Source of the DNA: an uncultured Gammaproteobacteria bacterium
GTDB taxonomy: Bacteria; Patescibacteriota; Microgenomatia; CAYXHB01
Reading direction: 5' to 3'
Length of the DNA: 40,446 bases
Assembly (NCBI GenBank): GCA_964444295.1
Contig: CAYUGO010000002.1
Location: 1-40,446 of the forward strand
Positions 1 to 40,446 of this stretch are shown here, piece by piece. Positions within the stretch are counted from its first letter, which is position 1. Each line of letters opens with the position of its first letter. The notes under the pieces were generated by a model. The model saw nothing but the letters and a program-made list of their open reading frames with translations. It was not told where the DNA came from and ran no database searches. Position numbers and translations under genes: made by a program.

Positions 1-331
1 TTGGCCGATAAGGAATTAAACTATTCGATCATGGCTGAAGTCAGATGTCTTGGTTGCTCCCATCTGGGGGCACAGAATAATAAGACTAATTGGGGTTGGG
101 TTTGATGTTTTTATATTATGTATGCTGGAGTGCAGACAAGAATATGGTATTTTTTGATTGGGTTTTTTATCTGCAGACTTGCAAATTCTGAATGACGGTA
201 AAGAAAGTGCTAATCTCTTAATATTGCACGTCATCCAGAGCGTAGCGAAGGATCTAGGAGATTTTTTGGGTATCTGTTCGTCATCCTTTGAATGATCAAG
301 GCAGATATTTTTATTGGTAGATTGAGAAGTA

Positions 332-1126
332 TTATTTGCGGTGGCGGAGAGTGAGAGGTTTGTGGTCAGACTCGGAGGTGAGGATGATGCGGGTGTATGT
401 TTTGGTTTCTTGGTTTGTTGGATGGTGAGAAATACTGACTTGGGGATTATTTAATAGTTCTATATGGTGATTTAATGAATCGGGATTGCTGGCAAATGTT
501 TGGAAGGATTGCCGGTCATAAAATGGGGGTAAGTGGGGTGTGTGAAAATTGGCTTTGTTGCCGATAACTGAGAGTCGAGATTGAAGTTGGAAAATTTCCT
601 CTGGGGTAAGATCTTGGTTGTTTGGGCCGAAAAGGCTATAAGGAAAGGTTCGAGATAGTAATCCCCAATGGATATTAATGGCTAATTGTTTTTTGGTTGG
701 ATTGGTTTCGATTTCATTTGATGTGTTTAATGTTGCTCTTTGATATTTTGAAGTTACAGCAGTAATTAACGGGGGAAAGTTGCATTGTTGTTTTAATTCT
801 GGAGAATACGGCGGATCAAGTTCATGTAAGAATTGAAGGCATTTTTCCATTCGCTTGGAGTAGCCTAATTGCCAATTGGTATCTAAAATACGTTCAATGG
901 ATGATTCGTTGCCCGGAGCAACTTGGGTTGTCTGAGGTGATTGGTCGGGTTGAGCTGTTTGTATTTGCCAACAGATGTCACAAAGTTGGTCGTCAATTCG
1001 TGGAGGGATTAAAACGGAGATTTTGGTGTTTGGTGATTCAGCAGGGGTATCAATTATTCCCTGGTTTATTTCTATTAGAATATCGCGGGCAATTTCGTAA
1101 GGACGAGGAATTGGTTCGATCCTCAT
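332..1126 (-). CDS. hypothetical protein (264 aa), close-coupled downstream of the tyrosine recombinase
   Basis: Uninterrupted ORF. Its start codon lies 3 nt after the recombinase stop (1130-1132). I recognise no motif. It is Pro/Gln/Thr/Asn-rich like the other minus-strand products here. Confidence 0.5.
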   Translation of the reverse strand: MRIEPIPRPYEIARDILIEINQGIIDTPAESPNTKISVLIPPRIDDQLCDICWQIQTAQPDQSPQTTQVAPGNESSIERILDTNWQLGYSKRMEKCLQFLHELDPPYSPELKQQCNFPPLITAVTSKYQRATLNTSNEIETNPTKKQLAINIHWGLLSRTFPYSLFGPNNQDLTPEEIFQLQSRLSVIGNKANFHTPHLPPFYDRQSFQTFASNPDSLNHHIELLNNPQVSISHHPTNQETKTYTRIILTSESDHKPLTLRHRK

Positions 1127-1129
1127 GTA

Positions 1130-2029
1130 TTAGAGTTCGCGGAGTTTATGTGAAGCGGAGGAGAATTTGTCTTTGATGAAATTTAGATATTTTTCGGTAG
1201 TAGACAGGCGTTTGTGTCCGGCTAGGCTAGAGATGTAAACGAGTGAAGCTCCATTAGCAAGGTGAGTAGCAATCCATGTGTGGCGTAGATCGTTAACTTT
1301 GGCGTCTTTGATACCTGCAAGTCGGAAATATCGATTGATTGAAGTGCGGATATTGCGGACGAGGAGGGCACGGTTGTTTTTGGTGACGAAAAGATAGTCG
1401 TTGGGTTTGCCATTTGGTCGAATAGCGAGCCAGTTTTCGATTGCAGTTTGAGCGGCTTGATTAAGTGGCACAGTCCGACCTGGTTGAGATTCGTAAGGAG
1501 GGACTTCGAGTTGGTCTTTGTGGAGGTGTTGGAGTTTAAGTAGTGAAAGTTCTCCAATGCGGATACCTGTTTGGAGTAAAATTTCGATGATGGCAGCGGT
1601 ACGGATATCGCCTCGAGCTGCATCTCTTAATGCTCTGTATTCAAGTTGAGTAAGGATACGAGGAGCCTTGGTTTCGTATTTGGGATGTTTGACGTTTTCG
1701 GCGGGATTAAGAGCTAGGCCTGTTTGTTGTTTGAGATATCGGAAAAAAGTTTTGATAGAATTAATTTTGCGAGAAATGCTTTTGGCTGTGTAGCCTGTGC
1801 TGTTAAGAAAATCTTTAAAAGCATTGAGATGTTCGGGTTCGATTTTGTCTGCTTGGTCTATTTGGTGCTCTTTGAGGACAAATTGAATCAATTGATCAAT
1901 ATCCTTACCATAGGCAAGCACTGTTGAGGTAGAGCGGTTGAGACCTTGAAGATGTTTGACGAATTCTTTATGGGCTTGTTGAAGCTCAAGAAGAGATTCT
2001 TGGGAGTCGGTTTTGGTTTTTTTGTCCAT
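1130..2029 (-). CDS. site-specific tyrosine recombinase, XerC/XerD (phage integrase) family
   Basis: 299 aa. An N-terminal core-binding region is followed by a catalytic domain with GIRIGEL (Arg I), NDLRHTWIATHL (H-x-x-R box), LAGH and STTEKY (catalytic Tyr). Confidence 0.85.
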   Translation of the reverse strand: MDKKTKTDSQESLLELQQAHKEFVKHLQGLNRSTSTVLAYGKDIDQLIQFVLKEHQIDQADKIEPEHLNAFKDFLNSTGYTAKSISRKINSIKTFFRYLKQQTGLALNPAENVKHPKYETKAPRILTQLEYRALRDAARGDIRTAAIIEILLQTGIRIGELSLLKLQHLHKDQLEVPPYESQPGRTVPLNQAAQTAIENWLAIRPNGKPNDYLFVTKNNRALLVRNIRTSINRYFRLAGIKDAKVNDLRHTWIATHLANGASLVYISSLAGHKRLSTTEKYLNFIKDKFSSASHKLREL

Positions 2030-2208
2030 GATTTTTGTGAAATAGTTGCTTGTTTATGAAGCAATTGCCGATTATATAGAGTCTTATAATATTTTGCAAG
2101 GGTTGGTTGGGACCAAAATATTTTTCTGTCTAAAAGTTGGCAGTGAAGGTAAAATATATTGGTCAAATTTAATTATATAGATCAGCATTTGTTTATATAG
2201 TAGTGTTT

Positions 2209-2241
2209 ATGCATATTCAAGATGCATAATTTGGAATGCAT
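2209..2241. promoter_or_regulatory. three ATGCAT palindromes spaced 13 and 14 bp apart in the divergent recombinase / ftsB-like intergenic region (candidate operator)
   Basis: ATGCAT occurs at 2209-2214, 2222-2227 and 2236-2241, within a 268-bp AT-rich divergent promoter region. Confidence 0.3.
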
Positions 2242-2297
2242 TTTTGGAAGTTATGATGAATATGATGTACGATAATAATGTTAATTAAAATTTATTT

Positions 2298-2594
2298 ATG
2301 AAGAGAAAATTGGCTAAATTAGGATTGGTTTTGGGGGTATTTGTATATCTTATAGTTTTATTGGTGCGAAATGTTGAGGTGCAAAAAAAGGCTAATGATT
2401 CATTGGAAGCGCTAGAATCGAGTGTTAAAGCTGAAGGTCGAGAACGAGTAAAATTGCAAAAAGAAGTGGAGCGGGCAAAGACTGATGAGTTTATCGAAGA
2501 GCAGGCTAGAGATACGCTTAATATGGTTAAAGAAGGCGAGACTGTATTGATTATGCCTGAGAACTTACCCAAAATTGTGGAAGATCAGGAGTAG
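2298..2594 (+). CDS. ftsB: septum formation initiator, FtsB/DivIC family
   Basis: 98 aa. It has an N-terminal TM helix (LGLVLGVFVYLIVLLV), a coiled-coil segment, and the family-typical C-terminal DEFIEEQARDTLNMVKEGETVL. Confidence 0.7.
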   Translation: MKRKLAKLGLVLGVFVYLIVLLVRNVEVQKKANDSLEALESSVKAEGRERVKLQKEVERAKTDEFIEEQARDTLNMVKEGETVLIMPENLPKIVEDQE

Positions 2595-2595
2595 G

Positions 2596-2667
2596 TGGCT
2601 ACGGGAGGACTTGAACCTCCGACATGACGCTTATGAAACGTCCGCTCTGCCCCTGAGCTACGTAGCC
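2596..2667 (-). tRNA. tRNA-Met (anticodon CAU), elongator type
   Basis: The reverse complement folds as a 72-nt cloverleaf: GGCTACG TA GCTC-AGGGGCA-GAGC G GACGT-TTCATAA-GCGTC ATGTC GGAGG-TTCAAGT-CCTCC CGTAGCC A. G1-C72 is paired. The acceptor stem matches the E. coli elongator tRNA-Met as I remember it. CCA is not encoded. Confidence 0.85.
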
Positions 2668-2714
2668 GTGTTGGGGATATTCTAGCAAAGCTGTAGTCTG
2701 TAAGGAAGAGCATG

Positions 2715-2723
2715 TGTTACAAT
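2715..2723 (+). promoter_or_regulatory. extended -10 element (TGtTACAAT) upstream of the second tRNA
   Basis: TGTTACAAT ends 10 nt before the tRNA 5' end at 2734. I see no convincing -35. Confidence 0.3.
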
Positions 2724-2733
2724 TTGCGTTGCA

Positions 2734-2806
2734 TGCGGGGTAGTGTACGGCTGCACGAGAGGCTCATAATCTCTCAGACCGGGTTCGACTCCCGGCTCCG
2801 CAACCA
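2734..2806 (+). tRNA. tRNA with CAU anticodon and an initiator-like acceptor stem (candidate tRNA-fMet; tRNA-Ile2 not excluded)
   Basis: 73-nt cloverleaf: TGCGGGG TA GTGT-ACGGCT-GCAC G AGAGG-CTCATAA-TCTCT CAGA CCGGG-TTCGACT-CCCGG CTCCGCA A CCA. GCGGGG/CxCCGC plus A73 resembles the bacterial initiator. However 1:72 is U:A and the anticodon stem lacks the three consecutive G:C pairs. CCA is encoded. Confidence 0.8.
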
Positions 2807-2810
2807 AGAT

Positions 2811-3137
2811 ATGGCTAGATTTAAAAATAGCCCAGAGTCGGGCTTTATAACGAGGTTGTTAACAGGTAGAGATGGAGTTAATAATGAGTTTGAGGTGGTG
2901 ATAAAACAACCCTGGGATGGAGAGGTGTGGACGTCTGCTGCCAAGGATGAAAGAGTAGTATCTGATTATCGGGAAGGGCCTTGGGGATTTGTGGCGGATA
3001 GACAAGCAGGTGAGGAGAGGATAAGGAGAAGTGAAATCTTTGTTTATGGGGTAATATCTGGACCAACTGGTTATGTTGTAGTTGATAACGTGATTGATAT
3101 AAAGGGAGAGACTAAGTTTTATGTTGATGAGTTTTAA
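2811..3137 (+). CDS. hypothetical protein (108 aa)
   Basis: The track ORF 2712-3137 overlaps the tRNA, so I trimmed it to the in-frame ATG at 2811, just after the tRNA. No motif recognised. Confidence 0.45.
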   Translation: MARFKNSPESGFITRLLTGRDGVNNEFEVVIKQPWDGEVWTSAAKDERVVSDYREGPWGFVADRQAGEERIRRSEIFVYGVISGPTGYVVVDNVIDIKGETKFYVDEF

Positions 3138-3153
3138 TTTTCCTTAATGGTAT

Positions 3154-4224
3154 ATGTTTGGTGATGATGTAGAGTTTGAACCTTTGAGTTTTATCATAAT
3201 TGGAGCTGGGCAAGTTGTGAGTAAGTATTGGATTAGGGCAAGTCGTGAAGGATTAGTGAGAATTGTAAAAATTGTAGGATTAGAATCTGAAGATGTAGCA
3301 AAGGGAAATTTTGGAAATGGAAAATGGAATTATGAACAAACAAGAGGGACTGAACAGACGATAGAGATAATTAGTAAGTTGGTTAAAAATAAAAATGTTG
3401 ATGTGGCATTGGTAATCCCGCCTCGAGATAGACTGGAGATAATTAAAGCGTTGAGTGATGAGGGATTGCGAATGAGAGTTTTTGTGGAGAAACCATATGC
3501 TGATAATTTGGTTGATTTAGATGAATATAAAAAACTGATAACGGAAGATGAATTAGTTAAGTTTCATTTTGCTGGTAAATATGCCAATGGAAGAGCAAAT
3601 ATTTTGTATGGGCAGTTGCCTAAGGACAAATTACCCCTGTTGATGGAGATGAGTTTAATTGAGGGAAGTGAGTATTATCAGTATGTAATTGATAGAATTT
3701 GGAAAGAAGGTACACATCCGTATCTGGAAATTGGACCTGAGTTGGATTTGGGGTTTCATTTGTTGGATATTGGATCAACTTGGGCTAGAACTAGGGGAAG
3801 GAGTAATTGGAAGTTGATTGAAGCTCGGGAGTTGTCTGATGTTAATAAATCTTTTGGGAAAGGTTTTGGCGTAAGTGCTAAATTAGAGTTAGAAGTTGAG
3901 GGGTATAAGATTGAAGTTTTGGTAAAGGCAGGTAAGGGTGATGTGGAGAATGAAAGATTTGTAAAATTTAAATATGATGATGGAAGAGTTTATGTCCAAA
4001 ATTATAGTGTTGGAGGTGCAAATGATGTGGTGTCTGTGGAGAAGAATGGCGTTATAAAAGAATTAGATAGACATGAGGATGATTATAATTATTATGCGTA
4101 TGAATTGAGAAGGGATTTGTTTGCAAATCAGTCAAGAGAAGAACAGTTGGGAAGATTGGAAGTTAATGAAATTTGTTTGCGGATGAAAGAGATGAGATTA
4201 GACAGGGATTTGGGTGGGGAATAA
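3154..4224 (+). CDS. Gfo/Idh/MocA-like NAD(P)-dependent oxidoreductase (tentative)
   Basis: 356 aa. It has an N-terminal Rossmann-type IIIGAGQVV and a VEKPYA (EKP) motif about 100 aa downstream, as in the Gfo/Idh/MocA family. Confidence 0.5.
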   Translation: MFGDDVEFEPLSFIIIGAGQVVSKYWIRASREGLVRIVKIVGLESEDVAKGNFGNGKWNYEQTRGTEQTIEIISKLVKNKNVDVALVIPPRDRLEIIKALSDEGLRMRVFVEKPYADNLVDLDEYKKLITEDELVKFHFAGKYANGRANILYGQLPKDKLPLLMEMSLIEGSEYYQYVIDRIWKEGTHPYLEIGPELDLGFHLLDIGSTWARTRGRSNWKLIEARELSDVNKSFGKGFGVSAKLELEVEGYKIEVLVKAGKGDVENERFVKFKYDDGRVYVQNYSVGGANDVVSVEKNGVIKELDRHEDDYNYYAYELRRDLFANQSREEQLGRLEVNEICLRMKEMRLDRDLGGE

Positions 4225-4250
4225 TATGATTTGATGTTAGAATTCTGGAT

Positions 4251-4580
4251 ATGGAAGAAATAACTATTGATGATTTTGCAAAGGTAGAGATTCGAGCAGG
4301 CTTGGTTGAAGAAGCTATGGTGGTTGAAAAGAGTGATAAGTTGATTAGGTTGAGGGTTAGATTCGGGGAGGATGAAGTTAGGACTATTTTTAGCGGGATT
4401 CGTAAGTGGTATTCTCCTGAGGATTTGATAAATAAGAAGTTTGGTTTTGTTTATAATTTGAAGCCAAGATCGATGATGGGTGAGGAGAGCTGTGGGATGA
4501 TTATGGCGTTTGATGATGAAGAAAGAGCAATTTTGTGGGAGGTGTCTGAATGTGTAGCAATGGGAGCTTTGGTGAGGTAA
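4251..4580 (+). CDS. tRNA-binding domain protein (CsaA/Trbp111-like OB fold)
   Basis: 109 aa. DFAKVEIRAGLV...KLIRLRV.FGE...IFSGIRKWY.PEDLI.KK..FV.NLKPR.MMGEES.GMI is the pattern of the MetRS C-terminal/CsaA tRNA-binding domain. Confidence 0.75.
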   Translation: MEEITIDDFAKVEIRAGLVEEAMVVEKSDKLIRLRVRFGEDEVRTIFSGIRKWYSPEDLINKKFGFVYNLKPRSMMGEESCGMIMAFDDEERAILWEVSECVAMGALVR

Positions 4581-4630
4581 ATCCCCTGAAGGGTTGATTG
4601 TATTTGCATGATATTATATAAAAGCTAGTT

Positions 4631-6469
4631 ATGGCTAAGAATAGTTCCAAAAAACAAGTTAAGATGCAGATGAAGTTCAATTTGCGGAGTATTTTGGTGT
4701 GGTTGTTGGTACTTCTAGTGGGATTTCCAATTTTGGCAAGTATGGTACGGCAGCCAACTGCTGATAAAGAGATAACTTTGACGGAGGCTTTGCGGGCTAT
4801 TAAAGAAGGCAATGTGGAGGAAGTATTAGTAGACGGCGAGTTGTTGAACTTGACGTATAAGGATGGAAATGTGCGAGTGGCTCGCAAAGAGGGCACTGCG
4901 AATGTAACGGAGATTTTGAGTAATGCAGATATAGATCCATTGGCTTCTCAGATAAAGATCAAAGATGCTTCGATGTCTAAGGTATGGACTGATTTGTTGT
5001 TTTCGTTATTGCCGATTGTGGGAATGGCAATTTTACTTTTGTTTTTGTTTAGGCAGGCCCGAGGAGCACAAGACTCGGTGTTTAGTTTTGGGCAGAGTAA
5101 GGCAAAGCTATTTGATAAAGGGAAGCAGAGTGTGAAATTTGCTGATGTGGCGGGGGTTGATGAAGCTAAGAATGAACTTGAAGAAGTGGTGGATTTTTTG
5201 AAATTTCCTGCTAAGTACAAAGCAGTTGGAGCACGAACGCCCAAGGGCGTGTTGTTGGTGGGTCCAAGTGGTGTAGGTAAGACTCTATTGGCTCGAGCTG
5301 TAGCTGGTGAGGCTGGTGTGCCGTTCTATTCGATGGCAGGTTCAGAGTTTATGGAGATGTTGGTGGGAGTTGGAGCTAGTCGAGTAAGAGATTTGTTTTT
5401 GACTGCTAAGAAGAATGCCCCAGCAATTATTTTTATTGATGAAATTGATGCGATTGGGCGACAGAGAGGAAGCGGATTTGCGAGTGGAGCTCATGATGAA
5501 CGTGAGCAAACGTTGAATCAGATATTAGTTGAGATGGATGGGTTTACACCAAATGATAATGTGATTGTGTTAGCTGCTACAAACAGAGGGGATTTGTTGG
5601 ATAGTGCATTATTGAGACCCGGCAGGTTTGATCGACGGGTAAATTTGGAATTGCCTGATGTAGATGGACGCAAACATATATTGCAAATTCATGCTAAAGG
5701 GAAACCTTTTGCAAAAAATGTTGATTGGACTAAAGTGGCTAGACAAACAGTAGGTTTTTCTGGAGCTGATATTGAGAATATGTTGAATGAAGCAGCAATT
5801 CAGGCAGCTAAAAATGACCGGAAAGAGATATTGCCTCCAGATATAGAGGAAGCTGCAACTAAGGTAAAAATGGGTCCAGAGAAGAGGAGACTGCAAACTG
5901 ATTTTGAGAAGAAGATGACAGCATATCATGAAGCGGGACATGCTCTGGTGAGCTTTTATATGCCTCATGTTGACCCAGTACATAGGATAAGTATTGTTTC
6001 TCGGGGTATTGCTTTGGGGTATACGATGGTTAATCCGGAGAGAGATAGGGTTCATGAAACTCAATCGCAGCTTGAGGATATGATGGCTATGATGCTTGGA
6101 GGTAGAGCGGCTGAGGAAGTGGTATTTAGTGAGTTTACTGGTGGAGCTGTTAGTGATTTGCAAAGAGCAACCATGGTAGCCCGAAATATGGTGATGATGT
6201 TTGGAATGAGTAAACTGGGGCCTGTATATTACGGGAGACCTAACGAGGGAATGCTTGAAAGAGGTGCTGTATCTGATGAAATGCTAGCCAAAATTGATGT
6301 GGAGGTGGGTAAATCTTTGGATAAGGCATATCAGCGAGCGTTGGTAGTTTTGAAGGATAAACGGGATAAGTTGGACTTGGTAGCTAATAAATTACTTGAA
6401 ATTGAGACTTTGGAAGGAGACGAGTTTGCAACTTTGATTGGGGAGGAGAGACCGAAAGTCGAGCAATAG
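4631..6469 (+). CDS. ftsH: ATP-dependent zinc metalloprotease FtsH
   Basis: 612 aa. It has two N-terminal TM segments, Walker A GPSGVGKT, Walker [10 protein letters not shown], the second region of homology [19 protein letters not shown], and the zinc motif HEAGHA. Confidence 0.95.
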
Positions 6470-6489
6470 ATATTTGGTACAATTGAGCG

Positions 6490-7410
6490 ATGGCAGATAA
6501 GAAGAAATTATTATTGGTTGATGGGAGTGCTTTGATTCATCGAGCTTATCATGCGATGCCTGAGTTGAGTGATGCCCAGGGAAATCAAATCGGAGCGGTT
6601 TATGGGGTGGCGAGAATGTTGGTTAGAGCTATTCAAGATTTGGGACCCAGTCATGTAGTGGTGGCTTTGGATCGACCAGAGCCTACATTTCGAAAAGAAC
6701 TATTTATTGGTTATCAGGCAAATAGACCGCCAAGTGATGAGAAACTTGTGGAGCAATTTGGTAAGACGCGGGAGTTATTGGCTGCAATGAAAATGGTGGT
6801 TTTGGATAAAGCTGGTTTTGAGGCTGATGATGTGATTGGAACTCTGTGTGTGAGAGCGGTAGAGAGTAATCAATTTGAAAGTGTAGTAGTTGTGACTGGA
6901 GATAAGGATTTGATGCAATTGGTAAATGATAAAGTGAGTTTGTATATGCCGGTAAGGGGGATGAGTGAGACTGAGGTGGTAGATAACGCAAGGGTCTTGG
7001 AACGGTTGGGAATTAGGTCAGACCAAGTAGTTGATTACAAGGCTTTGGTGGGGGATGGAAGCGATAATTATCCTGGTGTTTATGGTATTGGTCCTAAAAC
7101 TGCAATAGATTTGCTGGCAAAATATGACAAGTATTCTGAAATTTGGAATCATATAGAAGAATTACCGAAAAACTTGGTAGGGAAATTAGAAAAAGGGCGT
7201 CAAGGAGGAGATTTGTCATATGTTTTGGCGACCATTAAAAAAGATGTTGAGATTGAAATAAATTGGTCTAAGTCAATTATTAATCAGAATTTAGGAAGTT
7301 ATTCTGAAGTTTTGAGGAATTTTGGGTTGAAAAGTTTGGCAAATCAATTAATTGAAGTGAAAAAGGATGAGGAATTAAAGACGGATCAGATTGGACTTTT
7401 TGAGGGATAA
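6490..7410 (+). CDS. standalone 5'-3' exonuclease (Pol I N-terminal / FEN-like)
   Basis: 306 aa. LLLVDGSALIHRAYHA, GFEADDVIGT, TGDKDLMQLV and GDGSDNYPGV.GIGPKTA (H3TH) are present. There is no polymerase domain. Confidence 0.85.
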   Translation: MADKKKLLLVDGSALIHRAYHAMPELSDAQGNQIGAVYGVARMLVRAIQDLGPSHVVVALDRPEPTFRKELFIGYQANRPPSDEKLVEQFGKTRELLAAMKMVVLDKAGFEADDVIGTLCVRAVESNQFESVVVVTGDKDLMQLVNDKVSLYMPVRGMSETEVVDNARVLERLGIRSDQVVDYKALVGDGSDNYPGVYGIGPKTAIDLLAKYDKYSEIWNHIEELPKNLVGKLEKGRQGGDLSYVLATIKKDVEIEINWSKSIINQNLGSYSEVLRNFGLKSLANQLIEVKKDEELKTDQIGLFEG

Positions 7411-7482
7411 TAATTATCTAACAAATTTAAACTAAAATACAGAATGGATTTGTAAGTAAATTTTTCTTATACACAAAGTAAG

Positions 7483-7923
7483 GTGTTTACAGAAAACTTG
7501 CTTTTTGATTCACGAGTGCTTGATGTTAATGGAATTGATAATTTAAGGAGAGCAAATTATGTTGAGAAAATTAGTGCAAAGTATCTGATGTCTCGAGGGC
7601 TTGAAGTGGTTAGAGAACCATATTTTTTTAGTGCTAAGTTTGTTCATCCAATTAAAGGAGGAGAAGAGCAGGAGTATAAACACTTGCCAGATTTTGCGGT
7701 TAGAAATCCGCGAAGACCAGATGCTCATTGGGCTTTTATTGAGGTGACCAGTGCTATACAGTCTAGGTTGCCAAGTAAGAGAGAAGTTGATGTCTTTGAT
7801 ACAAATATTGATGTATCAAAAGTAAGACAGTTTAGAGTGATGCAAGACTATCCTGAAGTAAGGTATGTCCAAATTGGAAGGGAAAAGGTTCAACGGTGGG
7901 TGATAAAAATAGGGTTGCGTTAA
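7483..7923 (+). CDS. hypothetical protein, possible PD-(D/E)xK nuclease fold
   Basis: 146 aa with a GTG start. LPDFAV ... AFIEVTS loosely resembles a PD...ExK core, but the support is weak. Confidence 0.4.
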   Translation: MFTENLLFDSRVLDVNGIDNLRRANYVEKISAKYLMSRGLEVVREPYFFSAKFVHPIKGGEEQEYKHLPDFAVRNPRRPDAHWAFIEVTSAIQSRLPSKREVDVFDTNIDVSKVRQFRVMQDYPEVRYVQIGREKVQRWVIKIGLR

Positions 7924-7949
7924 ATTAACATGCTACAATTTAGTTCAGA

Positions 7950-9068
7950 ATGATAAACAAGAAATTGAAAGTAGCTTTGGTTCATGATTATATTAAGGAG
8001 TTTGGTGGGGCAGAGAGGGTGTTAAGGGTTTTGGCTGATATGTTTGTTGATGCACCGATTTATACTGCGTTTGTTAAGGCAGGATCAAGTGCAGAGAAGG
8101 AGTTTCAAGATCGAAAAATAATTGAATGGAAACATTCGTGGTTAATAAAGCATAAGAATATGCATAGCCCGCTACGGTTTTTGATTCCTAATATTTGGGA
8201 GAGTTTTGATTTTTCTGATTATGATTTGGTAATCAGTAGTGCATCAGGGTATATAACTAAGGGAATCATAACAAGTGCCAGGACTTTGCATGTGTGTTAT
8301 TGTCATACGCCACCAAGATTTTTGTATGGTTACAATACGCCAAGTGACTGGCGACGATCAGGATTAGTGAGAATGTATGGAGAGATGCTGATTGGAAGGT
8401 TACGTAGGTATGATTACTGGGCTGCTCAAAGGCCTGATATTTTGGTTGTAAACTCCAAAGAAGTTAAGCGTAGGACAACTAAGTTTTATCGTAGAGATGC
8501 ACAAGTAATTTACCCACCCGTTGAAGTTGAGAAGTTGCATAAATTATCTGCTGGTTTGAAGAAGCAGAATTACTATTTGATTGTTGCAAGATTAGTTGGA
8601 ACTAAAGGGTTGGAGCTAGCGTTGGAGGTGCAGAAGAAAATGGGATTTGATTTGAAAATTGTTGGTGAATCGGTGGGGCGAGAATGGCAAGGGAGAGAGG
8701 ACGGAAATGGGGTTACTTGGTTGGGTCGAGTTAGTGATAAGGAACTGGCTAAATTATATGGCGAGGCGAAGGTTTTTTTGGCGTTGGCTCAGGATGAGGA
8801 TTTTGGGATGACTGTAGTCGAAGCAATGGCGAGTGAGACGGGGGTGATTGCTTATAATGGGGGAGGATATAAGGAAACCGTGGTGGATGGGAAAACAGGA
8901 GTTTTGTTTGAAGATTATTCGGTGAAGGGGTTGGTTGAAGCCATTGAAAAATTTGGGAAAATGAAAATTAAGCAAAGTGATTGTTATATTCAAGCAAAGA
9001 AATTCGGACGAGAAAAGTTCGAGGAGGAGATATTAGAGGTGATTGATAAAGGTTTGCGTGATATGTAA
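7950..9068 (+). CDS. glycosyltransferase family 4 (GT-B, retaining)
   Basis: 372 aa. It has an N-terminal GGAERV and a C-terminal E-x7-E region, EDFGMTVVEAMASETGVIAYNGGGYKETVVDGKTGVLFE. Confidence 0.85.
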   Translation: MINKKLKVALVHDYIKEFGGAERVLRVLADMFVDAPIYTAFVKAGSSAEKEFQDRKIIEWKHSWLIKHKNMHSPLRFLIPNIWESFDFSDYDLVISSASGYITKGIITSARTLHVCYCHTPPRFLYGYNTPSDWRRSGLVRMYGEMLIGRLRRYDYWAAQRPDILVVNSKEVKRRTTKFYRRDAQVIYPPVEVEKLHKLSAGLKKQNYYLIVARLVGTKGLELALEVQKKMGFDLKIVGESVGREWQGREDGNGVTWLGRVSDKELAKLYGEAKVFLALAQDEDFGMTVVEAMASETGVIAYNGGGYKETVVDGKTGVLFEDYSVKGLVEAIEKFGKMKIKQSDCYIQAKKFGREKFEEEILEVIDKGLRDM

Positions 9069-9097
9069 ATAAGAGGGGAGTATGTTAGTATTTGGCC

Positions 9098-9979
9098 ATG
9101 CCTGAATTGCCTGAAGTAGAAACAATTCGACGACAGCTGGATAAGGTTTTGGTAGGTAGCAGGATTACACAGGTAGAAGTTTTGGGGAATAAAACATTTG
9201 AGGGAGATAGTAAGCTGATGTTAGACAAGCTAATTTTGGGAATTGAACGGAGAGGTAAAGCGTTGGTGATTAAGATTGGAGAAAAAGATGTTGAGTGGGG
9301 AATTTTGATACATTTGAAAATGACAGGGCAGTTGATTTATGAGAAGAAAAATTCTAAGGGTAAATTTGAAGAAAGAGTTGTCGGGGGACATCCAACTAAG
9401 GATTTCGTGTCGAGTTTGCCGTCAAGTCATACGAGGGTGATGTGGAAATTTGAAGATGGAAGCGTGCTTTATTTTAATGATCAAAGATTATTTGGGTGGG
9501 TGAAGTTAGTTAAGTGGGAGGATGTGGAGAGTGAGAAATTTATTTTGCGATTAGGGAAGGAGCCGTGGGAGATGAGTAAAGAAGAGTTTAGAAATATTTT
9601 GAATTCAACGAAGAGTATTAAGGTGCGGTTGATGGATCAGGATAAAATAGCAGGAATCGGGAATATTTATGCGAATGATGCATTGTGGGAGGCTAGAATT
9701 GATCCGAGACGAAGTGCTAAGTTGTTAAATGAAAAGGAAGCAAAATGTTTGCTTGAGAGGGTAGTTAAGGTTTTGGATGAGGGAATTAAGTATGGAGGAG
9801 CGACTGCGATGGATGGAAAGTTTGTAAATTTGGATGGGCTGGGTGGAACGTATCAAGATCATTTTCGAGTGTATCAGCGAGAGGGAGAAGAATGTTTGCG
9901 CGAGAATTGTGATGGAGTGGTAGAAAAAACAATGATTGGAGGTAGGGGAACGTTTTATTGTCCTGTTTGTCAGAAGTAA
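9098..9979 (+). CDS. mutM: formamidopyrimidine-DNA glycosylase (Fpg/MutM)
   Basis: I placed the start at the ATG that gives an N-terminal M-PELPEVE, because the catalytic Pro must be residue 2. The track ORF begins two codons earlier at TTG 9092. A C-terminal zinc finger C..C...CPVC is present. Confidence 0.9.
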   Translation: MPELPEVETIRRQLDKVLVGSRITQVEVLGNKTFEGDSKLMLDKLILGIERRGKALVIKIGEKDVEWGILIHLKMTGQLIYEKKNSKGKFEERVVGGHPTKDFVSSLPSSHTRVMWKFEDGSVLYFNDQRLFGWVKLVKWEDVESEKFILRLGKEPWEMSKEEFRNILNSTKSIKVRLMDQDKIAGIGNIYANDALWEARIDPRRSAKLLNEKEAKCLLERVVKVLDEGIKYGGATAMDGKFVNLDGLGGTYQDHFRVYQREGEECLRENCDGVVEKTMIGGRGTFYCPVCQK

Positions 9980-9990
9980 GATAATAAACT

Positions 9991-10437
9991 TTATTTGTTG
10001 CGTTTGGGAGTAAGTCGAGATTGGCGAGTGTAGCCGATGGTTTTGTGTGGTCGGGGGGACCTGAGGGTATCCTGATCATTGGGTTCAAAGTTGTCTCCAA
10101 CTTCGTTGGCTTGGGTTGACCTTTTTGCTGTTGTTAGGGGAAGAGTTGAAATATCTCTTATGAGAGAAGATCTGTCTTTGGTGGGGAACAATTTTGTTTC
10201 GTTGGTGGTTGGGTTAATAGCGGCAATTGCATCTTTGCGGGTGATTGGACTAATTGGGGTAGGACCTTGAGTTGATAAGGGTTGTCCCACTCGACGTCGA
10301 CCGGTAATTAGAACTTGAGCGATAGTGGGATCATTGGGATCCATGTTTTGAAATTCTTCATCGGGTTCAGTGTGCATGCCGTCTTGGGCGCGGGCTTGTT
10401 CGAGATATACATTTTTTTGTTCTGGGGTAAGTGGCAT
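9991..10437 (-). CDS. hypothetical low-complexity protein (148 aa)
   Basis: It is the only long ORF filling the 490-bp gap between mutM and recF. It is Pro/Thr/Arg-rich and probably disordered. It could be a compositional artefact. Confidence 0.35.
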   Translation of the reverse strand: MPLTPEQKNVYLEQARAQDGMHTEPDEEFQNMDPNDPTIAQVLITGRRRVGQPLSTQGPTPISPITRKDAIAAINPTTNETKLFPTKDRSSLIRDISTLPLTTAKRSTQANEVGDNFEPNDQDTLRSPRPHKTIGYTRQSRLTPKRNK

Positions 10438-10471
10438 AGCTGTATTATATCTGATATAAAATGGGAGCGGT

Positions 10472-11497
10472 ATGAATGAAACTTTGGTTGAAATAGAATT
10501 AAATAATTTTCGTAATTATAAACGACATAAACATGTTTTTGAGAAAGGAATTAATTGGATAACGGGAGTAAATGGGAGTGGAAAGACTAATCTTCTGGAG
10601 GCGGTGTTGTGTTTGAGTCAGGGTAAAAGTTATCGGGTGGTAAGACAAGAGGATATGGTGGAGTGGAAAAGTGATGCTGCTCGAGTTAGGGGGAGGTTTG
10701 TGTGTGAGGAAAGGAATGATGAGTTAGAAATAAATATTTGGAAAGCAGGGGCTGGCGGGAAGAAGATGAGTGGGAAGAGTTATAAGATAAATGGAGTGGG
10801 GAAATTGTTACGTAATTATGTGGGGAAGATGATGAGTGTGTGGTTTGGGCCAGAGGATTTGAGTTTGATAAGTGGCGGGAGTGGGGGGAGACGGAGATAT
10901 ATGGATGTGATTTTGGGTCAGAGTGATGTGAAGTATGGACGTTTTGTACGAGAGTATGAGCAGGCTCTTAAACGTCGGAACAAGTTATTGGAACTGCTGG
11001 CTTTGGGGAAAATCACAAGGCAACCATTTGCTTATTACGATGAGATATTGTTGAGTAGAGGAGAGTATATTCATCAGATTAGGAGGGAGTTAGTAGATTA
11101 TATGAATGTGTTTTTTGGGTGTCATGAGAATTTTGGGAATCTGTTAGTAAATTATGATCATAGTGTGATGTCTAAAGAACGATTGATTAAGTATCAGTAT
11201 GCGGAGATTGAAGCTGGAGTTACGTTGATTGGCCCACAGAGGGATGATTTGAATATTATTTATATGTTTGGGGATGAAAAACAGAGTTTGCGAAATTTCG
11301 GGTCGCGCGGACAACAGCGAATGGGGGCTTTGGGGTTGAAGTTGGGAGAATTGGAGTTTTTGACTCAAAAAAATGGGCGTCGGCCGATATTGTTATTGGA
11401 TGATGTATTAAGCGAGTTAGATGAAAATCATCAAAAAATTGTGATGAAGGTTATGGAGTTACAACAAACAATTGTTACCGGAGTCAATAAATTATAG
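10472..11497 (+). CDS. recF: DNA replication and repair protein RecF
   Basis: 341 aa. It has NFRNY, Walker A GVNGSGKTNLLEA, the signature GSRGQQR, and Walker B ILLLDDVLSELD. Confidence 0.85.
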   Translation: MNETLVEIELNNFRNYKRHKHVFEKGINWITGVNGSGKTNLLEAVLCLSQGKSYRVVRQEDMVEWKSDAARVRGRFVCEERNDELEINIWKAGAGGKKMSGKSYKINGVGKLLRNYVGKMMSVWFGPEDLSLISGGSGGRRRYMDVILGQSDVKYGRFVREYEQALKRRNKLLELLALGKITRQPFAYYDEILLSRGEYIHQIRRELVDYMNVFFGCHENFGNLLVNYDHSVMSKERLIKYQYAEIEAGVTLIGPQRDDLNIIYMFGDEKQSLRNFGSRGQQRMGALGLKLGELEFLTQKNGRRPILLLDDVLSELDENHQKIVMKVMELQQTIVTGVNKL

Positions 11498-11559
11498 TCT
11501 GCGGAGAAAGAGCGGAGATTGTATATTTTGATCTTTGATAGTAGGATGAAAATAAAGAT

Positions 11560-12639
11560 ATGTATTTCCCTAGATTTATCATTTCAAATCAAATACTCAA
11601 GAACGTTGGGATAATCGATGCATGTCGAGAAGTAATTGTGAGCGCTCCGATTGTGCCAGCTTGGGAAAAACAGTTTGCAGCTGAAGCAACTTTGAGGACA
11701 GTCCACTATGGAACGGCGATAGAGGGTAACCAGTTAAGTTATGACCAAGCAAGAGAGGTGCTTGAAGGTAAGGAAGTGGTGGCTCGAGAGCGTGATATCC
11801 GAGAAATACTTAATTATCGTGATGTAATGGTTTATTTGGAGGCTTTAGGCGAAGCGTATGGCGTAGTCGGAAAAGATGATGTGTTTGTTTATAGTGAGGA
11901 AATTGTCAAAAAAATTCAATCTTTAACAGTACAAGGATTAATTGATGAAGGAGTGGGTGAGTATCGGGATGTGTCTGTGGTGGTGAGAAGTGTACGATCT
12001 GGGCAACAAGCTTTTGTTGCACCCAAGCCAGCGGAGGTACCATTTTTGATGGAGGCATTTATTAGGTGGCTTAATGATGATAAATCAAGAGAGGTCCATA
12101 GTGTATTGCGAGCTGGAGTGACACATTATGTGTTGGCAGCAATCCATCCGTTTGTGGAGGGAAATGGTAGGACTGCAAGGGCGATGGCGATGTTAGTTAT
12201 GATGGCTGAAGATTATGATATAAAAAAGTTGTTTTCGTTGGAGGAACATTTTGATCGGGAAGTGATGACTTACTATGATGTATTGGGAGAGGTGACTGGC
12301 CAATCTGTTAATTTGGAAGATAGAGATTTGACAGTGTGGCTTGAATATTTTACTCGAGTTTTGGCTATTGAGCTGACGTTGATTAGAGATAAGGTGCGCA
12401 ATTTGTCTTTAGACATTAAATTAAAGAACAAAGTGGGTAAGCAAATTGCTCTATCTGAGCGACAAATTGCGTTGGTAACTTATCTTAAGGATCATGAGGC
12501 AATGACAATGAGAGAGGCACGAGAAGTGCTATCTTATGTGAGTGATGATACGTTATTGCGGGATTTACGAGATTTGATGGATAAAAGATTGGTTAAAAAG
12601 AAAGGTAGTACGAAGGCAGCCAAGTATGTATTGGTTTAA
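11560..12639 (+). CDS. Fic family protein (putative AMPylase) with C-terminal winged-helix domain
   Basis: 359 aa. The Fic motif HPFVEGNGRTARAM is present. An N-terminal Fic_N-type helix GTAIEGN keeps the inhibitory Glu. The C-terminal DDTLLRDLRDLMDKRLV looks wHTH-like. Confidence 0.9.
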   Translation: MYFPRFIISNQILKNVGIIDACREVIVSAPIVPAWEKQFAAEATLRTVHYGTAIEGNQLSYDQAREVLEGKEVVARERDIREILNYRDVMVYLEALGEAYGVVGKDDVFVYSEEIVKKIQSLTVQGLIDEGVGEYRDVSVVVRSVRSGQQAFVAPKPAEVPFLMEAFIRWLNDDKSREVHSVLRAGVTHYVLAAIHPFVEGNGRTARAMAMLVMMAEDYDIKKLFSLEEHFDREVMTYYDVLGEVTGQSVNLEDRDLTVWLEYFTRVLAIELTLIRDKVRNLSLDIKLKNKVGKQIALSERQIALVTYLKDHEAMTMREAREVLSYVSDDTLLRDLRDLMDKRLVKKKGSTKAAKYVLV

Positions 12640-12644
12640 GTATG

Positions 12645-14558
12645 TTAGTTGGGGACGTGGACGGTGTTGTTCCCGTTGTTGAATTGTCTTTGAATTGCCC
12701 GATCGTTGAGGAAATTGTTATTTCCAATGATTTGTTGTATGCGACTTTGGACTCGTTGAATGTCAGCTTCAGTTGAGGATATATATTGTTTGAGTAGTGA
12801 TGGTTGGTTATTGTTGGTTGTTGCATTTCCTCCGAGAGGATCTGTCCACCAAGTTTGAACTCCTCCTCCGTTTGAAATTCGATTGCGACCGAAATAGGTA
12901 GTTCTCTTGAGTCCTTTGAAGTTTGACTGTGGAGAGTCCCAAATTTGATTGCCGTTATTACATCCGATTGTTCTGCTGATGTTGGTACCTGGTTTGCGAA
13001 GGAGGGTTTCGCAAATTTCAGAAGTAAATTGAAAATCCTTTTGCCATGTCCGAGTTGGATGTTGATAGCCCACGTCAATGATTCTTACTGGATCTAAGAC
13101 ATCCCATTGGCGCCCATGTTCGGCGATCATGCTTGAATCGGTTAAGATATTGCCTGTGTAGATGGCAAAATCACCTTCCCAAATTTCGTATGGGGTGAAA
13201 TAGGGGCTGCCTTCTGAAATTCCATAACCAGGATCATCTACGTGTTCCAAACACCATTTATCAGTCATGTTACGTCCCAAGGAGTTGCTATTGATGGCAT
13301 TAGGTAATCGACTAAGCAACGGATCAGTAAGAATACAGGATGATCCGGGAGTAGTACTAAGATTAGTTCCCGTTAATCCACAAATGTTATCGTTTCTTTT
13401 GCGACCGCAGAATCTTTTATAGATACCTGGTTTGCCAAATGACATCATTCCGGTAAGGATAATTTTATTATTCGGATAATATGTTGGTGCATTGATATTG
13501 TTGACGTTGACGCTAGTACAGGTTGAATGAAAGATGACTTCATGCATGTTATTCAAGAGTGCATCGGTTGAATGAGTGCCTTGATGAAATTTGTGAAGAT
13601 GGGAACAGGTAACTCCTGTAGGTTGGAAGGTGTTAGAGCCACTTTGGTAGTATGGAATATTGATTCCAGATGTTCCTGGTATTTGTGCCATAGGATGAGT
13701 GGTATTTCCTATCATTTCTGATTCATAGCTGACTTGTTCGATTTTGTGTCCCACGTGGTCTTCGTGACGGACGAATACCGAATCACGCCCTTCTTGGTTG
13801 TAGTACTGGTCCATGTGTTCGTTGGCGATACCAAATGGAATACCGGCACGATCCCCTGGTGTGATTTGTCCATTGGAACCAATGACAAGAGGAGTGATGA
13901 CACCATCGCTATTTATGTCTTTCCCAAAATGCTGGATGATTTCGTTCCAGTGAATATATTTTTGGGGATCTGAGCCATGTTCGTGGCCGAAGGCGCATTT
14001 ACCTACTTGAGTGATAGGATTATTAACAACAGGAGGGTGCCAAGTTGGATATTTCAGGCCATCGTATGCAATGACATGATAGGCGTTGTGAGCTGTGATG
14101 ATGTCTGTCCCGTCATCACATTTGTCGTATAGTTGGTTGGGCTTGTTTTTGCCTGTGTGACTCCATGCGGACATAGCCATACTTTCTCCTGGCAAATGAC
14201 TATGAATACCAGTGGGTGACGGAGCTGTTGATGTCGGGTTGGGAGTGGGCGTGATAGTGATTGATTGGGTTGGAATTGGTGAATTGCTAACATTGCCGAA
14301 GTTAGTGCTAAAAACTGTGAAATCAAATATGTTGATAATCCCATCGGGTTTAACATCGGCTTTGGGGTCTGAAGTTCCAAATTTTGATGATATATATGCA
14401 AAATCGATAATATTAACTATGCCATCGCAGGAATTGGTGTCGCCAGGTAAGGGGCATGGAGGCTGTGGTGACTGGGCCTGAATGAAGCTAGTTTGAGAAA
14501 AAAACAGAATAATTAGGACACATAAGTTATAAACGAGGAAAATCATGTATCGTAACAT
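12645..14558 (-). CDS. secreted protein: signal peptide, N-terminal dockerin, Pro/Thr linker, ~520-aa His/Cys-rich domain of unknown function
   Basis: 637 aa. The dockerin is CPLPGDTNSCDGIVNIIDFAYISSKFGTSDPKADVKPDGIINIFDFTVFSTNFGN (nt ~14295-14456). The body contains GHEHGSDP, HEDHVGHK and FHQGTHS, and I recognise no family. Confidence 0.75.
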   Translation of the reverse strand: MLRYMIFLVYNLCVLIILFFSQTSFIQAQSPQPPCPLPGDTNSCDGIVNIIDFAYISSKFGTSDPKADVKPDGIINIFDFTVFSTNFGNVSNSPIPTQSITITPTPNPTSTAPSPTGIHSHLPGESMAMSAWSHTGKNKPNQLYDKCDDGTDIITAHNAYHVIAYDGLKYPTWHPPVVNNPITQVGKCAFGHEHGSDPQKYIHWNEIIQHFGKDINSDGVITPLVIGSNGQITPGDRAGIPFGIANEHMDQYYNQEGRDSVFVRHEDHVGHKIEQVSYESEMIGNTTHPMAQIPGTSGINIPYYQSGSNTFQPTGVTCSHLHKFHQGTHSTDALLNNMHEVIFHSTCTSVNVNNINAPTYYPNNKIILTGMMSFGKPGIYKRFCGRKRNDNICGLTGTNLSTTPGSSCILTDPLLSRLPNAINSNSLGRNMTDKWCLEHVDDPGYGISEGSPYFTPYEIWEGDFAIYTGNILTDSSMIAEHGRQWDVLDPVRIIDVGYQHPTRTWQKDFQFTSEICETLLRKPGTNISRTIGCNNGNQIWDSPQSNFKGLKRTTYFGRNRISNGGGVQTWWTDPLGGNATTNNNQPSLLKQYISSTEADIQRVQSRIQQIIGNNNFLNDRAIQRQFNNGNNTVHVPN

Positions 14559-14639
14559 GGTACGAAATCATTTGGTGATTGTCTATTCTTGAGGGGAAAT
14601 GGGGGATATTTTTTAATAACTTGCTGGTATGATGTTGAT

Positions 14640-16469
14640 ATGTTGGCAATGAATTTGTTTAGATACTTTGATGAGTTAGAAAAAGTGAGTTTGCGGCTTG
14701 TGATGCTTGATATTTTGGCAAGGATGTATGGAGATTTGGAGAGCAATGAAGCGGACAAGGCGACATATTTGTTGTTTGGGAATTTGGGTCCGTCATATAA
14801 ATCATTGGAATTTAATATGGCTGAGAAAATGGTGATGAGAGCAATGAGTAAGGCTTATGGTGTTTCTGTTGAGTTGGTGGATGGTAAGTTTAAAGACTTG
14901 GGTGATTTGGGATTGGTAATAGGAGAACTTGAGCCGGGTGATTATAAATTGAGTGAGGATATAAATGAGATGTATGAGGAATTATATAAATTAGCTGATT
15001 TGAAAGGGGAGGGAAGTCAGGAGGGTAAGATTGATTTGTTAGCAAGTATTTTATCAAGAGCGGATGGAGTGAGTGCTAAGTATTTGGTGAGAATTGTGTT
15101 GGGGAAGTTAAGGCTGGGAGTTGGAGAGATGACAGTTTTGGATGGTTTGAGTTGGTTGATTTGTGGAGATAAGAGTTTACATGATTTGTTTGAGAATGGT
15201 TATAATATTGCTGCTGATATTGGTATGTTAGCTAAAAATACGTTGGAGAAGAGAGATAAAGATAAAATTAAATGGTTGGAAAACGTGAAGGGTAGCATGG
15301 AAAAAATGGAGCCAAAAATTGGTGTTCCGATTGTGATGGCATTGTGTACAAGGATAGCGACCTTTGATGAAGTGATTACAAAATTGGGGGAAGTGATGTG
15401 TGAACCAAAATATGATGGAAATAGAGTGCAAATTCATTTTCGAAGAAACAAAGATGAAGATGAGATAGTGACATTTAGTCGTAACTTGGAAGAAAGCACA
15501 TATATGTTTCCTGAGCTTGGTAGAATAGGCGAGTGGTTGGATTTGGATGAGGCAATATTTGATTCTGAAGCAATGGGAATTGACGTGATGAGTGGAGGAT
15601 GGACTACTTTTCAGGTGACAATGACACGCAAGCGTAAGCATGGGATTGCGACGCAAGTGGAAAACGTGCCGTTGAAATTTATGGCGTTTGATTTGTTATA
15701 TGCACGAGGTAAAAAGGCGAAGGAATTTGGGGCAGATGGTGATATTCATGATTGGCCACTTGAGAAAAGACGAAAATTATTGGAGGCTGTGGTAGTAAAA
15801 AATGATTTATTGGAGATTACTCCAGTGGTTAGATCTAGTAAAGCTGTGGAAGTGCGAGATTTGCATCAGCAATATTTGGATCAGGGATATGAGGGAGCTG
15901 TGATTAAGCAGGCAACGTCACCTTATGTCCCCGGAAGAAAAAAAAGCTATTGGGTGAAGATGAAGGAAGTGGAAAATGCTGATGCAAAGTTACCCGACAC
16001 CATTGATAGTGTGGTAATGGGTTATTATCGGGGAGAGGGACGGCGGGGGAAGTTCGGGATTGGATCATTGTTGTTGGGAGTTAGAGGTAAGTGGGTGGTG
16101 GATGTAGATGAAATTAACGGATCGTTGTTTGAAAATTCTGATCAAGAAGACCGGTACTGGACGGTTACAAAAGTTGGTTCTAAGTTGAGTGATGATCAAT
16201 TGAAGGTAATCAGAAAACGTTTGGACGAGTTGGTTATTGATAGTAAGGATGTTTTGTATGAAGTTCCAGAGACATTGACCCCTGATGTGTGGGTGCGGCC
16301 TGAGATGGTGGTGGAGGTGGCGGGTGATAATTTGACTAAATCTCCGTTGCATAGCGCTAAGTTGGCACTGAGGTTCCCTCGAGTTATAAGGATTAGAGAT
16401 GATAAGAAAGTTGATCAGATAACTTCGATGGAAGAGTTGTGGGATTTATATAAGATTCAAAAAGGTTAA
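14640..16469 (+). CDS. ATP-dependent DNA ligase (three-domain, Lig1/archaeal-like)
   Basis: Motif I is EPKYDGNR (adenylated Lys), III is FDSEAM, IV is EGAVIK and V is YWVKMK, with a long N-terminal DNA-binding-type domain. The track ORF starts at TTG 14589. I prefer ATG 14640 (MLAMNLF...). Confidence 0.9.
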   Translation: MLAMNLFRYFDELEKVSLRLVMLDILARMYGDLESNEADKATYLLFGNLGPSYKSLEFNMAEKMVMRAMSKAYGVSVELVDGKFKDLGDLGLVIGELEPGDYKLSEDINEMYEELYKLADLKGEGSQEGKIDLLASILSRADGVSAKYLVRIVLGKLRLGVGEMTVLDGLSWLICGDKSLHDLFENGYNIAADIGMLAKNTLEKRDKDKIKWLENVKGSMEKMEPKIGVPIVMALCTRIATFDEVITKLGEVMCEPKYDGNRVQIHFRRNKDEDEIVTFSRNLEESTYMFPELGRIGEWLDLDEAIFDSEAMGIDVMSGGWTTFQVTMTRKRKHGIATQVENVPLKFMAFDLLYARGKKAKEFGADGDIHDWPLEKRRKLLEAVVVKNDLLEITPVVRSSKAVEVRDLHQQYLDQGYEGAVIKQATSPYVPGRKKSYWVKMKEVENADAKLPDTIDSVVMGYYRGEGRRGKFGIGSLLLGVRGKWVVDVDEINGSLFENSDQEDRYWTVTKVGSKLSDDQLKVIRKRLDELVIDSKDVLYEVPETLTPDVWVRPEMVVEVAGDNLTKSPLHSAKLALRFPRVIRIRDDKKVDQITSMEELWDLYKIQKG

Positions 16470-16513
16470 TTGGGGCTATATGTGAATATGCTTTGTATGG
16501 TTAAAATGGTAGG

Positions 16514-19033
16514 ATGATTGATCAGAAACTAATAAAGAATGGATTGAGTCAAGTTGAAGTTGATAATTTGGCATTGAAAGGTGGTTTGAATCAGATTGTT
16601 AGGCGTAAGCGAGATACAGATGTGGTGTTGTTGATGAGGCAGTTTACTAGTCCTTTGGTTTTGGTGTTGTTGGGTGCTGTGGGGTTAACTTTAATTATTA
16701 AAGATTGGAGCGATGCTGCATTGATTGGGATTGCTGTGTTAATTAATGTTGTTTTGGGGTTTGTACAAGAACGTAAGGCGGTTAAGTCGCTAGAATCGTT
16801 AAGATCATTGATTTCTGTGCGAGCTTGGGTGATCCGAGATGGGAAGAAAAAAATGATTGATGCAAAAGATCTGGTGGTGGGAGATGTTGTAATGCTAAGT
16901 GAAGGAGAGCGAGTGCCTGCGGATGGAGTGTTGGTGGAAACGGTTGATCTGATGGTTAATGAAGCAATTCTAACAGGTGAGAGCATGCCTGTGAGTAAAA
17001 ATATTATTCAAAATAATGAACCTGATAATGAATCCTCAGTGTTCATGGGAACTTTGATTAGTGCCGGATTAGGCAAGATGATTGTAAGTAAAATTGGAGG
17101 AAATACAGAAATGGGTTCAATTGCAGGGAGCCTAGAAGAAGATGAAGTGAAAACTCCACTTGAGAAGCGAATTGGAGTTTTGGCAATGTATATTAGTGTT
17201 GCGGTAGTAGTTGTAGCAATGGTGGTTTTTGTGTGGGGTTGGGTGTCTGGGTTGGAGTGGAAAGTGATGTTTACAGTGGCGGTGGCTCTGGTGGTGAGTG
17301 CTGCTCCTGAGGGATTGGTGATTGCGTTGACAGTAATTCTGGCGGTTGGAGCTCAGCGGATGTTCAAACGTAAAGCTTTGGTGCGTAAGTTAGTGGCGGC
17401 AGAAACATTGGGAAGTGTAACCCATGTGTGTGTTGATAAAACCGGTACCTTGACTGAAGGGAAGATGACTGTGTGTGATGTAGATTTTGTGGATGTGGCG
17501 TTGGGGTATCGATTAGCTCTGTTAGCAAATGATATGAGAGATGCGACTGAGGTGGCGCGGGTTGAGTGGGCGAGACAGTTTTTTAAGGCAACAGTGATGG
17601 ATAAATTTAAACTTAACTTAATTGAACCTGAGTTGTTGATTAATGATTCCGTTCGCGATGATTCGATTGCTTTTTCGACAGAAAAAAGATTGTTAGCAGT
17701 GAGATATAAGAATGAGGTAATGGTAGTTGGAGCTCCGGATTTGTTGTTGTCGATGTCATTTTTGCATAAAAATAATATCCACGAATGGGAACAAAAACTA
17801 AGTGTTTTGGCTCAAGAGGGTAAGCGGGTTTTGGGGTTTTTGCATAAGAAATTTAGTAAAATAAAAGATGCACAAGCAGTGATGGATGGTTTGCGTAATG
17901 ATGAAAAGGTGGTGCTTGACTGGGTAGGGTTGATGGCGTTTAGAGATCCAGTACGTAAGGGGGTTCGGGAGGCGTTGAGTTTGGCTAGGATTGCGGGAGT
18001 CAAGGTGATGGTAATTACTGGAGATTATCGAGAGACAGCGTTGGCTGTAATGAAAAGTATGGGGTTGCACCCAAGAGATAGGGAAGTGTTGGAGGGGTGG
18101 GAGATAGAAAAAATGAGCGAATTGGAATTAGGGCGGAAAGTGATGAGTACTATGTTATTTGCAAGAACTAGACCTGCGCAGAAACTGATGATAGTTAAGG
18201 CTTTGCAGAAAAAAGGCGCAGTTGTGGGGATGATGGGAGATGGAGTTAATGATGCACCCGCTTTGGCGGCCGCTGACATTGGGATGGTAGTAGGTGAAGC
18301 GACAGATATAGCTAAGGATGCAGCTGATATAGTGTTATTGGATTCTGATTTTGCGACGATTGTGGCAGCAATAGAGGAGGGGCGGGGTATTTATGACAAT
18401 ATTCGTAAGGTGATAATTTTCTTATTGGGGATGGCTTTTTCGGAAGTTTTGGTTGTTTTGGGAAGCTTAGTGTTTGGGTGGAGTTTAGCTTTGAGTGCGA
18501 TTCAGATATTGTGGATAAATTTGGTAACTGATGGTTTGCCATACATGGCGTTGACGATTGACCCTAAAGATAAGAATATTTTGAAGCGTAAACCGATTGA
18601 TTCAAAATTACCTTTGTTGGACTTGCGAATGTTTGTGATTGTTGGAGTTATGTCGTTGTTGACGGCTGGTTTGTCATTATTTACATATTGGTGGTGGTTG
18701 CCATTGGGAATTGATTTGGCAAGAACTGGAGTGTTTTTGATTATAAGTTTGGGAACCTTGATGTATGTGTTTGCATGTAGATCTTTGGAAGAGCCGATTT
18801 GGATTGAGAAGCCTTGGGGGAATTGGTATCTGGTGTTTTCGGTGATTATTGGATTGGTTCTGACGTATGCTTCTGTATGGATCGCTCCTTTAAAAGATTT
18901 GTTAATGACGGCAAATCCCAATTGGACACAATGGTTGTGGGTGTGGATATGTGCGTTGATAATATTGGTTGCTGCGGAGGGGCTTAAGATGGTACTTAAT
19001 CTAATTCGTGGTGCAACAGTTAAGGGAAATTAA
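16514..19033 (+). CDS. cation-transporting P-type ATPase (P2-like, Ca2+/Mg2+ type)
   Basis: 839 aa. It has TGES, PEGL, the phosphorylation motif DKTGTLT, TGD, the hinge GDGVNDAPAL, and about 10 TM segments. Confidence 0.92.
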   Translation: MIDQKLIKNGLSQVEVDNLALKGGLNQIVRRKRDTDVVLLMRQFTSPLVLVLLGAVGLTLIIKDWSDAALIGIAVLINVVLGFVQERKAVKSLESLRSLISVRAWVIRDGKKKMIDAKDLVVGDVVMLSEGERVPADGVLVETVDLMVNEAILTGESMPVSKNIIQNNEPDNESSVFMGTLISAGLGKMIVSKIGGNTEMGSIAGSLEEDEVKTPLEKRIGVLAMYISVAVVVVAMVVFVWGWVSGLEWKVMFTVAVALVVSAAPEGLVIALTVILAVGAQRMFKRKALVRKLVAAETLGSVTHVCVDKTGTLTEGKMTVCDVDFVDVALGYRLALLANDMRDATEVARVEWARQFFKATVMDKFKLNLIEPELLINDSVRDDSIAFSTEKRLLAVRYKNEVMVVGAPDLLLSMSFLHKNNIHEWEQKLSVLAQEGKRVLGFLHKKFSKIKDAQAVMDGLRNDEKVVLDWVGLMAFRDPVRKGVREALSLARIAGVKVMVITGDYRETALAVMKSMGLHPRDREVLEGWEIEKMSELELGRKVMSTMLFARTRPAQKLMIVKALQKKGAVVGMMGDGVNDAPALAAADIGMVVGEATDIAKDAADIVLLDSDFATIVAAIEEGRGIYDNIRKVIIFLLGMAFSEVLVVLGSLVFGWSLALSAIQILWINLVTDGLPYMALTIDPKDKNILKRKPIDSKLPLLDLRMFVIVGVMSLLTAGLSLFTYWWWLPLGIDLARTGVFLIISLGTLMYVFACRSLEEPIWIEKPWGNWYLVFSVIIGLVLTYASVWIAPLKDLLMTANPNWTQWLWVWICALIILVAAEGLKMVLNLIRGATVKGN

Positions 19034-20145
19034 AGATAGCGGGAGATGTAGGAGGCGATGGTTTGGGCTGCAGGTCGGTGTTGGTTGCGGACAAATTCAA
19101 CCCCAGGAAGGGTGTTTTGGAGGATGTCGGGATTGTGAAGAATGTTGGATATTAAAGAGGCTGCGTGTTTTGGGTTTTCTTCGACAAACCCACATTGGGT
19201 TGAGCGGATGAAGTCAACATTGCCATTTTCTTGACCGTGGATGTGGTGCGTAACAATGAAGGGTTTGCCAGAGGCAAGGCTTTCTAACATTATGTTGGGT
19301 CCGGCTTTGGCTGCTACGAAGTCTGCAGCATGGAGGTAATCGGAGACATTATTGATGTGTCCAAGAGTGTGAATTTTCATTCGTGATGGGAATTCTTGTG
19401 ATTGGATGTCCTGGGCAAGTGAGGAATGATTACCACAAAGAACTATAATTTGGCATTCGGGAGTTTGTATGTCTTGTAAGTATTTAAGTATATCTTGAGT
19501 TTTTTCAATTCCGCCTCCAGATCCTCCTAGAACAAAAGTGGGTAGATTGGGATCTAAGTTAAGTTGGGTACGGAGTTTGGTAAGGTTGGTTGGTGTTTTG
19601 AAAAAATCTTCGCGGATTGGATGGCCAGTGATGACGAGTTTCTCGGGAGAAAGACCGTTTTTGAGTCCTCGTTGGTATGCGGTTAGACTGCTGACCATAG
19701 TAAGATCAGCCTGAGGTTGATAGTAGATGGAGTGAGGGGTAAATGGATCAGGAACGAAGAAGAGAAAAGGGATGGGATTGTTGGTTTTTTGGACAAGATG
19801 AGGGATTTCATTTATCCCAAAGATAGTATTGCTGACGATGACTTGTGGTTTGTGGTGGAGAATTGCTTTTTGGAGATACTGAGATGTAAATGCTTGGCTG
19901 GTTTTAGAGATGATTTTTTTGATATGGTGGTAATTAGTGGCTTTGAATAATAAATTGTAAACACTGGGATAATTCCGGACACTTAGTTCGTAGCCTTTTC
20001 CAAACATTGTATGATTGAAATCGAGGCGAATTGGTTGAGCTTGGGGAGCGATGTGGTGTAATGATTCGATAATAGCTTGGGTGATACTAAGATGACCTCC
20101 GCCGGCAGCTATTTCTAGAAATAAGATTTTGGGTTTTTGAGTCAT
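19030..20145 (-). CDS. GT28 glycosyltransferase, MGDG-synthase/UgtP-like diacylglycerol glycosyltransferase
   Basis: 371 aa. It has an N-terminal KILFLEIAAGGGH and a C-terminal ADFVAAKAGPNIMLESLASGKPFIV...HGQENGN. Its stop codon overlaps the ATPase stop by 2 nt. Confidence 0.78.
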   Translation of the reverse strand: MTQKPKILFLEIAAGGGHLSITQAIIESLHHIAPQAQPIRLDFNHTMFGKGYELSVRNYPSVYNLLFKATNYHHIKKIISKTSQAFTSQYLQKAILHHKPQVIVSNTIFGINEIPHLVQKTNNPIPFLFFVPDPFTPHSIYYQPQADLTMVSSLTAYQRGLKNGLSPEKLVITGHPIREDFFKTPTNLTKLRTQLNLDPNLPTFVLGGSGGGIEKTQDILKYLQDIQTPECQIIVLCGNHSSLAQDIQSQEFPSRMKIHTLGHINNVSDYLHAADFVAAKAGPNIMLESLASGKPFIVTHHIHGQENGNVDFIRSTQCGFVEENPKHAASLISNILHNPDILQNTLPGVEFVRNQHRPAAQTIASYISRYL

Positions 20146-20233
20146 GAAGATGTTAATTATTATAACTCAATTAAATTTAGAGATGGATTTGACTTGCATT
20201 TAAACATCAATATCGTGCAGTATAGATGTATCT

Positions 20234-20599
20234 ATGCAAGAAGCTGAGGACAAAGATTATGAAGATTTGAGTCAGAGTTTGGCGATGCCTATTAATAAAG
20301 TATCTGCGTGGATATACGTGGTGGGAATTGTGCCTGTTTTGGGGTTGATATGGAGCGGTGTGTTGTTATATTTGGAGAAGGACAAAAGGGTTAGGTTCCA
20401 TGCGTATCAATCTATTGCGTTGTTTGGACTGTTAGATATGGTGGTTGTTTTGTTTTATTTGACGGTGATTTTGTCGAGATTGAATCAGATTATTATTTTG
20501 GGAGGATTTGTGGTCTGGTTGTTATTGATATTGAGAACGAGTGAGGGGAAGGTTTGGGAGTTGCCGATCGTAGGAACATGGGCAAGGCGGAGGGTATAA
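20234..20599 (+). CDS. small integral membrane protein (DUF4870-like, tentative)
   Basis: 121 aa with three predicted TM helices and an FHAYQSIALFG motif. Confidence 0.5.
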   Translation: MQEAEDKDYEDLSQSLAMPINKVSAWIYVVGIVPVLGLIWSGVLLYLEKDKRVRFHAYQSIALFGLLDMVVVLFYLTVILSRLNQIIILGGFVVWLLLILRTSEGKVWELPIVGTWARRRV

Positions 20600-20647
20600 A
20601 ATGGATAGGGGGAAAGTGGAATATTTTAGATGTACAATATAAGGATA

Positions 20648-21196
20648 ATGAAAGTAGTAGTAGGTTTGGGTAACGTGGGTAATAAATATACTCGTACTAG
20701 GCACAATGCAGGGTTTTTGACCTTAGATTTGATTGCAAGTAAGTTGGGTTTAGATTGGCAAGGATGCGGATCTGATTGTGGTGAGTATGTTAAGGATGTG
20801 GCGGGTAGATTTTGGTTGTTTAAGCCAGGCTGGTATATGAATAGGAGCGGAGAAGCTTGGGCTAGTTTGGTCAATTATTACAAAATTGATAGTGATGACT
20901 TGGAAGTTATCATTATTCATGATGATTTGGATTTGCGGTTGGGAGAAATAAAGATTAAAACAGGTGGTGGGGCAGGAGGACATAATGGAGTACTGTCGAT
21001 GATGGAGGTTAATTCGTTTGAGTGGGATAAAGTGCTGAGATATCGGTTGGGCATTGGCAGGCCTGCTGAAGGGGTTACGGATTTTGAGATAATTAGTAAT
21101 TGGGTTTTATCTAGGGTCGGGAAAGAGGATGCTTATGTGTGGAATGAGATGTTAGAAACGTGTGCTGAGGAGATTATGGGAAAGATGTTTGAATAA
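20648..21196 (+). CDS. pth: peptidyl-tRNA hydrolase
   Basis: MKVVVGLGNVGNKYTRTRHNAGF, HDDLDL and GGHNG are present. I moved the start to the Met that gives the canonical N-terminus. The track ORF starts at 20630. Confidence 0.9.
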   Translation: MKVVVGLGNVGNKYTRTRHNAGFLTLDLIASKLGLDWQGCGSDCGEYVKDVAGRFWLFKPGWYMNRSGEAWASLVNYYKIDSDDLEVIIIHDDLDLRLGEIKIKTGGGAGGHNGVLSMMEVNSFEWDKVLRYRLGIGRPAEGVTDFEIISNWVLSRVGKEDAYVWNEMLETCAEEIMGKMFE

Positions 21197-21453
21197 ATAG
21201 TTTGGCTTGATGTATAGGTTTATATTTAGTGATATTTATATATATTTAGATAGTTTGTGATATGATTTTGGGTTGAGCTGTTTTGCGGTAATTATTATTG
21301 TTGAAGAGATGTGGATAAGTTTGCCCATGGTATATTTTGCGACATTTATTTTAATAACTCAAAATATAACAAATAAGATAATGCCTTGACGGAATGGTCT
21401 TCTAGCATCAAAGTACGGATAAATAGAAAGAAAGTTTGTGGTAGTAATTGGAG

Positions 21454-22473
21454 TTAGTCGAAGAGTTTTTTAGTGGTTTCTTGAGGAGGAGAAATGTGGA
21501 GATGTTGGTAAGCCTGGTGAGTTAACATCCGTCCTCTCGGTGTGCGTTTGATAAAACCTATTTGCATGAGGTAGGGTTCGGTAACATCCTCAAGGGTCCG
21601 TTTGTCTTCAGAAAGTGATGCGGCCAAAGTATCTAACCCGACAGGTCCTCCTTGGTAGAATTTGGCAATGATTTCTAAAAATTGGCGGTCATTGTTGTCT
21701 AGCCCCAGATCGTCGATTTCGAATAATTCTAATGTTTCAAGGACAACTTTTTGGGTAATGGTGGGGAGTTGAGATATTTGGGCAACGTCTCTAGTTCGTT
21801 TGAGGAGTTTGTTAGCTATGCGGGGAGTGCCGCGAGACCGTTGAGCAAGAGTAAGGGCCGCTTGGGGTTCAATGGTAAATCCAAGAACTTGGGCTGAGCG
21901 AGTGAGGATAGATGTTAGTTCTTGGGGTTTGTAGAATTCCAGTTTGTGAATGGCACCAAATCGGTCTCGTAGAGGCGCGCTGATTAATCCGGTTTGGGTG
22001 GTGGCGCCAATGATAGTAAATTTGGGAAGATCGAGTTTGAGTGTACGGGCGGCAGGTCCTTTGCCGACGATGATATCAAGAAAAAAATCTTCCATGGCGG
22101 GATATAAAGTTTCTTCGACGATTTTGTTGAGTCTATGTATTTCATCGATAAATAAGATATCTCCTGTCCCAAGATTGGTAAGAATTGAGGCTAAGTCTCC
22201 GGCCCGTTCTAAGGCTGGGCCTGAGGTGGTTCTAATTTGGACGCCTAGTTCATGAGCCATGATATGGGCTAGTGTTGTTTTGCCTAATCCTGGTGGCCCG
22301 TAGATAAGTAAATGGTCGATAGGTTCGGCTCTTTCTTGAGCAGCTTGAATAAAGATGTGAAGATGTTTTTTGACTTTGGATTGGCCTGTGAATTCTTTTA
22401 GCTTGGTTGGACGGAGGGTGAAGTCAAGTTGTTCGTCTTGGGGGGTTATATTGGTGGGACTGATGGTGGTCAT
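21454..22473 (-). CDS. ruvB: Holliday junction branch migration ATPase RuvB
   Basis: 339 aa. It has Walker A GPPGLGKTT, Walker B ILFIDEIHRL, IGATT, RDRFG, and a C-terminal winged helix. Confidence 0.95.
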   Translation of the reverse strand: MTTISPTNITPQDEQLDFTLRPTKLKEFTGQSKVKKHLHIFIQAAQERAEPIDHLLIYGPPGLGKTTLAHIMAHELGVQIRTTSGPALERAGDLASILTNLGTGDILFIDEIHRLNKIVEETLYPAMEDFFLDIIVGKGPAARTLKLDLPKFTIIGATTQTGLISAPLRDRFGAIHKLEFYKPQELTSILTRSAQVLGFTIEPQAALTLAQRSRGTPRIANKLLKRTRDVAQISQLPTITQKVVLETLELFEIDDLGLDNNDRQFLEIIAKFYQGGPVGLDTLAASLSEDKRTLEDVTEPYLMQIGFIKRTPRGRMLTHQAYQHLHISPPQETTKKLFD

Positions 22474-22517
22474 GCGTGCTTTAGCGTATCAGATTTGGAT
22501 GATGGGTGCAATTTTGG

Positions 22518-23417
22518 TTAGTTTGTGATGTTTATTGGTGTGGGGGTTTTTATTATTTTAGATTGTGGGTGAAGTTGATGGTAAGTTATTTTGTACAATA
22601 AATATACAACAAGAGTGGCAGATGTGACGGAAATTATTAAACTGAGAGTGAATGAAATAGGGGTGCTTTGGGGTGGAATCGGGATGTTTAAGAAGTGGCG
22701 TTGATGTGTAATGGCATTAGATAGTTGAGGATTATGAATGGATGTGGGAGTTGTGGAAATGGTGGGAGTGGTATTGAGGGTTGCTGCGAAAGTAGCGGTT
22801 AATGTTTCGGTCGGAATTGAGACAATCGGGGGAGATATTTGGGAAGGTGTATTGGAGGATGTGGTCGAAATATGGATAGACTGAGTAGGGGTGGGTGATG
22901 AGGGTGCTTGGATGTTGAGTTGAAGATTGTGAACTTCGTTAAGAATATCACCTTGGCCTGTGGTGACTGCGATGTTCGAATCGGTAGTTTGGCCAGAGAA
23001 GAAGATGATATCAAGATTGGTCGAGCCTGATTGGAGGGCTTTGAAATTTAGAGTTGCAAGAGTGTTTGTCCCGTTGAATTGTGAGTCCAGAGAGTTAGCG
23101 AAGGTTGAGATGTGAATAGTTCCGAGATCATTATCAAAATTTTTTTTAATAAAATTATCAAAAATTGTACCTTCTTCGATTGAAGTGATTTGAATAAACT
23201 GGGGATTAAATTTTATTTTGACACCTGCCCCTGCGGTTTCGTTTCCAGCGGTATCGAGGATGATATTTATTTGGGATGATTGTTCTACAATTGGATTTGG
23301 GGTGGAGGTAGTGAGACTGAATGAAGGACTTGCGGCAAGTGTTGGGAATGGATTAGTTAATGAATTAAGTAAGAGGGTGACAAGGATGATAATTGAGGAA
23401 GTTAGATGGAGTCGCAC
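22518..23417 (-). CDS. membrane-anchored cohesin-domain protein (candidate anchoring scaffoldin A)
   Basis: 299 aa with a GTG start. A signal peptide is followed by a cohesin-like module (INIILDTAGNETAGAGVKIKFNPQFIQITSIEEG...GTIHIS...LATLNFKALQSGSTNLDIIF...TDSNIAV). Then come a Ser/Thr/Pro linker, a C-terminal TM helix ISFTLSLIISVTSATLVVYLLY and a short tail. Confidence 0.7.
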   Translation of the reverse strand: MRLHLTSSIIILVTLLLNSLTNPFPTLAASPSFSLTTSTPNPIVEQSSQINIILDTAGNETAGAGVKIKFNPQFIQITSIEEGTIFDNFIKKNFDNDLGTIHISTFANSLDSQFNGTNTLATLNFKALQSGSTNLDIIFFSGQTTDSNIAVTTGQGDILNEVHNLQLNIQAPSSPTPTQSIHISTTSSNTPSQISPPIVSIPTETLTATFAATLNTTPTISTTPTSIHNPQLSNAITHQRHFLNIPIPPQSTPISFTLSLIISVTSATLVVYLLYKITYHQLHPQSKIIKTPTPINITN

Positions 23418-23448
23418 AGATATTGTTTATTATATAGATCAGTTTAAC

Positions 23449-24234
23449 TTAGTAAGTTGGAGGCACAGTGTTGTTCGTGTAAGGGGGAGAATCAGTAGGT
23501 GGAAGTGGGTTAGTTGGTGATTGATTATCAGTTTTGATGATGATTGTAGGTTCTTGAGGGGAAGTATTTTTGTTTTTGAGGAGTAAAAATAAAACAATAA
23601 TGGTGATGATAATGGCAGCAATTATAGATCCGATGATATAGATGAGATTATTGTTAGCTGAGTTGGTCATTGGAGGAGAAAGGGTTGTATCATCCGTGAC
23701 AGTTGTGTTAGCAATATTTGGATTAGGAGAGATAGAAACTGTGAGAGAGTTAGTGTATGCGAGGATATCTCCGTTGCCATATGTAACTGCGATATTGGAA
23801 TCTCTGGTGTTATTGGGAAGGTAGTTAAATTTGACGGTGGTTTGACCAACTGATTTAGATCGGAAAGTAATAGTTGCGAAACGGTCTATGCCTTGATATA
23901 GAGATTGAGAAGTAGGATCTTTGATACCAGAAATGGAGATAGTGCCTTTGGCATTATCGTATGTGGCATTTGGGTATGAGTCAAAAATAGGATATGTGTC
24001 TATTTTGGTAACTTCAAGATTGTTTTGGCTATAAAAAAGTTCTGCACCGACTCCAGCAACCTCTTGATTAGAGGTATCAATTCTGAGATCAACTGTGAAT
24101 GTTTCGTTGACAGTTGAATTAGTCTGGGTTGGTTCAAGTAAAAGGCTGGGGAGGTTGTTTTGGGCAAGAAGATTAGTACTGTGAAGGAATATAATACCTA
24201 GAGATAAAAAAAGAGAAAGTGCAATTTTATTCAT
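23449..24234 (-). CDS. membrane-anchored cohesin-domain protein (candidate anchoring scaffoldin B)
   Basis: 261 aa. A signal peptide is followed by a cohesin-like module (FTVDLRIDTSNQEVAGVGAELFYSQNNLEVTKID...GTISISG...FATITFRSKSVGQTTVKFNY...RDSNIAV). Then come the TM helix LIYIIGSIIAAIIITIIVLFLLL and a Pro-rich tail. Confidence 0.7.
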   Translation of the reverse strand: MNKIALSLFLSLGIIFLHSTNLLAQNNLPSLLLEPTQTNSTVNETFTVDLRIDTSNQEVAGVGAELFYSQNNLEVTKIDTYPIFDSYPNATYDNAKGTISISGIKDPTSQSLYQGIDRFATITFRSKSVGQTTVKFNYLPNNTRDSNIAVTYGNGDILAYTNSLTVSISPNPNIANTTVTDDTTLSPPMTNSANNNLIYIIGSIIAAIIITIIVLFLLLKNKNTSPQEPTIIIKTDNQSPTNPLPPTDSPPYTNNTVPPTY

Positions 24235-24255
24235 GATGACTGATTGAGAGAATAT

Positions 24256-25899
24256 TTATTGGAGAACGTCATCTTGTTTGTTCCAGTTGTCGCGCATGAT
24301 GGCGAAGTCTAGAGCATTGAGTTCTCCGCTGCGATCGAGATCGGCGAGACTATAGTTCTTAAAGAAGTTGGGAAGTACGTGGAGAGTGTAGTCAATTTCG
24401 TTAATCTCACCATCTTGATTGAAGTCGCCTCCGAGAAGCGGTGATTGAGTTAGATTGATAAGTTGTTCTTGGGCTGTGATATTAATGGGGTTGGTGTTTG
24501 TGCCGAATTTTTTGGCTAGGTAGCCTGGAGCTTTGACGGTGAATATATAATTACCTGAGGCTACATTGATTGATACTTGACCGTTAGTATTGGTTTGGGA
24601 TTGAACTTCGGAGGTTTGATTGTTGGACAGTTTTTTGATTTCGATGGTCACAGGTAGATTTTTGGCGATACCGGAGGTGATGCCTTTCCCTTGGAAATTA
24701 ACTTGGAGAGTTGCACTTAATGTGGGAACTGGAGTTGGTCCAGTGGTGGGTACGGCGGTGGGGATTGCTGTAGGAGCTGGTGTATTAGTCGGGGTAGGGG
24801 TTGGAACATTGCTAGGAACTGGAGTGGGGGTGTTGGTAGGAGCCAAGGTTGCTGTTGGAGCAGCAATTATAGTGATAGCTTGGTTATTAACTTGGGATAA
24901 AATATCAACAGGATTGTTACCGGCGTTGAATTTGACAAGGTTGCTGTCATTGGGGTTGTTAGGAGAAAATTGATAGTTGATTGGGGTTGAAGCAATGGTT
25001 TTGAGCGGTTGGAAGGTAATTCTGGCGAAGATCAAATTGTTGCCGATCGCTGGAGTTGGATTGGCAGAGGTGCCGATATTCGCTGCGATGTTAATTGTTC
25101 CAGCTGTGTTGTCGTAAGCTTTGACGGCATATGAGCTAAATGCTGATGGAGTTGATTGTTCTACGCTGATGACTTTGAGATATTGAGGATTGAAGGTTAT
25201 GTCGGCATCAACGGCACTTAATTGTTCACCTGCGGAATTGACAGTAGTTTCAACTGTGAAGTTTTGGTTGACTGTTTGGGGATTTGGTTTACTTAGATTA
25301 GTAAAGGCGAGAGTAGGAGTGTCTGTATTAACTACGATTTGACCATTAGTGGCTGACGCAAGAGTATTTTCGGCTTGGAGATTAGCTACAAGAGATGGTC
25401 TGTTTGAGGTAGTATCAATTACAAGGTCAGAGGTCCCCGCGGTTATTACTTGGTATGTAATATTTGCGACTGCACCAGGGACCACCCCACCATAGTTACT
25501 TCCAAGAGGGAATCCGATTGCATAACGGATGTCGCCGTTGCCGAAAGTTTTTTGAATTACGACAGGTGCACCCCCTGCTTGATTTTGGAAATCAGTGAAA
25601 AAATTACCTGGTTGGATGTCATTAATTTGGATTACTGAAGCATTATAAGTAAGATGAAGTTCAATTGAATTGACTTGATCGCCATTTGGATTAATGTTAA
25701 CGGCGAATGAAGCTGATTCTGCGAGGCGGGGGGTACTTTGGGCTGGCTGAATAGCAAGCACCGATTTACCTGTGGCAGCTTGAGTGTTAGTTCTGGTTGG
25801 AATACGAGAAAGGTAGATACTGACAGGAAGAGCCAGAAGAGCGACTGCTAGAATTATGTACTTTGATTTATTTTTGGTTAATGAGTTTGGGAAGTTCAT
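24256..25899 (-). CDS. secreted adaptor scaffoldin-like protein: two cohesin-like modules, PT linker, Ig-like (CarboxypepD_reg-like) module, C-terminal canonical dockerin
   Basis: 547 aa. Cohesin 1 spans ~aa 45-190 and cohesin 2 ~aa 195-345 (FTVETTVNSAGEQLSAVDADITFNPQYLKVISVE...GTINIAAN...FARITFQPL). The linker is APTNTPTPVPSNVPTPTPTNTPAPT. The dockerin is GDFNQDGEINEIDYTL...ADLDRSGELNALDFAIM (nt 24259-24432). Confidence 0.75.
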   Translation of the reverse strand: MNFPNSLTKNKSKYIILAVALLALPVSIYLSRIPTRTNTQAATGKSVLAIQPAQSTPRLAESASFAVNINPNGDQVNSIELHLTYNASVIQINDIQPGNFFTDFQNQAGGAPVVIQKTFGNGDIRYAIGFPLGSNYGGVVPGAVANITYQVITAGTSDLVIDTTSNRPSLVANLQAENTLASATNGQIVVNTDTPTLAFTNLSKPNPQTVNQNFTVETTVNSAGEQLSAVDADITFNPQYLKVISVEQSTPSAFSSYAVKAYDNTAGTINIAANIGTSANPTPAIGNNLIFARITFQPLKTIASTPINYQFSPNNPNDSNLVKFNAGNNPVDILSQVNNQAITIIAAPTATLAPTNTPTPVPSNVPTPTPTNTPAPTAIPTAVPTTGPTPVPTLSATLQVNFQGKGITSGIAKNLPVTIEIKKLSNNQTSEVQSQTNTNGQVSINVASGNYIFTVKAPGYLAKKFGTNTNPINITAQEQLINLTQSPLLGGDFNQDGEINEIDYTLHVLPNFFKNYSLADLDRSGELNALDFAIMRDNWNKQDDVLQ

Positions 25900-25939
25900 C
25901 TTTGTTTATTGTGGGTTTATTAGTTGGGGATTGCAAGGG

Positions 25940-26224
25940 TTATTTACCAAAACTTATAGACAAAATTGTATAGTCTAGGATATTTACTGCGTTATCACCA
26001 TTGAGATCAGCTTTGTGATTATTGGTTCCCATTTGGCTAGAAAGAAATGTGTAGTCGAGAATGTTGACTTTACCGTCACAATTATTGGTGTCTCCAATAA
26101 CAGGGCAAGGGGCAGATTGAATATTAGTAACAGGAAGAGTAGGCGTAGCCGCCGAAACAGTAGGGCTTGTAATGAAGGTTAAAATCAAAAATCCAGTAAT
26201 AATTGTGGCAAGTTTTATTTTCAC
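25940..26224 (-). CDS. secreted dockerin-only miniprotein (94 aa)
   Basis: GTG start. A signal peptide ending VSA-A and a short linker are followed by CPVIGDTNNCDGKVNILDYTFLSSQMGTNNHKADLNGDNAVNILDYTILSISFGK. There is no other domain. Confidence 0.6.
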   Translation of the reverse strand: MKIKLATIITGFLILTFITSPTVSAATPTLPVTNIQSAPCPVIGDTNNCDGKVNILDYTFLSSQMGTNNHKADLNGDNAVNILDYTILSISFGK

Positions 26225-26257
26225 AAGTTAATGTTAATCATATTAATATTGTGGTGT

Positions 26258-28846
26258 CTATAGGGAATTGCCAAAATTAGCCGAGAGGATAGAGTAATCA
26301 AGGACATTAATAACACCATCTTGTTTTAAATCAGCCTTAGTATCATTAGTACCAAATTTAGAAGATAGGTAGGTAAAATCTAGTGCATTAACCACATTGT
26401 CACAGAGGTTAGTATCCCCAATTAATGGACAAGGGCGATTAAGAGGTGTGGAAGTTGGCGTTGGAGAATTGGTGGGTGTTGGAGGAAGAGGAGTCGGGGT
26501 GGCGGATGGAAGATTAGAAGCAATTATTTTTACTGCTAAGTCGTCGCTTAGATTGGAGATGGGCAGAGTAATATTTCCTGTAGAGTTGGTAGTAAGGTTT
26601 TGGGTTTGGGTAATAGTTCCATTATAAGTATTCCACCATTGAACTATATAGTTTGAACTAGGAGTTAGTTTGGTAGTAATGGTTGATGATTGAGGGGTAC
26701 TGGTTTTGTTCCAGGTGTGGTCTGCATTTTGGATCCAAATATATGCTTTAGTGCCATCGGATTTTTTTTGTCCGTAAGTTCGGATTTTGGTGTTCGTAGA
26801 GGTCGTTTGGGCGTCATTGAATCCTCCGCGATTGAGATCTAAGTCATTTATGTAATTATAGAAAGGTTTGGTAATACTAGCTTTGCCGTTGGTGATTTTT
26901 TGGATGTGTTCGGTATCAAACCAGTAACCTGTGGCGAAGGCGGCTCCTCGGGTGAGCTGTGACCAGAGCATGTTGTGATACCATGTGCCTGAATTGGCGG
27001 AAGTTATTTTGGGATCGTTGAGCGGGTTCCACCATTCAGCAGTTGAGCTTAATCCATTTTCTGCCCAGATTAAAGGTTTGTTAGCATTTTTGGCGTAAGC
27101 GACTTCACCGACTTGTTTGACCCACTCGGCCATATCATAGGTATATGAGGAAGATGTGGTGTTGGGATTGCCGGAGTATTCATGGAGATCTAAGTAATCG
27201 ATGTCAGGATATTTGTTTTGAGAATTACTATAAAATGGAAAGCCGTCGTAGAGGGAGCAACACCAAAATGAAGTTGTTGAAAGAACGGGATGGGCGCTAA
27301 GATTTTTGGTATAATGGGCAAGATTTTCTTGAACATTTTGCCAGTGTGATATGTCGTTAGGGTTTGCCTCGTTGACCGCTTCCCATGAATGAACTGCGGT
27401 TGAGTATCCCCAGCGAGCAATAAGATAACGATACCACTGTCTTTTGAGCCAGCTGGATTTGGTATTGTAAGGTTGGTCGTAACCAGTACCTTGGAGCCAG
27501 CTGGCCCAGGTGCCGTTTTCGTTAAGACTACGGAAGATGGGATCGTTTTTGTCATGAACATTATATTTAAGATAAATTCCATTAGCTTCTGCTTGTTGGA
27601 CTTGCCAATCGAAAAAAGCAGCTGGCCGTTGTTCGACGTAGGTGTGCATATCGGCAGTCGGATTCCTGATAATTTCTGCGCCATTTTCTTTGATTGATAG
27701 TTCGTAGATATCGGCCTTGCCTCCTGTCACATTGTCAAGATAAACCCAGATGTCGCTGCCTGTTCCGGATGGAGTTGTAAATGAGGCTTGGAATGTTTGC
27801 CATCCGTTGGTACCTTGAGTTTGAGTAATATGGGAGAAAGGTTTAGGAGAATTTCTTAGGGTATTTTCTACAGTTTCATCAGTGGGATTGCCCCAGATAG
27901 GATTGCCAAATTTGATAACTAATCCATAAGGGTAGGAAGAATTTCGTGGACCTGTGATGTTGGTAGTTTTGGCGGATAACTTGATTTGATAATTAGTATT
28001 GGGTTTTATGGGAGTAAAAAATGATTCATCCATCCAACTGGTTAGCCAGTAGCGACTGGCGTTAGGATATTCTAAGTTGTAAGCAAGCCCATCGCTATTG
28101 GGATAGCGGTCTTGGAGAGAGTTCGTGAACGAGACTCTGGTTGAAATGCCTTCATTCCCGTGTTGCTCAGCTGAGGATTTCCAGCGGGCCCAGTTGGCAG
28201 AATATGCTCCTGAACCTCCCATCCAAGGTCGGACAAAGTTGAGTCCGGTGTCTTTGTATTTGGAAAAATCTTCGTCACTATAGATAGGTCCAATGGGCCA
28301 GAAGAGTTTACCGTTGGAGAATTCAAAATAGCGATTATCAGTCGGACTGACTTTGATAAATCCATCTTTGGTAGGGGTTGTGGCGGTAAAAGATCCGGCG
28401 TTGAAGGTGGTGATGCCTGAGGCGTCGGTGGCACGGATTTGAACATTAAAAGTACCTTGTTCTTGTGGACTGAATCTAATTACCCAGTATTTTTTGTTGG
28501 TTTCGGTAAATTTTAGACTACTGCCAGAACCTGATTTGGTAGTTTCGGTCATGTAGAATCCAGGGTGGGTCCAAGTTTTGCCGTTTGCAGTAAAAATTCC
28601 TTCAACTGTTATTCCAGTTTTGGGAGTAATTCCGGAAGGCGGAGTGGAATCATATTGAAAAAAATAATTACTGGCAGTAGTGGTTAAATCAAATTTGGCT
28701 TCGTATTTTTCGTAGACTTTGACGGAGGAAGTTGTGGAGGAAAAATTTGATATAACTGGCCCATTAGATTGGGCTAGAGTTGGTAGAGGAAAGAGAGCTA
28801 AGAGTAAAAGAATTGAGATAAAGAGGACAATTTTAATTTGGTTCAT
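26258..28846 (-). CDS. secreted clan GH-A (GH5-like) glycoside hydrolase with N-terminal Ig-like (DUF5060-like) module and C-terminal dockerin, copy 1
   Basis: 862 aa. WEAVNEANP is the NE acid/base motif, DLHEY is the H-x-Y motif, and PLIWAENG is the nucleophile Glu ~105 aa later. Then come the PT linker PTPLPPTPTNSPTPTSTP and the dockerin CPLIGDTNLCDNVVNALDFTYLSSKFGTNDTKADLKQDGVINVLDYSILSANFGNSL. The stop codon is TAG. Confidence 0.8.
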   Translation of the reverse strand: MNQIKIVLFISILLLLALFPLPTLAQSNGPVISNFSSTTSSVKVYEKYEAKFDLTTTASNYFFQYDSTPPSGITPKTGITVEGIFTANGKTWTHPGFYMTETTKSGSGSSLKFTETNKKYWVIRFSPQEQGTFNVQIRATDASGITTFNAGSFTATTPTKDGFIKVSPTDNRYFEFSNGKLFWPIGPIYSDEDFSKYKDTGLNFVRPWMGGSGAYSANWARWKSSAEQHGNEGISTRVSFTNSLQDRYPNSDGLAYNLEYPNASRYWLTSWMDESFFTPIKPNTNYQIKLSAKTTNITGPRNSSYPYGLVIKFGNPIWGNPTDETVENTLRNSPKPFSHITQTQGTNGWQTFQASFTTPSGTGSDIWVYLDNVTGGKADIYELSIKENGAEIIRNPTADMHTYVEQRPAAFFDWQVQQAEANGIYLKYNVHDKNDPIFRSLNENGTWASWLQGTGYDQPYNTKSSWLKRQWYRYLIARWGYSTAVHSWEAVNEANPNDISHWQNVQENLAHYTKNLSAHPVLSTTSFWCCSLYDGFPFYSNSQNKYPDIDYLDLHEYSGNPNTTSSSYTYDMAEWVKQVGEVAYAKNANKPLIWAENGLSSTAEWWNPLNDPKITSANSGTWYHNMLWSQLTRGAAFATGYWFDTEHIQKITNGKASITKPFYNYINDLDLNRGGFNDAQTTSTNTKIRTYGQKKSDGTKAYIWIQNADHTWNKTSTPQSSTITTKLTPSSNYIVQWWNTYNGTITQTQNLTTNSTGNITLPISNLSDDLAVKIIASNLPSATPTPLPPTPTNSPTPTSTPLNRPCPLIGDTNLCDNVVNALDFTYLSSKFGTNDTKADLKQDGVINVLDYSILSANFGNSL

Positions 28847-31418
28847 GGATATTAATTAATTACTTTGATTTGAGAGGGATCGCTGATAATAATTTCTGGA
28901 TCCTTGCCTTCAGGCCAGTATGGAGTGACATAACCTGAGATGATAACTTTTTTATTTAGAAAGGTCATGGGGTCATAATTGAATTTGGATAAGTCTTTTT
29001 CAAAAATTCTAATTAATAAGGCTCCGTCGTGTGGATTTGTGAATCCTAGATATATTGCTTTGGGTCGATGATTGACGGCTGACTTGATGGTTCCTTGGAC
29101 TGTGACGTTTTGACCGATATATTTGGGGGCGTCCGTGTAGGAAATGGTTGGGAATTGAGAAGAATCAGCAGTTCCAAGAACTTGAGTATTTGGATTAGTT
29201 TGGGCTAAGGTTTGGTCAGACGTGTCTGAGGCAAGAGGATTGCCGTTGGTTAGAGCCATGATGGCCCCGTCGTTGGTTTTGACTAGAACTAGACCATCAC
29301 TGACGACGGTATAGGGATCAGTTCCAGAGTTATTGTCATTGTGATATTCGTAGAAGCCTGGTGGATAGCTGCGTTGGTCTCCGTAAGAATAAAGACCTGC
29401 TTGGCAGTAACGAGTATTTGCGTTGAATGGGCAGTTGGATGGACCATAAGATGTGCCTGTACCGCCTGGGAAAATTTGGGGATTACATTGGGAATTGGTG
29501 GGTGGACAGTAAACTTGTCTCCAGATGACAAATGGAGCGTCAGAAGTTTTGATGGGATTGGTAAATGATGCACCTAAGTTGGACGCGCGGTCGGTAATTT
29601 TTTTGGCTGAGTTAATGAGCCAATGACTATGGAAGATGGTGTCGCCTGACATAGCGATGTTCATCATTTCGTCGGTTTGAATGTCTGTGTAGCTGATAAA
29701 CCTCATGTCACCTGTTGAATAGCCCGAGACTGTATTGTTATCGAGAACCATTTCGCCCATGGTGGCATCTTCACGTCCATCGCACCAGCCCGTGCCACAA
29801 GCAAGTCCGTTGCGCCAGATTATGTAGGCTACTTCTTTGTCGTTAATAGTTTTGATGATCGGTTGAGGACCCATTGGTAAGGTACCTCCGTCACCAGCAC
29901 CGCCGTTGCCTACAGCAGGAACAAATGCTTGATTTCCTGTATCAAGGTTAAGTGGGAATAGTGCTTGAGCGCTTGGGGTTGATGCTAGAGCTGATTTGAT
30001 TTGGCTATTAGTTGTGGGATATGGATTCCATGTCCAGAGAGAATCCCAGTCAAGCCGATAACGGATAAATACTAAACCGTGTTGTTCAGCGATGACTGGC
30101 CATCCTTCTTCGGCTTGAGCTCCAGTTGAATTAAGTGTCCCTGACTGGTAATTACGGAGGGTTGGTTTTACTCGCCATTTGCGGGAGCCATCGGTGTTAT
30201 TAATTGCATGAACATATAAATCTTGGGTTAGATAAATAAGGGCATTGCGAGATGGAGAGTATGAAACAGGAGTTGAACTTGGTGAATTACCTTGGTATTC
30301 CCAGACTTTGGTCATGAGATTTTTATCGACTTTGGTAAGGGTTCCAGATTGAGAAACGATGTAAATAGAGTTATCAACTAGCAAGGGTGTTAGATTGAGA
30401 CTGGATGGAGCGGTGTAGGTTCTGGAGATTGAACCATTGGATGCATTAAGTTTGTATAGATTGTTGTTATTTGAAGCAATATAAACGAATTCGTTATTGT
30501 AGATTGGGGTTGAGGTTAGATTTCCGAGTGAGTTGTTGGACCATAATACTTGGCCGTTGGCTTTGTTTAGAGCAAAGATAGTATTGTTGGCAACAGTATA
30601 GACTCGAGATCCGCCTGTAATTGGTTGGACTAGGGGAGGGGCGCTAAGATGATTAGCTTGTTTTTTCCCGTCAGATCCGGCGCCATTCCATTGCCAAAGA
30701 TATTTCCAGGGGGTGGCTACTGTCTGGGGTGTATAACTTGTTCGTTGGGCGTTGTGTGCGAATTGAGTCCATTCGGTTGAACTAGTGGGACCTTGAGTTG
30801 GAGTAGGAGCGGGAGGAGTAGGTGAGTTAGTGGGAGCTGGGGTAGAAGTTGAGGGAGGTGAGGTTGGTCCGACTTTGCCAAAATTATTTGACAGAATAGT
30901 AAAGTCAAAAACATTGACATTATTATCTGAATTAAAATCTGCGCCTATATTATTGGAGCCGAAATTGGAAGAAAGATATGTAAAATCTAAGACATTAACT
31001 GTGTTGTTGCATGGTGGAGTGTCTCCTGGGAATGAACATCTAGTGCTGGTTTGGGCTTGGATTGTGAATTTGGATGTAGATAGGCGAGGAAAATCAAAAA
31101 TTAAATTGATTGAAATTAGTAGTAAAGATAATAGGATTAAGAGTTTCGTGTGATTCACTGATTTTATTATATATATTAGTTGACATTAATTACAAAGTTT
31201 TACCAAAGTTAGCAGAGAGGATGGAGTAATCCAGGACATTAATAACACCATCTTGTTTTAAATCAGCCTTGGGATCATTAGTACCGAATTTGGAAGAGAG
31301 ATAAGTAAAGTCTAGTGCATTAACTACATTATCACAGAGGTTAGTATCTCCGATTAGAGGACAAGGACGAGACAGAGGAGTGGAAGTTGGGGTTGGTTGA
31401 TTAGTGGGTGTTGGGGGA
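26487..31418. repeat. tandem direct repeat, unit 1 (4932 bp)
   Basis: The offset is exactly 4932 nt to unit 2. Spot checks at 26501/31433, 26521/31453, 28861/33793 and 31141/36073 are identical. All six-frame sub-ORFs in the track are also duplicated with identical translations. Confidence 0.9.
28852..31158 (-). CDS. secreted PQQ-like beta-propeller protein with N-terminal dockerin and C-terminal OB-like module, copy 1
   Basis: 768 aa with a GTG start. The dockerin is CSFPGDTPPCNNTVNVLDFTYLSSNFGSNNIGADFNSDNNVNVFDFTILSNNFGK (nt ~30877-31038), followed by a PT linker. Propeller blades repeat: VYTVANNTIFALNKANGQVLWS, VYIASNNNNLYKLNASNGS, IYIVSQSGTLTKVDKNLMTKVWE, LIYLTQDLYVHAINNTDGSRKWR. Confidence 0.78.
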   Translation of the reverse strand: MNHTKLLILLSLLLISINLIFDFPRLSTSKFTIQAQTSTRCSFPGDTPPCNNTVNVLDFTYLSSNFGSNNIGADFNSDNNVNVFDFTILSNNFGKVGPTSPPSTSTPAPTNSPTPPAPTPTQGPTSSTEWTQFAHNAQRTSYTPQTVATPWKYLWQWNGAGSDGKKQANHLSAPPLVQPITGGSRVYTVANNTIFALNKANGQVLWSNNSLGNLTSTPIYNNEFVYIASNNNNLYKLNASNGSISRTYTAPSSLNLTPLLVDNSIYIVSQSGTLTKVDKNLMTKVWEYQGNSPSSTPVSYSPSRNALIYLTQDLYVHAINNTDGSRKWRVKPTLRNYQSGTLNSTGAQAEEGWPVIAEQHGLVFIRYRLDWDSLWTWNPYPTTNSQIKSALASTPSAQALFPLNLDTGNQAFVPAVGNGGAGDGGTLPMGPQPIIKTINDKEVAYIIWRNGLACGTGWCDGREDATMGEMVLDNNTVSGYSTGDMRFISYTDIQTDEMMNIAMSGDTIFHSHWLINSAKKITDRASNLGASFTNPIKTSDAPFVIWRQVYCPPTNSQCNPQIFPGGTGTSYGPSNCPFNANTRYCQAGLYSYGDQRSYPPGFYEYHNDNNSGTDPYTVVSDGLVLVKTNDGAIMALTNGNPLASDTSDQTLAQTNPNTQVLGTADSSQFPTISYTDAPKYIGQNVTVQGTIKSAVNHRPKAIYLGFTNPHDGALLIRIFEKDLSKFNYDPMTFLNKKVIISGYVTPYWPEGKDPEIIISDPSQIKVIN

Positions 31419-33778
31419 AGAGGAGTCGGGGTGGCGGATGGAAGATTAGAAGCAATTATTTTTACTGCTAAGTCGTCGCTTAGATTGGAGATGGGCAGAG
31501 TAATATTTCCTGTAGAGTTGGTAGTAAGGTTTTGGGTTTGGGTAATAGTTCCATTATAAGTATTCCACCATTGAACTATATAGTTTGAACTAGGAGTTAG
31601 TTTGGTAGTAATGGTTGATGATTGAGGGGTACTGGTTTTGTTCCAGGTGTGGTCTGCATTTTGGATCCAAATATATGCTTTAGTGCCATCGGATTTTTTT
31701 TGTCCGTAAGTTCGGATTTTGGTGTTCGTAGAGGTCGTTTGGGCGTCATTGAATCCTCCGCGATTGAGATCTAAGTCATTTATGTAATTATAGAAAGGTT
31801 TGGTAATACTAGCTTTGCCGTTGGTGATTTTTTGGATGTGTTCGGTATCAAACCAGTAACCTGTGGCGAAGGCGGCTCCTCGGGTGAGCTGTGACCAGAG
31901 CATGTTGTGATACCATGTGCCTGAATTGGCGGAAGTTATTTTGGGATCGTTGAGCGGGTTCCACCATTCAGCAGTTGAGCTTAATCCATTTTCTGCCCAG
32001 ATTAAAGGTTTGTTAGCATTTTTGGCGTAAGCGACTTCACCGACTTGTTTGACCCACTCGGCCATATCATAGGTATATGAGGAAGATGTGGTGTTGGGAT
32101 TGCCGGAGTATTCATGGAGATCTAAGTAATCGATGTCAGGATATTTGTTTTGAGAATTACTATAAAATGGAAAGCCGTCGTAGAGGGAGCAACACCAAAA
32201 TGAAGTTGTTGAAAGAACGGGATGGGCGCTAAGATTTTTGGTATAATGGGCAAGATTTTCTTGAACATTTTGCCAGTGTGATATGTCGTTAGGGTTTGCC
32301 TCGTTGACCGCTTCCCATGAATGAACTGCGGTTGAGTATCCCCAGCGAGCAATAAGATAACGATACCACTGTCTTTTGAGCCAGCTGGATTTGGTATTGT
32401 AAGGTTGGTCGTAACCAGTACCTTGGAGCCAGCTGGCCCAGGTGCCGTTTTCGTTAAGACTACGGAAGATGGGATCGTTTTTGTCATGAACATTATATTT
32501 AAGATAAATTCCATTAGCTTCTGCTTGTTGGACTTGCCAATCGAAAAAAGCAGCTGGCCGTTGTTCGACGTAGGTGTGCATATCGGCAGTCGGATTCCTG
32601 ATAATTTCTGCGCCATTTTCTTTGATTGATAGTTCGTAGATATCGGCCTTGCCTCCTGTCACATTGTCAAGATAAACCCAGATGTCGCTGCCTGTTCCGG
32701 ATGGAGTTGTAAATGAGGCTTGGAATGTTTGCCATCCGTTGGTACCTTGAGTTTGAGTAATATGGGAGAAAGGTTTAGGAGAATTTCTTAGGGTATTTTC
32801 TACAGTTTCATCAGTGGGATTGCCCCAGATAGGATTGCCAAATTTGATAACTAATCCATAAGGGTAGGAAGAATTTCGTGGACCTGTGATGTTGGTAGTT
32901 TTGGCGGATAACTTGATTTGATAATTAGTATTGGGTTTTATGGGAGTAAAAAATGATTCATCCATCCAACTGGTTAGCCAGTAGCGACTGGCGTTAGGAT
33001 ATTCTAAGTTGTAAGCAAGCCCATCGCTATTGGGATAGCGGTCTTGGAGAGAGTTCGTGAACGAGACTCTGGTTGAAATGCCTTCATTCCCGTGTTGCTC
33101 AGCTGAGGATTTCCAGCGGGCCCAGTTGGCAGAATATGCTCCTGAACCTCCCATCCAAGGTCGGACAAAGTTGAGTCCGGTGTCTTTGTATTTGGAAAAA
33201 TCTTCGTCACTATAGATAGGTCCAATGGGCCAGAAGAGTTTACCGTTGGAGAATTCAAAATAGCGATTATCAGTCGGACTGACTTTGATAAATCCATCTT
33301 TGGTAGGGGTTGTGGCGGTAAAAGATCCGGCGTTGAAGGTGGTGATGCCTGAGGCGTCGGTGGCACGGATTTGAACATTAAAAGTACCTTGTTCTTGTGG
33401 ACTGAATCTAATTACCCAGTATTTTTTGTTGGTTTCGGTAAATTTTAGACTACTGCCAGAACCTGATTTGGTAGTTTCGGTCATGTAGAATCCAGGGTGG
33501 GTCCAAGTTTTGCCGTTTGCAGTAAAAATTCCTTCAACTGTTATTCCAGTTTTGGGAGTAATTCCGGAAGGCGGAGTGGAATCATATTGAAAAAAATAAT
33601 TACTGGCAGTAGTGGTTAAATCAAATTTGGCTTCGTATTTTTCGTAGACTTTGACGGAGGAAGTTGTGGAGGAAAAATTTGATATAACTGGCCCATTAGA
33701 TTGGGCTAGAGTTGGTAGAGGAAAGAGAGCTAAGAGTAAAAGAATTGAGATAAAGAGGACAATTTTAATTTGGTTCAT
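31190..33778 (-). CDS. clan GH-A glycoside hydrolase with C-terminal dockerin, copy 2 (chimeric 3' end)
   Basis: The protein is identical to copy 1 except for the last ~70 aa. There the linker/dockerin (TNQPTP, LSRPCP, NDPKADL, GKTL) matches the SGNH gene's dockerin instead. Confidence 0.8.
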   Translation of the reverse strand: MNQIKIVLFISILLLLALFPLPTLAQSNGPVISNFSSTTSSVKVYEKYEAKFDLTTTASNYFFQYDSTPPSGITPKTGITVEGIFTANGKTWTHPGFYMTETTKSGSGSSLKFTETNKKYWVIRFSPQEQGTFNVQIRATDASGITTFNAGSFTATTPTKDGFIKVSPTDNRYFEFSNGKLFWPIGPIYSDEDFSKYKDTGLNFVRPWMGGSGAYSANWARWKSSAEQHGNEGISTRVSFTNSLQDRYPNSDGLAYNLEYPNASRYWLTSWMDESFFTPIKPNTNYQIKLSAKTTNITGPRNSSYPYGLVIKFGNPIWGNPTDETVENTLRNSPKPFSHITQTQGTNGWQTFQASFTTPSGTGSDIWVYLDNVTGGKADIYELSIKENGAEIIRNPTADMHTYVEQRPAAFFDWQVQQAEANGIYLKYNVHDKNDPIFRSLNENGTWASWLQGTGYDQPYNTKSSWLKRQWYRYLIARWGYSTAVHSWEAVNEANPNDISHWQNVQENLAHYTKNLSAHPVLSTTSFWCCSLYDGFPFYSNSQNKYPDIDYLDLHEYSGNPNTTSSSYTYDMAEWVKQVGEVAYAKNANKPLIWAENGLSSTAEWWNPLNDPKITSANSGTWYHNMLWSQLTRGAAFATGYWFDTEHIQKITNGKASITKPFYNYINDLDLNRGGFNDAQTTSTNTKIRTYGQKKSDGTKAYIWIQNADHTWNKTSTPQSSTITTKLTPSSNYIVQWWNTYNGTITQTQNLTTNSTGNITLPISNLSDDLAVKIIASNLPSATPTPLPPTPTNQPTPTSTPLSRPCPLIGDTNLCDNVVNALDFTYLSSKFGTNDPKADLKQDGVINVLDYSILSANFGKTL

Positions 33779-36350
33779 GGATATTAATTAATTACTTTGA
33801 TTTGAGAGGGATCGCTGATAATAATTTCTGGATCCTTGCCTTCAGGCCAGTATGGAGTGACATAACCTGAGATGATAACTTTTTTATTTAGAAAGGTCAT
33901 GGGGTCATAATTGAATTTGGATAAGTCTTTTTCAAAAATTCTAATTAATAAGGCTCCGTCGTGTGGATTTGTGAATCCTAGATATATTGCTTTGGGTCGA
34001 TGATTGACGGCTGACTTGATGGTTCCTTGGACTGTGACGTTTTGACCGATATATTTGGGGGCGTCCGTGTAGGAAATGGTTGGGAATTGAGAAGAATCAG
34101 CAGTTCCAAGAACTTGAGTATTTGGATTAGTTTGGGCTAAGGTTTGGTCAGACGTGTCTGAGGCAAGAGGATTGCCGTTGGTTAGAGCCATGATGGCCCC
34201 GTCGTTGGTTTTGACTAGAACTAGACCATCACTGACGACGGTATAGGGATCAGTTCCAGAGTTATTGTCATTGTGATATTCGTAGAAGCCTGGTGGATAG
34301 CTGCGTTGGTCTCCGTAAGAATAAAGACCTGCTTGGCAGTAACGAGTATTTGCGTTGAATGGGCAGTTGGATGGACCATAAGATGTGCCTGTACCGCCTG
34401 GGAAAATTTGGGGATTACATTGGGAATTGGTGGGTGGACAGTAAACTTGTCTCCAGATGACAAATGGAGCGTCAGAAGTTTTGATGGGATTGGTAAATGA
34501 TGCACCTAAGTTGGACGCGCGGTCGGTAATTTTTTTGGCTGAGTTAATGAGCCAATGACTATGGAAGATGGTGTCGCCTGACATAGCGATGTTCATCATT
34601 TCGTCGGTTTGAATGTCTGTGTAGCTGATAAACCTCATGTCACCTGTTGAATAGCCCGAGACTGTATTGTTATCGAGAACCATTTCGCCCATGGTGGCAT
34701 CTTCACGTCCATCGCACCAGCCCGTGCCACAAGCAAGTCCGTTGCGCCAGATTATGTAGGCTACTTCTTTGTCGTTAATAGTTTTGATGATCGGTTGAGG
34801 ACCCATTGGTAAGGTACCTCCGTCACCAGCACCGCCGTTGCCTACAGCAGGAACAAATGCTTGATTTCCTGTATCAAGGTTAAGTGGGAATAGTGCTTGA
34901 GCGCTTGGGGTTGATGCTAGAGCTGATTTGATTTGGCTATTAGTTGTGGGATATGGATTCCATGTCCAGAGAGAATCCCAGTCAAGCCGATAACGGATAA
35001 ATACTAAACCGTGTTGTTCAGCGATGACTGGCCATCCTTCTTCGGCTTGAGCTCCAGTTGAATTAAGTGTCCCTGACTGGTAATTACGGAGGGTTGGTTT
35101 TACTCGCCATTTGCGGGAGCCATCGGTGTTATTAATTGCATGAACATATAAATCTTGGGTTAGATAAATAAGGGCATTGCGAGATGGAGAGTATGAAACA
35201 GGAGTTGAACTTGGTGAATTACCTTGGTATTCCCAGACTTTGGTCATGAGATTTTTATCGACTTTGGTAAGGGTTCCAGATTGAGAAACGATGTAAATAG
35301 AGTTATCAACTAGCAAGGGTGTTAGATTGAGACTGGATGGAGCGGTGTAGGTTCTGGAGATTGAACCATTGGATGCATTAAGTTTGTATAGATTGTTGTT
35401 ATTTGAAGCAATATAAACGAATTCGTTATTGTAGATTGGGGTTGAGGTTAGATTTCCGAGTGAGTTGTTGGACCATAATACTTGGCCGTTGGCTTTGTTT
35501 AGAGCAAAGATAGTATTGTTGGCAACAGTATAGACTCGAGATCCGCCTGTAATTGGTTGGACTAGGGGAGGGGCGCTAAGATGATTAGCTTGTTTTTTCC
35601 CGTCAGATCCGGCGCCATTCCATTGCCAAAGATATTTCCAGGGGGTGGCTACTGTCTGGGGTGTATAACTTGTTCGTTGGGCGTTGTGTGCGAATTGAGT
35701 CCATTCGGTTGAACTAGTGGGACCTTGAGTTGGAGTAGGAGCGGGAGGAGTAGGTGAGTTAGTGGGAGCTGGGGTAGAAGTTGAGGGAGGTGAGGTTGGT
35801 CCGACTTTGCCAAAATTATTTGACAGAATAGTAAAGTCAAAAACATTGACATTATTATCTGAATTAAAATCTGCGCCTATATTATTGGAGCCGAAATTGG
35901 AAGAAAGATATGTAAAATCTAAGACATTAACTGTGTTGTTGCATGGTGGAGTGTCTCCTGGGAATGAACATCTAGTGCTGGTTTGGGCTTGGATTGTGAA
36001 TTTGGATGTAGATAGGCGAGGAAAATCAAAAATTAAATTGATTGAAATTAGTAGTAAAGATAATAGGATTAAGAGTTTCGTGTGATTCACTGATTTTATT
36101 ATATATATTAGTTGACATTAATTACAAAGTTTTACCAAAGTTAGCAGAGAGGATGGAGTAATCCAGGACATTAATAACACCATCTTGTTTTAAATCAGCC
36201 TTGGGATCATTAGTACCGAATTTGGAAGAGAGATAAGTAAAGTCTAGTGCATTAACTACATTATCACAGAGGTTAGTATCTCCGATTAGAGGACAAGGAC
36301 GAGACAGAGGAGTGGAAGTTGGGGTTGGTGAATTAGTGGGTGTTGGGGGA
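31419..36350. repeat. tandem direct repeat, unit 2 (4932 bp)
   Basis: As for unit 1. The only difference I found between the copies' flanking homologies is a dinucleotide at 31398-31399 (tg) versus 36330-36331 (ga). Confidence 0.9.
33784..36090 (-). CDS. PQQ-like beta-propeller protein with N-terminal dockerin, copy 2
   Basis: The 768-aa translation is identical to 28852-31158. Confidence 0.78.
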   Translation of the reverse strand: MNHTKLLILLSLLLISINLIFDFPRLSTSKFTIQAQTSTRCSFPGDTPPCNNTVNVLDFTYLSSNFGSNNIGADFNSDNNVNVFDFTILSNNFGKVGPTSPPSTSTPAPTNSPTPPAPTPTQGPTSSTEWTQFAHNAQRTSYTPQTVATPWKYLWQWNGAGSDGKKQANHLSAPPLVQPITGGSRVYTVANNTIFALNKANGQVLWSNNSLGNLTSTPIYNNEFVYIASNNNNLYKLNASNGSISRTYTAPSSLNLTPLLVDNSIYIVSQSGTLTKVDKNLMTKVWEYQGNSPSSTPVSYSPSRNALIYLTQDLYVHAINNTDGSRKWRVKPTLRNYQSGTLNSTGAQAEEGWPVIAEQHGLVFIRYRLDWDSLWTWNPYPTTNSQIKSALASTPSAQALFPLNLDTGNQAFVPAVGNGGAGDGGTLPMGPQPIIKTINDKEVAYIIWRNGLACGTGWCDGREDATMGEMVLDNNTVSGYSTGDMRFISYTDIQTDEMMNIAMSGDTIFHSHWLINSAKKITDRASNLGASFTNPIKTSDAPFVIWRQVYCPPTNSQCNPQIFPGGTGTSYGPSNCPFNANTRYCQAGLYSYGDQRSYPPGFYEYHNDNNSGTDPYTVVSDGLVLVKTNDGAIMALTNGNPLASDTSDQTLAQTNPNTQVLGTADSSQFPTISYTDAPKYIGQNVTVQGTIKSAVNHRPKAIYLGFTNPHDGALLIRIFEKDLSKFNYDPMTFLNKKVIISGYVTPYWPEGKDPEIIISDPSQIKVIN

Positions 36351-37312
36351 AGAGGAGTCGGGGTGGGAACAGTTGTGGGAGTTATACCTGCATTAGTGAG
36401 CATCTCGTATTGAGTAAAGGGAGTAATGTTTAGATTAAAATTGGTGTTAAATGGTTGAGTGAACCAAAGGTTGGCCATAAGCCCGTTGGCTACTGTTCCT
36501 AAGTGACCTGCGGTGTCTCCCAGACGAAAATGGTGTGGCTCATTGTTTTGGGCAAATACGTGTATTTTTTCTCCAGCAATGAGAATATCTCCTGAGCTAT
36601 CTAGTTTGGAAACTACATTAGCTGTCATCACTGTGTTTAGGTCAACGAAAACAATTCCATTTGCATCAGCTTTGGCTTCCCATGCGGTATTGATTGTGTT
36701 TATGGCATTTGTGACACGAGCGCGTTTGGTGGGATCAGGGTAGAGCATCGCAATGGGTGGAAAAATTCCTGGATCGCCAATGCTGGTCATGACGATTTGG
36801 GTGTTGCCAGCTTGTTTGATAATATCGATGGCTTGGTTCATCTTACTAATTATTTCGTTGACTTTGGTGTTGATGTTTACTGTATTGTTATAAACGCTGT
36901 CATAAGTTTGATTCCAAAAATTAAAGTCATTGACTCCTATATGAATAAATACGTATTTAACTTCTCCTGATCGGATTTGGCTTGCGAGTCCGGTTGCTTG
37001 ACCTGAATCAATGAGATCTCTAGTTAAATTGCCACTTTTGGACCAGTTGTATTTGTATCCAGTTCTTCGGTTATCGCTCCAAGTTCCCCATGGTCCGAAA
37101 TTGAGGTTTCTTTTCTTTACCAGCAGCTCCGCCCAATTGAAAGTAGTAGCTGCATATGTGCCACCTCTATTATCGTTTGCTCTGTATTCATCGGAGTTAC
37201 TATCGCTTAAGATGCCGATCCCTTCGTTGTTGTATGTGGCAAACGTTATAGATGGAAAAATAATTAAATTAAGGAGAGATAAAAATAATAATGTAGCAAG
37301 ATATTTTTTCAT
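36122..37312 (-). CDS. secreted SGNH/GDSL-type esterase with C-terminal dockerin
   Basis: I chose the start at MKKYLATLLFLSLLNLIIFPSITFA (signal peptide). The track ORF extends to GTG 37357. Block I is GILSDSNSDEY, block III is IHIGVNDF, and there is a distal DTAGH. Then come a PT linker and a dockerin whose DNA matches that of 31190-31436 at all but two adjacent positions (31398-31399). Confidence 0.72.
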   Translation of the reverse strand: MKKYLATLLFLSLLNLIIFPSITFATYNNEGIGILSDSNSDEYRANDNRGGTYAATTFNWAELLVKKRNLNFGPWGTWSDNRRTGYKYNWSKSGNLTRDLIDSGQATGLASQIRSGEVKYVFIHIGVNDFNFWNQTYDSVYNNTVNINTKVNEIISKMNQAIDIIKQAGNTQIVMTSIGDPGIFPPIAMLYPDPTKRARVTNAINTINTAWEAKADANGIVFVDLNTVMTANVVSKLDSSGDILIAGEKIHVFAQNNEPHHFRLGDTAGHLGTVANGLMANLWFTQPFNTNFNLNITPFTQYEMLTNAGITPTTVPTPTPLPPTPTNSPTPTSTPLSRPCPLIGDTNLCDNVVNALDFTYLSSKFGTNDPKADLKQDGVINVLDYSILSANFGKTL

Positions 37313-37379
37313 TTTTAAGCCTGTAATTACCTTAACATAGTTGGGGATGATTGGCACGTTTTTGGGTTGGAGTAATGGG

Positions 37380-37943
37380 TTACTTTAGATTTTGGAGAGC
37401 GTATTTGATTTGGTTTTCGAGAGTGGTTATTTCTGGTGGAATATTGTTGAGTATTTTTTGTATCTCATGTGATTTGTAACCTAAGCTAATTAGAGCATTA
37501 CCGAGTTCGCTTTCTTGGGTGTCTGATTGGAGATCTAGTTCGTTAAGTGAGCCAAGTTTGGTCTTGAGATCGACGATGATTTTCTGGGCACCTTTTTTGC
37601 CGACGCCGGAGATTTGGGTAAAGAAAGAAACGTCGGCCGTCATGATGGCTTGGATAGTTTGGGATGAAGGTTGGTTTAGAATGGCTAGTGCTATTTTGGG
37701 ACCAATGCCTGACACAGAAATGAGTTGGCGGAAGAGATCGCGGTCGGATAGGGAGTTAAATCCATAGAGTGTTAGTTGGTCTTCGCGGACGTGAGTGTGG
37801 ATGTGAAGTTGGGTTGGAGAATTGAGAATTAAATTAGAAAGAAGTGGTTGGGGAGCGTGGATTTCATATCCCACACCATTGACATCCAGAGTGAGGGTTT
37901 GGTTGGAGATAAGGATTACTTGCCCTTGGAGGTATGAGATCAT
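37380..37943 (-). CDS. ruvA: Holliday junction DNA helicase subunit RuvA
   Basis: 187 aa. It has the N-terminal OB MISYLQGQV...VNGVGYEI and two HhH motifs (VSGIGPKIALAIL, ISGVGKKGAQKII). Confidence 0.9.
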   Translation of the reverse strand: MISYLQGQVILISNQTLTLDVNGVGYEIHAPQPLLSNLILNSPTQLHIHTHVREDQLTLYGFNSLSDRDLFRQLISVSGIGPKIALAILNQPSSQTIQAIMTADVSFFTQISGVGKKGAQKIIVDLKTKLGSLNELDLQSDTQESELGNALISLGYKSHEIQKILNNIPPEITTLENQIKYALQNLK

Positions 37944-38035
37944 GGTTTGATTTACTTTAGTGTATTTTGGGGAATTTGGGAAGGGAAAAGCGAAAGAGAG
38001 GAATTGATATTGAATTGAATAGAGGAAGATGAGAT

Positions 38036-38515
38036 TTATCTTAAGGTAAAGGCGTGGGTGATGGCTGCGGCAAGGGCATCGGCGGCATCGTCTGGTTTGG
38101 GGACTTCTTGTAGCTTGAGGATTGATTTGACCATGAATTGGACTTGTTTTTTGTCGGCTCGGCCATAGCCAGTGATTGTTTGTTTGATTTGGAGGGGGGT
38201 GTATTCAAAGATAGGAATACCTGATTGTTTGGCAGCAAGTAGGAGGACTCCGCGGGCGTGACCTACCGACATGGCGGTTTTGGCATTGGTATTGAAAAAA
38301 AGTTTTTCGACTACGATGGCTTGGGGTTTGAATGTAGTAATTAATCTGGTGGTTTGGGTATGAATTTGGATGAGACGTTCGGCAAGATCGAGTTTGGGGA
38401 TGGTGGTGATGCAGTCGCAAGTAATATCAGAAAATGAACTTGGAGCAGTGTATGTAAGGAATCCCCAGCCAGTAAGAGCCGTGCCGGGATCAAAGCCAAG
38501 AATGCGAGTAGGCAT
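38036..38515 (-). CDS. ruvC: crossover junction endodeoxyribonuclease RuvC
   Basis: 159 aa. ILGFDPGTALTGWG, VVEKLFF, GYGRADKKQV and DAADALAAAITHA are present. Confidence 0.92.
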   Translation of the reverse strand: MPTRILGFDPGTALTGWGFLTYTAPSSFSDITCDCITTIPKLDLAERLIQIHTQTTRLITTFKPQAIVVEKLFFNTNAKTAMSVGHARGVLLLAAKQSGIPIFEYTPLQIKQTITGYGRADKKQVQFMVKSILKLQEVPKPDDAADALAAAITHAFTLR

Positions 38516-38521
38516 GCGTGA

Positions 38522-39904
38522 TTATTGGGGATTGATTTCTTGGAGTGTAACAGAAGTGATTGTGTCATCGATTAAGCCGGCGATGGCAGCAAGTTCGTCG
38601 CCAACACTGGTGGCTGAATCGGCGAATCGTATATATTGGAGAGCAGGGTTAGAATTTATGTCGCCTTTGTTATGAATGTCTATTTCAATATCACAATTAC
38701 CTGGGTTTTGGGCATTCACATGGTTTATTAAATTATTGTTACTGTCATTGAGGTAATCGGTAAGATGAGGGTTAAGAGTGTTATGTGGGGTAAATGCATT
38801 TGGACCATAGGCAAGGATTAACATGCAAGCATTGCTGTCGGCGACTGCATTTTGAAAGGCAGTTTTGGTGTTAGATCTAGCATTTGGACAAGAATTACGA
38901 AATTCATTAGAAATAGTGTCTTGAAGCAATCCGTAATCTTGATTACATAGTGGGTCACCAGATTCACCAGGGGCGGAGGGTAGACCATCTGTTATAACAA
39001 TAATGTATTTGTAATATGTAGAGTTTGCGGAAATTCCTGTTCGAGGATTTGATTGAAGTATTGATGAGGCTGTGTTGATGGCGGTGCTAAGATTGGCGTA
39101 TCCTGATGGATAGTCCATTTTGTATACGAAATTATTGTATATTGAAGGTGTGAATTCATTTATTTTGATGAGAGGGGCGGGAGCTGTAACGGTTTCAATG
39201 CCGGCTGGATTTGCCCCTACTGCTCCAAATATTACTTCGCTGACTCGTATGAGGTCGCGTTTTGAAATATCTTCAGCTGTACTGGGGGTTGGTGTGGGGG
39301 GTTCTGGATAGCCGAAGATTTTATAAACTTTTTTGATCCCTGATCTAACATCTGTCATTGGCTGGCAACTGCTAACTGGAGGTGGAGGGGATGATCCTGT
39401 TGGAGTCGGATTGGCAATGAGACATTGACAGTCTGAGCTAGAGCTAGCAATACAATTGTTGATGTATTGATTGGTTGAAAAGCTAGTTGCCCCCATACTG
39501 GAGGAACGATCTAGCAGTATGACGATGTCAGCATATTTATTGTAATTTGGTACTGAATTGGAGAAATTTGCTTGAGCACGACGGTTATTGTCGACGATTC
39601 CTGTTTGTGATTCAAAGGTATTAGCGTTATAGGTATTATTGATATTGGCAGTTAGTTCAGTTTTGTATGCACCGGTGTTATTGTCCATTCCAGCCGTAAT
39701 TCTTAATTTCCACCAAAGAGCATCATATAAATTGGCTAGGGAATTGTTAAGTGTTTGTTCATTGCGACCTTGTCCATATGTAGCCTCATAACTTTGTTTG
39801 ATCAGGATTAACTGTGTTGTGAGGATAATCGTAGTAATGATGGAAATAATTATTATTGTAATTAGAAGCATGGCTCCTGATTTTGGTGATTGGTTATGGT
39901 CCAT
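38522..39904 (-). CDS. von Willebrand factor A (MIDAS) domain protein with pilin-like N-terminal hydrophobic segment (candidate pilus-tip/minor pilin adhesin)
   Basis: MIDAS is ADIVILLDRSSSMG (DxSxS), with YIIVITDGLPS downstream. The N-terminus MDHNQSPKSG-AMLLITIIIISIITTIILT resembles a class III leader but lacks Glu5. The start is uncertain: in-frame ATGs lie at 39934, 39904 and 39871. Confidence 0.65.
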   Translation of the reverse strand: MDHNQSPKSGAMLLITIIIISIITTIILTTQLILIKQSYEATYGQGRNEQTLNNSLANLYDALWWKLRITAGMDNNTGAYKTELTANINNTYNANTFESQTGIVDNNRRAQANFSNSVPNYNKYADIVILLDRSSSMGATSFSTNQYINNCIASSSSDCQCLIANPTPTGSSPPPPVSSCQPMTDVRSGIKKVYKIFGYPEPPTPTPSTAEDISKRDLIRVSEVIFGAVGANPAGIETVTAPAPLIKINEFTPSIYNNFVYKMDYPSGYANLSTAINTASSILQSNPRTGISANSTYYKYIIVITDGLPSAPGESGDPLCNQDYGLLQDTISNEFRNSCPNARSNTKTAFQNAVADSNACMLILAYGPNAFTPHNTLNPHLTDYLNDSNNNLINHVNAQNPGNCDIEIDIHNKGDINSNPALQYIRFADSATSVGDELAAIAGLIDDTITSVTLQEINPQ

Positions 39905-40430
39905 ATTTTTGGCGTTTATTAGTAAATGTAACATCTGGGGTTAGATGAAGACTAGGGTTTAGCGTAGAATTAATTGTAAACTGGATTCTTATGAGAGGAA
40001 GGTATGATGATTGGTCATTGTTTATTGTGTCATTGGGAATATTGAATAATTGTGTGCTATTAATCTGGACATCGTTGGGGTGTATAGGTGTTCCATCTTT
40101 GGTGAGGGTAGAGCCAGAAAGAATATATTGATGAGCTGTAGTATTGAGAGTATTAGATCCTGGAACTGAAATTCCATCAGGAGTACTCCAGCGAATTGAG
40201 TCACGAATATCTTGGATGACCAGAGTACTTGTTTGTTGAAGTTGGTTTAGTTGTTGAAGTTGGGCTCGGGTACGGAAGATTGAAACTAGCATTTGAGCTG
40301 TCATTGTTAGAATAATCATGCCTATGCTTGAGGCAATTAGTAACTCGATAAGAGTTAATCCTTGTTTTGGTTGTTGAATATTATGGATTTGGATGTGTTT
40401 CATAGTCAGTAAATATTGTTTTGACTTCAT
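39894..40430 (-). CDS. type IV pilin / pseudopilin-like protein (prepilin-type N-terminal cleavage/methylation motif)
   Basis: KQG-LTLIELLIASSIGMIILT is the canonical G/(F,L)TLIE motif with Glu5. An alternative start is ATG 40403. Confidence 0.75.
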   Translation of the reverse strand: MKSKQYLLTMKHIQIHNIQQPKQGLTLIELLIASSIGMIILTMTAQMLVSIFRTRAQLQQLNQLQQTSTLVIQDIRDSIRWSTPDGISVPGSNTLNTTAHQYILSGSTLTKDGTPIHPNDVQINSTQLFNIPNDTINNDQSSYLPLIRIQFTINSTLNPSLHLTPDVTFTNKRQKYGP

Positions 40431-40446
40431 AGAATTTTTCGGTTGA

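Follow-up and report, generated by a model that had tools for sequence, protein, structure and literature searches.

Strand disparity in Microgenomatia and elsewhere

Extreme compositional disparity between the two strands of a chromosome was already described in 2020 in CPR bacteria related to the one studied here (Kadnikov et al. 2020, PMC7143001). The paper describes Ca. Chazhemtobacterium aquaticus Ch65 (CP047901), a member of order UBA1400 in class Microgenomatia with relatives in anaerobic digesters and wastewater. One strand of its closed 801,504-bp chromosome contains 29.83% C and 14.97% G, with A approximately equal to T, giving a skew of 0.33, and the cumulative skew is monotonic all the way round. 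The C-rich strand bears the rRNA genes and 54% of genes, and the distribution of genes between the strands (449 and 389) offers no explanation of the disparity; the authors proposed either that replication is unidirectional or that origin and terminus are adjacent. The paper also reports monotonic cumulative skew for the complete genomes of Collierbacteria RIFOXYD2_FULL_45_13 and Beckwithbacteria GW2011_GWC1_49_16, which belong to the same class, although the skews that we computed from Table 1 of that paper, 0.135 and 0.155, respectively, are much weaker than the 0.27–0.47 of the clade described below. When 17,873 complete genomes are compared, Ch65 stands out as the obvious outlier.

The window analysed here, an entire contig of 40,446 bp from a metagenome-assembled genome (NCBI), is a further, slightly more extreme case of this known phenomenon. 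It shares with Ch65 a strong G/C strand disparity (a G excess), the lack of a comparable A/T disparity and independence of gene orientation, and both come from small genomes of the CPR/Microgenomates. The skew of the window, 0.39, is comparable to the genome-wide 0.33 of Ch65, with the window and its relative L084 (0.47) being the stronger. The disparity of Ch65 covers a whole closed chromosome, whereas that of the window is known over 40 kb only; conversely, the codon-position, substitution-rate and inversion analyses presented here for the window's clade have no counterpart in the sections of PMC7143001 on which we draw.

The ordinary replication skew of bacteria, an excess of G over C on the leading strand that switches at origin and terminus, is likewise a strand-specific mutational asymmetry, but it amounts to ~0.02–0.2, compared with 0.39 in the window and ~0.75 at its neutral sites, and an excess of T over A usually accompanies that of G over C, whereas the neutral sites of the window lack AT skew. 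The purine asymmetry of Firmicutes, with G and A both enriched on the leading strand ('discordant' in SkewDB), is matched by two relatives of the window, L086 and L090, but differs from the window's own lineage, in which A approximates T. Moreover, Firmicutes skew largely tracks gene-strand and codon bias (SkewDB), whereas here both strands bear genes and the effect of sense is small.

Animal mitochondria offer another comparison, although the window is part of a ~1-Mb bacterial chromosome. Mitochondrial DNA has a skew of single polarity over the whole molecule, of comparable size at silent sites, and a reshaped protein composition; it also has a strong AT skew and a known asymmetric mode of replication. 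No such coupling of the two skews was found here: at fourfold sites, AT skew is ~0 in both the window and L084, and the G-rich strand of L086 and L090 has more A than T, the opposite of a G+T-rich strand.

Composition of the window and of its neutral sites

Counting positions 1..40446 in full gave A 11047, C 5122, G 11565 and T 12712, that is, a G+C content of 41.3%, a GC skew of +0.386 and an AT skew of −0.070; the imbalance between G and C lies ~50 standard deviations from parity. A preliminary description, based on sampled lines of sequence, had claimed that G greatly exceeds C on the plus strand whatever the orientation of the genes, and that bacterial skews are usually far smaller. Its ten sampled lines (A165 T184 G173 C78) were reproduced exactly, as were its partial sums of +0.48 for lines in plus-strand genes and +0.30 for lines in minus-strand genes; for five additional minus-strand lines the positive skew held, but the counts are G86 C52 (+0.25) rather than G96 C55, a small miscount. 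The full value is far above the ~0.1 that the description had set as its floor, and exceeds the normal bacterial range: among 80 control loci of ~20 kb centred on ruvB in other bacteria, the median |skew| is 0.10 and the highest 0.19, and SkewDB gives the GC skew effect as 'typically around 2.5%'. All 2-kb windows fall within +0.23 to +0.57, the skew stays positive in all 400 overlapping 500-nt windows (lowest, +0.04), and GC skew does not change sign anywhere across the 40 kb of the contig. A perfect tandem repeat of 4.9 kb within the contig could be an assembly artefact; with one copy dropped, the skew is +0.402.

Read on the plus strand, skew is positive in every gene (0.19 to 0.67), with pooled values of +0.506 for plus-strand and +0.315 for minus-strand genes. 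This gap is due to first codon positions, at which the skew is +0.56 in the plus-strand set and −0.05 in the minus-strand set; for the same reason, overall skew is lower (0.23–0.35) in the 19-kb minus-strand block that closes the contig (first codon positions, ~−0.05). At fourfold-degenerate sites, the plus strand contains A ~31%, G ~33%, T ~30% and C ~5%, and the GC skew is alike in sign and size in both orientations, +0.72 in plus-strand and +0.77 in minus-strand genes; it does not follow gene direction. Hence, codon choice is opposite in the two sets (13 genes with a G-rich and 18 with a C-rich sense strand). AT skew at these sites is ~0 (−0.01 in plus-strand and +0.04 in minus-strand genes), and the excess of T over A in the window as a whole is therefore a coding effect. 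Cytosine is depleted whatever the neighbouring bases (3–8% C), indicating that no motif is involved. Splitting the fourfold skew of the window and four relatives into components gave a strand effect of 0.57–0.76 and a sense effect of 0.02–0.11; orientation-independence was also seen in L002, L003, L084 and L090. Given the skew at fourfold sites and in intergenic DNA (+0.415), we conclude that the asymmetry is mutational and strand-specific rather than an effect of coding or transcription, which bears out the strong mutational bias proposed in the preliminary description, as do the flipped orthologues described below. The effect is thus genuine and of great strength: cytosine has mostly been lost from one strand regardless of gene direction.

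Of all genes in the window, that of a 637-aa protein is the least skewed as a whole (+0.19); its fourfold skew is still +0.60, and it is missing in the relatives L084 and L001. The composition of the tRNA-Met pair is constrained despite the skew, because these are structural RNAs. Neither of the origin markers dnaA and dnaN was found in the 40-kb window, where recF stands without them beside it.

Table 1. Features of the 40,446-bp window (fourfold skew is read on the plus strand)
Feature	Position	Strand	Remarks
Unknown protein and XerC/D-like recombinase	332..2029	−	C-rich sense strand; fourfold skew +0.77, +0.86
tRNA-Met(CAT), first of divergent pair	2594-2667	−	Pair kept in L084
tRNA-Met(CAT), second of divergent pair	2734-2806	+	Pair kept in L084
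Block: oxidoreductase-like, tRNA-binding domain protein, ftsH, 5'-3' exonuclease, glycosyltransferase, fpg, recF, fic	3154..12639	+	G-rich sense strand; fourfold skew per gene +0.57 to +0.83
Gene within the preceding block	9991-10437	−	
637-aa protein gene	12645..14558	−	Weak dockerin match
ATP-dependent DNA ligase, P-type ATPase, small membrane protein, pth	14589..21196	+	G-rich sense strand; fourfold skew +0.48 to +0.90
Glycosyltransferase within the preceding block	19030-20145	−	
ruvB, cohesin/dockerin protein block, ruvA, ruvC, VWA-like protein, pseudopilin	21454..40430	−	C-rich sense strand; fourfold skew +0.61 to +0.91

Relatives, a flipped locus and substitution rates

Skews of 0.27–0.47 were found in nine loci from approximately six related lineages in independent assemblies, including L001 (−0.40), L002 (−0.35), L003 (−0.27), L084 (+0.47), the pair L086 and L089 (+0.40 and +0.41), L088 (+0.43) and L090 (+0.31). 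With respect to ruvB, ftsH and the DUF8128 ATPase gene, the skew keeps one polarity across L001–L003, L084, L086 and L088–L090, and, L093 excepted, there is no skew switch in ~170 kb of clade loci, all from one syntenic neighbourhood and covered with flanks of up to 10 kb. Extreme skew is a trait of this clade that is missing from the syntenic outgroup, L092 (−0.08). The sequence of the window was found in bioreactor metagenomes. Named homologues among the best 120 matches, on a plateau of 59–63% identity, belong to Shapiro-, Woese-, Pace-, Ames- and Gottesmanbacteria and the 'Microgenomates group', supporting placement in class Microgenomatia; a scan of genome contigs gave no match closer than 59%. 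Proteins of Ch65, Collierbacteria and Beckwithbacteria were not among the best 120 matches in searches with RuvB, FtsH and the DUF8128 ATPase, such that either the clade is not close kin of Ch65 or the kinship escaped detection. Judging from these sequence comparisons, the trait might have originated in this clade independently of Ch65.

L093 carries ruvB and pth reversed with respect to the skew. The fourfold skew of the sense strand is +0.60 for ruvB in L093 versus −0.66 to −0.78 elsewhere, and −0.80 for pth versus +0.48 to +0.74 elsewhere. Consistent with this, usage of Thr, Pro and Gln versus Val, Glu and Arg in L093 is shifted to match the flipped strand, such that orthologues on opposite strands differ as the preliminary description had led us to expect. 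We conclude that in an inverted segment the silent sites, and then amino-acid composition, re-equilibrate to the new strand. The reversed polarity of L093 fits an inversion, and equally well an ordinary two-replichore architecture. Low-skew islands mark recently acquired DNA, an example being the island at 3.5–7.6 kb of L093.

Substitution rates on the G-rich strand were estimated from the window and L084, using two-fold sites and a GTR fit on 1546 fourfold sites; note that these sites are strongly diverged (fourfold identity 0.46 versus 0.305 for random sequence), and that the fourfold estimates assume a reversible model. At two-fold sites, the ratio of C>T to G>A is 1.9 (1.3–2.8) and that of T>C to A>G is 0.19 (0.13–0.28). 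In the GTR fit, the exit rate of C relative to that of G is 3.4 (2.2–5.9), and the ratio of C>A to G>T is 4.5 (1.9–9.4). Retention of fourfold C between the window and L084 is 6.7%, which is chance level, compared with 46–52% for A, G and T. All three estimated asymmetries (C>T, T>C and C>A) deplete C on the G-rich strand. In mutation accumulation with mismatch-repair-deficient E. coli, Lee et al. in 2012 reportedly found A>G above T>C and C>T above G>A on the leading strand, and the transition asymmetries of the window's G-rich strand run in this same direction. The near-equality of A and T at fourfold sites, and the excess of A over T in L086 and L090, argue against classical cytosine deamination, which predicts T enrichment on the exposed strand.

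Origin and consequences of the asymmetry

We hold it probable, with moderate confidence, that the window is chromosomal DNA of an uncultured CPR bacterium of the Microgenomatia, shaped by a clade-wide, strand-specific pressure that removes C. Mutation would strip cytosine off one strand, and hence guanine off its partner; the asymmetry would be tied to replication, with a fork crossing the whole region in one direction, and would represent the same phenomenon as in Ch65. Candidate biochemical causes are asymmetry of polymerase errors, missing repair, and damage to the exposed strand. Were the plus strand the leading one, a condition set in the preliminary description, the 19 kb of minus-strand genes would be transcribed head-on. 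More tentatively, and with considerable doubt on our part, the clade may copy its whole chromosome unidirectionally or by another full-length asymmetric mode, the 6- to 7-fold depletion of C at neutral sites reflecting the error or damage spectrum of the replication strands; that spectrum (A>G ~5x T>C, C>A ~4x G>T) would then be one known from no cultured bacterium. A 2024 study states that chromosomal replication always initiates bidirectionally, which favours a rather unlikely alternative: replication in both directions from one origin towards an opposite terminus with an unusually strong leading/lagging asymmetry, in which case the window would lie inside one replichore and the sign would flip elsewhere. 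The uniform sign over the 40 kb of the window and the ~170 kb of relatives is compatible with this, since all of it comes from one neighbourhood, and the reversed genes of L093 are as expected if segments can occupy either replichore; however, the three related complete genomes with the disparity each show a cumulative skew that runs monotonically round the entire chromosome (PMC7143001).

Replication by a fork is not the only strand-specific process to consider. Strand displacement or a rolling-circle-like mode with a long single-stranded phase, as in animal mitochondria, or damage or repair that favours one strand, for instance the oxidation of guanine on the C-rich strand, could also act; taken together, we judge these improbable. 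Neutral-site skew of 0.6–0.85 is within the range known for vertebrate mitochondrial DNA, the excess of C>A on the G-rich strand (equivalent to G>T on the C-rich strand, ~4.5x its complement) has the direction expected of 8-oxoG, T is not enriched, and the G-rich strand of L086 and L090 is purine-rich overall. Against them, neutral sites lack the AT skew of mitochondria, the window carries an fpg gene, and the genomes are ~0.8–1.1 Mb in size. An effect of coding or transcription, whether through codon preference, transcription-coupled repair or deamination, or crowding of genes on one strand, would account for the stronger whole-gene skew of plus-strand genes (+0.51 versus +0.32) and for the small sense component at fourfold sites, but not for near-equal fourfold skew in both orientations, skewed spacers, or the same genes with opposite skew in L093. 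The fourfold split by orientation, the L093 flip and the strand-versus-sense split in relatives refute it as the main cause, and we give it very little credence. Least credible of all is an artefactual origin of the pattern, whether through errors in sequencing or assembly, through a chimera, or through a rolling-circle plasmid or phage in place of a chromosome. The perfect repeat and the low coverage (~5x) in the runs holding the contig speak for such an origin; however, contigs of three runs reproduce the sequence, the same skew appears in independent NCBI, ENA, JGI and Logan assemblies of several species, and reading frames are intact, including those of housekeeping genes (ftsH, pth, ruvABC, recF and fpg, alongside tRNA-Met). 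For the skew itself, artefact is refuted by the independent assemblies, intact frames and housekeeping genes.

If the disparity spans the whole chromosome, the clade would provide a natural case of one-directional chromosome replication and, were the unidirectional reading true, cellular chromosomes that break an otherwise universal rule of bidirectional initiation. With ~5% C at the neutral sites of one strand, the window ranks with the most marked departures from Chargaff's second rule in cellular genomes. With several lineages at 0.27–0.47, a syntenic outgroup lacking extreme skew and one inverted segment, the clade lends itself to a comparative search for the gain or loss of genes that underlies the asymmetry.

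The strand on which a gene lies sets its codon usage and amino-acid composition, and this shift exaggerates the divergence of proteins and can lead phylogenetic analysis, binning and gene calling astray. Thr, Pro, Asn, Gln, His and Ser are enriched in minus-strand products, and Met, Glu, Val, Arg, Lys, Trp and Gly in plus-strand products, in agreement with the strand-dependent usage claimed earlier; the Thr content of RuvB is 5.6 SD above that of its homologues. The skew had also been put forward as the explanation for many long antisense shadow ORFs. This stands in part, since stop codons are about half as dense on the C-rich strand (0.031–0.046 per codon versus 0.061–0.074 on the G-rich strand), but of 21 spurious ORFs with a length of 100 aa or more, 8 are located on the G-rich strand.

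Extent of the skew in the window and in related loci

A full count of the window (A 11047, C 5122, G 11565, T 12712; G+C 41.3%) gave a GC skew of +0.386 and an AT skew of -0.070. GC skew ranged from +0.23 to +0.57 across 2-kb windows and was negative in 0 of 400 overlapping 500-nt windows; the imbalance of G and C is ~50 standard deviations off parity, and dropping one copy of a perfect 4.9-kb repeat gave +0.402. The preliminary description had estimated the asymmetry from ten sampled lines, which, with their sub-sums of +0.48 and +0.30, matched exactly on recount; five extra lines from minus-strand genes, listed there as G96 C55, recounted as G86 C52 (+0.25). As a yardstick, we used ruvB-centred loci of ~20 kb from other bacteria (n = 80), drawn from a RuvB search of genome contigs (relatives of ≤59% identity, mostly Bacillota and Coriobacteriia); their median |skew| was 0.10 and their maximum 0.19. 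SkewDB describes the usual skew as “typically around 2.5%”. An artefact is excluded as the source of the skew, because the same skew recurs across independent sources (NCBI, ENA, JGI and Logan). Logan contigs from three 2017 runs of bioreactor metagenomes also contain the window itself, at ~5x; unpolarised all-site differences in these runs include a second, divergent strain.

The window makes up the whole of a 40,446-bp contig from an NCBI metagenome-assembled genome. Judging by protein homology, the host is a CPR bacterium of class Microgenomatia, since the named homologues of RuvB, FtsH and the DUF8128/TraG-like ATPase (~59-63% identity) all come from that group (Shapiro-, Woese-, Pace-, Ames-, Gottesmanbacteria or “Microgenomates group”). 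Exact-protein look-ups with the first and last long ORFs of the window returned no recorded match. Related loci retrieved via such look-ups gave GC skews of -0.40 (L001, GCA_964464795.1, RuvB 81% identical), -0.35 (L002, JGI, RuvB 82%) and -0.27 (L003, Logan, RuvB 73%), all three with ruvB on the plus strand, and of +0.47 (L084, GCA_964561945.1, FtsH 97%), +0.40 and +0.41 (L086 and L089, GCA_964650355.1, FtsH 65%), +0.43 (L088, JGI) and +0.31 and +0.33 (L090 and L091, JGI). Polarity is constant throughout this set, with ruvB on the C-rich strand and ftsH and the ATPase gene on the G-rich strand, and no 2-kb window in any of these loci changes sign. The syntenic locus L092, in which DUF8128 ATPase, xerC, divIC and ftsH follow one another as in this set (ATPase 60% identical), has an overall skew of -0.08 and an ordinary strand component of ~0.23 at fourfold-degenerate sites, and two other Patescibacteria loci gave skews of 0.03 and 0.00. 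We conclude that the extreme skew is a clade trait with a sharp edge, present in at least six lineages and lacking in a syntenic outgroup.

Strand and coding contributions

We split each gene by codon position and wrote all counts in plus-strand letters. Fourfold skew was the same in sign and size for the two gene orientations, at +0.72 in plus-strand genes (G 531, C 85) and +0.77 in minus-strand genes (G 1313, C 174), and intergenic skew was +0.415 (G 726, C 300). With the bias at silent sites tied to the chromosome strand, plus- and minus-strand genes favour opposite codons, so that neither translational selection nor transcription can be the main cause. In relatives, the fourfold skew split likewise into components of 0.57-0.76 for strand and just 0.02-0.11 for sense. 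The overall skew of the minus-strand half (0.32 vs 0.51 in plus-strand genes) is lower because of first codon positions (-0.05 in minus-strand genes vs +0.56 in plus-strand genes), not because of a weaker bias. AT skew at fourfold sites was -0.01 and +0.04 in the two orientations, indicating that the T excess of the whole window is a coding effect. With duplicated genes left out, fourfold composition was A 1489, G 1561, T 1430 and C 228 (~32%, 33%, 30% and 5%). Low C is the steady feature of fourfold sites across lineages (4-9%; 11.8% in L090 plus-strand genes). In the higher-GC relatives L086 (G 66%, A 20%, T 9%, C 5%) and L090 (fourfold AT skew of +0.15 to +0.45), the asymmetry is one of purine vs pyrimidine; in the window and L084, A is about equal to T.

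In L093 (RuvB 69% identical), the ruvB-pth segment is reversed relative to the skewed strand, so that orthologues can be compared on opposite strands. Sense fourfold skew of ruvB is +0.60 in L093 vs -0.66 to -0.78 in the window and three relatives, and that of pth is -0.80 vs +0.48 to +0.74. Amino-acid usage has flipped as well, for Thr in RuvB (5.5% vs 8.3-10.3%) and for Pro (6.8% vs 1.1-2.2%), Val (5.0% vs 7.9-11.7%) and Glu (2.3% vs 5.4-8.7%) in Pth. Composition is therefore driven by the strand and not by the gene. This inversion, and the fourfold splits in the window and its relatives, lead us to reject codon selection or transcription as the main cause and support the strand-specific mutational bias that was the main inference of the preliminary description. 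The amino-acid contrast drawn there was also borne out, minus-strand products being enriched in Thr, Pro, Asn, Gln, His and Ser and plus-strand products in Met, Glu, Val, Arg, Lys, Trp and Gly. Compared with ~110 homologues, RuvB of the window lies at +5.6 SD for Thr and +3.5 SD for Gln, and FtsH at +3.4 SD for Val and +3.1 SD for Met. The attribution of shadow ORFs to the skew holds for the C-rich strand only, with stop densities of 0.031-0.046 per codon vs 0.061-0.074.

L093 also carries an island of ~4 kb with a fourfold skew of ~0-0.17, whereas the rest of the locus lies at 0.5-0.86. Its genes code for an IS1595-type transposase, a histidine phosphatase, a PEP-utilising enzyme and a Trp-repressor-like protein. 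The island probably represents a recent acquisition still short of equilibrium, which suggests that the skew could act as a clock for gene transfer in the clade.

Substitution asymmetries and possible causes

Codon alignments of the window against L084 covered 14 orthologous genes. Fourfold identity was 46% (random expectation, 30.5%); A, G and T were retained at 46-52% and C at 6.7%, which is the chance level, indicating that cytosines of the G-rich strand turn over much faster than other bases. A GTR (reversible) fit gave a ratio of 3.4 for the exit rate of C over that of G (bootstrap 2.2-5.9) and of 4.5 for C>A over G>T (1.9-9.4). Given that fourfold sites are near saturation (identity 0.46), we turned to two-fold sites, which involve transitions only and need no reversibility assumption, instead of a 12-parameter non-reversible fit or parsimony polarisation. 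C/T sites were 90% T and 10% C, and A/G sites 52% G and 48% A. The ratio of C>T to G>A was 1.9 (1.3-2.8) and that of T>C to A>G was 0.19 (0.13-0.28), so that gain of C from T is five times slower than gain of G from A; the estimates were the same in plus- and minus-strand genes. These estimates are rough, coming from strongly diverged sites, and point to three asymmetries that all strip C from one strand: faster loss to T, faster loss to A and slower gain. Near-identical assembly pairs (L084/L085, L084/L088, L086/L087 and L090/L091) differ at ≤16 sites, too few for a spectrum, and the copies of the 4.9-kb repeat are too alike to yield one.

Plain deamination of cytosine on an exposed strand is rejected as the whole story, since T is not enriched; moreover, fourfold sites on the G-rich strand of L086 and L090 are rich in A as well as G. 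Causes tied to a motif or sequence context, such as methylation or APOBEC-like editing, are rejected because C is depleted in every neighbouring-base context (3-8%). Nor is the asymmetry explained by any of the DNA repair and replication genes within the window (fpg, recF, ruvABC, ATP-dependent ligase and 5'-3' exonuclease). In mutation-accumulation work on mismatch-repair-deficient E. coli by Lee and colleagues in 2012, the leading strand reportedly showed the same direction for both transition asymmetries. This agreement suggests that the cause is linked to replication and that the leading strand is the G-rich one. The 19 kb of minus-strand genes would then be transcribed head-on, as the preliminary description put it conditionally. 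No gene-strand bias marks the leading strand in the window and its relatives, where genes, tRNAs and the few highly expressed genes (ftsH, the L25 gene and secDF) lie on both strands.

The same kind of disparity has a precedent in Ca. Chazhemtobacterium aquaticus Ch65. According to Kadnikov et al. 2020 (PMC7143001), one strand of its closed 801,504-bp genome has 29.83% C and 14.97% G (skew 0.33; A about equal to T), cumulative skew is near-linear round the whole chromosome, and the C-rich strand carries 449 genes compared with 389 on the G-rich strand. The C-rich strand also holds the rRNA genes, so the usual leading-strand polarity should not be taken for granted. Weaker disparity is given there for the complete Collierbacterium and Beckwithbacterium genomes (0.135 and 0.155, from Table 1) and none for a more distant member of the order of Ch65; the authors proposed either an origin and terminus in close proximity or unidirectional replication. 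In a 2024 survey, Ch65 is the obvious outlier among 17,873 complete genomes, and a 2024 paper holds that chromosomal replication is always initiated bidirectionally. We found no later work in the literature on the mechanism of the Ch65-type disparity.

The window resembles Ch65 in its large skew, in having A about equal to T and in the lack of dependence on gene orientation. However, its skew is somewhat more extreme, and the disparity of Ch65 spans a whole chromosome whereas the window is a 40-kb contig. Ch65, Collierbacteria and Beckwithbacteria are absent from the best 120 homologues in the RuvB, FtsH and DUF8128 ATPase searches; skew-driven amino-acid change may itself drive such proteins apart. 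We regard the window as a somewhat more extreme case of this known, unexplained disparity, possibly in a separate lineage. Beyond the consulted portions of Kadnikov et al. 2020, our data add neutral-site figures (5% C; skew 0.72-0.85) and the strand/sense split, the sharing of the extreme skew by at least six lineages of a clade and its absence from a syntenic outgroup, and a re-equilibrated inverted segment, a low-skew island and first estimates of asymmetric substitutions.

Gene content and the cohesin/dockerin block

Housekeeping genes in the window include ftsH, fpg, recF, pth, ruvB, ruvA, ruvC and those for a stand-alone 5'-3' exonuclease, an ATP-dependent DNA ligase, a P-type ATPase, a XerC/D-like recombinase, a pseudopilin and two tRNA-Met.

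Positions of features in the window and in related loci
Locus	Feature	Position	Strand	Remark
Window	Left end, diverging from Logan contigs of all three runs	1-90		Loose ends at 28, 73, 81; inserted A after 87
Window	tRNA-Met(CAT)	2594-2667	minus	
Window	141-aa ORF	2712-3137		Overlaps plus-strand tRNA-Met
Window	tRNA-Met(CAT)	2734-2806	plus	
Window	Stand-alone 5'-3' exonuclease	6490-7410		Not full DNA polymerase I; conserved in relatives
Window	ATP-dependent DNA ligase	14589-16469		Archaeal/eukaryotic-type; conserved in relatives
Window	~15-kb block	22518-37357	minus	Between ruvB and ruvA
Window	Cohesin protein	22518-23417	minus	
Window	Cohesin protein	24256-25899	minus	Two cohesins, one dockerin
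Window	Differing start of repeated gene pair	26258-26483		226 aligned bases, 36 differing sites
Window	Repeat copy	26484-31397		4914 bases
Window	Repeat copy	31416-36329		4914 bases
L084	tRNA-Ile(TAT)	4393-4465		
L084	tRNA-Met(CAT) pair	7161-7372		Divergent
L089	Nucleotide-pool genes	71-5245		Upstream of syntenic region
L089	tRNA-Ile(TAT)	12481-12553		
L090	tRNA-Ile(TAT)	12399-12471		
L093	Low-skew island	3499-7636		

The extreme left end of the window may be misassembled or variable. The two tRNA-Met genes are divergently oriented with 66 bases between them, an arrangement conserved in L084, and one of them may be an initiator tRNA or tRNA-Ile2; the overlap of the 141-aa ORF with the plus-strand member makes its start, or the ORF itself, doubtful. 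In three relatives, the DUF8128/TraG-like ATPase gene is followed directly by a tRNA-Ile gene whose anticodon, TAT, is uncommon in bacteria; this position is just beyond the left end of the window. The nucleotide-pool genes of L089 code for dCTP deaminase/dUTPase-like, NUDIX hydrolase, Ppx/GppA, HIT and Ham1-like (d)ITP/XTP pyrophosphatase products; they may be relevant to the mutational bias, as a lead only.

The two repeat copies are 100% identical at an offset of 4932 and double a gene pair for 862-aa and 768-aa proteins, which differs only in its first aligned bases. The repeat either arose very recently by tandem duplication or is an artefact of assembly. The ~15-kb block is missing from L001 and L002, where ruvA nearly adjoins ruvB. 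Outside the block, a 637-aa protein with a weak dockerin match is encoded on the minus strand at 12645-14558. The block codes for a cellulosome-like kit of cohesin proteins and dockerin-tagged proteins, the latter comprising a DUF5060 protein, a PQQ-type beta-propeller and a GDSL esterase. Its silent sites are fully skewed, indicating that the block is not a recent arrival, and a cohesin/dockerin system in a CPR bacterium seems of interest.

Follow-up and report, generated by a model that had tools for sequence, protein, structure and literature searches.

The closest described counterparts of the locus analysed here are the clostridial and ruminococcal cellulosomes, such as the CipA-OlpB/SdbA system of Acetivibrio thermocellus and those with the adaptor scaffoldins of A. 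cellulolyticus and R. flavefaciens. Jelly-roll cohesins, dockerins with duplicated loops and two orthogonal specificities are common to these systems and, as read from sequence, to our locus, and in both there are cohesin-bearing anchoring proteins and clustered scaffoldin and anchor genes. Outside cellulose degradation, cohesin-dockerin pairing assembles glycoside hydrolases or other secreted proteins, as in the GH84/GH33 toxin complexes of Clostridium perfringens and the pair of Archaeoglobus fulgidus, a further likeness to the locus; Peer et al. reportedly surveyed such non-cellulosomal systems in 2009. To our knowledge, systems of the C. perfringens or A. fulgidus type have no single operon that encodes both an adaptor scaffoldin and a separate tier of membrane-anchored cohesins.

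For CPR bacteria, cohesin/dockerin 'cellulosome' proteins of Ca. Shapirobacterales BG1-G2 (Microgenomates) have been detected by proteomics (bioRxiv 10.1101/2021.08.21.457207; PMC9123182), 'cellulosome' genes are recorded for Ca. Roizmanbacterium, also of the Microgenomates (Geesink et al. 2020, as cited in PMC9123182), and a 'two-subunit cellulosome' has been reported for the Saccharibacterium T. rhizospherense (bioRxiv 10.1101/211649). In the epibiont Southlakia, an envelope protein with a dockerin domain is essential. The earlier CPR 'cellulosomes' belong to the same superphylum as our locus and, for Shapirobacterales and Roizmanbacterium, to Microgenomates. The available text of those reports offers domain matches only, and describes neither a locus architecture, TM-anchored cohesins and two dockerin classes nor a conserved scaffoldin-anchor pair or a cargo set of GDSL, propeller and GH5-like proteins. 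The novelty claimed for the locus in the preliminary description therefore has to be narrowed: the idea of CPR cohesin-dockerin systems is already known and such proteins have been reported, although neither binding nor enzyme activity has been demonstrated for them there. The system proposed for the present locus is plausible and testable.

The window (the whole 40,446-nt stretch of DNA analysed) is assigned to a Patescibacteria (CPR) bacterium with a tiny genome, probably one of the Microgenomatia. Its extreme G/C strand disparity is typical of the Microgenomatia order UBA1400 and the related named loci are from Patescibacteria, in agreement with the small-genome host proposed before. Ten co-directional ORFs on the minus strand were verified at 22518-37357, between ruvB (44 nt away) and ruvA (22 nt away), with intergenic gaps of 31, 21, 40, 33, 5, 31, 5 and 31 nt within the cluster. 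Coordinates, strand and gaps of the 'ten consecutive genes' originally listed are correct; since a 4932-nt GH and propeller unit has recently been duplicated in tandem, the distinct genes number eight. They encode two TM anchors, one scaffoldin and dockerin-tagged cargo: two GH5-like hydrolases, two BamB/PQQ_2-type beta-propellers, an SGNH esterase and a 94-aa dockerin-only protein. Next to the locus, at 38522-40430, lie genes for type IV pilin-like and VWA proteins. The features, with modules as predicted, are as follows.

22518-23417, minus strand: anc299, membrane anchor; signal peptide, cohesin (aa 29-172, nt 22902-23333), S/T/P-rich linker (aa 173-252), C-terminal TM helix (aa 253-278), short tail
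23449-24234, minus strand: anc261, membrane anchor; signal peptide, cohesin (aa 28-172, nt 23719-24153), short linker, TM helix (aa 195-220, nt 23575-23652), 40-aa P/T-rich tail
24256-25899, minus strand: sca547, adaptor scaffoldin; N-terminal signal/anchor segment, cohesin 1 (nt 25312-25770), cohesin 2 (nt 24862-25311), PT linker (nt 24718-24861), Ig-like 'X' module (nt 24448-24717), class-S dockerin (nt 24277-24438)
25940-26224, minus strand: doc94, secreted 94-aa protein; signal peptide and class-E dockerin only
26258-28846, minus strand: GH862a; signal peptide, Ig-like DUF5060, GH5-like (beta/alpha)8 domain with a beta-sandwich insertion, C-terminal beta-sandwich, PT linker, class-E dockerin (nt 26261-26431)
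28852-31158, minus strand: PQQ768a; signal peptide, N-terminal class-E dockerin (nt 30874-31041), PT linker, BamB/PQQ_2-type propeller with Cys-rich insertions, small C-terminal domain
31190-33778, minus strand: GH862b, duplicate of GH862a
33784-36090, minus strand: PQQ768b, duplicate of PQQ768a, 100% identical
36122-37357, minus strand: GDSL411; signal peptide, SGNH/GDSL esterase, PT linker, class-E dockerin (nt 36125-36295)
26258-36121, no strand: tandem duplication of the propeller and GH unit, 2 x 4932 nt (26258-31189 and 31190-36121)
12645-14558, minus strand: p637, unlinked cargo; signal peptide, N-terminal class-E dockerin (nt 14289-14456), ~540 aa more

By hydropathy, an N-terminal hydrophobic segment is present in all ten proteins, which shows a predicted secretion signal on every locus product; a second, C-terminal TM segment is confined to anc299 (hydrophobic segments at aa 3-21 and 253-278) and anc261. 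These two had been described as anchors consisting of a signal peptide, one cohesin, a linker and a C-terminal TM helix, and Pfam, homology, AF2/Foldseek and hydropathy now agree on this. Searches with the Pfam Cohesin family (PF00963, GA 24.1 bits) place anc299 (32.3 bits) and two stretches of sca547 (42.3 bits) above threshold. The Pfam search gives no cohesin match for anc261, which is joined at the sequence level by BLASTP, to the cohesin of anc299 (31% identity, E 4e-22) and to cohesin 2 of sca547 (E 1e-12). The AF2 model of anc261, whose cohesin is the only one of the four that was modelled, has a pLDDT of 90-97 between aa 30 and aa 170, and DSSP assigns it 11 strands. Its top 40+ Foldseek matches, C. 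perfringens structures among them, are cohesins without exception, led by 1g1k_A (E 7e-10, TM 0.80, rmsd 2.6 Å), so that the jelly-roll, nine-stranded in cohesins, on which the cohesin assignment had been staked beforehand was recovered. In both anchors the C-terminus is formed by a TM helix and then a tail of 20-40 aa, and neither SLH domains (Pfam) nor an LPXTG motif were found in the locus products, as expected from the proposal of TM anchoring in place of the SLH repeats or sortase signals of cellulosomes. The sister strain has an anc299 ortholog (62% identical) that likewise adjoins ruvB.

For sca547, the architecture first ascribed to it (two cohesins, PT linker, Ig-like module and a C-terminal dockerin of its own) is supported by cohesins and a dockerin above the Pfam GA (Dockerin_1, 24.6 bits). 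Run against the PDB, a profile built from the scaffoldin alignment picks up CohA2 of C. acetobutylicum (E 3e-5) as well as the type I dockerin of CelS (E 1e-3). At E<=1e-30 the scaffoldin family comprises 130 representatives, of which many cover the full length. In every scaffoldin homolog a conserved ~90-aa module (aa 395-484) stands immediately before the class-S dockerin, an arrangement that we liken to the cellulosomal X-Doc dyad; the module's Ig-like match in the PDB is non-significant (E 0.013). No CBM was found on sca547 by family-profile searches. The cohesins of anc299 and anc261 and cohesin 2 of sca547 are mutually 32-34% identical, with cohesin 1 an outlier at ~20%; by sequence, the anchor cohesins fall with cohesin 2 and do not make up a type of their own. 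The N-terminus of sca547 may be an uncleaved signal-anchor, in which case the geometry of the complex would differ.

Judged by their profiles, the dockerins form two sharply separate classes, S in the scaffoldin and E in the cargo. A class-E HMM gives 103-124 bits for class-E members vs. 19 bits for the scaffoldin dockerin, and a class-S HMM exceeds 90 bits for scaffoldin-type proteins only. With Dockerin_1 (PF00404, gathering threshold 22.9 bits), doc94 (31.2 bits) and sca547 pass, whereas five cargo dockerins score below GA (GH862a/b 21.0 and 19.4, GDSL411 19.2, PQQ768 18.1 and p637 17.0 bits), despite their high scores on the class HMM. These sub-threshold dockerins (GH862a/b, PQQ768a/b, GDSL411 and p637) are 53-71% identical to doc94-type dockerins. 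The earlier listing of the two propellers, the esterase, the dockerin-only protein and p637 as dockerin proteins is backed by the class HMM and, for propellers and esterase, by their own profiles, with the caveat that most of the dockerins are below the Pfam GA. A canonical dockerin consists of a ~22-residue segment present twice in tandem, in which an EF-hand-like Ca2+ loop with D/N at positions 1, 3, 5, 9 and 12 leads into a helix. Both Ca2+ loops of class S are canonical by sequence (DFNQDGEINEID and DLDRSGELNALD). Loop 1 of class E, CPxxGDTNxCDxxVNxxD, is non-canonical: with 13 residues it is one longer, and it is flanked by two invariant Cys, which distinguishes the cargo dockerins from those of cellulosomes. 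Loop 2 is canonical in doc94 and PQQ768 and has Lys at position 3 in GH862, GDSL411 and p637. Given the unusual loop 1 and the Lys in several second loops, the Ca2+ dependence and fold of class E are putative; in the AF2 model of GH862, the dockerin has helices at aa 821-829 and 848-857 (pLDDT ~87-93). Within a genome the class-E dockerins are near-identical (homogenised), and between genomes they are lineage-specific.

Turning to the cargo, GH862 is predicted to be a GH5-like retaining glycosidase of clan GH-A, as had been claimed for both copies. N492, E493, H555, Y557, E596 and W628 are invariant across 42 homologs and make up the clan signature, with the Asn-Glu acid/base of strand 4, the His-x-Tyr of strand 6, the nucleophilic Glu of strand 7 and the Trp of strand 8. 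The best match by both sequence and fold is the GH5 beta-mannanase ManDH5 of Dictyoglomus thermophilum (PDB 9gmj/9gpa/9gpe), which has the same order of DUF5060, (beta/alpha)8 barrel and C-terminal beta-sandwich: phmmer gives a whole-length match to 9gmj (E 1e-12) in which E493 aligns with the acid/base E303, and Foldseek with the AF2 model (pLDDT 89.9) ranks ManDH5 first (E 6e-34, TM 0.77), followed by GH140 and GH5 structures. This tentatively points to a beta-linked, mannan- or hemicellulose-like substrate, at an identity of just 16-17% and with GH862 adding a ~200-aa beta-sandwich insertion (aa ~235-390) and the dockerin. The DUF5060 score (26.9 bits) is just under GA (27.2). PQQ768 matches Pfam PQQ_2 (61.7 bits) and BamB in the PDB (~E 1e-12). 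A PQQ-dependent dehydrogenase was considered and rejected, because TIGR03075 gives just 26.3 bits vs. a cutoff of 480 and the best matches are BamB-type propellers; nothing in the profile or PDB matches points to a quinoprotein. Natural GH-propeller fusions occur in three proteins (P0021, P0040 and P0058), the first and last of which join a PQQ768-type propeller to the GH862 family; the BamB-type propeller is a conserved partner of the GH862-type glycosidase. GDSL411 exceeds the GA of both Lipase_GDSL_2 (42.9 bits vs. 32.9) and Lipase_GDSL (39.3 bits vs. 23.6). Judging by start-codon context, the ATG at 37312 is a likelier start for this gene than the GTG at 37357; its orthologs in the sister strain and in the related locus L004 are 72% and 35% identical. 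In the sister strain doc94 is kept directly upstream of the scaffoldin (71% identity). The dockerin of p637 reaches 112 bits with the class-E HMM and 28.7 bits with NCBIfam dockerin_GC (cutoff 29), and for the ~540 aa beyond it profile and PDB searches gave no family or PDB match.

The two 4932-nt copies differ by 36 mismatches, all at 26258-26483. GH862b equals GH862a save for the 3' 226 nt, and its last ~208 nt, encoding the dockerin, are identical to the 3' end of the GDSL gene, with a crossover at about 31400-31415. The duplication is very recent, and its junction shows an origin by unequal recombination between the dockerin-coding repeats of the GDSL and GH genes. Such repeats would serve as recombination substrates, shuffling and amplifying cargo genes, a reading drawn from the 4.9-kb duplication together with the differing cargo order of the sister strain.

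Synteny, proposed earlier as a check, speaks for a functional scaffoldin-anchor pair: at least nine distinct divergent loci have an anchor cohesin directly after the scaffoldin, the named ones all from Patescibacteria. L004 also repeats the cargo order (GDSL-dockerin, then dockerin-CBM6/35-propeller, then DUF5060-GH-dockerin and, further on, scaffoldin and anchor), with orthologs of GDSL, propeller and GH at E 2e-36, 1e-109 and 2e-42; its propeller, which carries the CBM6/35, is 38% identical to PQQ768 over 656 aa. In distant loci the scaffoldin has a single anchor downstream, which is of the anc261 type, and all eight such anchors (8/8) share the layout of signal peptide, cohesin, linker, TM helix and basic tail. 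Across lineages, identity amounts to 58-68% for the class-S dockerin and 33-46% for the anc261-type cohesin; of the modules, cohesin 1 evolves fastest.

With four cohesins, two dockerin classes, TM anchors, clan GH-A hydrolase, SGNH esterase and PQQ_2-type propeller all confirmed at the level of family or fold, we think it likely, with some reservation, that the locus encodes a membrane-anchored, cell-surface cohesin-dockerin assembly system, cellulosome-like in logic but not a cellulosome. The proteomic detection of cohesin and dockerin proteins in the related Shapirobacterales also speaks for this reading. A cellulosome in the strict sense was rejected: sca547 carries no CBM, family profiles found neither GH9 nor GH48 in the window, SLH and LPXTG are absent, and the cargo comprises a mannanase-like GH5, a propeller and an SGNH esterase. 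The 'complete cellulosome-like parts list' accordingly holds for the cohesin-dockerin parts and fails for a cellulose-binding CBM and GH9/GH48 cellulases. Compared with cellulosomes, the scaffoldin has two cohesins only and no CBM3, GH9/GH48/GH5 cellulases are missing, and the host is an ultra-small Patescibacteria bacterium. We infer a three-tier wiring in which the class-E cargo dockerins would plug into the scaffoldin cohesins, above all cohesin 1, and the class-S dockerin with its preceding Ig-like module into the TM-anchored cohesins, above all those of the anc261 type. By predicted topology, each TM helix holds an S/T/P-rich stalk presenting one cohesin, and the outcome would be a two-interaction, three-tier complex on the outside of the membrane, projecting through the wall. 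There, esterase and glycosidase could act in concert to deacetylate and depolymerise a beta-linked mannan- or hemicellulose-like extracellular glycan, allowing a cell of little biosynthetic capacity to harvest sugars.

The similarity of the cohesins of anc299, anc261 and cohesin 2, with cohesin 1 standing apart, means that cargo could dock straight onto the anchors. In such a flat or branched wiring, class-E cargo would bind the TM-anchored cohesins and cohesin 2 alike, and the scaffoldin would just provide more places to dock; alternatively, scaffoldins would link into chains, the class-S dockerin of one binding cohesin 1 of the next, or class S would have some other partner. Small extra adaptors with a cohesin and a dockerin, of class S in L001 (4339-5631) and class-E-like in L012 and L015, fit this arrangement and make more complex networks possible. 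We nevertheless consider it unlikely, as scaffoldin and anchor are adjacent in every locus, even in L005, L012 and L001 where cargo genes are not nearby, and as the class-S dockerin and anc261-type cohesin are conserved while cargo dockerins and cohesin 1 diverge together. That the modules form no complex at all, being unpaired stalk/Ig-like and EF-hand-like stabilising domains in a cluster of ordinary secreted proteins with a duplication inflated by assembly, strikes us as highly improbable. Five dockerins are below the Pfam GA and loop 1 of class E is degenerate, and non-cellulosomal cohesin and dockerin modules are reportedly common and mostly lack a demonstrated partner, according to Peer et al. 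in 2009. All component types nevertheless lie in one operon-like cluster with a scaffoldin-anchor adjacency that recurs elsewhere, the dockerins form two discrete classes with class E homogenised within the genome, and the anc261 fold is nearest to dockerin-binding type I cohesins; moreover, the duplication junction needs a real join of GH body and GDSL dockerin, impossible by collapsing or looping an unduplicated locus.

The complex could also be mainly a device for host interaction, attaching an episymbiont to its host or trimming glycans of the host envelope or capsule, instead of breaking down polysaccharide from the environment. CPR bacteria are typically episymbionts, the essential Southlakia protein has been proposed to target host glycans, doc94 is a dockerin with no enzyme, and the pilin-like and VWA genes lie nearby. 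The GH862 family, however, is widespread in free-living Chloroflexi together with PKD/CBM_4_9 modules typical of environmental glycan degraders, the L004 propeller bears a CBM6/35, and the nearest characterised relative of GH862 is a beta-mannanase; peptidoglycan hydrolase, lectin and adhesin domains are absent from the family-profile matches of the locus. A primary role in host interaction therefore seems to us rather improbable, and we retain the surface assembly system with three-tier wiring as the preferred reading.

A broader view, which we regard as possible though doubtful, is that the scaffoldin (two cohesins, X module and class-S dockerin) and the TM-anchored cohesin constitute a lineage-wide, Microgenomatia-type surface platform, a membrane-anchored 'minimal cellulosome' whose cargo plugs evolve fast and recombine for enzyme swap and amplification, those of the present locus being possibly a disulfide-braced, Ca2+-independent variant. 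If true, this would provide a new set of orthogonal cohesin-dockerin pairs for synthetic biology, and for the bacteria themselves the platform might be the main route to sugars, or to gripping and digesting the glycans of partner cells.

The run at 22518-37357 that the preliminary description read as ten co-directional genes does consist of ten successive ORFs, all on the minus strand and spaced 5-40 nt apart, but these represent eight distinct genes, because 26258-31189 and 31190-36121 are tandem duplicates.

Features in and around the locus
1130-2029, minus strand: tyrosine recombinase (Phage_integrase and SAM-like; XerC/D-like)
12645-14558, minus strand: p637, unlinked cargo protein with a class-E dockerin
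14589-16469, plus strand: ATP-dependent DNA ligase
21454-22473: ruvB, one locus boundary, 44 nt from the run
22518-23417, minus strand: anc299, TM-anchored cohesin protein, cohesin at aa 29-172
23449-24234, minus strand: anc261, TM-anchored cohesin protein, cohesin at aa 28-172
24256-25899, minus strand: sca547, adaptor scaffoldin (cohesin 1 at aa 44-196, cohesin 2 at aa 197-346, PT linker, Ig-like module and class-S dockerin together at aa 395-547)
25940-26224, minus strand: doc94, dockerin-only protein
26258-28846 and 31190-33778, minus strand: GH862a and GH862b, hydrolases with class-E dockerins
28852-31158 and 33784-36090, minus strand: PQQ768a and PQQ768b, beta-propellers with class-E dockerins
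36122-37357, minus strand: GDSL411, esterase with a class-E dockerin
37380-37943: ruvA, the other boundary, 22 nt from the run
38036-38515: ruvC, beyond ruvA
38522-40430, minus strand: weakly VWA-like secreted protein (Pfam VWA/VWA_2 scores sub-threshold) and a protein with a prepilin-type N-methylation motif, directly past ruvC

The listed GTG start of GDSL411 at 37357 places 15 extra residues ahead of a typical MKKY... signal peptide; translation more probably starts from the ATG at 37312. A scan for promoters and terminators returned counts no higher than the shuffled expectation and carries no information on operon structure.

The cohesin-like modules claimed earlier are borne out. Pfam Cohesin matches anc299 (32.3 bits, gathering score 24.1) and two stretches of sca547 (42.3 bits). 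For anc261, the Pfam search gave no cohesin match and phmmer against PDB sequences found nothing relevant; its module is supported by homology to the anc299 cohesin (31% identity over 169 residues, E 4e-22) and to cohesin 2 of sca547 (E 1e-12), and by structure prediction. The AlphaFold2 model is a beta-sandwich of pLDDT 90-97 with a TM helix predicted at residues 195-220, and its top Foldseek matches in the PDB are exclusively cohesins, the best being C. cellulolyticum 1g1k_A (E 7e-10, target-normalised TM 0.80, rmsd 2.6 A). With a profile from the scaffoldin alignment, the cohesin 1 region matches C. acetobutylicum CohA2 (E 3e-5) and the C-terminus the CelS type I dockerin (E 1e-3). Hydropathy agrees with the proposed export signals and membrane anchors, in that 10 of 10 products have an N-terminal hydrophobic segment and anc299 and anc261 alone have an additional C-terminal one. 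The cohesins of anc299, anc261 and cohesin 2 are 32-34% identical to one another, and cohesin 1 is ~20% identical to each of them; by pairwise identity, the four cohesins are thus not divided into 'anchor' and 'scaffoldin' groups.

The dockerin calls stand outright for doc94 and sca547, which exceed the Pfam Dockerin_1 cutoff of 22.9 (31.2 and 24.6 bits). Those of GH862a/b, PQQ768a/b, GDSL411 and p637 score 17-21 bits, below the cutoff, yet they share 53-71% identity with doc94-type dockerins and reach 103-124 bits with an HMM made from class E itself. The two halves of class E follow the patterns C-P-x-x-G-D-T-N-x-C-D-x-x-V-N-x-x-D-[FY]-[TA]-[YF]-[LI]-S-S-x-[FM]-G and A-D-[LFV]-[NK]-x-D-[GN]-x-[VI]-N-[IV]-[LF]-D-[YF]-[TS]-[IV]-[LF]-S-x-x-F-G. 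The scaffoldin dockerin, class S (LLGGDFNQDGEINEIDYT...ADLDRSGELNALDFAIMRDNW), has two canonical EF-hand-like loops and scores only 19 bits with the class-E HMM, and a class-S HMM exceeds 90 bits for scaffoldin-type proteins only in all loci examined. Judged by these scores, classes E and S are sharply separate. Loop 1 of class E is one residue over the canonical length and is flanked by two invariant cysteines, which may act as a disulfide brace. Since cargo dockerins of other lineages have ordinary duplicated loops (e.g. L015, DINGDGVVNILDF...DLNGDGVVDILDF), the Cys-flanked loop is a derived trait of the window lineage and its sister strain.

How widely is this arrangement conserved? Close relatives of the scaffoldin are few in a word-indexed database; an exhaustive profile search at E<=1e-30 gave 130 representatives (50%-identity clusters), of which many are 536-606 aa long and match the profile end to end. 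Scaffoldin loci from genomes and metagenomes, when titled, are labelled 'Patescibacteria group bacterium'. The exception in label, L003 (CAZCUC010000005.1), is named 'uncultured Pseudomonadales bacterium'; its GC skew is -0.26, and its scaffoldin/anchor locus, which has beta-helix-dockerin cargo, is of the Patescibacteria type. The bin is probably mislabelled or contaminated. Checking synteny in related genomes, as had been proposed, showed that in every locus with sufficient flank the scaffoldin gene is directly followed by one for a small protein consisting of signal peptide, cohesin, linker, TM helix and basic tail (the sister strain, comprising L002 and L007-L010; L001, L003 and L016; L004 (= L018) and L005; L011/L012/L014; L013 and L015). 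This anchor is of the anc261 type (33-46% identity), and anc299 is an additional paralog common to the window and sister strain only. In the anchors of L001, L003, L015 and L016 (e.g. L003 11019-11957), a short conserved linker motif, P-[IL]-x-[SR]-Q-x-P-I-T-D-P, lies just ahead of the TM helix; it is absent from anc299 and anc261 and could be a processing or wall-contact site.

Adjacent cargo genes, where present, lie upstream of the scaffoldin. L004 encodes GDSL-dockerin, dockerin-CBM6/35-propeller, DUF5060-GH-dockerin, PD40-dockerin and fn3-dockerin proteins, the first three being orthologs of GDSL411 (E 2e-36), PQQ768 (38% over 656 aa, E 1e-109) and GH862 (E 2e-42) in the same order as in the window. 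In L003 the cargo comprises three beta-helix proteins and one DUF4434 protein, each with a dockerin, and in L005, L001 and L012 the scaffoldin-anchor pair sits among housekeeping genes. Across lineages the most conserved module is the class-S dockerin (58-68% identity) and the least conserved is cohesin 1, which BLAST detects in L001 only; cargo dockerins are lineage-specific, yet near-identical inside each genome. Such rate differences are what would be expected of two orthogonal interfaces, a conserved one from scaffoldin to anchor and a fast, concertedly evolving one from cargo to scaffoldin, although they do not prove the wiring. Extra small adaptors also occur, combining a cohesin-like module with a cargo-type dockerin (L012 9023-9913, Pfam Dockerin_1 31.1 bits; L015 244-1749) or a cohesin with a class-S dockerin (L001 4339-5631); in other lineages the network of docking interactions may include further tiers. 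A Fic/DOC-family gene (11560-12639, plus strand) abuts p637, and in L012 a Fic gene (12918-13952) lies immediately downstream of the anchor cohesin; both proximities may be coincidence.

The position and the duplicated content of the locus each invite another explanation. The genes ruvA and ruvB are normally adjacent, and here a 15-kb locus separates them, as a mobile element might. Against such an origin, the locus has no flanking integrase or repeats, the sole integrase-like gene (1130-2029) lies at a distance of 20 kb, and the locus is placed alike in the sister strain (anchor-ruvB-pth-...-ATPase). The neighbours are chromosomal housekeeping genes (FtsH, 5'-3' exonuclease, Fpg, RecF, ATP-dependent DNA ligase, P-type ATPase, Pth and RuvABC), together with a pilin-like protein. 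The two 4932-nt duplicates differ by 36 mismatches, all within 26258-26483. An assembly artefact is unlikely: GH862b is identical to GH862a upstream of offset ~226, and its terminal 208 nt match the 3' end of the GDSL gene exactly, a hybrid GH-body/GDSL-dockerin junction that requires real DNA and that mis-assembly of an unduplicated locus could not create. Such a duplication is expected if the GDSL and GH genes underwent unequal homologous recombination through their dockerin-coding 3' ends. In the sister strain, whose dockerins share up to 92% identity with the window's, the cargo order is propeller, an unrelated 511-aa dockerin protein, GDSL, doc94 and scaffoldin. Together with the duplication, this differing order suggests that dockerin-coding repeats drive cargo shuffling and amplification.

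For the cargo itself, the calls of an SGNH esterase and PQQ-like beta-propellers agree with Pfam (GDSL411, Lipase_GDSL_2, 42.9 bits; PQQ768, PQQ_2, 61.7 bits). The propeller is BamB-type, and a role as quinoprotein dehydrogenase was rejected since the corresponding models score far under threshold. GH862 scores 26.9 bits with DUF5060, slightly under the 27.2 cutoff; its assignment to clan GH-A is upheld by a six-residue signature (N492, E493, H555, Y557, E596 and W628) that is invariant in an alignment of 42 homologs. The protein matches PDB 9gmj over its whole length (E 1e-12), with E493 (motif WEAVNE) aligned to E303, the position altered in the deposited E303Q complexes. Foldseek describes 9gmj as ManDH5, a GH5 beta-mannanase of Dictyoglomus thermophilum, and returns it as top match of the GH862 AlphaFold2 model (pLDDT 89.9; E 6e-34, TM 0.77), followed by a Bacteroides putative GH, GH140 apiosidases and GH5 structures. 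GH862 shares just 16-17% identity with ManDH5 and has an additional beta-sandwich insertion, so its substrate specificity may be a different one. A family search gave 174 matches, including many from Chloroflexi (Anaerolineae, Chloroploca) and other bacteria with PKD and CBM_4_9 modules and one labelled Micrarchaeia (DPANN archaea), which suggests exchange of this enzyme type between free-living degraders and ultra-small lineages. Three family members (P0021, P0040 and P0058) are natural ~1400-aa fusions of a GH862-type hydrolase, a dockerin-like segment and a PQQ768-type propeller, the last 34-36% identical to PQQ768 over 535-604 residues (E 7e-99 and 3e-71). By this Rosetta-stone evidence the propeller is a conserved functional partner for the hydrolase, consistent with their co-duplication in the window and adjacency in L004. 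The combination of an SGNH esterase, a GH5-like hydrolase and a CBM-associated propeller points to a glycan resembling hemicellulose or mannan that would be deacetylated and depolymerised.

The plus strand of the window contains 28.6% G and 12.7% C whatever the gene orientation (GC skew ~0.39; 0.23-0.53 in 2-kb windows), and third-codon C is 3-5% in plus-strand genes vs. 29-37% in minus-strand genes. The richness of the locus proteins in T, S, P, N and Q, including their 'S/T/P linkers', is therefore partly due to strand skew. A comparable disparity was reported for Ca. Chazhemtobacterium aquaticus (29.83% C, 14.97% G) and also occurs in Collierbacteria and Beckwithbacteria, all of the order UBA1400 in Microgenomatia, for which unidirectional replication was proposed (PMC7143001). 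Several scaffoldin-bearing relatives have comparable skew. From the disparity and the titles of related contigs, we infer a Microgenomatia, UBA1400-like affiliation.

The locus follows on a small scale the working logic of a cellulosome with an adaptor scaffoldin. Of the cellulosome-like parts list proposed earlier, the cohesins, dockerins and anchors hold, whereas a cellulosome proper is not encoded, as the locus is without CBM3, cellulases and SLH or sortase anchoring. We consider a real surface cohesin-dockerin complex reasonably probable; a three-tier model, in which cargo would dock onto the scaffoldin and the scaffoldin onto the anchors, is the best-supported reading, with its exact wiring held less firmly. 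Cohesin/dockerin 'cellulosome' components in CPR are already known: they have been reported as expressed in Ca. Shapirobacterales (bioRxiv 10.1101/2021.08.21.457207 / PMC9123182), cited for Ca. Roizmanbacterium (PMC9123182) and described as a 'two-subunit cellulosome' in a Saccharibacterium (bioRxiv 10.1101/211649). An essential dockerin protein exists in Southlakia. Our literature search found no description of a conserved pair of scaffoldin and TM-anchored cohesin, nor of the two dockerin classes, the Cys-flanked cargo dockerin, the GDSL/propeller/GH5-like trio or dockerin-mediated duplication.

CPR/Patescibacteria account for a large part of all bacterial diversity and, to our knowledge, carbon acquisition and partner interaction of their tiny cells are mostly unexplained. 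The locus is a compact, self-contained cohesin-dockerin system with four cohesins, two dockerin classes and three enzyme types, and its dockerin-mediated recombination provides an example of how a modular locus diversifies. If the pairings hold, they would define a conserved trio of SGNH esterase, propeller and GH5-like hydrolase, offer new orthogonal interaction modules, and mean that cellulosome-style assembly works in ultra-small bacteria in a membrane-anchored, non-cellulolytic form.

Follow-up and report, generated by a model that had tools for sequence, protein, structure and literature searches.

The window, that is, the whole stretch of 40,446 nucleotides that was analysed, encodes on its minus strand an adaptor scaffoldin, two membrane anchors and seven secreted, dockerin-bearing cargo proteins (Table 1). 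The adaptor consists, in this order, of an N-terminal hydrophobic segment, which may be a signal peptide or an uncleaved membrane anchor, the cohesins CohA1 and CohA2, a Pro/Thr linker, a beta-sandwich X-like module (Pfam CarboxypepD_reg, 23.4 bits, below the cut-off of 32.3) and a dockerin. The 299-aa anchor, which has an orthologue in the sister MAG L001, comprises a signal peptide, a cohesin (~aa 30-170), a Pro/Thr-rich stalk and a C-terminal TM helix (~aa 256-274); the 261-aa anchor gave no Pfam match and, among PDB sequences, a weak match (E 0.027) to a scaffoldin cohesin from C. cellulolyticum. The gene for the 94-aa protein (Dockerin_1, 31.2 bits) immediately precedes the adaptor gene, and its L001 orthologue (88% identity) occupies the same position. 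The two hydrolase/propeller pairs are a perfect tandem duplication of 4914 bp. Propeller copy 1 matched Pfam PQQ_2 (61.7 bits) and Dockerin_1 (18.1 bits), and the SGNH protein, whose dockerin has the same sequence as in hydrolase copy 2, matched Lipase_GDSL_2 (42.9 bits) and Dockerin_1 (19.2 bits). The catalytic part of the 637-aa protein is of no recognised family; the Cys-bracketed dockerin at the N-terminus of this protein is retained, in the same place, in the homologue P0032. As a sequence-only reading of this DNA had noticed, dockerins sit at either terminus, N-terminally in the propellers and the 637-aa protein and C-terminally in the 862-aa copies and the SGNH protein.

Table 1. Cohesin- and dockerin-bearing genes and modules of the window
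Feature	Coordinates	Strand	Remarks
637-aa protein	12645..14558	-	N-terminal Cys-bracketed dockerin 14289-14462; Dockerin_1 17 bits, below threshold
Anchor, 299 aa	22518..23417	-	Pfam Cohesin 32.3 bits (cut-off 24.1)
Anchor, 261 aa	23449..24234	-	Signal peptide, cohesin-like module (~aa 27-167), TM helix (~aa 192-210)
Adaptor scaffoldin, 547 aa	24256..25899	-	Pfam Cohesin (two stretches), Dockerin_1 24.6 bits
Adaptor-class dockerin (aa 488-547)	24259..24438	-	GDFNQDGEINEID ... ADLDRSGELNALD
X-like beta-sandwich module (aa 395-487)	24439..24717	-	Directly upstream of adaptor dockerin
CohA2, adaptor cohesin 2 (aa 193-345)	24865..25323	-	Pfam, pairwise comparison
CohA1, adaptor cohesin 1 (aa 44-192)	25324..25770	-	Pfam Cohesin 24.6 bits when scanned alone
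94-aa protein	25940..26224	-	Signal peptide and cargo-class dockerin only (25943-26113)
862-aa protein, copy 1, DUF5060 putative glycoside hydrolase	26258..28846	-	C-terminal dockerin 26261-26437
768-aa PQQ-like beta-propeller, copy 1	28852..31158	-	N-terminal dockerin 30871-31044, CSFPGDTPPCNN
862-aa protein, copy 2	31190..33778	-	C-terminal Cys-bracketed dockerin 31193-31369
768-aa PQQ-like propeller, copy 2	33784..36090	-	N-terminal Cys-bracketed dockerin 35803-35976
411-aa SGNH/GDSL hydrolase	36122..37357	-	C-terminal Cys-bracketed dockerin 36125-36301

Six-frame regular-expression scans and ORF translations of the window revealed a Cys-bracketed first loop, C-x4-G-D-T-x-x-C-[DN], in 7/7 secreted cargo proteins, all on the minus strand, although the seven dockerins amount to only four independent sequences because of the tandem duplication and the dockerin shared by the SGNH protein and hydrolase copy 2. 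The stricter form D-T-N-x-C-D-x-x-V-N-x-x-D, preceded by a Cys at a distance of 9 residues from the loop Cys, was present in five of the seven (the 637-aa and 94-aa proteins, both 862-aa copies and the 411-aa SGNH protein), and the propeller copies (n=2) contain CSFPGDTPPCNNTVNVLD with the same Cys spacing. When aligned by HMMER with solved dockerins, the canonical sequence showed a one-residue gap opposite cargo loop 1 (GDtntCdgvVn against GDV-NDDGKVN), which makes this loop 13 residues long from D to D instead of 12, and the loop Cys fell on canonical loop position 4. The bracketed loop with a one-residue insertion that the sequence-only reading had described is thus found in every cargo protein. 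Its literal pattern for the second repeat broke down in the 94-aa (S-I-S-F-G) and 637-aa (T-V-F-S) proteins, and the 12-residue spacing it had given for that repeat was recovered throughout. Since the hydrolase, SGNH and 637-aa dockerins have a Lys at loop-2 position 3 (D-L-K-Q-D-G, D-V-K-P-D-G), canonical spacing of the second repeat does not imply canonical ligands. The two repeats are internally symmetric (7-11/14 identical positions), and several cargo dockerins scored 17-21 bits, under the Pfam gathering cut-off of 22.9. An AF2 model of the cargo dockerin of the 94-aa protein (pLDDT 93.6) has two helices; none of its 21 Foldseek PDB matches reached E <= 0.001, and the top 20 were dockerins.

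The adaptor dockerin is of another kind. As had been proposed, it lacks Cys and has canonical spacing in both repeats, with two 12-residue loops, and its repeats are asymmetric (2/14 identical). Adaptor homologues at 27-41% identity keep the architecture, and the Cys-free motif LLGGDFNxDG...DLDxSG..N..DF.I.R.NW is invariant down to 35% identity of the C-terminal region. The AF2 model of the C-terminal 154 aa of the adaptor (pLDDT 82) shows a beta-sandwich, all-beta over aa 1-99 of the construct, followed by the dockerin; its top seven Foldseek PDB matches were all type II X-module-dockerin dyads, those to 4wi0_B, 4u3s_B, 5g5d_B, 3kcp_A, 2b59_B and 4fl4 extending over ~160 columns with E values of 2e-7 to 1e-5. 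This model and the contrast between asymmetric adaptor repeats and symmetric cargo repeats give substance to the earlier analogy with type I and type II dockerins. Both classes recur in the sister MAG (L001, L002), where the whole gene order is kept, and in distant relatives, so that the division into two classes is real.

A family alignment (A4) of 18 relatives with 46-68% identity separated the Cys pair from the insertion. Both Cys are invariant in 18/18 members whereas only 7/57 columns are, which excludes chance; conservation in orthologues had been set as a check on the earlier proposal, and the pair was kept in these and in more distant relatives. The same pair brackets first loops of 12, 13, 15 or 16 residues, the distance from D1 to the loop Cys varying by 0 to +4 residues. 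Thus, what is conserved is the Cys pair, and the single inserted residue is a lineage variant, not the defining trait for which it had been taken. Relatives also include four-Cys variants of the cargo dockerin, in which the number of Cys stays even.

Several observations bear on the state of the Cys pair. Among 240 scorable dockerin domains, the best hits of a search of 1.84 billion proteins, an upstream Cys accompanied the loop Cys in 24/25 domains, compared with 44/215 domains without a loop Cys (Fisher p 5e-14, without phylogeny correction). Mature exported proteins contain 2, 4, 8, 2, 8 and 12 Cys in the window and 8, 4, 6 and 6 in L002, mostly in close pairs, and among cytoplasmic proteins odd and even counts both occur. 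In addition, a gene for VKOR, a disulfide-generating enzyme family, adjoins the adaptor/anchor genes in the relative L061. The even counts and the VKOR gene suggest that the cargo Cys pair is likely to form a disulfide staple. The pair is absent from all solved dockerins in the HMMER alignments, and extracellular disulfides may be less stable in the anoxic water that many CPR bacteria inhabit. That the Cys are instead left unbonded to each other, as free thiols, Zn/Fe ligands or partners in intermolecular disulfides, is barely credible, since a loop Cys lacking a nearby upstream Cys is very rare, a metal site needs more than two Cys, the exported counts are even with VKOR encoded in a relative, and the adaptor and both anchors, having no Cys at all, could not form a disulfide with cargo. 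The sequence-only reading had left it open whether the disulfide staples or partly replaces the first Ca site; the staple is backed, indirectly, by the Cys co-occurrence, the even counts, the four-Cys variants and VKOR, and replacement does not fit most copies, in which the loop-1 side-chain ligands D1, N3, D6, N10 and D13 are kept. Only the propeller dockerins lose a loop-1 ligand, with Pro in place of the one at position 3. Because the ligands are mostly kept, the bond most likely stabilises the Ca2+ site rather than replacing it. The up to four extra residues that relatives have in loop 1 speak against an EF-hand constraint on the N-terminal half of that loop. The same variation of 0 to +4, hard to square with strict EF-hand geometry, together with the Pro of the propellers and the loop-2 Lys of three cargo dockerins, which suggests weakened Ca sites overall, would suit a redox switch or partial Ca2+ substitute, in which the oxidised pair pre-forms loop 1 and allows folding and binding at low or zero Ca2+, and reduction loosens the module and releases the cargo; with all loop-1 side-chain ligands retained in most copies, we consider such a function unlikely.

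In Clostridium thermocellum and Acetivibrio cellulolyticus, type I dockerins of the enzymes bind the primary scaffoldin, and the X-module plus type II dockerin of the scaffoldin binds an anchoring scaffoldin. The window resembles these systems (PDB 2b59, 3kcp, 4fl4, 5g5d, 4u3s, 4wi0) in having two dockerin classes per organism, with stand-alone, symmetric dockerins on the enzymes and an asymmetric one, fused to an upstream beta-sandwich, on the scaffoldin, and in having an adaptor with several cohesins and adjacent anchor genes. It differs from them in its probable CPR host, in having no CBM and no recognisable cellulase, in anchors that rely on a transmembrane helix at the C-terminus instead of SLH domains or sortase, in an X-like module of carboxypeptidase-regulatory/transthyretin-like type (Pfam, below threshold), in the Cys pair and 13-residue loop of its cargo dockerins, and in that its wiring is a proposal.

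The best match of the cargo dockerin, in sequence (profile A4, E 3e-10) and in fold (TM 0.82, rmsd 1.4 A, 42% identity), was the Cel48 dockerin 2y3n_B of Bacteroides (Pseudobacteroides) cellulosolvens; both have a short inter-repeat linker and '...FGK' helix ends, but 2y3n_B has no Cys and two 12-residue loops. Conserved Cys, thought or known to form disulfides, bracket the EF-hand-like DxDxDG Ca loops of two modules of secreted proteins, the Excalibur domain (DxDxDGxxCE) and the thrombospondin type 3 repeats, which belong to different folds and families but offer functional parallels to a stapled Ca loop; a Pfam search at E <= 0.01 found neither in the window proteins. In repeat 1 of environmental 'GDANCDG...PFCFENAD' dockerins, canonical loop position 4 is likewise a Cys; its partner, however, is found in the linker immediately ahead of loop 2 and not upstream of loop 1, which gives a different presumed disulfide topology. 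These modules belong to other lineages and to very large proteins. A precedent for functional dockerins with a Ca repeat of non-canonical length is offered by Ruminococcus flavefaciens group 1, with 13 residues in 1a-c and 11 in 1d; in that group the second repeat has the odd length, and not the first as in the window, the linkers are very long and no Cys is involved, the word cysteine being absent from Rincon et al. 2010 (PMC2930009).

Beyond the classes, their conservation, predicted folds and synteny and the Cys statistics, all of which the analysis shows, we infer an arrangement whose disulfide bond, binding of Ca and binding partners are all predictions. The minus-strand cluster 22518-37357 and the 637-aa gene (12645-14558) would encode a non-cellulosomal, membrane-anchored cohesin-dockerin display of a Microgenomates-type Patescibacteria (CPR) bacterium. 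Its cargo would be the DUF5060 putative hydrolase, the PQQ propeller, the SGNH esterase, the 637-aa protein and the dockerin-only 94-aa protein, each with a short stand-alone dockerin of two internally similar repeats. The bond would link the loop Cys, at canonical position 4 but displaced by the one residue inserted in the window lineage, to the Cys that precedes the first Ca ligand by five residues, and would close a ring of ~10 residues, pinning the N-terminal tail onto the first Ca2+ loop; the F-hand of dockerins has no entering helix. These dockerins would bind the adaptor cohesins, and the Cys-free, asymmetric adaptor dockerin, fused to a beta-sandwich like a type II X-module-dockerin dyad, would bind a C-terminally membrane-anchored cohesin. 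We give this membrane-anchored display with stapled cargo dockerins and two-specificity wiring, taken as a whole, a probability of roughly 55%.

The two classes have entirely different residues at the classical recognition positions (IL/SS in cargo, EI/VL and AL/RD in the adaptor), suggesting from sequence that the two most likely bind different cohesins. Promiscuous dockerins are known in characterised systems, and the difference between the classes might reflect descent alone, with both binding one set of cohesins; this is very unlikely, because relatives at 27-68% identity preserve each of them as a class, the recognition residues are wholly different, and the X-like module accompanies the adaptor class only. 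A doubtful but more tenable alternative retains two specificities in a flat or otherwise different wiring: cargo dockerins would bind CohA2-like cohesins (CohA2 and both anchors) directly, and the X-dockerin would bind CohA1, forming head-to-tail polymers, or a partner outside the window. It draws on the pairwise identities, ~32% among CohA2 and both anchor cohesins and ~20% between CohA1 and all three, which allow no clean split of the four into adaptor and anchor types, although 32% is low enough for distinct specificities. Other CPR/Patescibacteria loci, in which genes for Cys-bracketed dockerins adjoin those for membrane-anchored cohesins with no adaptor, make direct cargo-to-anchor binding plausible here too. 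A second L061 protein has only a CohA1-like cohesin and an X-dockerin, so that a CohA1-type cohesin and an X-dockerin always come as a pair. The adaptor itself is possibly N-terminally membrane-anchored, which would render dockerin-mediated anchoring redundant. On the other hand, an adaptor gene directly followed by a TM-anchored cohesin gene is kept in four loci (the window, L001, L061, L062), and in characterised systems the type II dyads that the X-dockerin resembles have anchoring scaffoldins as their partners.

The Cys-bracketed cargo dockerin is apparently an uncharacterised variant of a well-known module. If the display reading holds, a tiny uncultured CPR bacterium would use cohesins and dockerins to attach the enzymes that it secretes to its own membrane.

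Apart from the gene of the 637-aa protein, the cohesin and dockerin genes form one co-directional cluster flanked by the RuvA, RuvB and RuvC genes, and the named relatives of RuvB (about 62% identity) all belong to CPR bacteria (Kuenenbacteria, Gottesmanbacteria and ACD_58). Cargo of at least five kinds is encoded in the window, including the DUF5060 protein, the PQQ propeller, the SGNH esterase and proteins of unknown family. The adaptor and the anchors showed no CBM, and no cellulase could be recognised among the cargo; since a CBM-bearing scaffoldin and dockerin-borne cellulases or hemicellulases are what defines a cellulosome, the locus is best called a non-cellulosomal cohesin-dockerin system.

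Features of the cohesin-dockerin region and its surroundings
Feature	Positions	Strand	Content
Cohesin-dockerin cluster	22518-37357	-	single co-directional cluster
Anchor, 299 aa	22518-23417	-	signal peptide, one cohesin, C-terminal transmembrane helix
Anchor, 261 aa	23449-24234	-	signal peptide, one cohesin-like module, C-terminal transmembrane helix
Adaptor, 547 aa	24256-25899	-	two cohesins, Pro/Thr linker, beta-sandwich, C-terminal dockerin
Dockerin-only protein, 94 aa	25940-26224	-	signal peptide and dockerin, nothing else
DUF5060 protein (putative hydrolase), 862 aa, and PQQ-like propeller, 768 aa		-	C-terminal and N-terminal dockerin, respectively; pair in two copies
SGNH esterase, 411 aa	36122-37357	-	C-terminal dockerin
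637-aa protein of unknown family	12645-14558	-	N-terminal dockerin; apart from the cluster
Tandem duplication	26484-31397 and 31416-36329		perfect, 4914 bp, period 4932; hydrolase body and propeller gene
VWA-domain protein, 470 aa, and 178-aa protein with type IV pilin N-methylation motif	38522-40430		beside RuvC

Both junctions of the tandem duplication lie within dockerin- or linker-coding DNA, and its 36 differences all fall in 26258-26483. This arrangement suggests unequal crossing-over between dockerin-coding segments of adjoining cargo genes; the perfect repeat may also be an assembly artefact. The 94-aa dockerin-only protein is conserved in the sister MAG (positions 114-398 of its contig L001), with its gene directly upstream of the adaptor gene, and similar small stand-alone dockerin proteins of 73-134 aa recur in relatives (P0003, P0029 and P0033); the protein could be a cap, a competitor or an assembly factor for the cohesins. 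The secreted VWA-domain protein, which has 8 Cys, and the adjoining protein with the pilin motif may be a pilus-tip adhesin pair and a further surface structure beside the cluster.

Throughout the window, the plus strand carries an extreme excess of G over C regardless of gene orientation, with a GC skew of 0.23-0.53 in 2-kb bins, and the same bias was seen in L001 and L002, two contigs of the sister MAG that are in the opposite orientation (skew of -0.42 and -0.30), and in L062, another locus. At third codon positions the plus-strand genes have 1443 G and 193 C and the minus-strand genes 1930 C and 362 G, and the encoded proteins are rich in G/V/E/K/R on the plus strand and in T/N/S/P/Q on the minus strand. 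A genome-wide G/C strand disparity has been described for the Microgenomates order UBA1400 (Ca. Chazhemtobacterium, Collierbacteria and Beckwithbacteria; PMC7143001), and the disparity found here hints at this order as the taxon. The sister MAG (L001, CAZLQM010000048.1; L002, CAZLQM010000025.1) was deposited as 'uncultured Gammaproteobacteria bacterium', a label that looks wrong because its gene content, its RuvA/cohesin/dockerin synteny and its strand skew match those of the CPR window.

The sequence-only reading had proposed two dockerin classes, a Cys-bracketed one on the cargo and a Cys-free one on the adaptor. Five cargo genes, among them the two near-identical hydrolase copies, gave the pattern D-T-N-x-C-D-x-x-V-N-x-x-D in a six-frame motif scan, with another Cys 9 residues ahead of the one in the loop, and both propeller copies showed CSFPGDTPPCNNTVNVLD, with equal Cys spacing and degenerate ligands, including a Pro at position 3 of loop 1. 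Hydrolase copy 2 and the SGNH protein have the same dockerin sequence, and the seven cargo copies amount to four independent sequences. In HMMER alignments with solved dockerins, a one-residue gap opened in the canonical sequence opposite cargo loop 1 and the loop Cys aligned with canonical position 4, the cargo loop comprising 13 residues (D1, N3, an extra residue, C, D6, N10 and D13). These data bear out the Cys-bracketed 13-residue first loop of the cargo class. The second repeats, which had been described as canonical in spacing, indeed have the 12-residue spacing, but the dockerins of the hydrolase, SGNH and 637-aa proteins carry Lys at position 3 of loop 2, and the literal second-repeat pattern ascribed to all cargo fails in the 94-aa and 637-aa proteins. 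A canonical Dockerin_1 module has two 12-residue loops with Asp/Asn at positions 1, 3, 5, 9 and 12, an arrangement present in both loops of the adaptor dockerin and absent from the cargo class; as aligned here, cargo loop 1 departs from the canonical definition.

When scored against Pfam PF00404 (Dockerin_1; gathering score of 22.9 bits), the 94-aa protein (31.2 bits) and the adaptor (24.6 bits) lay above the cut-off and the other cargo proteins under it (862-aa, 21.0; 411-aa, 19.2; 768-aa, 18.1; 637-aa, 17.0 bits; E values of 4e-4 to 7e-3), and these sub-threshold scores are consistent with the inserted residue and a short linker. The cargo dockerin was modelled with AlphaFold2 on A4, an alignment of 18 members of the cargo-dockerin family with 46-68% identity, and the model (pLDDT 93.6) had helices at 18-26 and 45-54. 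A Foldseek search of the PDB with this model returned 21 matches, all with E > 0.001, of which the 20 best were dockerins, and the closest fold was the Cel48 dockerin of B. cellulosolvens (2y3n_B; TM 0.82, rmsd 1.4 A, 42% identity). On the basis of the model, the cargo module can safely be taken as a predicted dockerin fold, i.e. a duplicated F-hand (loop-helix, linker, loop-helix). As context for cohesin binding, cohesin genes lie in the cluster of the cargo dockerins themselves, and in many CPR loci they stand beside Cys-bracketed dockerin genes.

The sister MAG, which is the closest genome in the GTDB set, keeps the entire layout, with a dockerin-only protein, an adaptor bearing a Cys-free dockerin and both anchors, and its Cys-bracketed loop is found on the propeller, the hydrolase and two more cargo proteins. 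A word-indexed homologue search with the dockerin profile gave short proteins only and few relatives; with HMMER, 1.84 billion representative proteins were searched exhaustively and 6214 matches were obtained. Among the best 150 proteins of these 6214, 25 have a Cys directly preceding the D/N of the loop, and in the 240 scorable domains of these best 150 an upstream Cys at most 14 residues away was found in 24 of the 25 domains with the loop Cys and in 44 of the 215 without it (Fisher p 5e-14, uncorrected for relatedness). Only seven columns of A4 are invariant, two of them the cysteines, and between D1 and the loop Cys lie 2, 3, 5 or 6 residues, corresponding to loops of 12, 13, 15 or 16; the members with 12-residue loops read GD[IT][ND]CDG, their Cys falling at canonical position 4. 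Since the cysteines are invariant while the distance from D1 varies, the conserved feature is the Cys pair, and the one-residue insertion a local variant of a length-variable segment. The Cys pair is thus kept in orthologues and relatives, both in the cargo of the sister MAG and throughout the 18-member alignment, but the insertion that had been put forward along with it does not hold as the hallmark of the class.

Other Cys arrangements were also observed. Four dockerins (P0077, P0084, P0108 and P0116) show a four-Cys variant, RPCQL.GDSSC.GSC[DN]NVVN...ATCVDMNAD, with the upstream Cys, two Cys in a 16-residue first loop and the fourth two residues before loop 2; here, too, the Cys number is even, implying two putative disulfides, and the P0116 dockerin is carried by a homologue of the 862-aa protein of the window. 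A metagenome scan with the alignment A5 used a search pattern that includes the loop Cys, and the 44 loci that it returned are biased to Cys-bearing dockerins and unfit for frequencies. Another topology among metagenomic dockerins, GD[AVS]NCDG[IV]VN.. with ...PFCF.NAD immediately ahead of loop 2, was seen in large proteins of other lineages (L024, L031, L041, L043, L046, L052, L056 and L058), and in these the Cys at loop position 4 would pair with the linker Cys and not with an upstream one. In some Phycisphaerales dockerins (L003, L009 and L010), both loops carry a Cys at position 4.

The adaptor dockerin, GDFNQDGEINEID ... ADLDRSGELNALD, agrees with its earlier description as Cys-free and canonical in both repeats, because it has two 12-residue loops and no Cys occurs in the 547 aa of the entire protein. 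Homologues of the adaptor (27-41% overall identity) share its architecture of two cohesins, linker, beta-sandwich and Cys-free dockerin, and LLGGDFNxDG...DLDxSG..N..DF.I.R.NW is invariant among them. AlphaFold2 modelling of the C-terminal 154 residues of the adaptor (pLDDT 82) gave strands through aa 99 of this segment, followed by two helices, which places a predicted beta-sandwich immediately N-terminal to the dockerin, as in the X-module-dockerin (XDoc) architecture. The top seven Foldseek matches of this model in the PDB were type II XDoc dyads of A. cellulolyticus ScaA and C. thermocellum CipA (157-166 aligned columns, TM 0.54-0.59, E 2e-7 to 1e-5), with an rmsd of 4.4-5.7 A that makes the inter-module packing only roughly similar. 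In Pfam, the beta-sandwich scored 23.4 bits as CarboxypepD_reg, below the cut-off of 32.3.

The two classes also differ in repeat symmetry, with 2 of 14 repeat positions identical in the adaptor dockerin and 7-11 of 14 in the cargo dockerins; single-mode type II and dual-mode type I dockerins show the same asymmetric/symmetric contrast. Strand composition bias was rejected as the source of the class difference since the genes of the two classes share one strand. At recognition positions 10, 11, 17 and 18 the residues of the two classes are wholly different, and in four independent loci a membrane-anchored cohesin gene directly follows the adaptor gene; with these recognition residues and this conserved gene order, the two classes likely represent two binding specificities. 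This gene order and the asymmetric repeats are also indirect evidence that the adaptor dockerin may bind the cohesin of a cell anchor in a single mode. The proposed type I/type II analogy would be apt for how the system works, since the XDoc-like model, the repeat asymmetry and the recognition residues speak for it; no sequence homology to clostridial type II modules was found (16-26% identity to the XDoc structures), and the likeness may be one of architecture only. The adaptor (aa 12-30) and many CPR cohesin proteins (L004, L005, L007 and L021) have a long hydrophobic segment after a Lys-rich start, and adaptor homologues show a conserved '..AATG' motif behind it; in the adaptor, this segment may be an uncleaved membrane anchor and not a signal peptide.

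Pfam PF00963 (Cohesin; gathering score of 24.1 bits) matched the adaptor with 42.3 bits over two stretches (24.6 bits for its first cohesin, CohA1, alone) and the 299-aa anchor with 32.3 bits. The 261-aa anchor had no Pfam match and was assigned as a cohesin only through its 32% identity to CohA2, the second adaptor cohesin, and to the 299-aa anchor, and through a weak PDB match to a scaffoldin cohesin (E 0.027). Within the trio of CohA2 and the two anchors, identity is about 32%, and CohA1 shares about 20% with each of the three; the four cohesins do not split into adaptor and anchor types. A comparison with PDB sequences gave non-significant or irrelevant matches only, and therefore no type I/II assignment of the cohesins from sequence. 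Loci of other Patescibacteria (Woesebacteria, Levyibacteria, Saccharibacteria and unclassified MAGs) have Cys-bracketed dockerin genes adjoining membrane-anchored cohesin genes and no adaptor, which suggests that cargo may bind the anchors directly as well. At L061, a locus of a relative, a second protein consists of a CohA1-like cohesin and an X-dockerin only, which would fit either a monovalent adaptor or a self-polymerising unit.

All cargo proteins have signal peptides visible in their sequences, and the mature exported proteins contain 2, 4, 8, 2, 8 and 12 Cys in the window and 8, 4, 6 and 6 on the sister contig, mostly as close pairs, whereas the cytoplasmic proteins contain 0-5, odd and even numbers being mixed. 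Even Cys counts in exported proteins are reportedly a classical signature of organisms that oxidise their exported proteins. At L061, whose adaptor is 40% identical, a VKOR-family gene with CxxC (5621-6091, minus strand) directly follows the genes of the adaptor, the anchor and the second adaptor, and a Redoxin/AhpC-TSA gene lies about 6 kb beyond it; neither a VKOR nor a Redoxin/AhpC-TSA gene was found within the window itself. The paired conservation of the Cys, the export, the even Cys numbers and the oxidising system in the lineage are indirect evidence consistent with the cargo Cys pair forming a predicted intramolecular disulfide.

A covalent, intermolecular disulfide between dockerin and cohesin was ruled out because the adaptor and both anchors contain zero Cys. 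The upstream Cys was also considered as a lipobox Cys, a role rejected because this Cys is found in C-terminal dockerins too; in the N-terminal dockerins it lies about 10 residues past an AQA/AQS-type cleavage site, with no L-x-x-C box. As for the intramolecular disulfide, the sequence-only reading had allowed it either to staple or partly to replace the first Ca2+ site. D1, N3, D6, N10 and D13 are kept in most cargo copies, and on this ground the predicted bond is read in them as a staple and not as a replacement; it would tie the N-terminal tail onto the first loop, where the F-hand of dockerins has no entering helix. A partial replacement of the site could still apply to the propeller dockerins, in which position 3 is Pro, and to the long-loop relatives.

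Cys-flanked DxDxDG loops occur in other extracellular Ca-binding modules, for instance Excalibur and thrombospondin type 3 repeats. The Cys pair of the cargo class was present in none of the solved dockerins compared, and no natural intramolecular disulfide in bacterial dockerins was found described in the open-access cellulosome literature searched, including PMC2930009, the B. cellulosolvens survey and a 2025 review. Loop length can vary in functional dockerins: in group 1 of R. flavefaciens the second Ca repeat, not the first, comprises 13 or 11 residues (PMC2930009), a precedent for repeats of other than 12 residues. Dockerins of Patescibacteria are so far known from annotation only; dockerin proteins are reportedly essential in a cultivated Saccharibacterium (PMC10633639).

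Taken together, these sequences and models point to a putative CPR surface-display system in which a type I-like, probably disulfide-stapled cargo dockerin is combined with a type II-like X-dockerin adaptor, and which would be a complete cohesin-dockerin system in a CPR bacterium, with membrane anchors, a two-cohesin adaptor carrying an X-dockerin-like dyad, and cargo. Few protein-protein modules have been studied as well as cohesin-dockerin pairs, which are in wide use as molecular glue in synthetic biology, and to our knowledge nearly all that is known of them comes from cellulolytic Firmicutes. We give a probability of about one in five to the reading that the Cys(-5)-Cys(loop 4) dockerins are a widespread, uncharacterised subtype of Patescibacteria and some other uncultured lineages, in which a covalent staple would take on some of the structural work of the first Ca2+ site, allow loop lengths of 12 to 16 residues by freeing the N-terminal half of the loop, and make assembly of the surface complex redox-dependent and less Ca-dependent. 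If the staple stabilises the dockerin or lowers its calcium dependence, it would offer a natural design for tougher or redox-switchable dockerins and also a handle on what CPR cells, which depend on what their surface displays, attach to the envelope. If the reading is true, cohesin and dockerin of these ultra-small episymbiotic bacteria would interact under redox control or without Ca.

Follow-up and report, generated by a model that had tools for sequence, protein, structure and literature searches.

Gene organization of the cohesin/dockerin locus

The window, by which we mean the whole 40,446-nucleotide stretch of DNA analyzed here, derives from a CPR (Microgenomatia-like) bacterium and contains a cohesin/dockerin island transcribed entirely from the minus strand. 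In order of transcription, it comprises ruvC-ruvA, a GDSL/SGNH esterase gene ending in dockerin A, two successive propeller-hydrolase pairs, a 94-aa dockerin ORF, two genes for cohesin proteins, and ruvB. The esterase length was counted from the ATG of the ENA gene call. RuvABC and RecF are all encoded in the window, which proves nothing about the mechanism of recombination.

Features of the cohesin/dockerin locus and of its repeated segment, in window coordinates
Feature	Position	Strand	Pfam match or remark
ruvA, upstream flank of the island	37380..37943	-	RuvA_N/HHH_5/RuvA_C
GDSL/SGNH esterase, 396 aa, C-terminal PT-linker + dockerin A	36122..37312	-	Lipase_GDSL_2, 42.9 bits; module 36122-36366
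768-aa dockerin-propeller protein, first in transcription	33784..36090	-	PQQ_2, 61.7 bits
862-aa DUF5060/GH5-like hydrolase, chimeric C-terminus	31190..33778	-	hydrolase body + linker/dockerin A, Ser794Gln
31-bp spacer, dockerin A stop codon to propeller start	31159..31189	-	duplicate at 36091-36121
768-aa dockerin-propeller protein, second copy	28852..31158	-	identical to the first
862-aa hydrolase with its own linker/dockerin B	26258..28846	-	module 26258-26502
94-aa ORF, signal peptide + dockerin only	25940..26224	-	Dockerin_1, 31.2 bits
547-aa cohesin + dockerin protein, scaffoldin-like	24256..25899	-	Cohesin, 42.3 bits; Dockerin_1, 24.6 bits
299-aa cohesin protein	22518..23417	-	Cohesin, 32.3 bits
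ruvB, downstream flank of the island	21454..22473	-	RuvB_N, 259 bits
Repeat copy, transcribed first: dockerin A, spacer, propeller gene, hydrolase body	31416..36366	-	higher coordinates
Repeat copy, transcribed second	26484..31434	-	lower coordinates
19-bp block, copy Z	36348..36366		esterase linker, upstream end of shared module
19-bp block, copy Y	31416..31434		crossover interval of the novel junction
19-bp block, copy X	26484..26502		hydrolase linker
Sole inter-copy difference, dinucleotide	31398-31399		TG; GA at 36330-36331 and 26466-26467

Dockerin modules were scored against Pfam PF00404, whose gathering cutoff is 22.9 bits. The isolated modules A and B reached 24.8 and 26.2 bits and, like the 94-aa ORF, lie above this cutoff; inside the whole proteins the dockerin scores were 18–21 bits, below it. 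The scores above threshold and the two duplicated segments of ~22 residues, DNVVNALDFTYLSSKFG and DGVINVLDYSILSANFG, place these modules in dockerin type I. Cohesin partners are encoded nearby, in the 547-aa and 299-aa proteins.

The 768-aa protein consists of a signal peptide, an N-terminal dockerin, a PQQ/BamB-like beta-propeller, and a C-terminal domain, and its matches in the PDB were BamB and designed propellers. The family profile of the hydrolase aligned with PDB 9gmj along most of its length (E 8e-54); its match to GH5 mannanases was weak (E 5e-5). Residues N492-E493 and E596 are invariant in the family, a pattern like that of the catalytic residues of clan GH-A (Asn-Glu acid/base and Glu nucleophile), of which the hydrolase is a candidate member. 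The profile match and these residues suggest a link of the hydrolase to the "DUF5060 domain-containing protein" of PDB 9gmj/9gpc and to GH5 endo-beta-mannanases; it differs from them in its low sequence identity and in its extra C-terminal linker/dockerin. In other lineages hydrolase and propeller are fused into one protein (P0006), which shows the propeller-hydrolase pair to be a functional unit. Look-ups of the exact products (both hydrolase versions, the propeller, and the esterase) returned none outside the window, and a protein search with the 130-aa C-terminus gave nothing scorable.

The propeller-hydrolase cassette is present as two nearly identical direct copies

A self-comparison of the window revealed two direct, adjacent copies of 4951 bp each, arranged head to tail at an offset of 4932 bp. 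The sequence-only reading had described apparently perfect tandem copies at exactly this offset, with two adjacent bases differing near one end, and had called for a full comparison of the two units; our comparison bears out both points. The match is exact over 26484-31397 and 31416-36329 (4914 bp), is interrupted by the dinucleotide TG/GA, and resumes over 31400-31434 and 36332-36366. The repeat unit corresponds to 1644 codons, and all four ORFs in the two units are intact. The two 768-aa ORFs are identical, and the two 862-aa ORFs differ at five C-terminal residues. In the linker of the chimeric hydrolase, the TG changes TCA (Ser) to CAA (Gln). As the genes lie on the minus strand, the hydrolase that had been called copy 2 comes first, upstream of the other, when the genes are read in the direction of transcription.

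Each copy contains the same 31-bp spacer, which is overlapped by the best sigma70-like match on the minus strand (31195-31166 and 36127-36098), a promoter-like element by consensus match only. With intact ORFs, the same spacer, and this element in each copy, the dosage of the pair would double.

Neither an IS nor a transposase was found in or beside the repeat unit, and the sole integrase (1130-2029) lies 24 kb away; involvement of a mobile element was rejected.

Such perfect identity is also what an assembly artefact would produce, in which a single genomic copy was doubled by the assembler through a loop from chimeric reads or strain-mixed paths, or through a long-read mis-join. No base differs in the interior, and the lone dinucleotide difference is found 35 bp from the unit boundary (probability ~0.015 under random placement), within k-mer or read reach of it. 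A graph assembler that walked one collapsed unit twice would leave just such a picture, so the actual number of copies (two or more) and their actual divergence may differ from what the assembly shows. A short-read assembler could still phase a difference 35 bp from the end. Moreover, the window is a whole metagenomic contig, and elsewhere the same organism is represented by fragmented assemblies at only 2–4x coverage. On the other hand, assemblers usually collapse perfect repeats, so that an expansion would run contrary to their habit. The zero interior divergence of the assembled copies may stem from a recent event, from gene conversion, or from the assembly itself, and a lack of divergence of this kind is no measure of age unless reads back it.

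The middle junction is an in-frame chimera with a private variant

The repeat copies overlap in a 19-bp block, GGAAGAGGAGTCGGGGTGG, which occurs exactly three times in the window, starting at 26484, 31416, and 36348 (junctions X, Y, and Z), and in none of 100 shuffles. Junction Y equals Z up to 31434 on the dockerin side and equals X from 31416 on the hydrolase side. It is therefore an in-frame chimera, joining the hydrolase body to the esterase linker and dockerin A, and the chimeric ORF is intact. The switch falls within the 19-bp block, which is itself the first identical stretch in a 245-bp PT-linker + dockerin module shared by the esterase and the hydrolase at 86% identity. A three-fold shared block had been placed at about 31419-31436, and the identity of Y with Z had been extended to 31436/36368; both the block and the identity exist, but the block spans 31416-31434 and the identity stops at 31434/36366. 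The junction comparison also agrees with the earlier description of an unrelated spacer downstream of the lower-coordinate copy. As for the crossover, which had been placed between the dockerin/linker 3' ends of the hydrolase and SGNH genes, it maps to the module's upstream edge, in the PT-linker, and not to the dockerin proper.

The 21-mer across junction Y, GGGAAGAGGAGTCGGGGTGGC, is unique; the diagnostic 21-mers of junctions X and Z are AGGAAGAGGAGTCGGGGTGGC and GGGAAGAGGAGTCGGGGTGGG. In addition, Y carries the private TG, found in neither X nor Z, 17 bp from the 19-bp block, so the sequence of Y is not a simple copy of Z. A templated origin of the TG was rejected: it has no donor in the window, and a quasi-repeat spaced by 45 bp could account for no more than one base of the pair.

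These features weigh against an assembly artefact. Y requires a 21-mer absent from both parental junctions, and we infer that a de Bruijn graph with k of at least 21 could not build Y out of junctions X and Z unless reads supplied it. The junction is thus not explained by existing k-mers, and it contains private sequence, which lowers the probability of a false duplication. It is also in frame and lies exactly at the edge of real homology, like the product of a biological exchange. Taken together with the identity data above, we consider an assembly artefact unlikely.

The junction could also be real without there being a stable chromosomal duplication: the consensus path may have absorbed an excised 4932-bp circle or the sequence of a minority subpopulation. 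In a locus with one copy of the unit, recombination between its two 19-bp blocks would release a circle with the exact Y junction and would yield the same assembly graph. A fresh excision product, however, would have GA and not the private TG, and the unit lacks replication or mobility genes. We regard this explanation as very improbable.

The cassette is single-copy in a relative

In a relative (L002, 77% nucleotide identity), the order is ruvC-ruvA-propeller-hydrolase, with the pair in single copy and the esterase located elsewhere. The comparison of copy number with relatives proposed earlier thus gives one copy of the pair in the one relative available. An older, diverged copy of the cassette in L002 was rejected: the 511-aa gene there has nothing beyond the dockerin in common with the hydrolase, and identity to the second propeller of that genome is only 24%.

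Look-ups of neighbouring genes returned only short contigs of the same strain at 2–4x coverage (L001, L004, and L005), all ending before the junctions; on L001, ruvA is 100% identical. Among these three contigs, none crosses any junction independently. JGI metagenome contigs were scanned with a 31-mer over the X, Y, and Z junctions and a 26-mer beside the junction; no match was obtained, and these two scans are uninformative and carry no weight against the duplication.

Linker/dockerin modules evolve in concert within genomes

Dockerin B is 84–85% identical to dockerin A over 226 nt, close to the value of about 85% previously estimated by eye, and the differences are mostly synonymous (26 versus 4 codons). 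The PT-linkers of the esterase and the hydrolase are 90.9% identical within each genome, in the window as in L002, but 54–59% between the two genomes. Dockerin cores are 85–93% identical within a genome versus 73–86% between genomes. On these values, the esterase and hydrolase modules are more alike within a genome than to their orthologues, a pattern of concerted evolution. The linker/dockerin modules accordingly recombine repeatedly, and the homogenization in two lineages supports a recurring process. This lends independent support to the earlier suggestion that dockerin modules act as recombination handles. In the library searched, no paper was found that links dockerins with gene conversion.

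The same concerted evolution leaves room for a different history: an older duplication kept identical by gene conversion, or an exchange between then-identical dockerin A modules followed by conversion of the distal copy to B by a third dockerin. Compared with the L002 dockerins, B is an outlier (73–79%; A, 83–86%), and all five differences between the window and ENA contig L005 lie within 25 bp of dockerin B. However, the variant bases of L005 are located where coverage is low, at the end of the contig, and could be artefacts, and a donor of this variant dockerin end was sought in the window and not found. A history of this kind also requires two or more events where one suffices, and 4.9 kb without any difference is demanding for conversion. 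We give it only a slim chance.

Proposed origin of the duplication

We propose that a cassette of two genes has probably undergone a genuine tandem duplication, through exchange between linker/dockerin modules. The ancestral order would have been esterase-dockerin A, propeller, hydrolase-dockerin B, in which the esterase and hydrolase PT-linker + dockerin modules (245 bp, 86% identical) would have served as direct repeats 4932 bp apart. Sister chromosomes would have misaligned and exchanged inside these modules, and the 19-bp identical block on the module's upstream edge would be where the exchange was resolved. The product would be esterase-A, propeller, hydrolase-A' (chimeric), propeller, hydrolase-B, and a single unequal crossover within the 19-bp block would yield exactly the arrangement observed. 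Unequal recombination between these modules had already been put forward in the sequence-only reading; the agreement of Y with Z on one side and X on the other, the unique 21-mer, and the intact chimeric ORF support it.

With 19 bp, the block only just reaches, or falls short of, the length that efficient RecA exchange usually requires, and a longer identical block of 38 bp is also present between the esterase and hydrolase modules, which counts against regarding the enzymology as settled. A 19-bp crossover within 86% homology would fit either RecA-type exchange or template switching. The event may be recent, and any selective benefit would likewise be conjectural.

CPR genomes are about 1 Mb in size, and recent duplicates are rare in them. 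If real, the duplication would capture gene amplification cleanly, as it occurs in nature, in a CPR bacterium; its join point is readable to 19 bp, and the shared targeting module (linker + dockerin) would also serve as homology for cassette amplification and tag swapping. More tentatively, and with considerable doubt, PT-linker/dockerin modules could be standing recombination substrates in streamlined CPR genomes, homogenizing docking tags across unrelated secreted enzymes and creating copy-number variation of enzyme cassettes within natural populations; the duplication would then be a segregating, possibly selected amplification that varies among co-occurring strains. Duplication via repeated protein modules is a tidy but ordinary case of gene amplification. 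It offers a worked example of module-driven evolution in cellulosome-like systems and changes no concept.

Comparison with known systems

Tandem duplications in enterobacteria reportedly arise by unequal recombination between dispersed direct repeats such as rrn operons, IS elements, REP, and rhs coding repeats (the work of Anderson & Roth, Lin/Capage/Hill, and Reams & Roth). The present locus shares with them head-to-tail copies, a hybrid join point, and pre-existing direct repeats, and an increase in gene dosage and structural instability would be expected here as well. In contrast, the repeats here are only 245 bp long and 86% identical, and they are made of PT-linker + dockerin coding DNA that closes unrelated genes at their 3' ends. 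The exchange can be narrowed to a 19-bp block, and the genome is the small one of a CPR bacterium.

Cellulosome or cohesin-dockerin clusters are found in Clostridia and Ruminococcus, for example sca and cip-cel. As in those clusters, a cohesin-bearing, scaffoldin-like gene adjoins genes for secreted, dockerin-tagged, putatively carbohydrate-active enzymes, and the dockerin protein sequences are nearly uniform across enzymes. The differences are the Microgenomatia-like CPR host, an island that splits ruvA from ruvB, and a cargo in which a PQQ-like propeller bears its dockerin at the N-terminus and a 94-aa dockerin stands alone.

Concerted evolution, or interlocus gene conversion, is known for rRNA operons, tuf genes, and surface-protein repeats. 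There, as here, paralogous modules of one genome resemble each other more closely than they do their orthologues in another, whereas the modules described here sit in non-homologous genes.

A 4.9-kb direct tandem repeat in the minus-strand gene series

Self-comparison of the window at an offset of 4932 bp showed that 26484-31397 and 31416-36329 are identical over 4914 bp. The next two bases differ (31398-99 TG versus 36330-31 GA), past which identity resumes (31400-31434 = 36332-36366). The direct tandem copies claimed in a sequence-only reading are thus borne out, as is the one dinucleotide difference; that description was correct, with two coordinates off by 2-3 bp. Each copy measures 4951 bp, and the copies share a 19-bp overlap, GGAAGAGGAGTCGGGGTGG, of which the window has exactly three occurrences (26484, 31416, and 36348) and 100 shuffles have none. 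The unit length equals 1644 codons, all four ORFs are intact, and the window, which makes up a whole contig, contains no Ns. A repeat finder also picked up three-fold periodicity at the unit ends.

Every gene in the repeat-bearing half of the window lies on the minus strand, listed below in order of transcription from ruvC to ruvB.

Features of the window (minus-strand series first, other features after ruvB)
Feature	Position	Strand	Remarks
ruvC	38036-38515	-	transcribed first
ruvA	37380-37943	-	after ruvC
GDSL/SGNH esterase	36122-37312	-	Pro/Thr linker and dockerin A at end
768-aa PQQ/BamB-like propeller	33784-36090	-	signal peptide, N-terminal dockerin
862-aa DUF5060 protein	31190-33778	-	linker and dockerin at end
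768-aa propeller, repeated	28852-31158	-
862-aa DUF5060 protein, repeated	26258-28846	-	dockerin B at end
94-aa ORF	25940-26224	-	signal peptide and dockerin
547-aa protein		-	cohesin and dockerin; between 94-aa and 261-aa ORFs
261-aa ORF		-	between 547-aa and 299-aa cohesin genes
299-aa protein		-	cohesin; between 261-aa ORF and ruvB
ruvB	21454-22473	-	last in the series
637-aa ORF	12645-14558	-
ATP-dependent DNA ligase	14589-16469	+	626 aa, 3/3 domains
Two tRNA-Met (CAT) genes	2594-2806	both	back to back, opposite strands, 66 bp between
141-aa ORF	2712-3137		start overlapped by second tRNA-Met

Within whole proteins, the dockerin modules scored 18-21 bits, under the Pfam threshold of 22.9; scanned alone, they exceeded it (24.8, 26.2, and 31.2 bits). 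The 31.2-bit module belongs to the 94-aa ORF, which is without a cargo domain and occurs exactly in an ENA contig. The profile of the 862-aa family matched PDB 9gmj ('DUF5060 domain-containing protein') with an E-value of 8e-54 and GH5 mannanases weakly; since Asn492-Glu493 and Glu596 are also invariant in the family, 'hydrolase' is a reasonable name for the predicted enzyme. In homologues from other metagenomes (P0006, P0024, and P0043), this hydrolase (N-terminal) and a PQQ-like propeller (C-terminal) are fused into proteins of ~1400 aa. Such fusions imply that the two genes work together and mark the duplicated pair as a predicted functional unit.

Genes ruvA and ruvB are normally neighbours; here they are split by ~15 kb of co-oriented cohesin/dockerin genes (21454-37943). 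In CAZLQM010000025.1 (L002), nearest to the window among the genomes of the species-representative collection (77% DNA identity), dockerin genes likewise directly follow ruvA. The 637-aa ORF showed no confident Pfam domain, but a weak dockerin match at its N-terminus (17 bits) and the DNA similarity of 14293-14460 to L002 dockerins suggest a further dockerin-tagged gene, outside the island.

The middle junction is a hybrid of the two outer unit ends

The three unit ends, X (26.4 kb), Y (31.4 kb, the novel middle junction), and Z (36.3 kb), were aligned in register. Y equals Z through the spacer, dockerin A, and the linker to 31434, save for the TG/GA dinucleotide, and equals X from 31416 on into the hydrolase body, so the exchange point lies within the 19-bp block only. 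Immediately outside the block, X differs from Y and Z at 26483, and Z differs from X and Y at 36367. The downstream spacers of X and Y are unrelated in this alignment, as had been claimed. The block encodes TPTPLP and is the first identical stretch of the linker/dockerin module common to esterase and hydrolase, which spans 245 bp at 86% identity (26 synonymous and 4 non-synonymous codon differences), contains exact blocks of 38, 19, 17, and 14 bp, and loses homology at the stop codon.

Modules A (esterase) and B (hydrolase) lie in direct orientation, 4932 bp apart, and one unequal exchange between them would give exactly the observed structure, including the in-frame chimera of hydrolase body and module A. 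Unequal recombination between the hydrolase and SGNH 3' ends, as put forward in the sequence-only reading, is the best-supported origin, Y being a Z/X hybrid at the 19-bp block. We consider a real tandem duplication by unequal sister-chromosome recombination between linker/dockerin modules likely; multi-step histories with gene conversion are distinctly improbable beside a single exchange. Resolution at the edge of homology, and not in the 38-bp block, could reflect branch migration stalled at the heterology border or RecA-independent template switching at the 19-bp repeat; both routes fit, and the sequence does not separate them.

The best minus-strand sigma70-like match (TTGTAA-18-TATAAT, 10/12; a consensus match only) lies at 36127-36098 and 31195-31166, covering the final dockerin A codons and the spacer before each propeller gene. 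It was therefore duplicated along with the unit, and both copies could be expressed alike. Promoter-like counts overall were no higher than in shuffles.

Duplication versus assembly artefact

Only the dinucleotide sets the copies apart, and it is located 35 bp from the unit boundary (probability ~0.015 if randomly placed). A graph assembler passing twice through one collapsed 4.9-kb node would give exactly this pattern, as such a traversal would retain flank-linked variants and lose interior ones. Against an artefact, the Y-spanning 21-mer is unique and not constructible from X and Z, the Y dinucleotide is private, being absent from both, and the reading frame is kept across the join, which lies at the border of genuine homology; the junction is therefore probably real, and we regard an artefact as unlikely. 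An excised circle, or a subpopulation, appears very improbable as the source of the junction. Elsewhere, the same strain was found only as contigs of 1.7-2.4 kb at 2-4x coverage from other samples; none of these extends to a junction, and in 6461 bases they show 7 differences from the window. K-mers at or beside the junctions found no match among JGI contigs, nor did exact-protein look-ups for the two hydrolase versions, the propeller, and the esterase. With a real junction, copy number would be at least two. Because the apparent zero divergence may stem from assembly, it gives no date for the duplication.

Strand disparity and the host lineage

The best named relatives of RuvB are from Kuenenbacteria and Gottesmanbacteria (~62% identity). 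The window has an extreme strand disparity (plus strand, 28.6% G and 12.7% C), with a skew of +0.2 to +0.6 in every 1-kb bin irrespective of gene orientation and a third-codon-position skew of +0.76 in plus-strand and -0.69 in minus-strand genes; L002 (1-13600) has the same disparity. Whole-chromosome G/C disparity has been described for the Microgenomatia order UBA1400 (PMC7143001); by this match, the disparity is a trait already known in the lineage and serves as a clue to taxonomy. The L002 MAG is titled 'uncultured Gammaproteobacteria bacterium'; given the CPR-like genes, dockerin system, and extreme skew that it has in common with the window, this label is probably wrong.

Elsewhere in the window, the ligase gene neighbours housekeeping genes (FtsH, 5'-3' exonuclease, RecF-like, and Pth), and the 141-aa ORF is probably spurious.

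Linker/dockerin modules evolve in concert

Copy-number comparison with L002 found the propeller-hydrolase pair to be single: after ruvC-ruvA-propeller-hydrolase come a different propeller, then an unrelated dockerin protein, and then the esterase. This order suggests that the duplication post-dates the split from L002 and that gene order in the cohesin/dockerin island is fluid. For the 44-nt PT-linker, esterase and hydrolase are 90.9% identical within either genome, versus 54-59% between genomes; for the dockerin core, the values are 85-93% and 73-86%, with 78-83% for orthologous pairs. Identity higher within than between genomes points to concerted evolution of the modules, with repeated sequence exchange in both lineages, and lends independent support to the proposal that dockerin modules act as recombination handles.

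L005 (ENA contig NODE_53931, ERZ795034) represents the same strain in a different sample and equals the window over 2373 bp save for five differences, all within 25 bp of dockerin B (L005 10-34 versus window 26276-26300); two match dockerin A and three are without a donor in the window. Given the low coverage at this end of the contig, the tract may be artefactual (a chimeric end), or may represent gene conversion or a strain variant.

Both repeat-mediated tandem duplication and concerted evolution belong to textbook knowledge. Nothing in the literature searched connected dockerins with gene conversion; new here are the host, the type of module, and how finely the join can be resolved.
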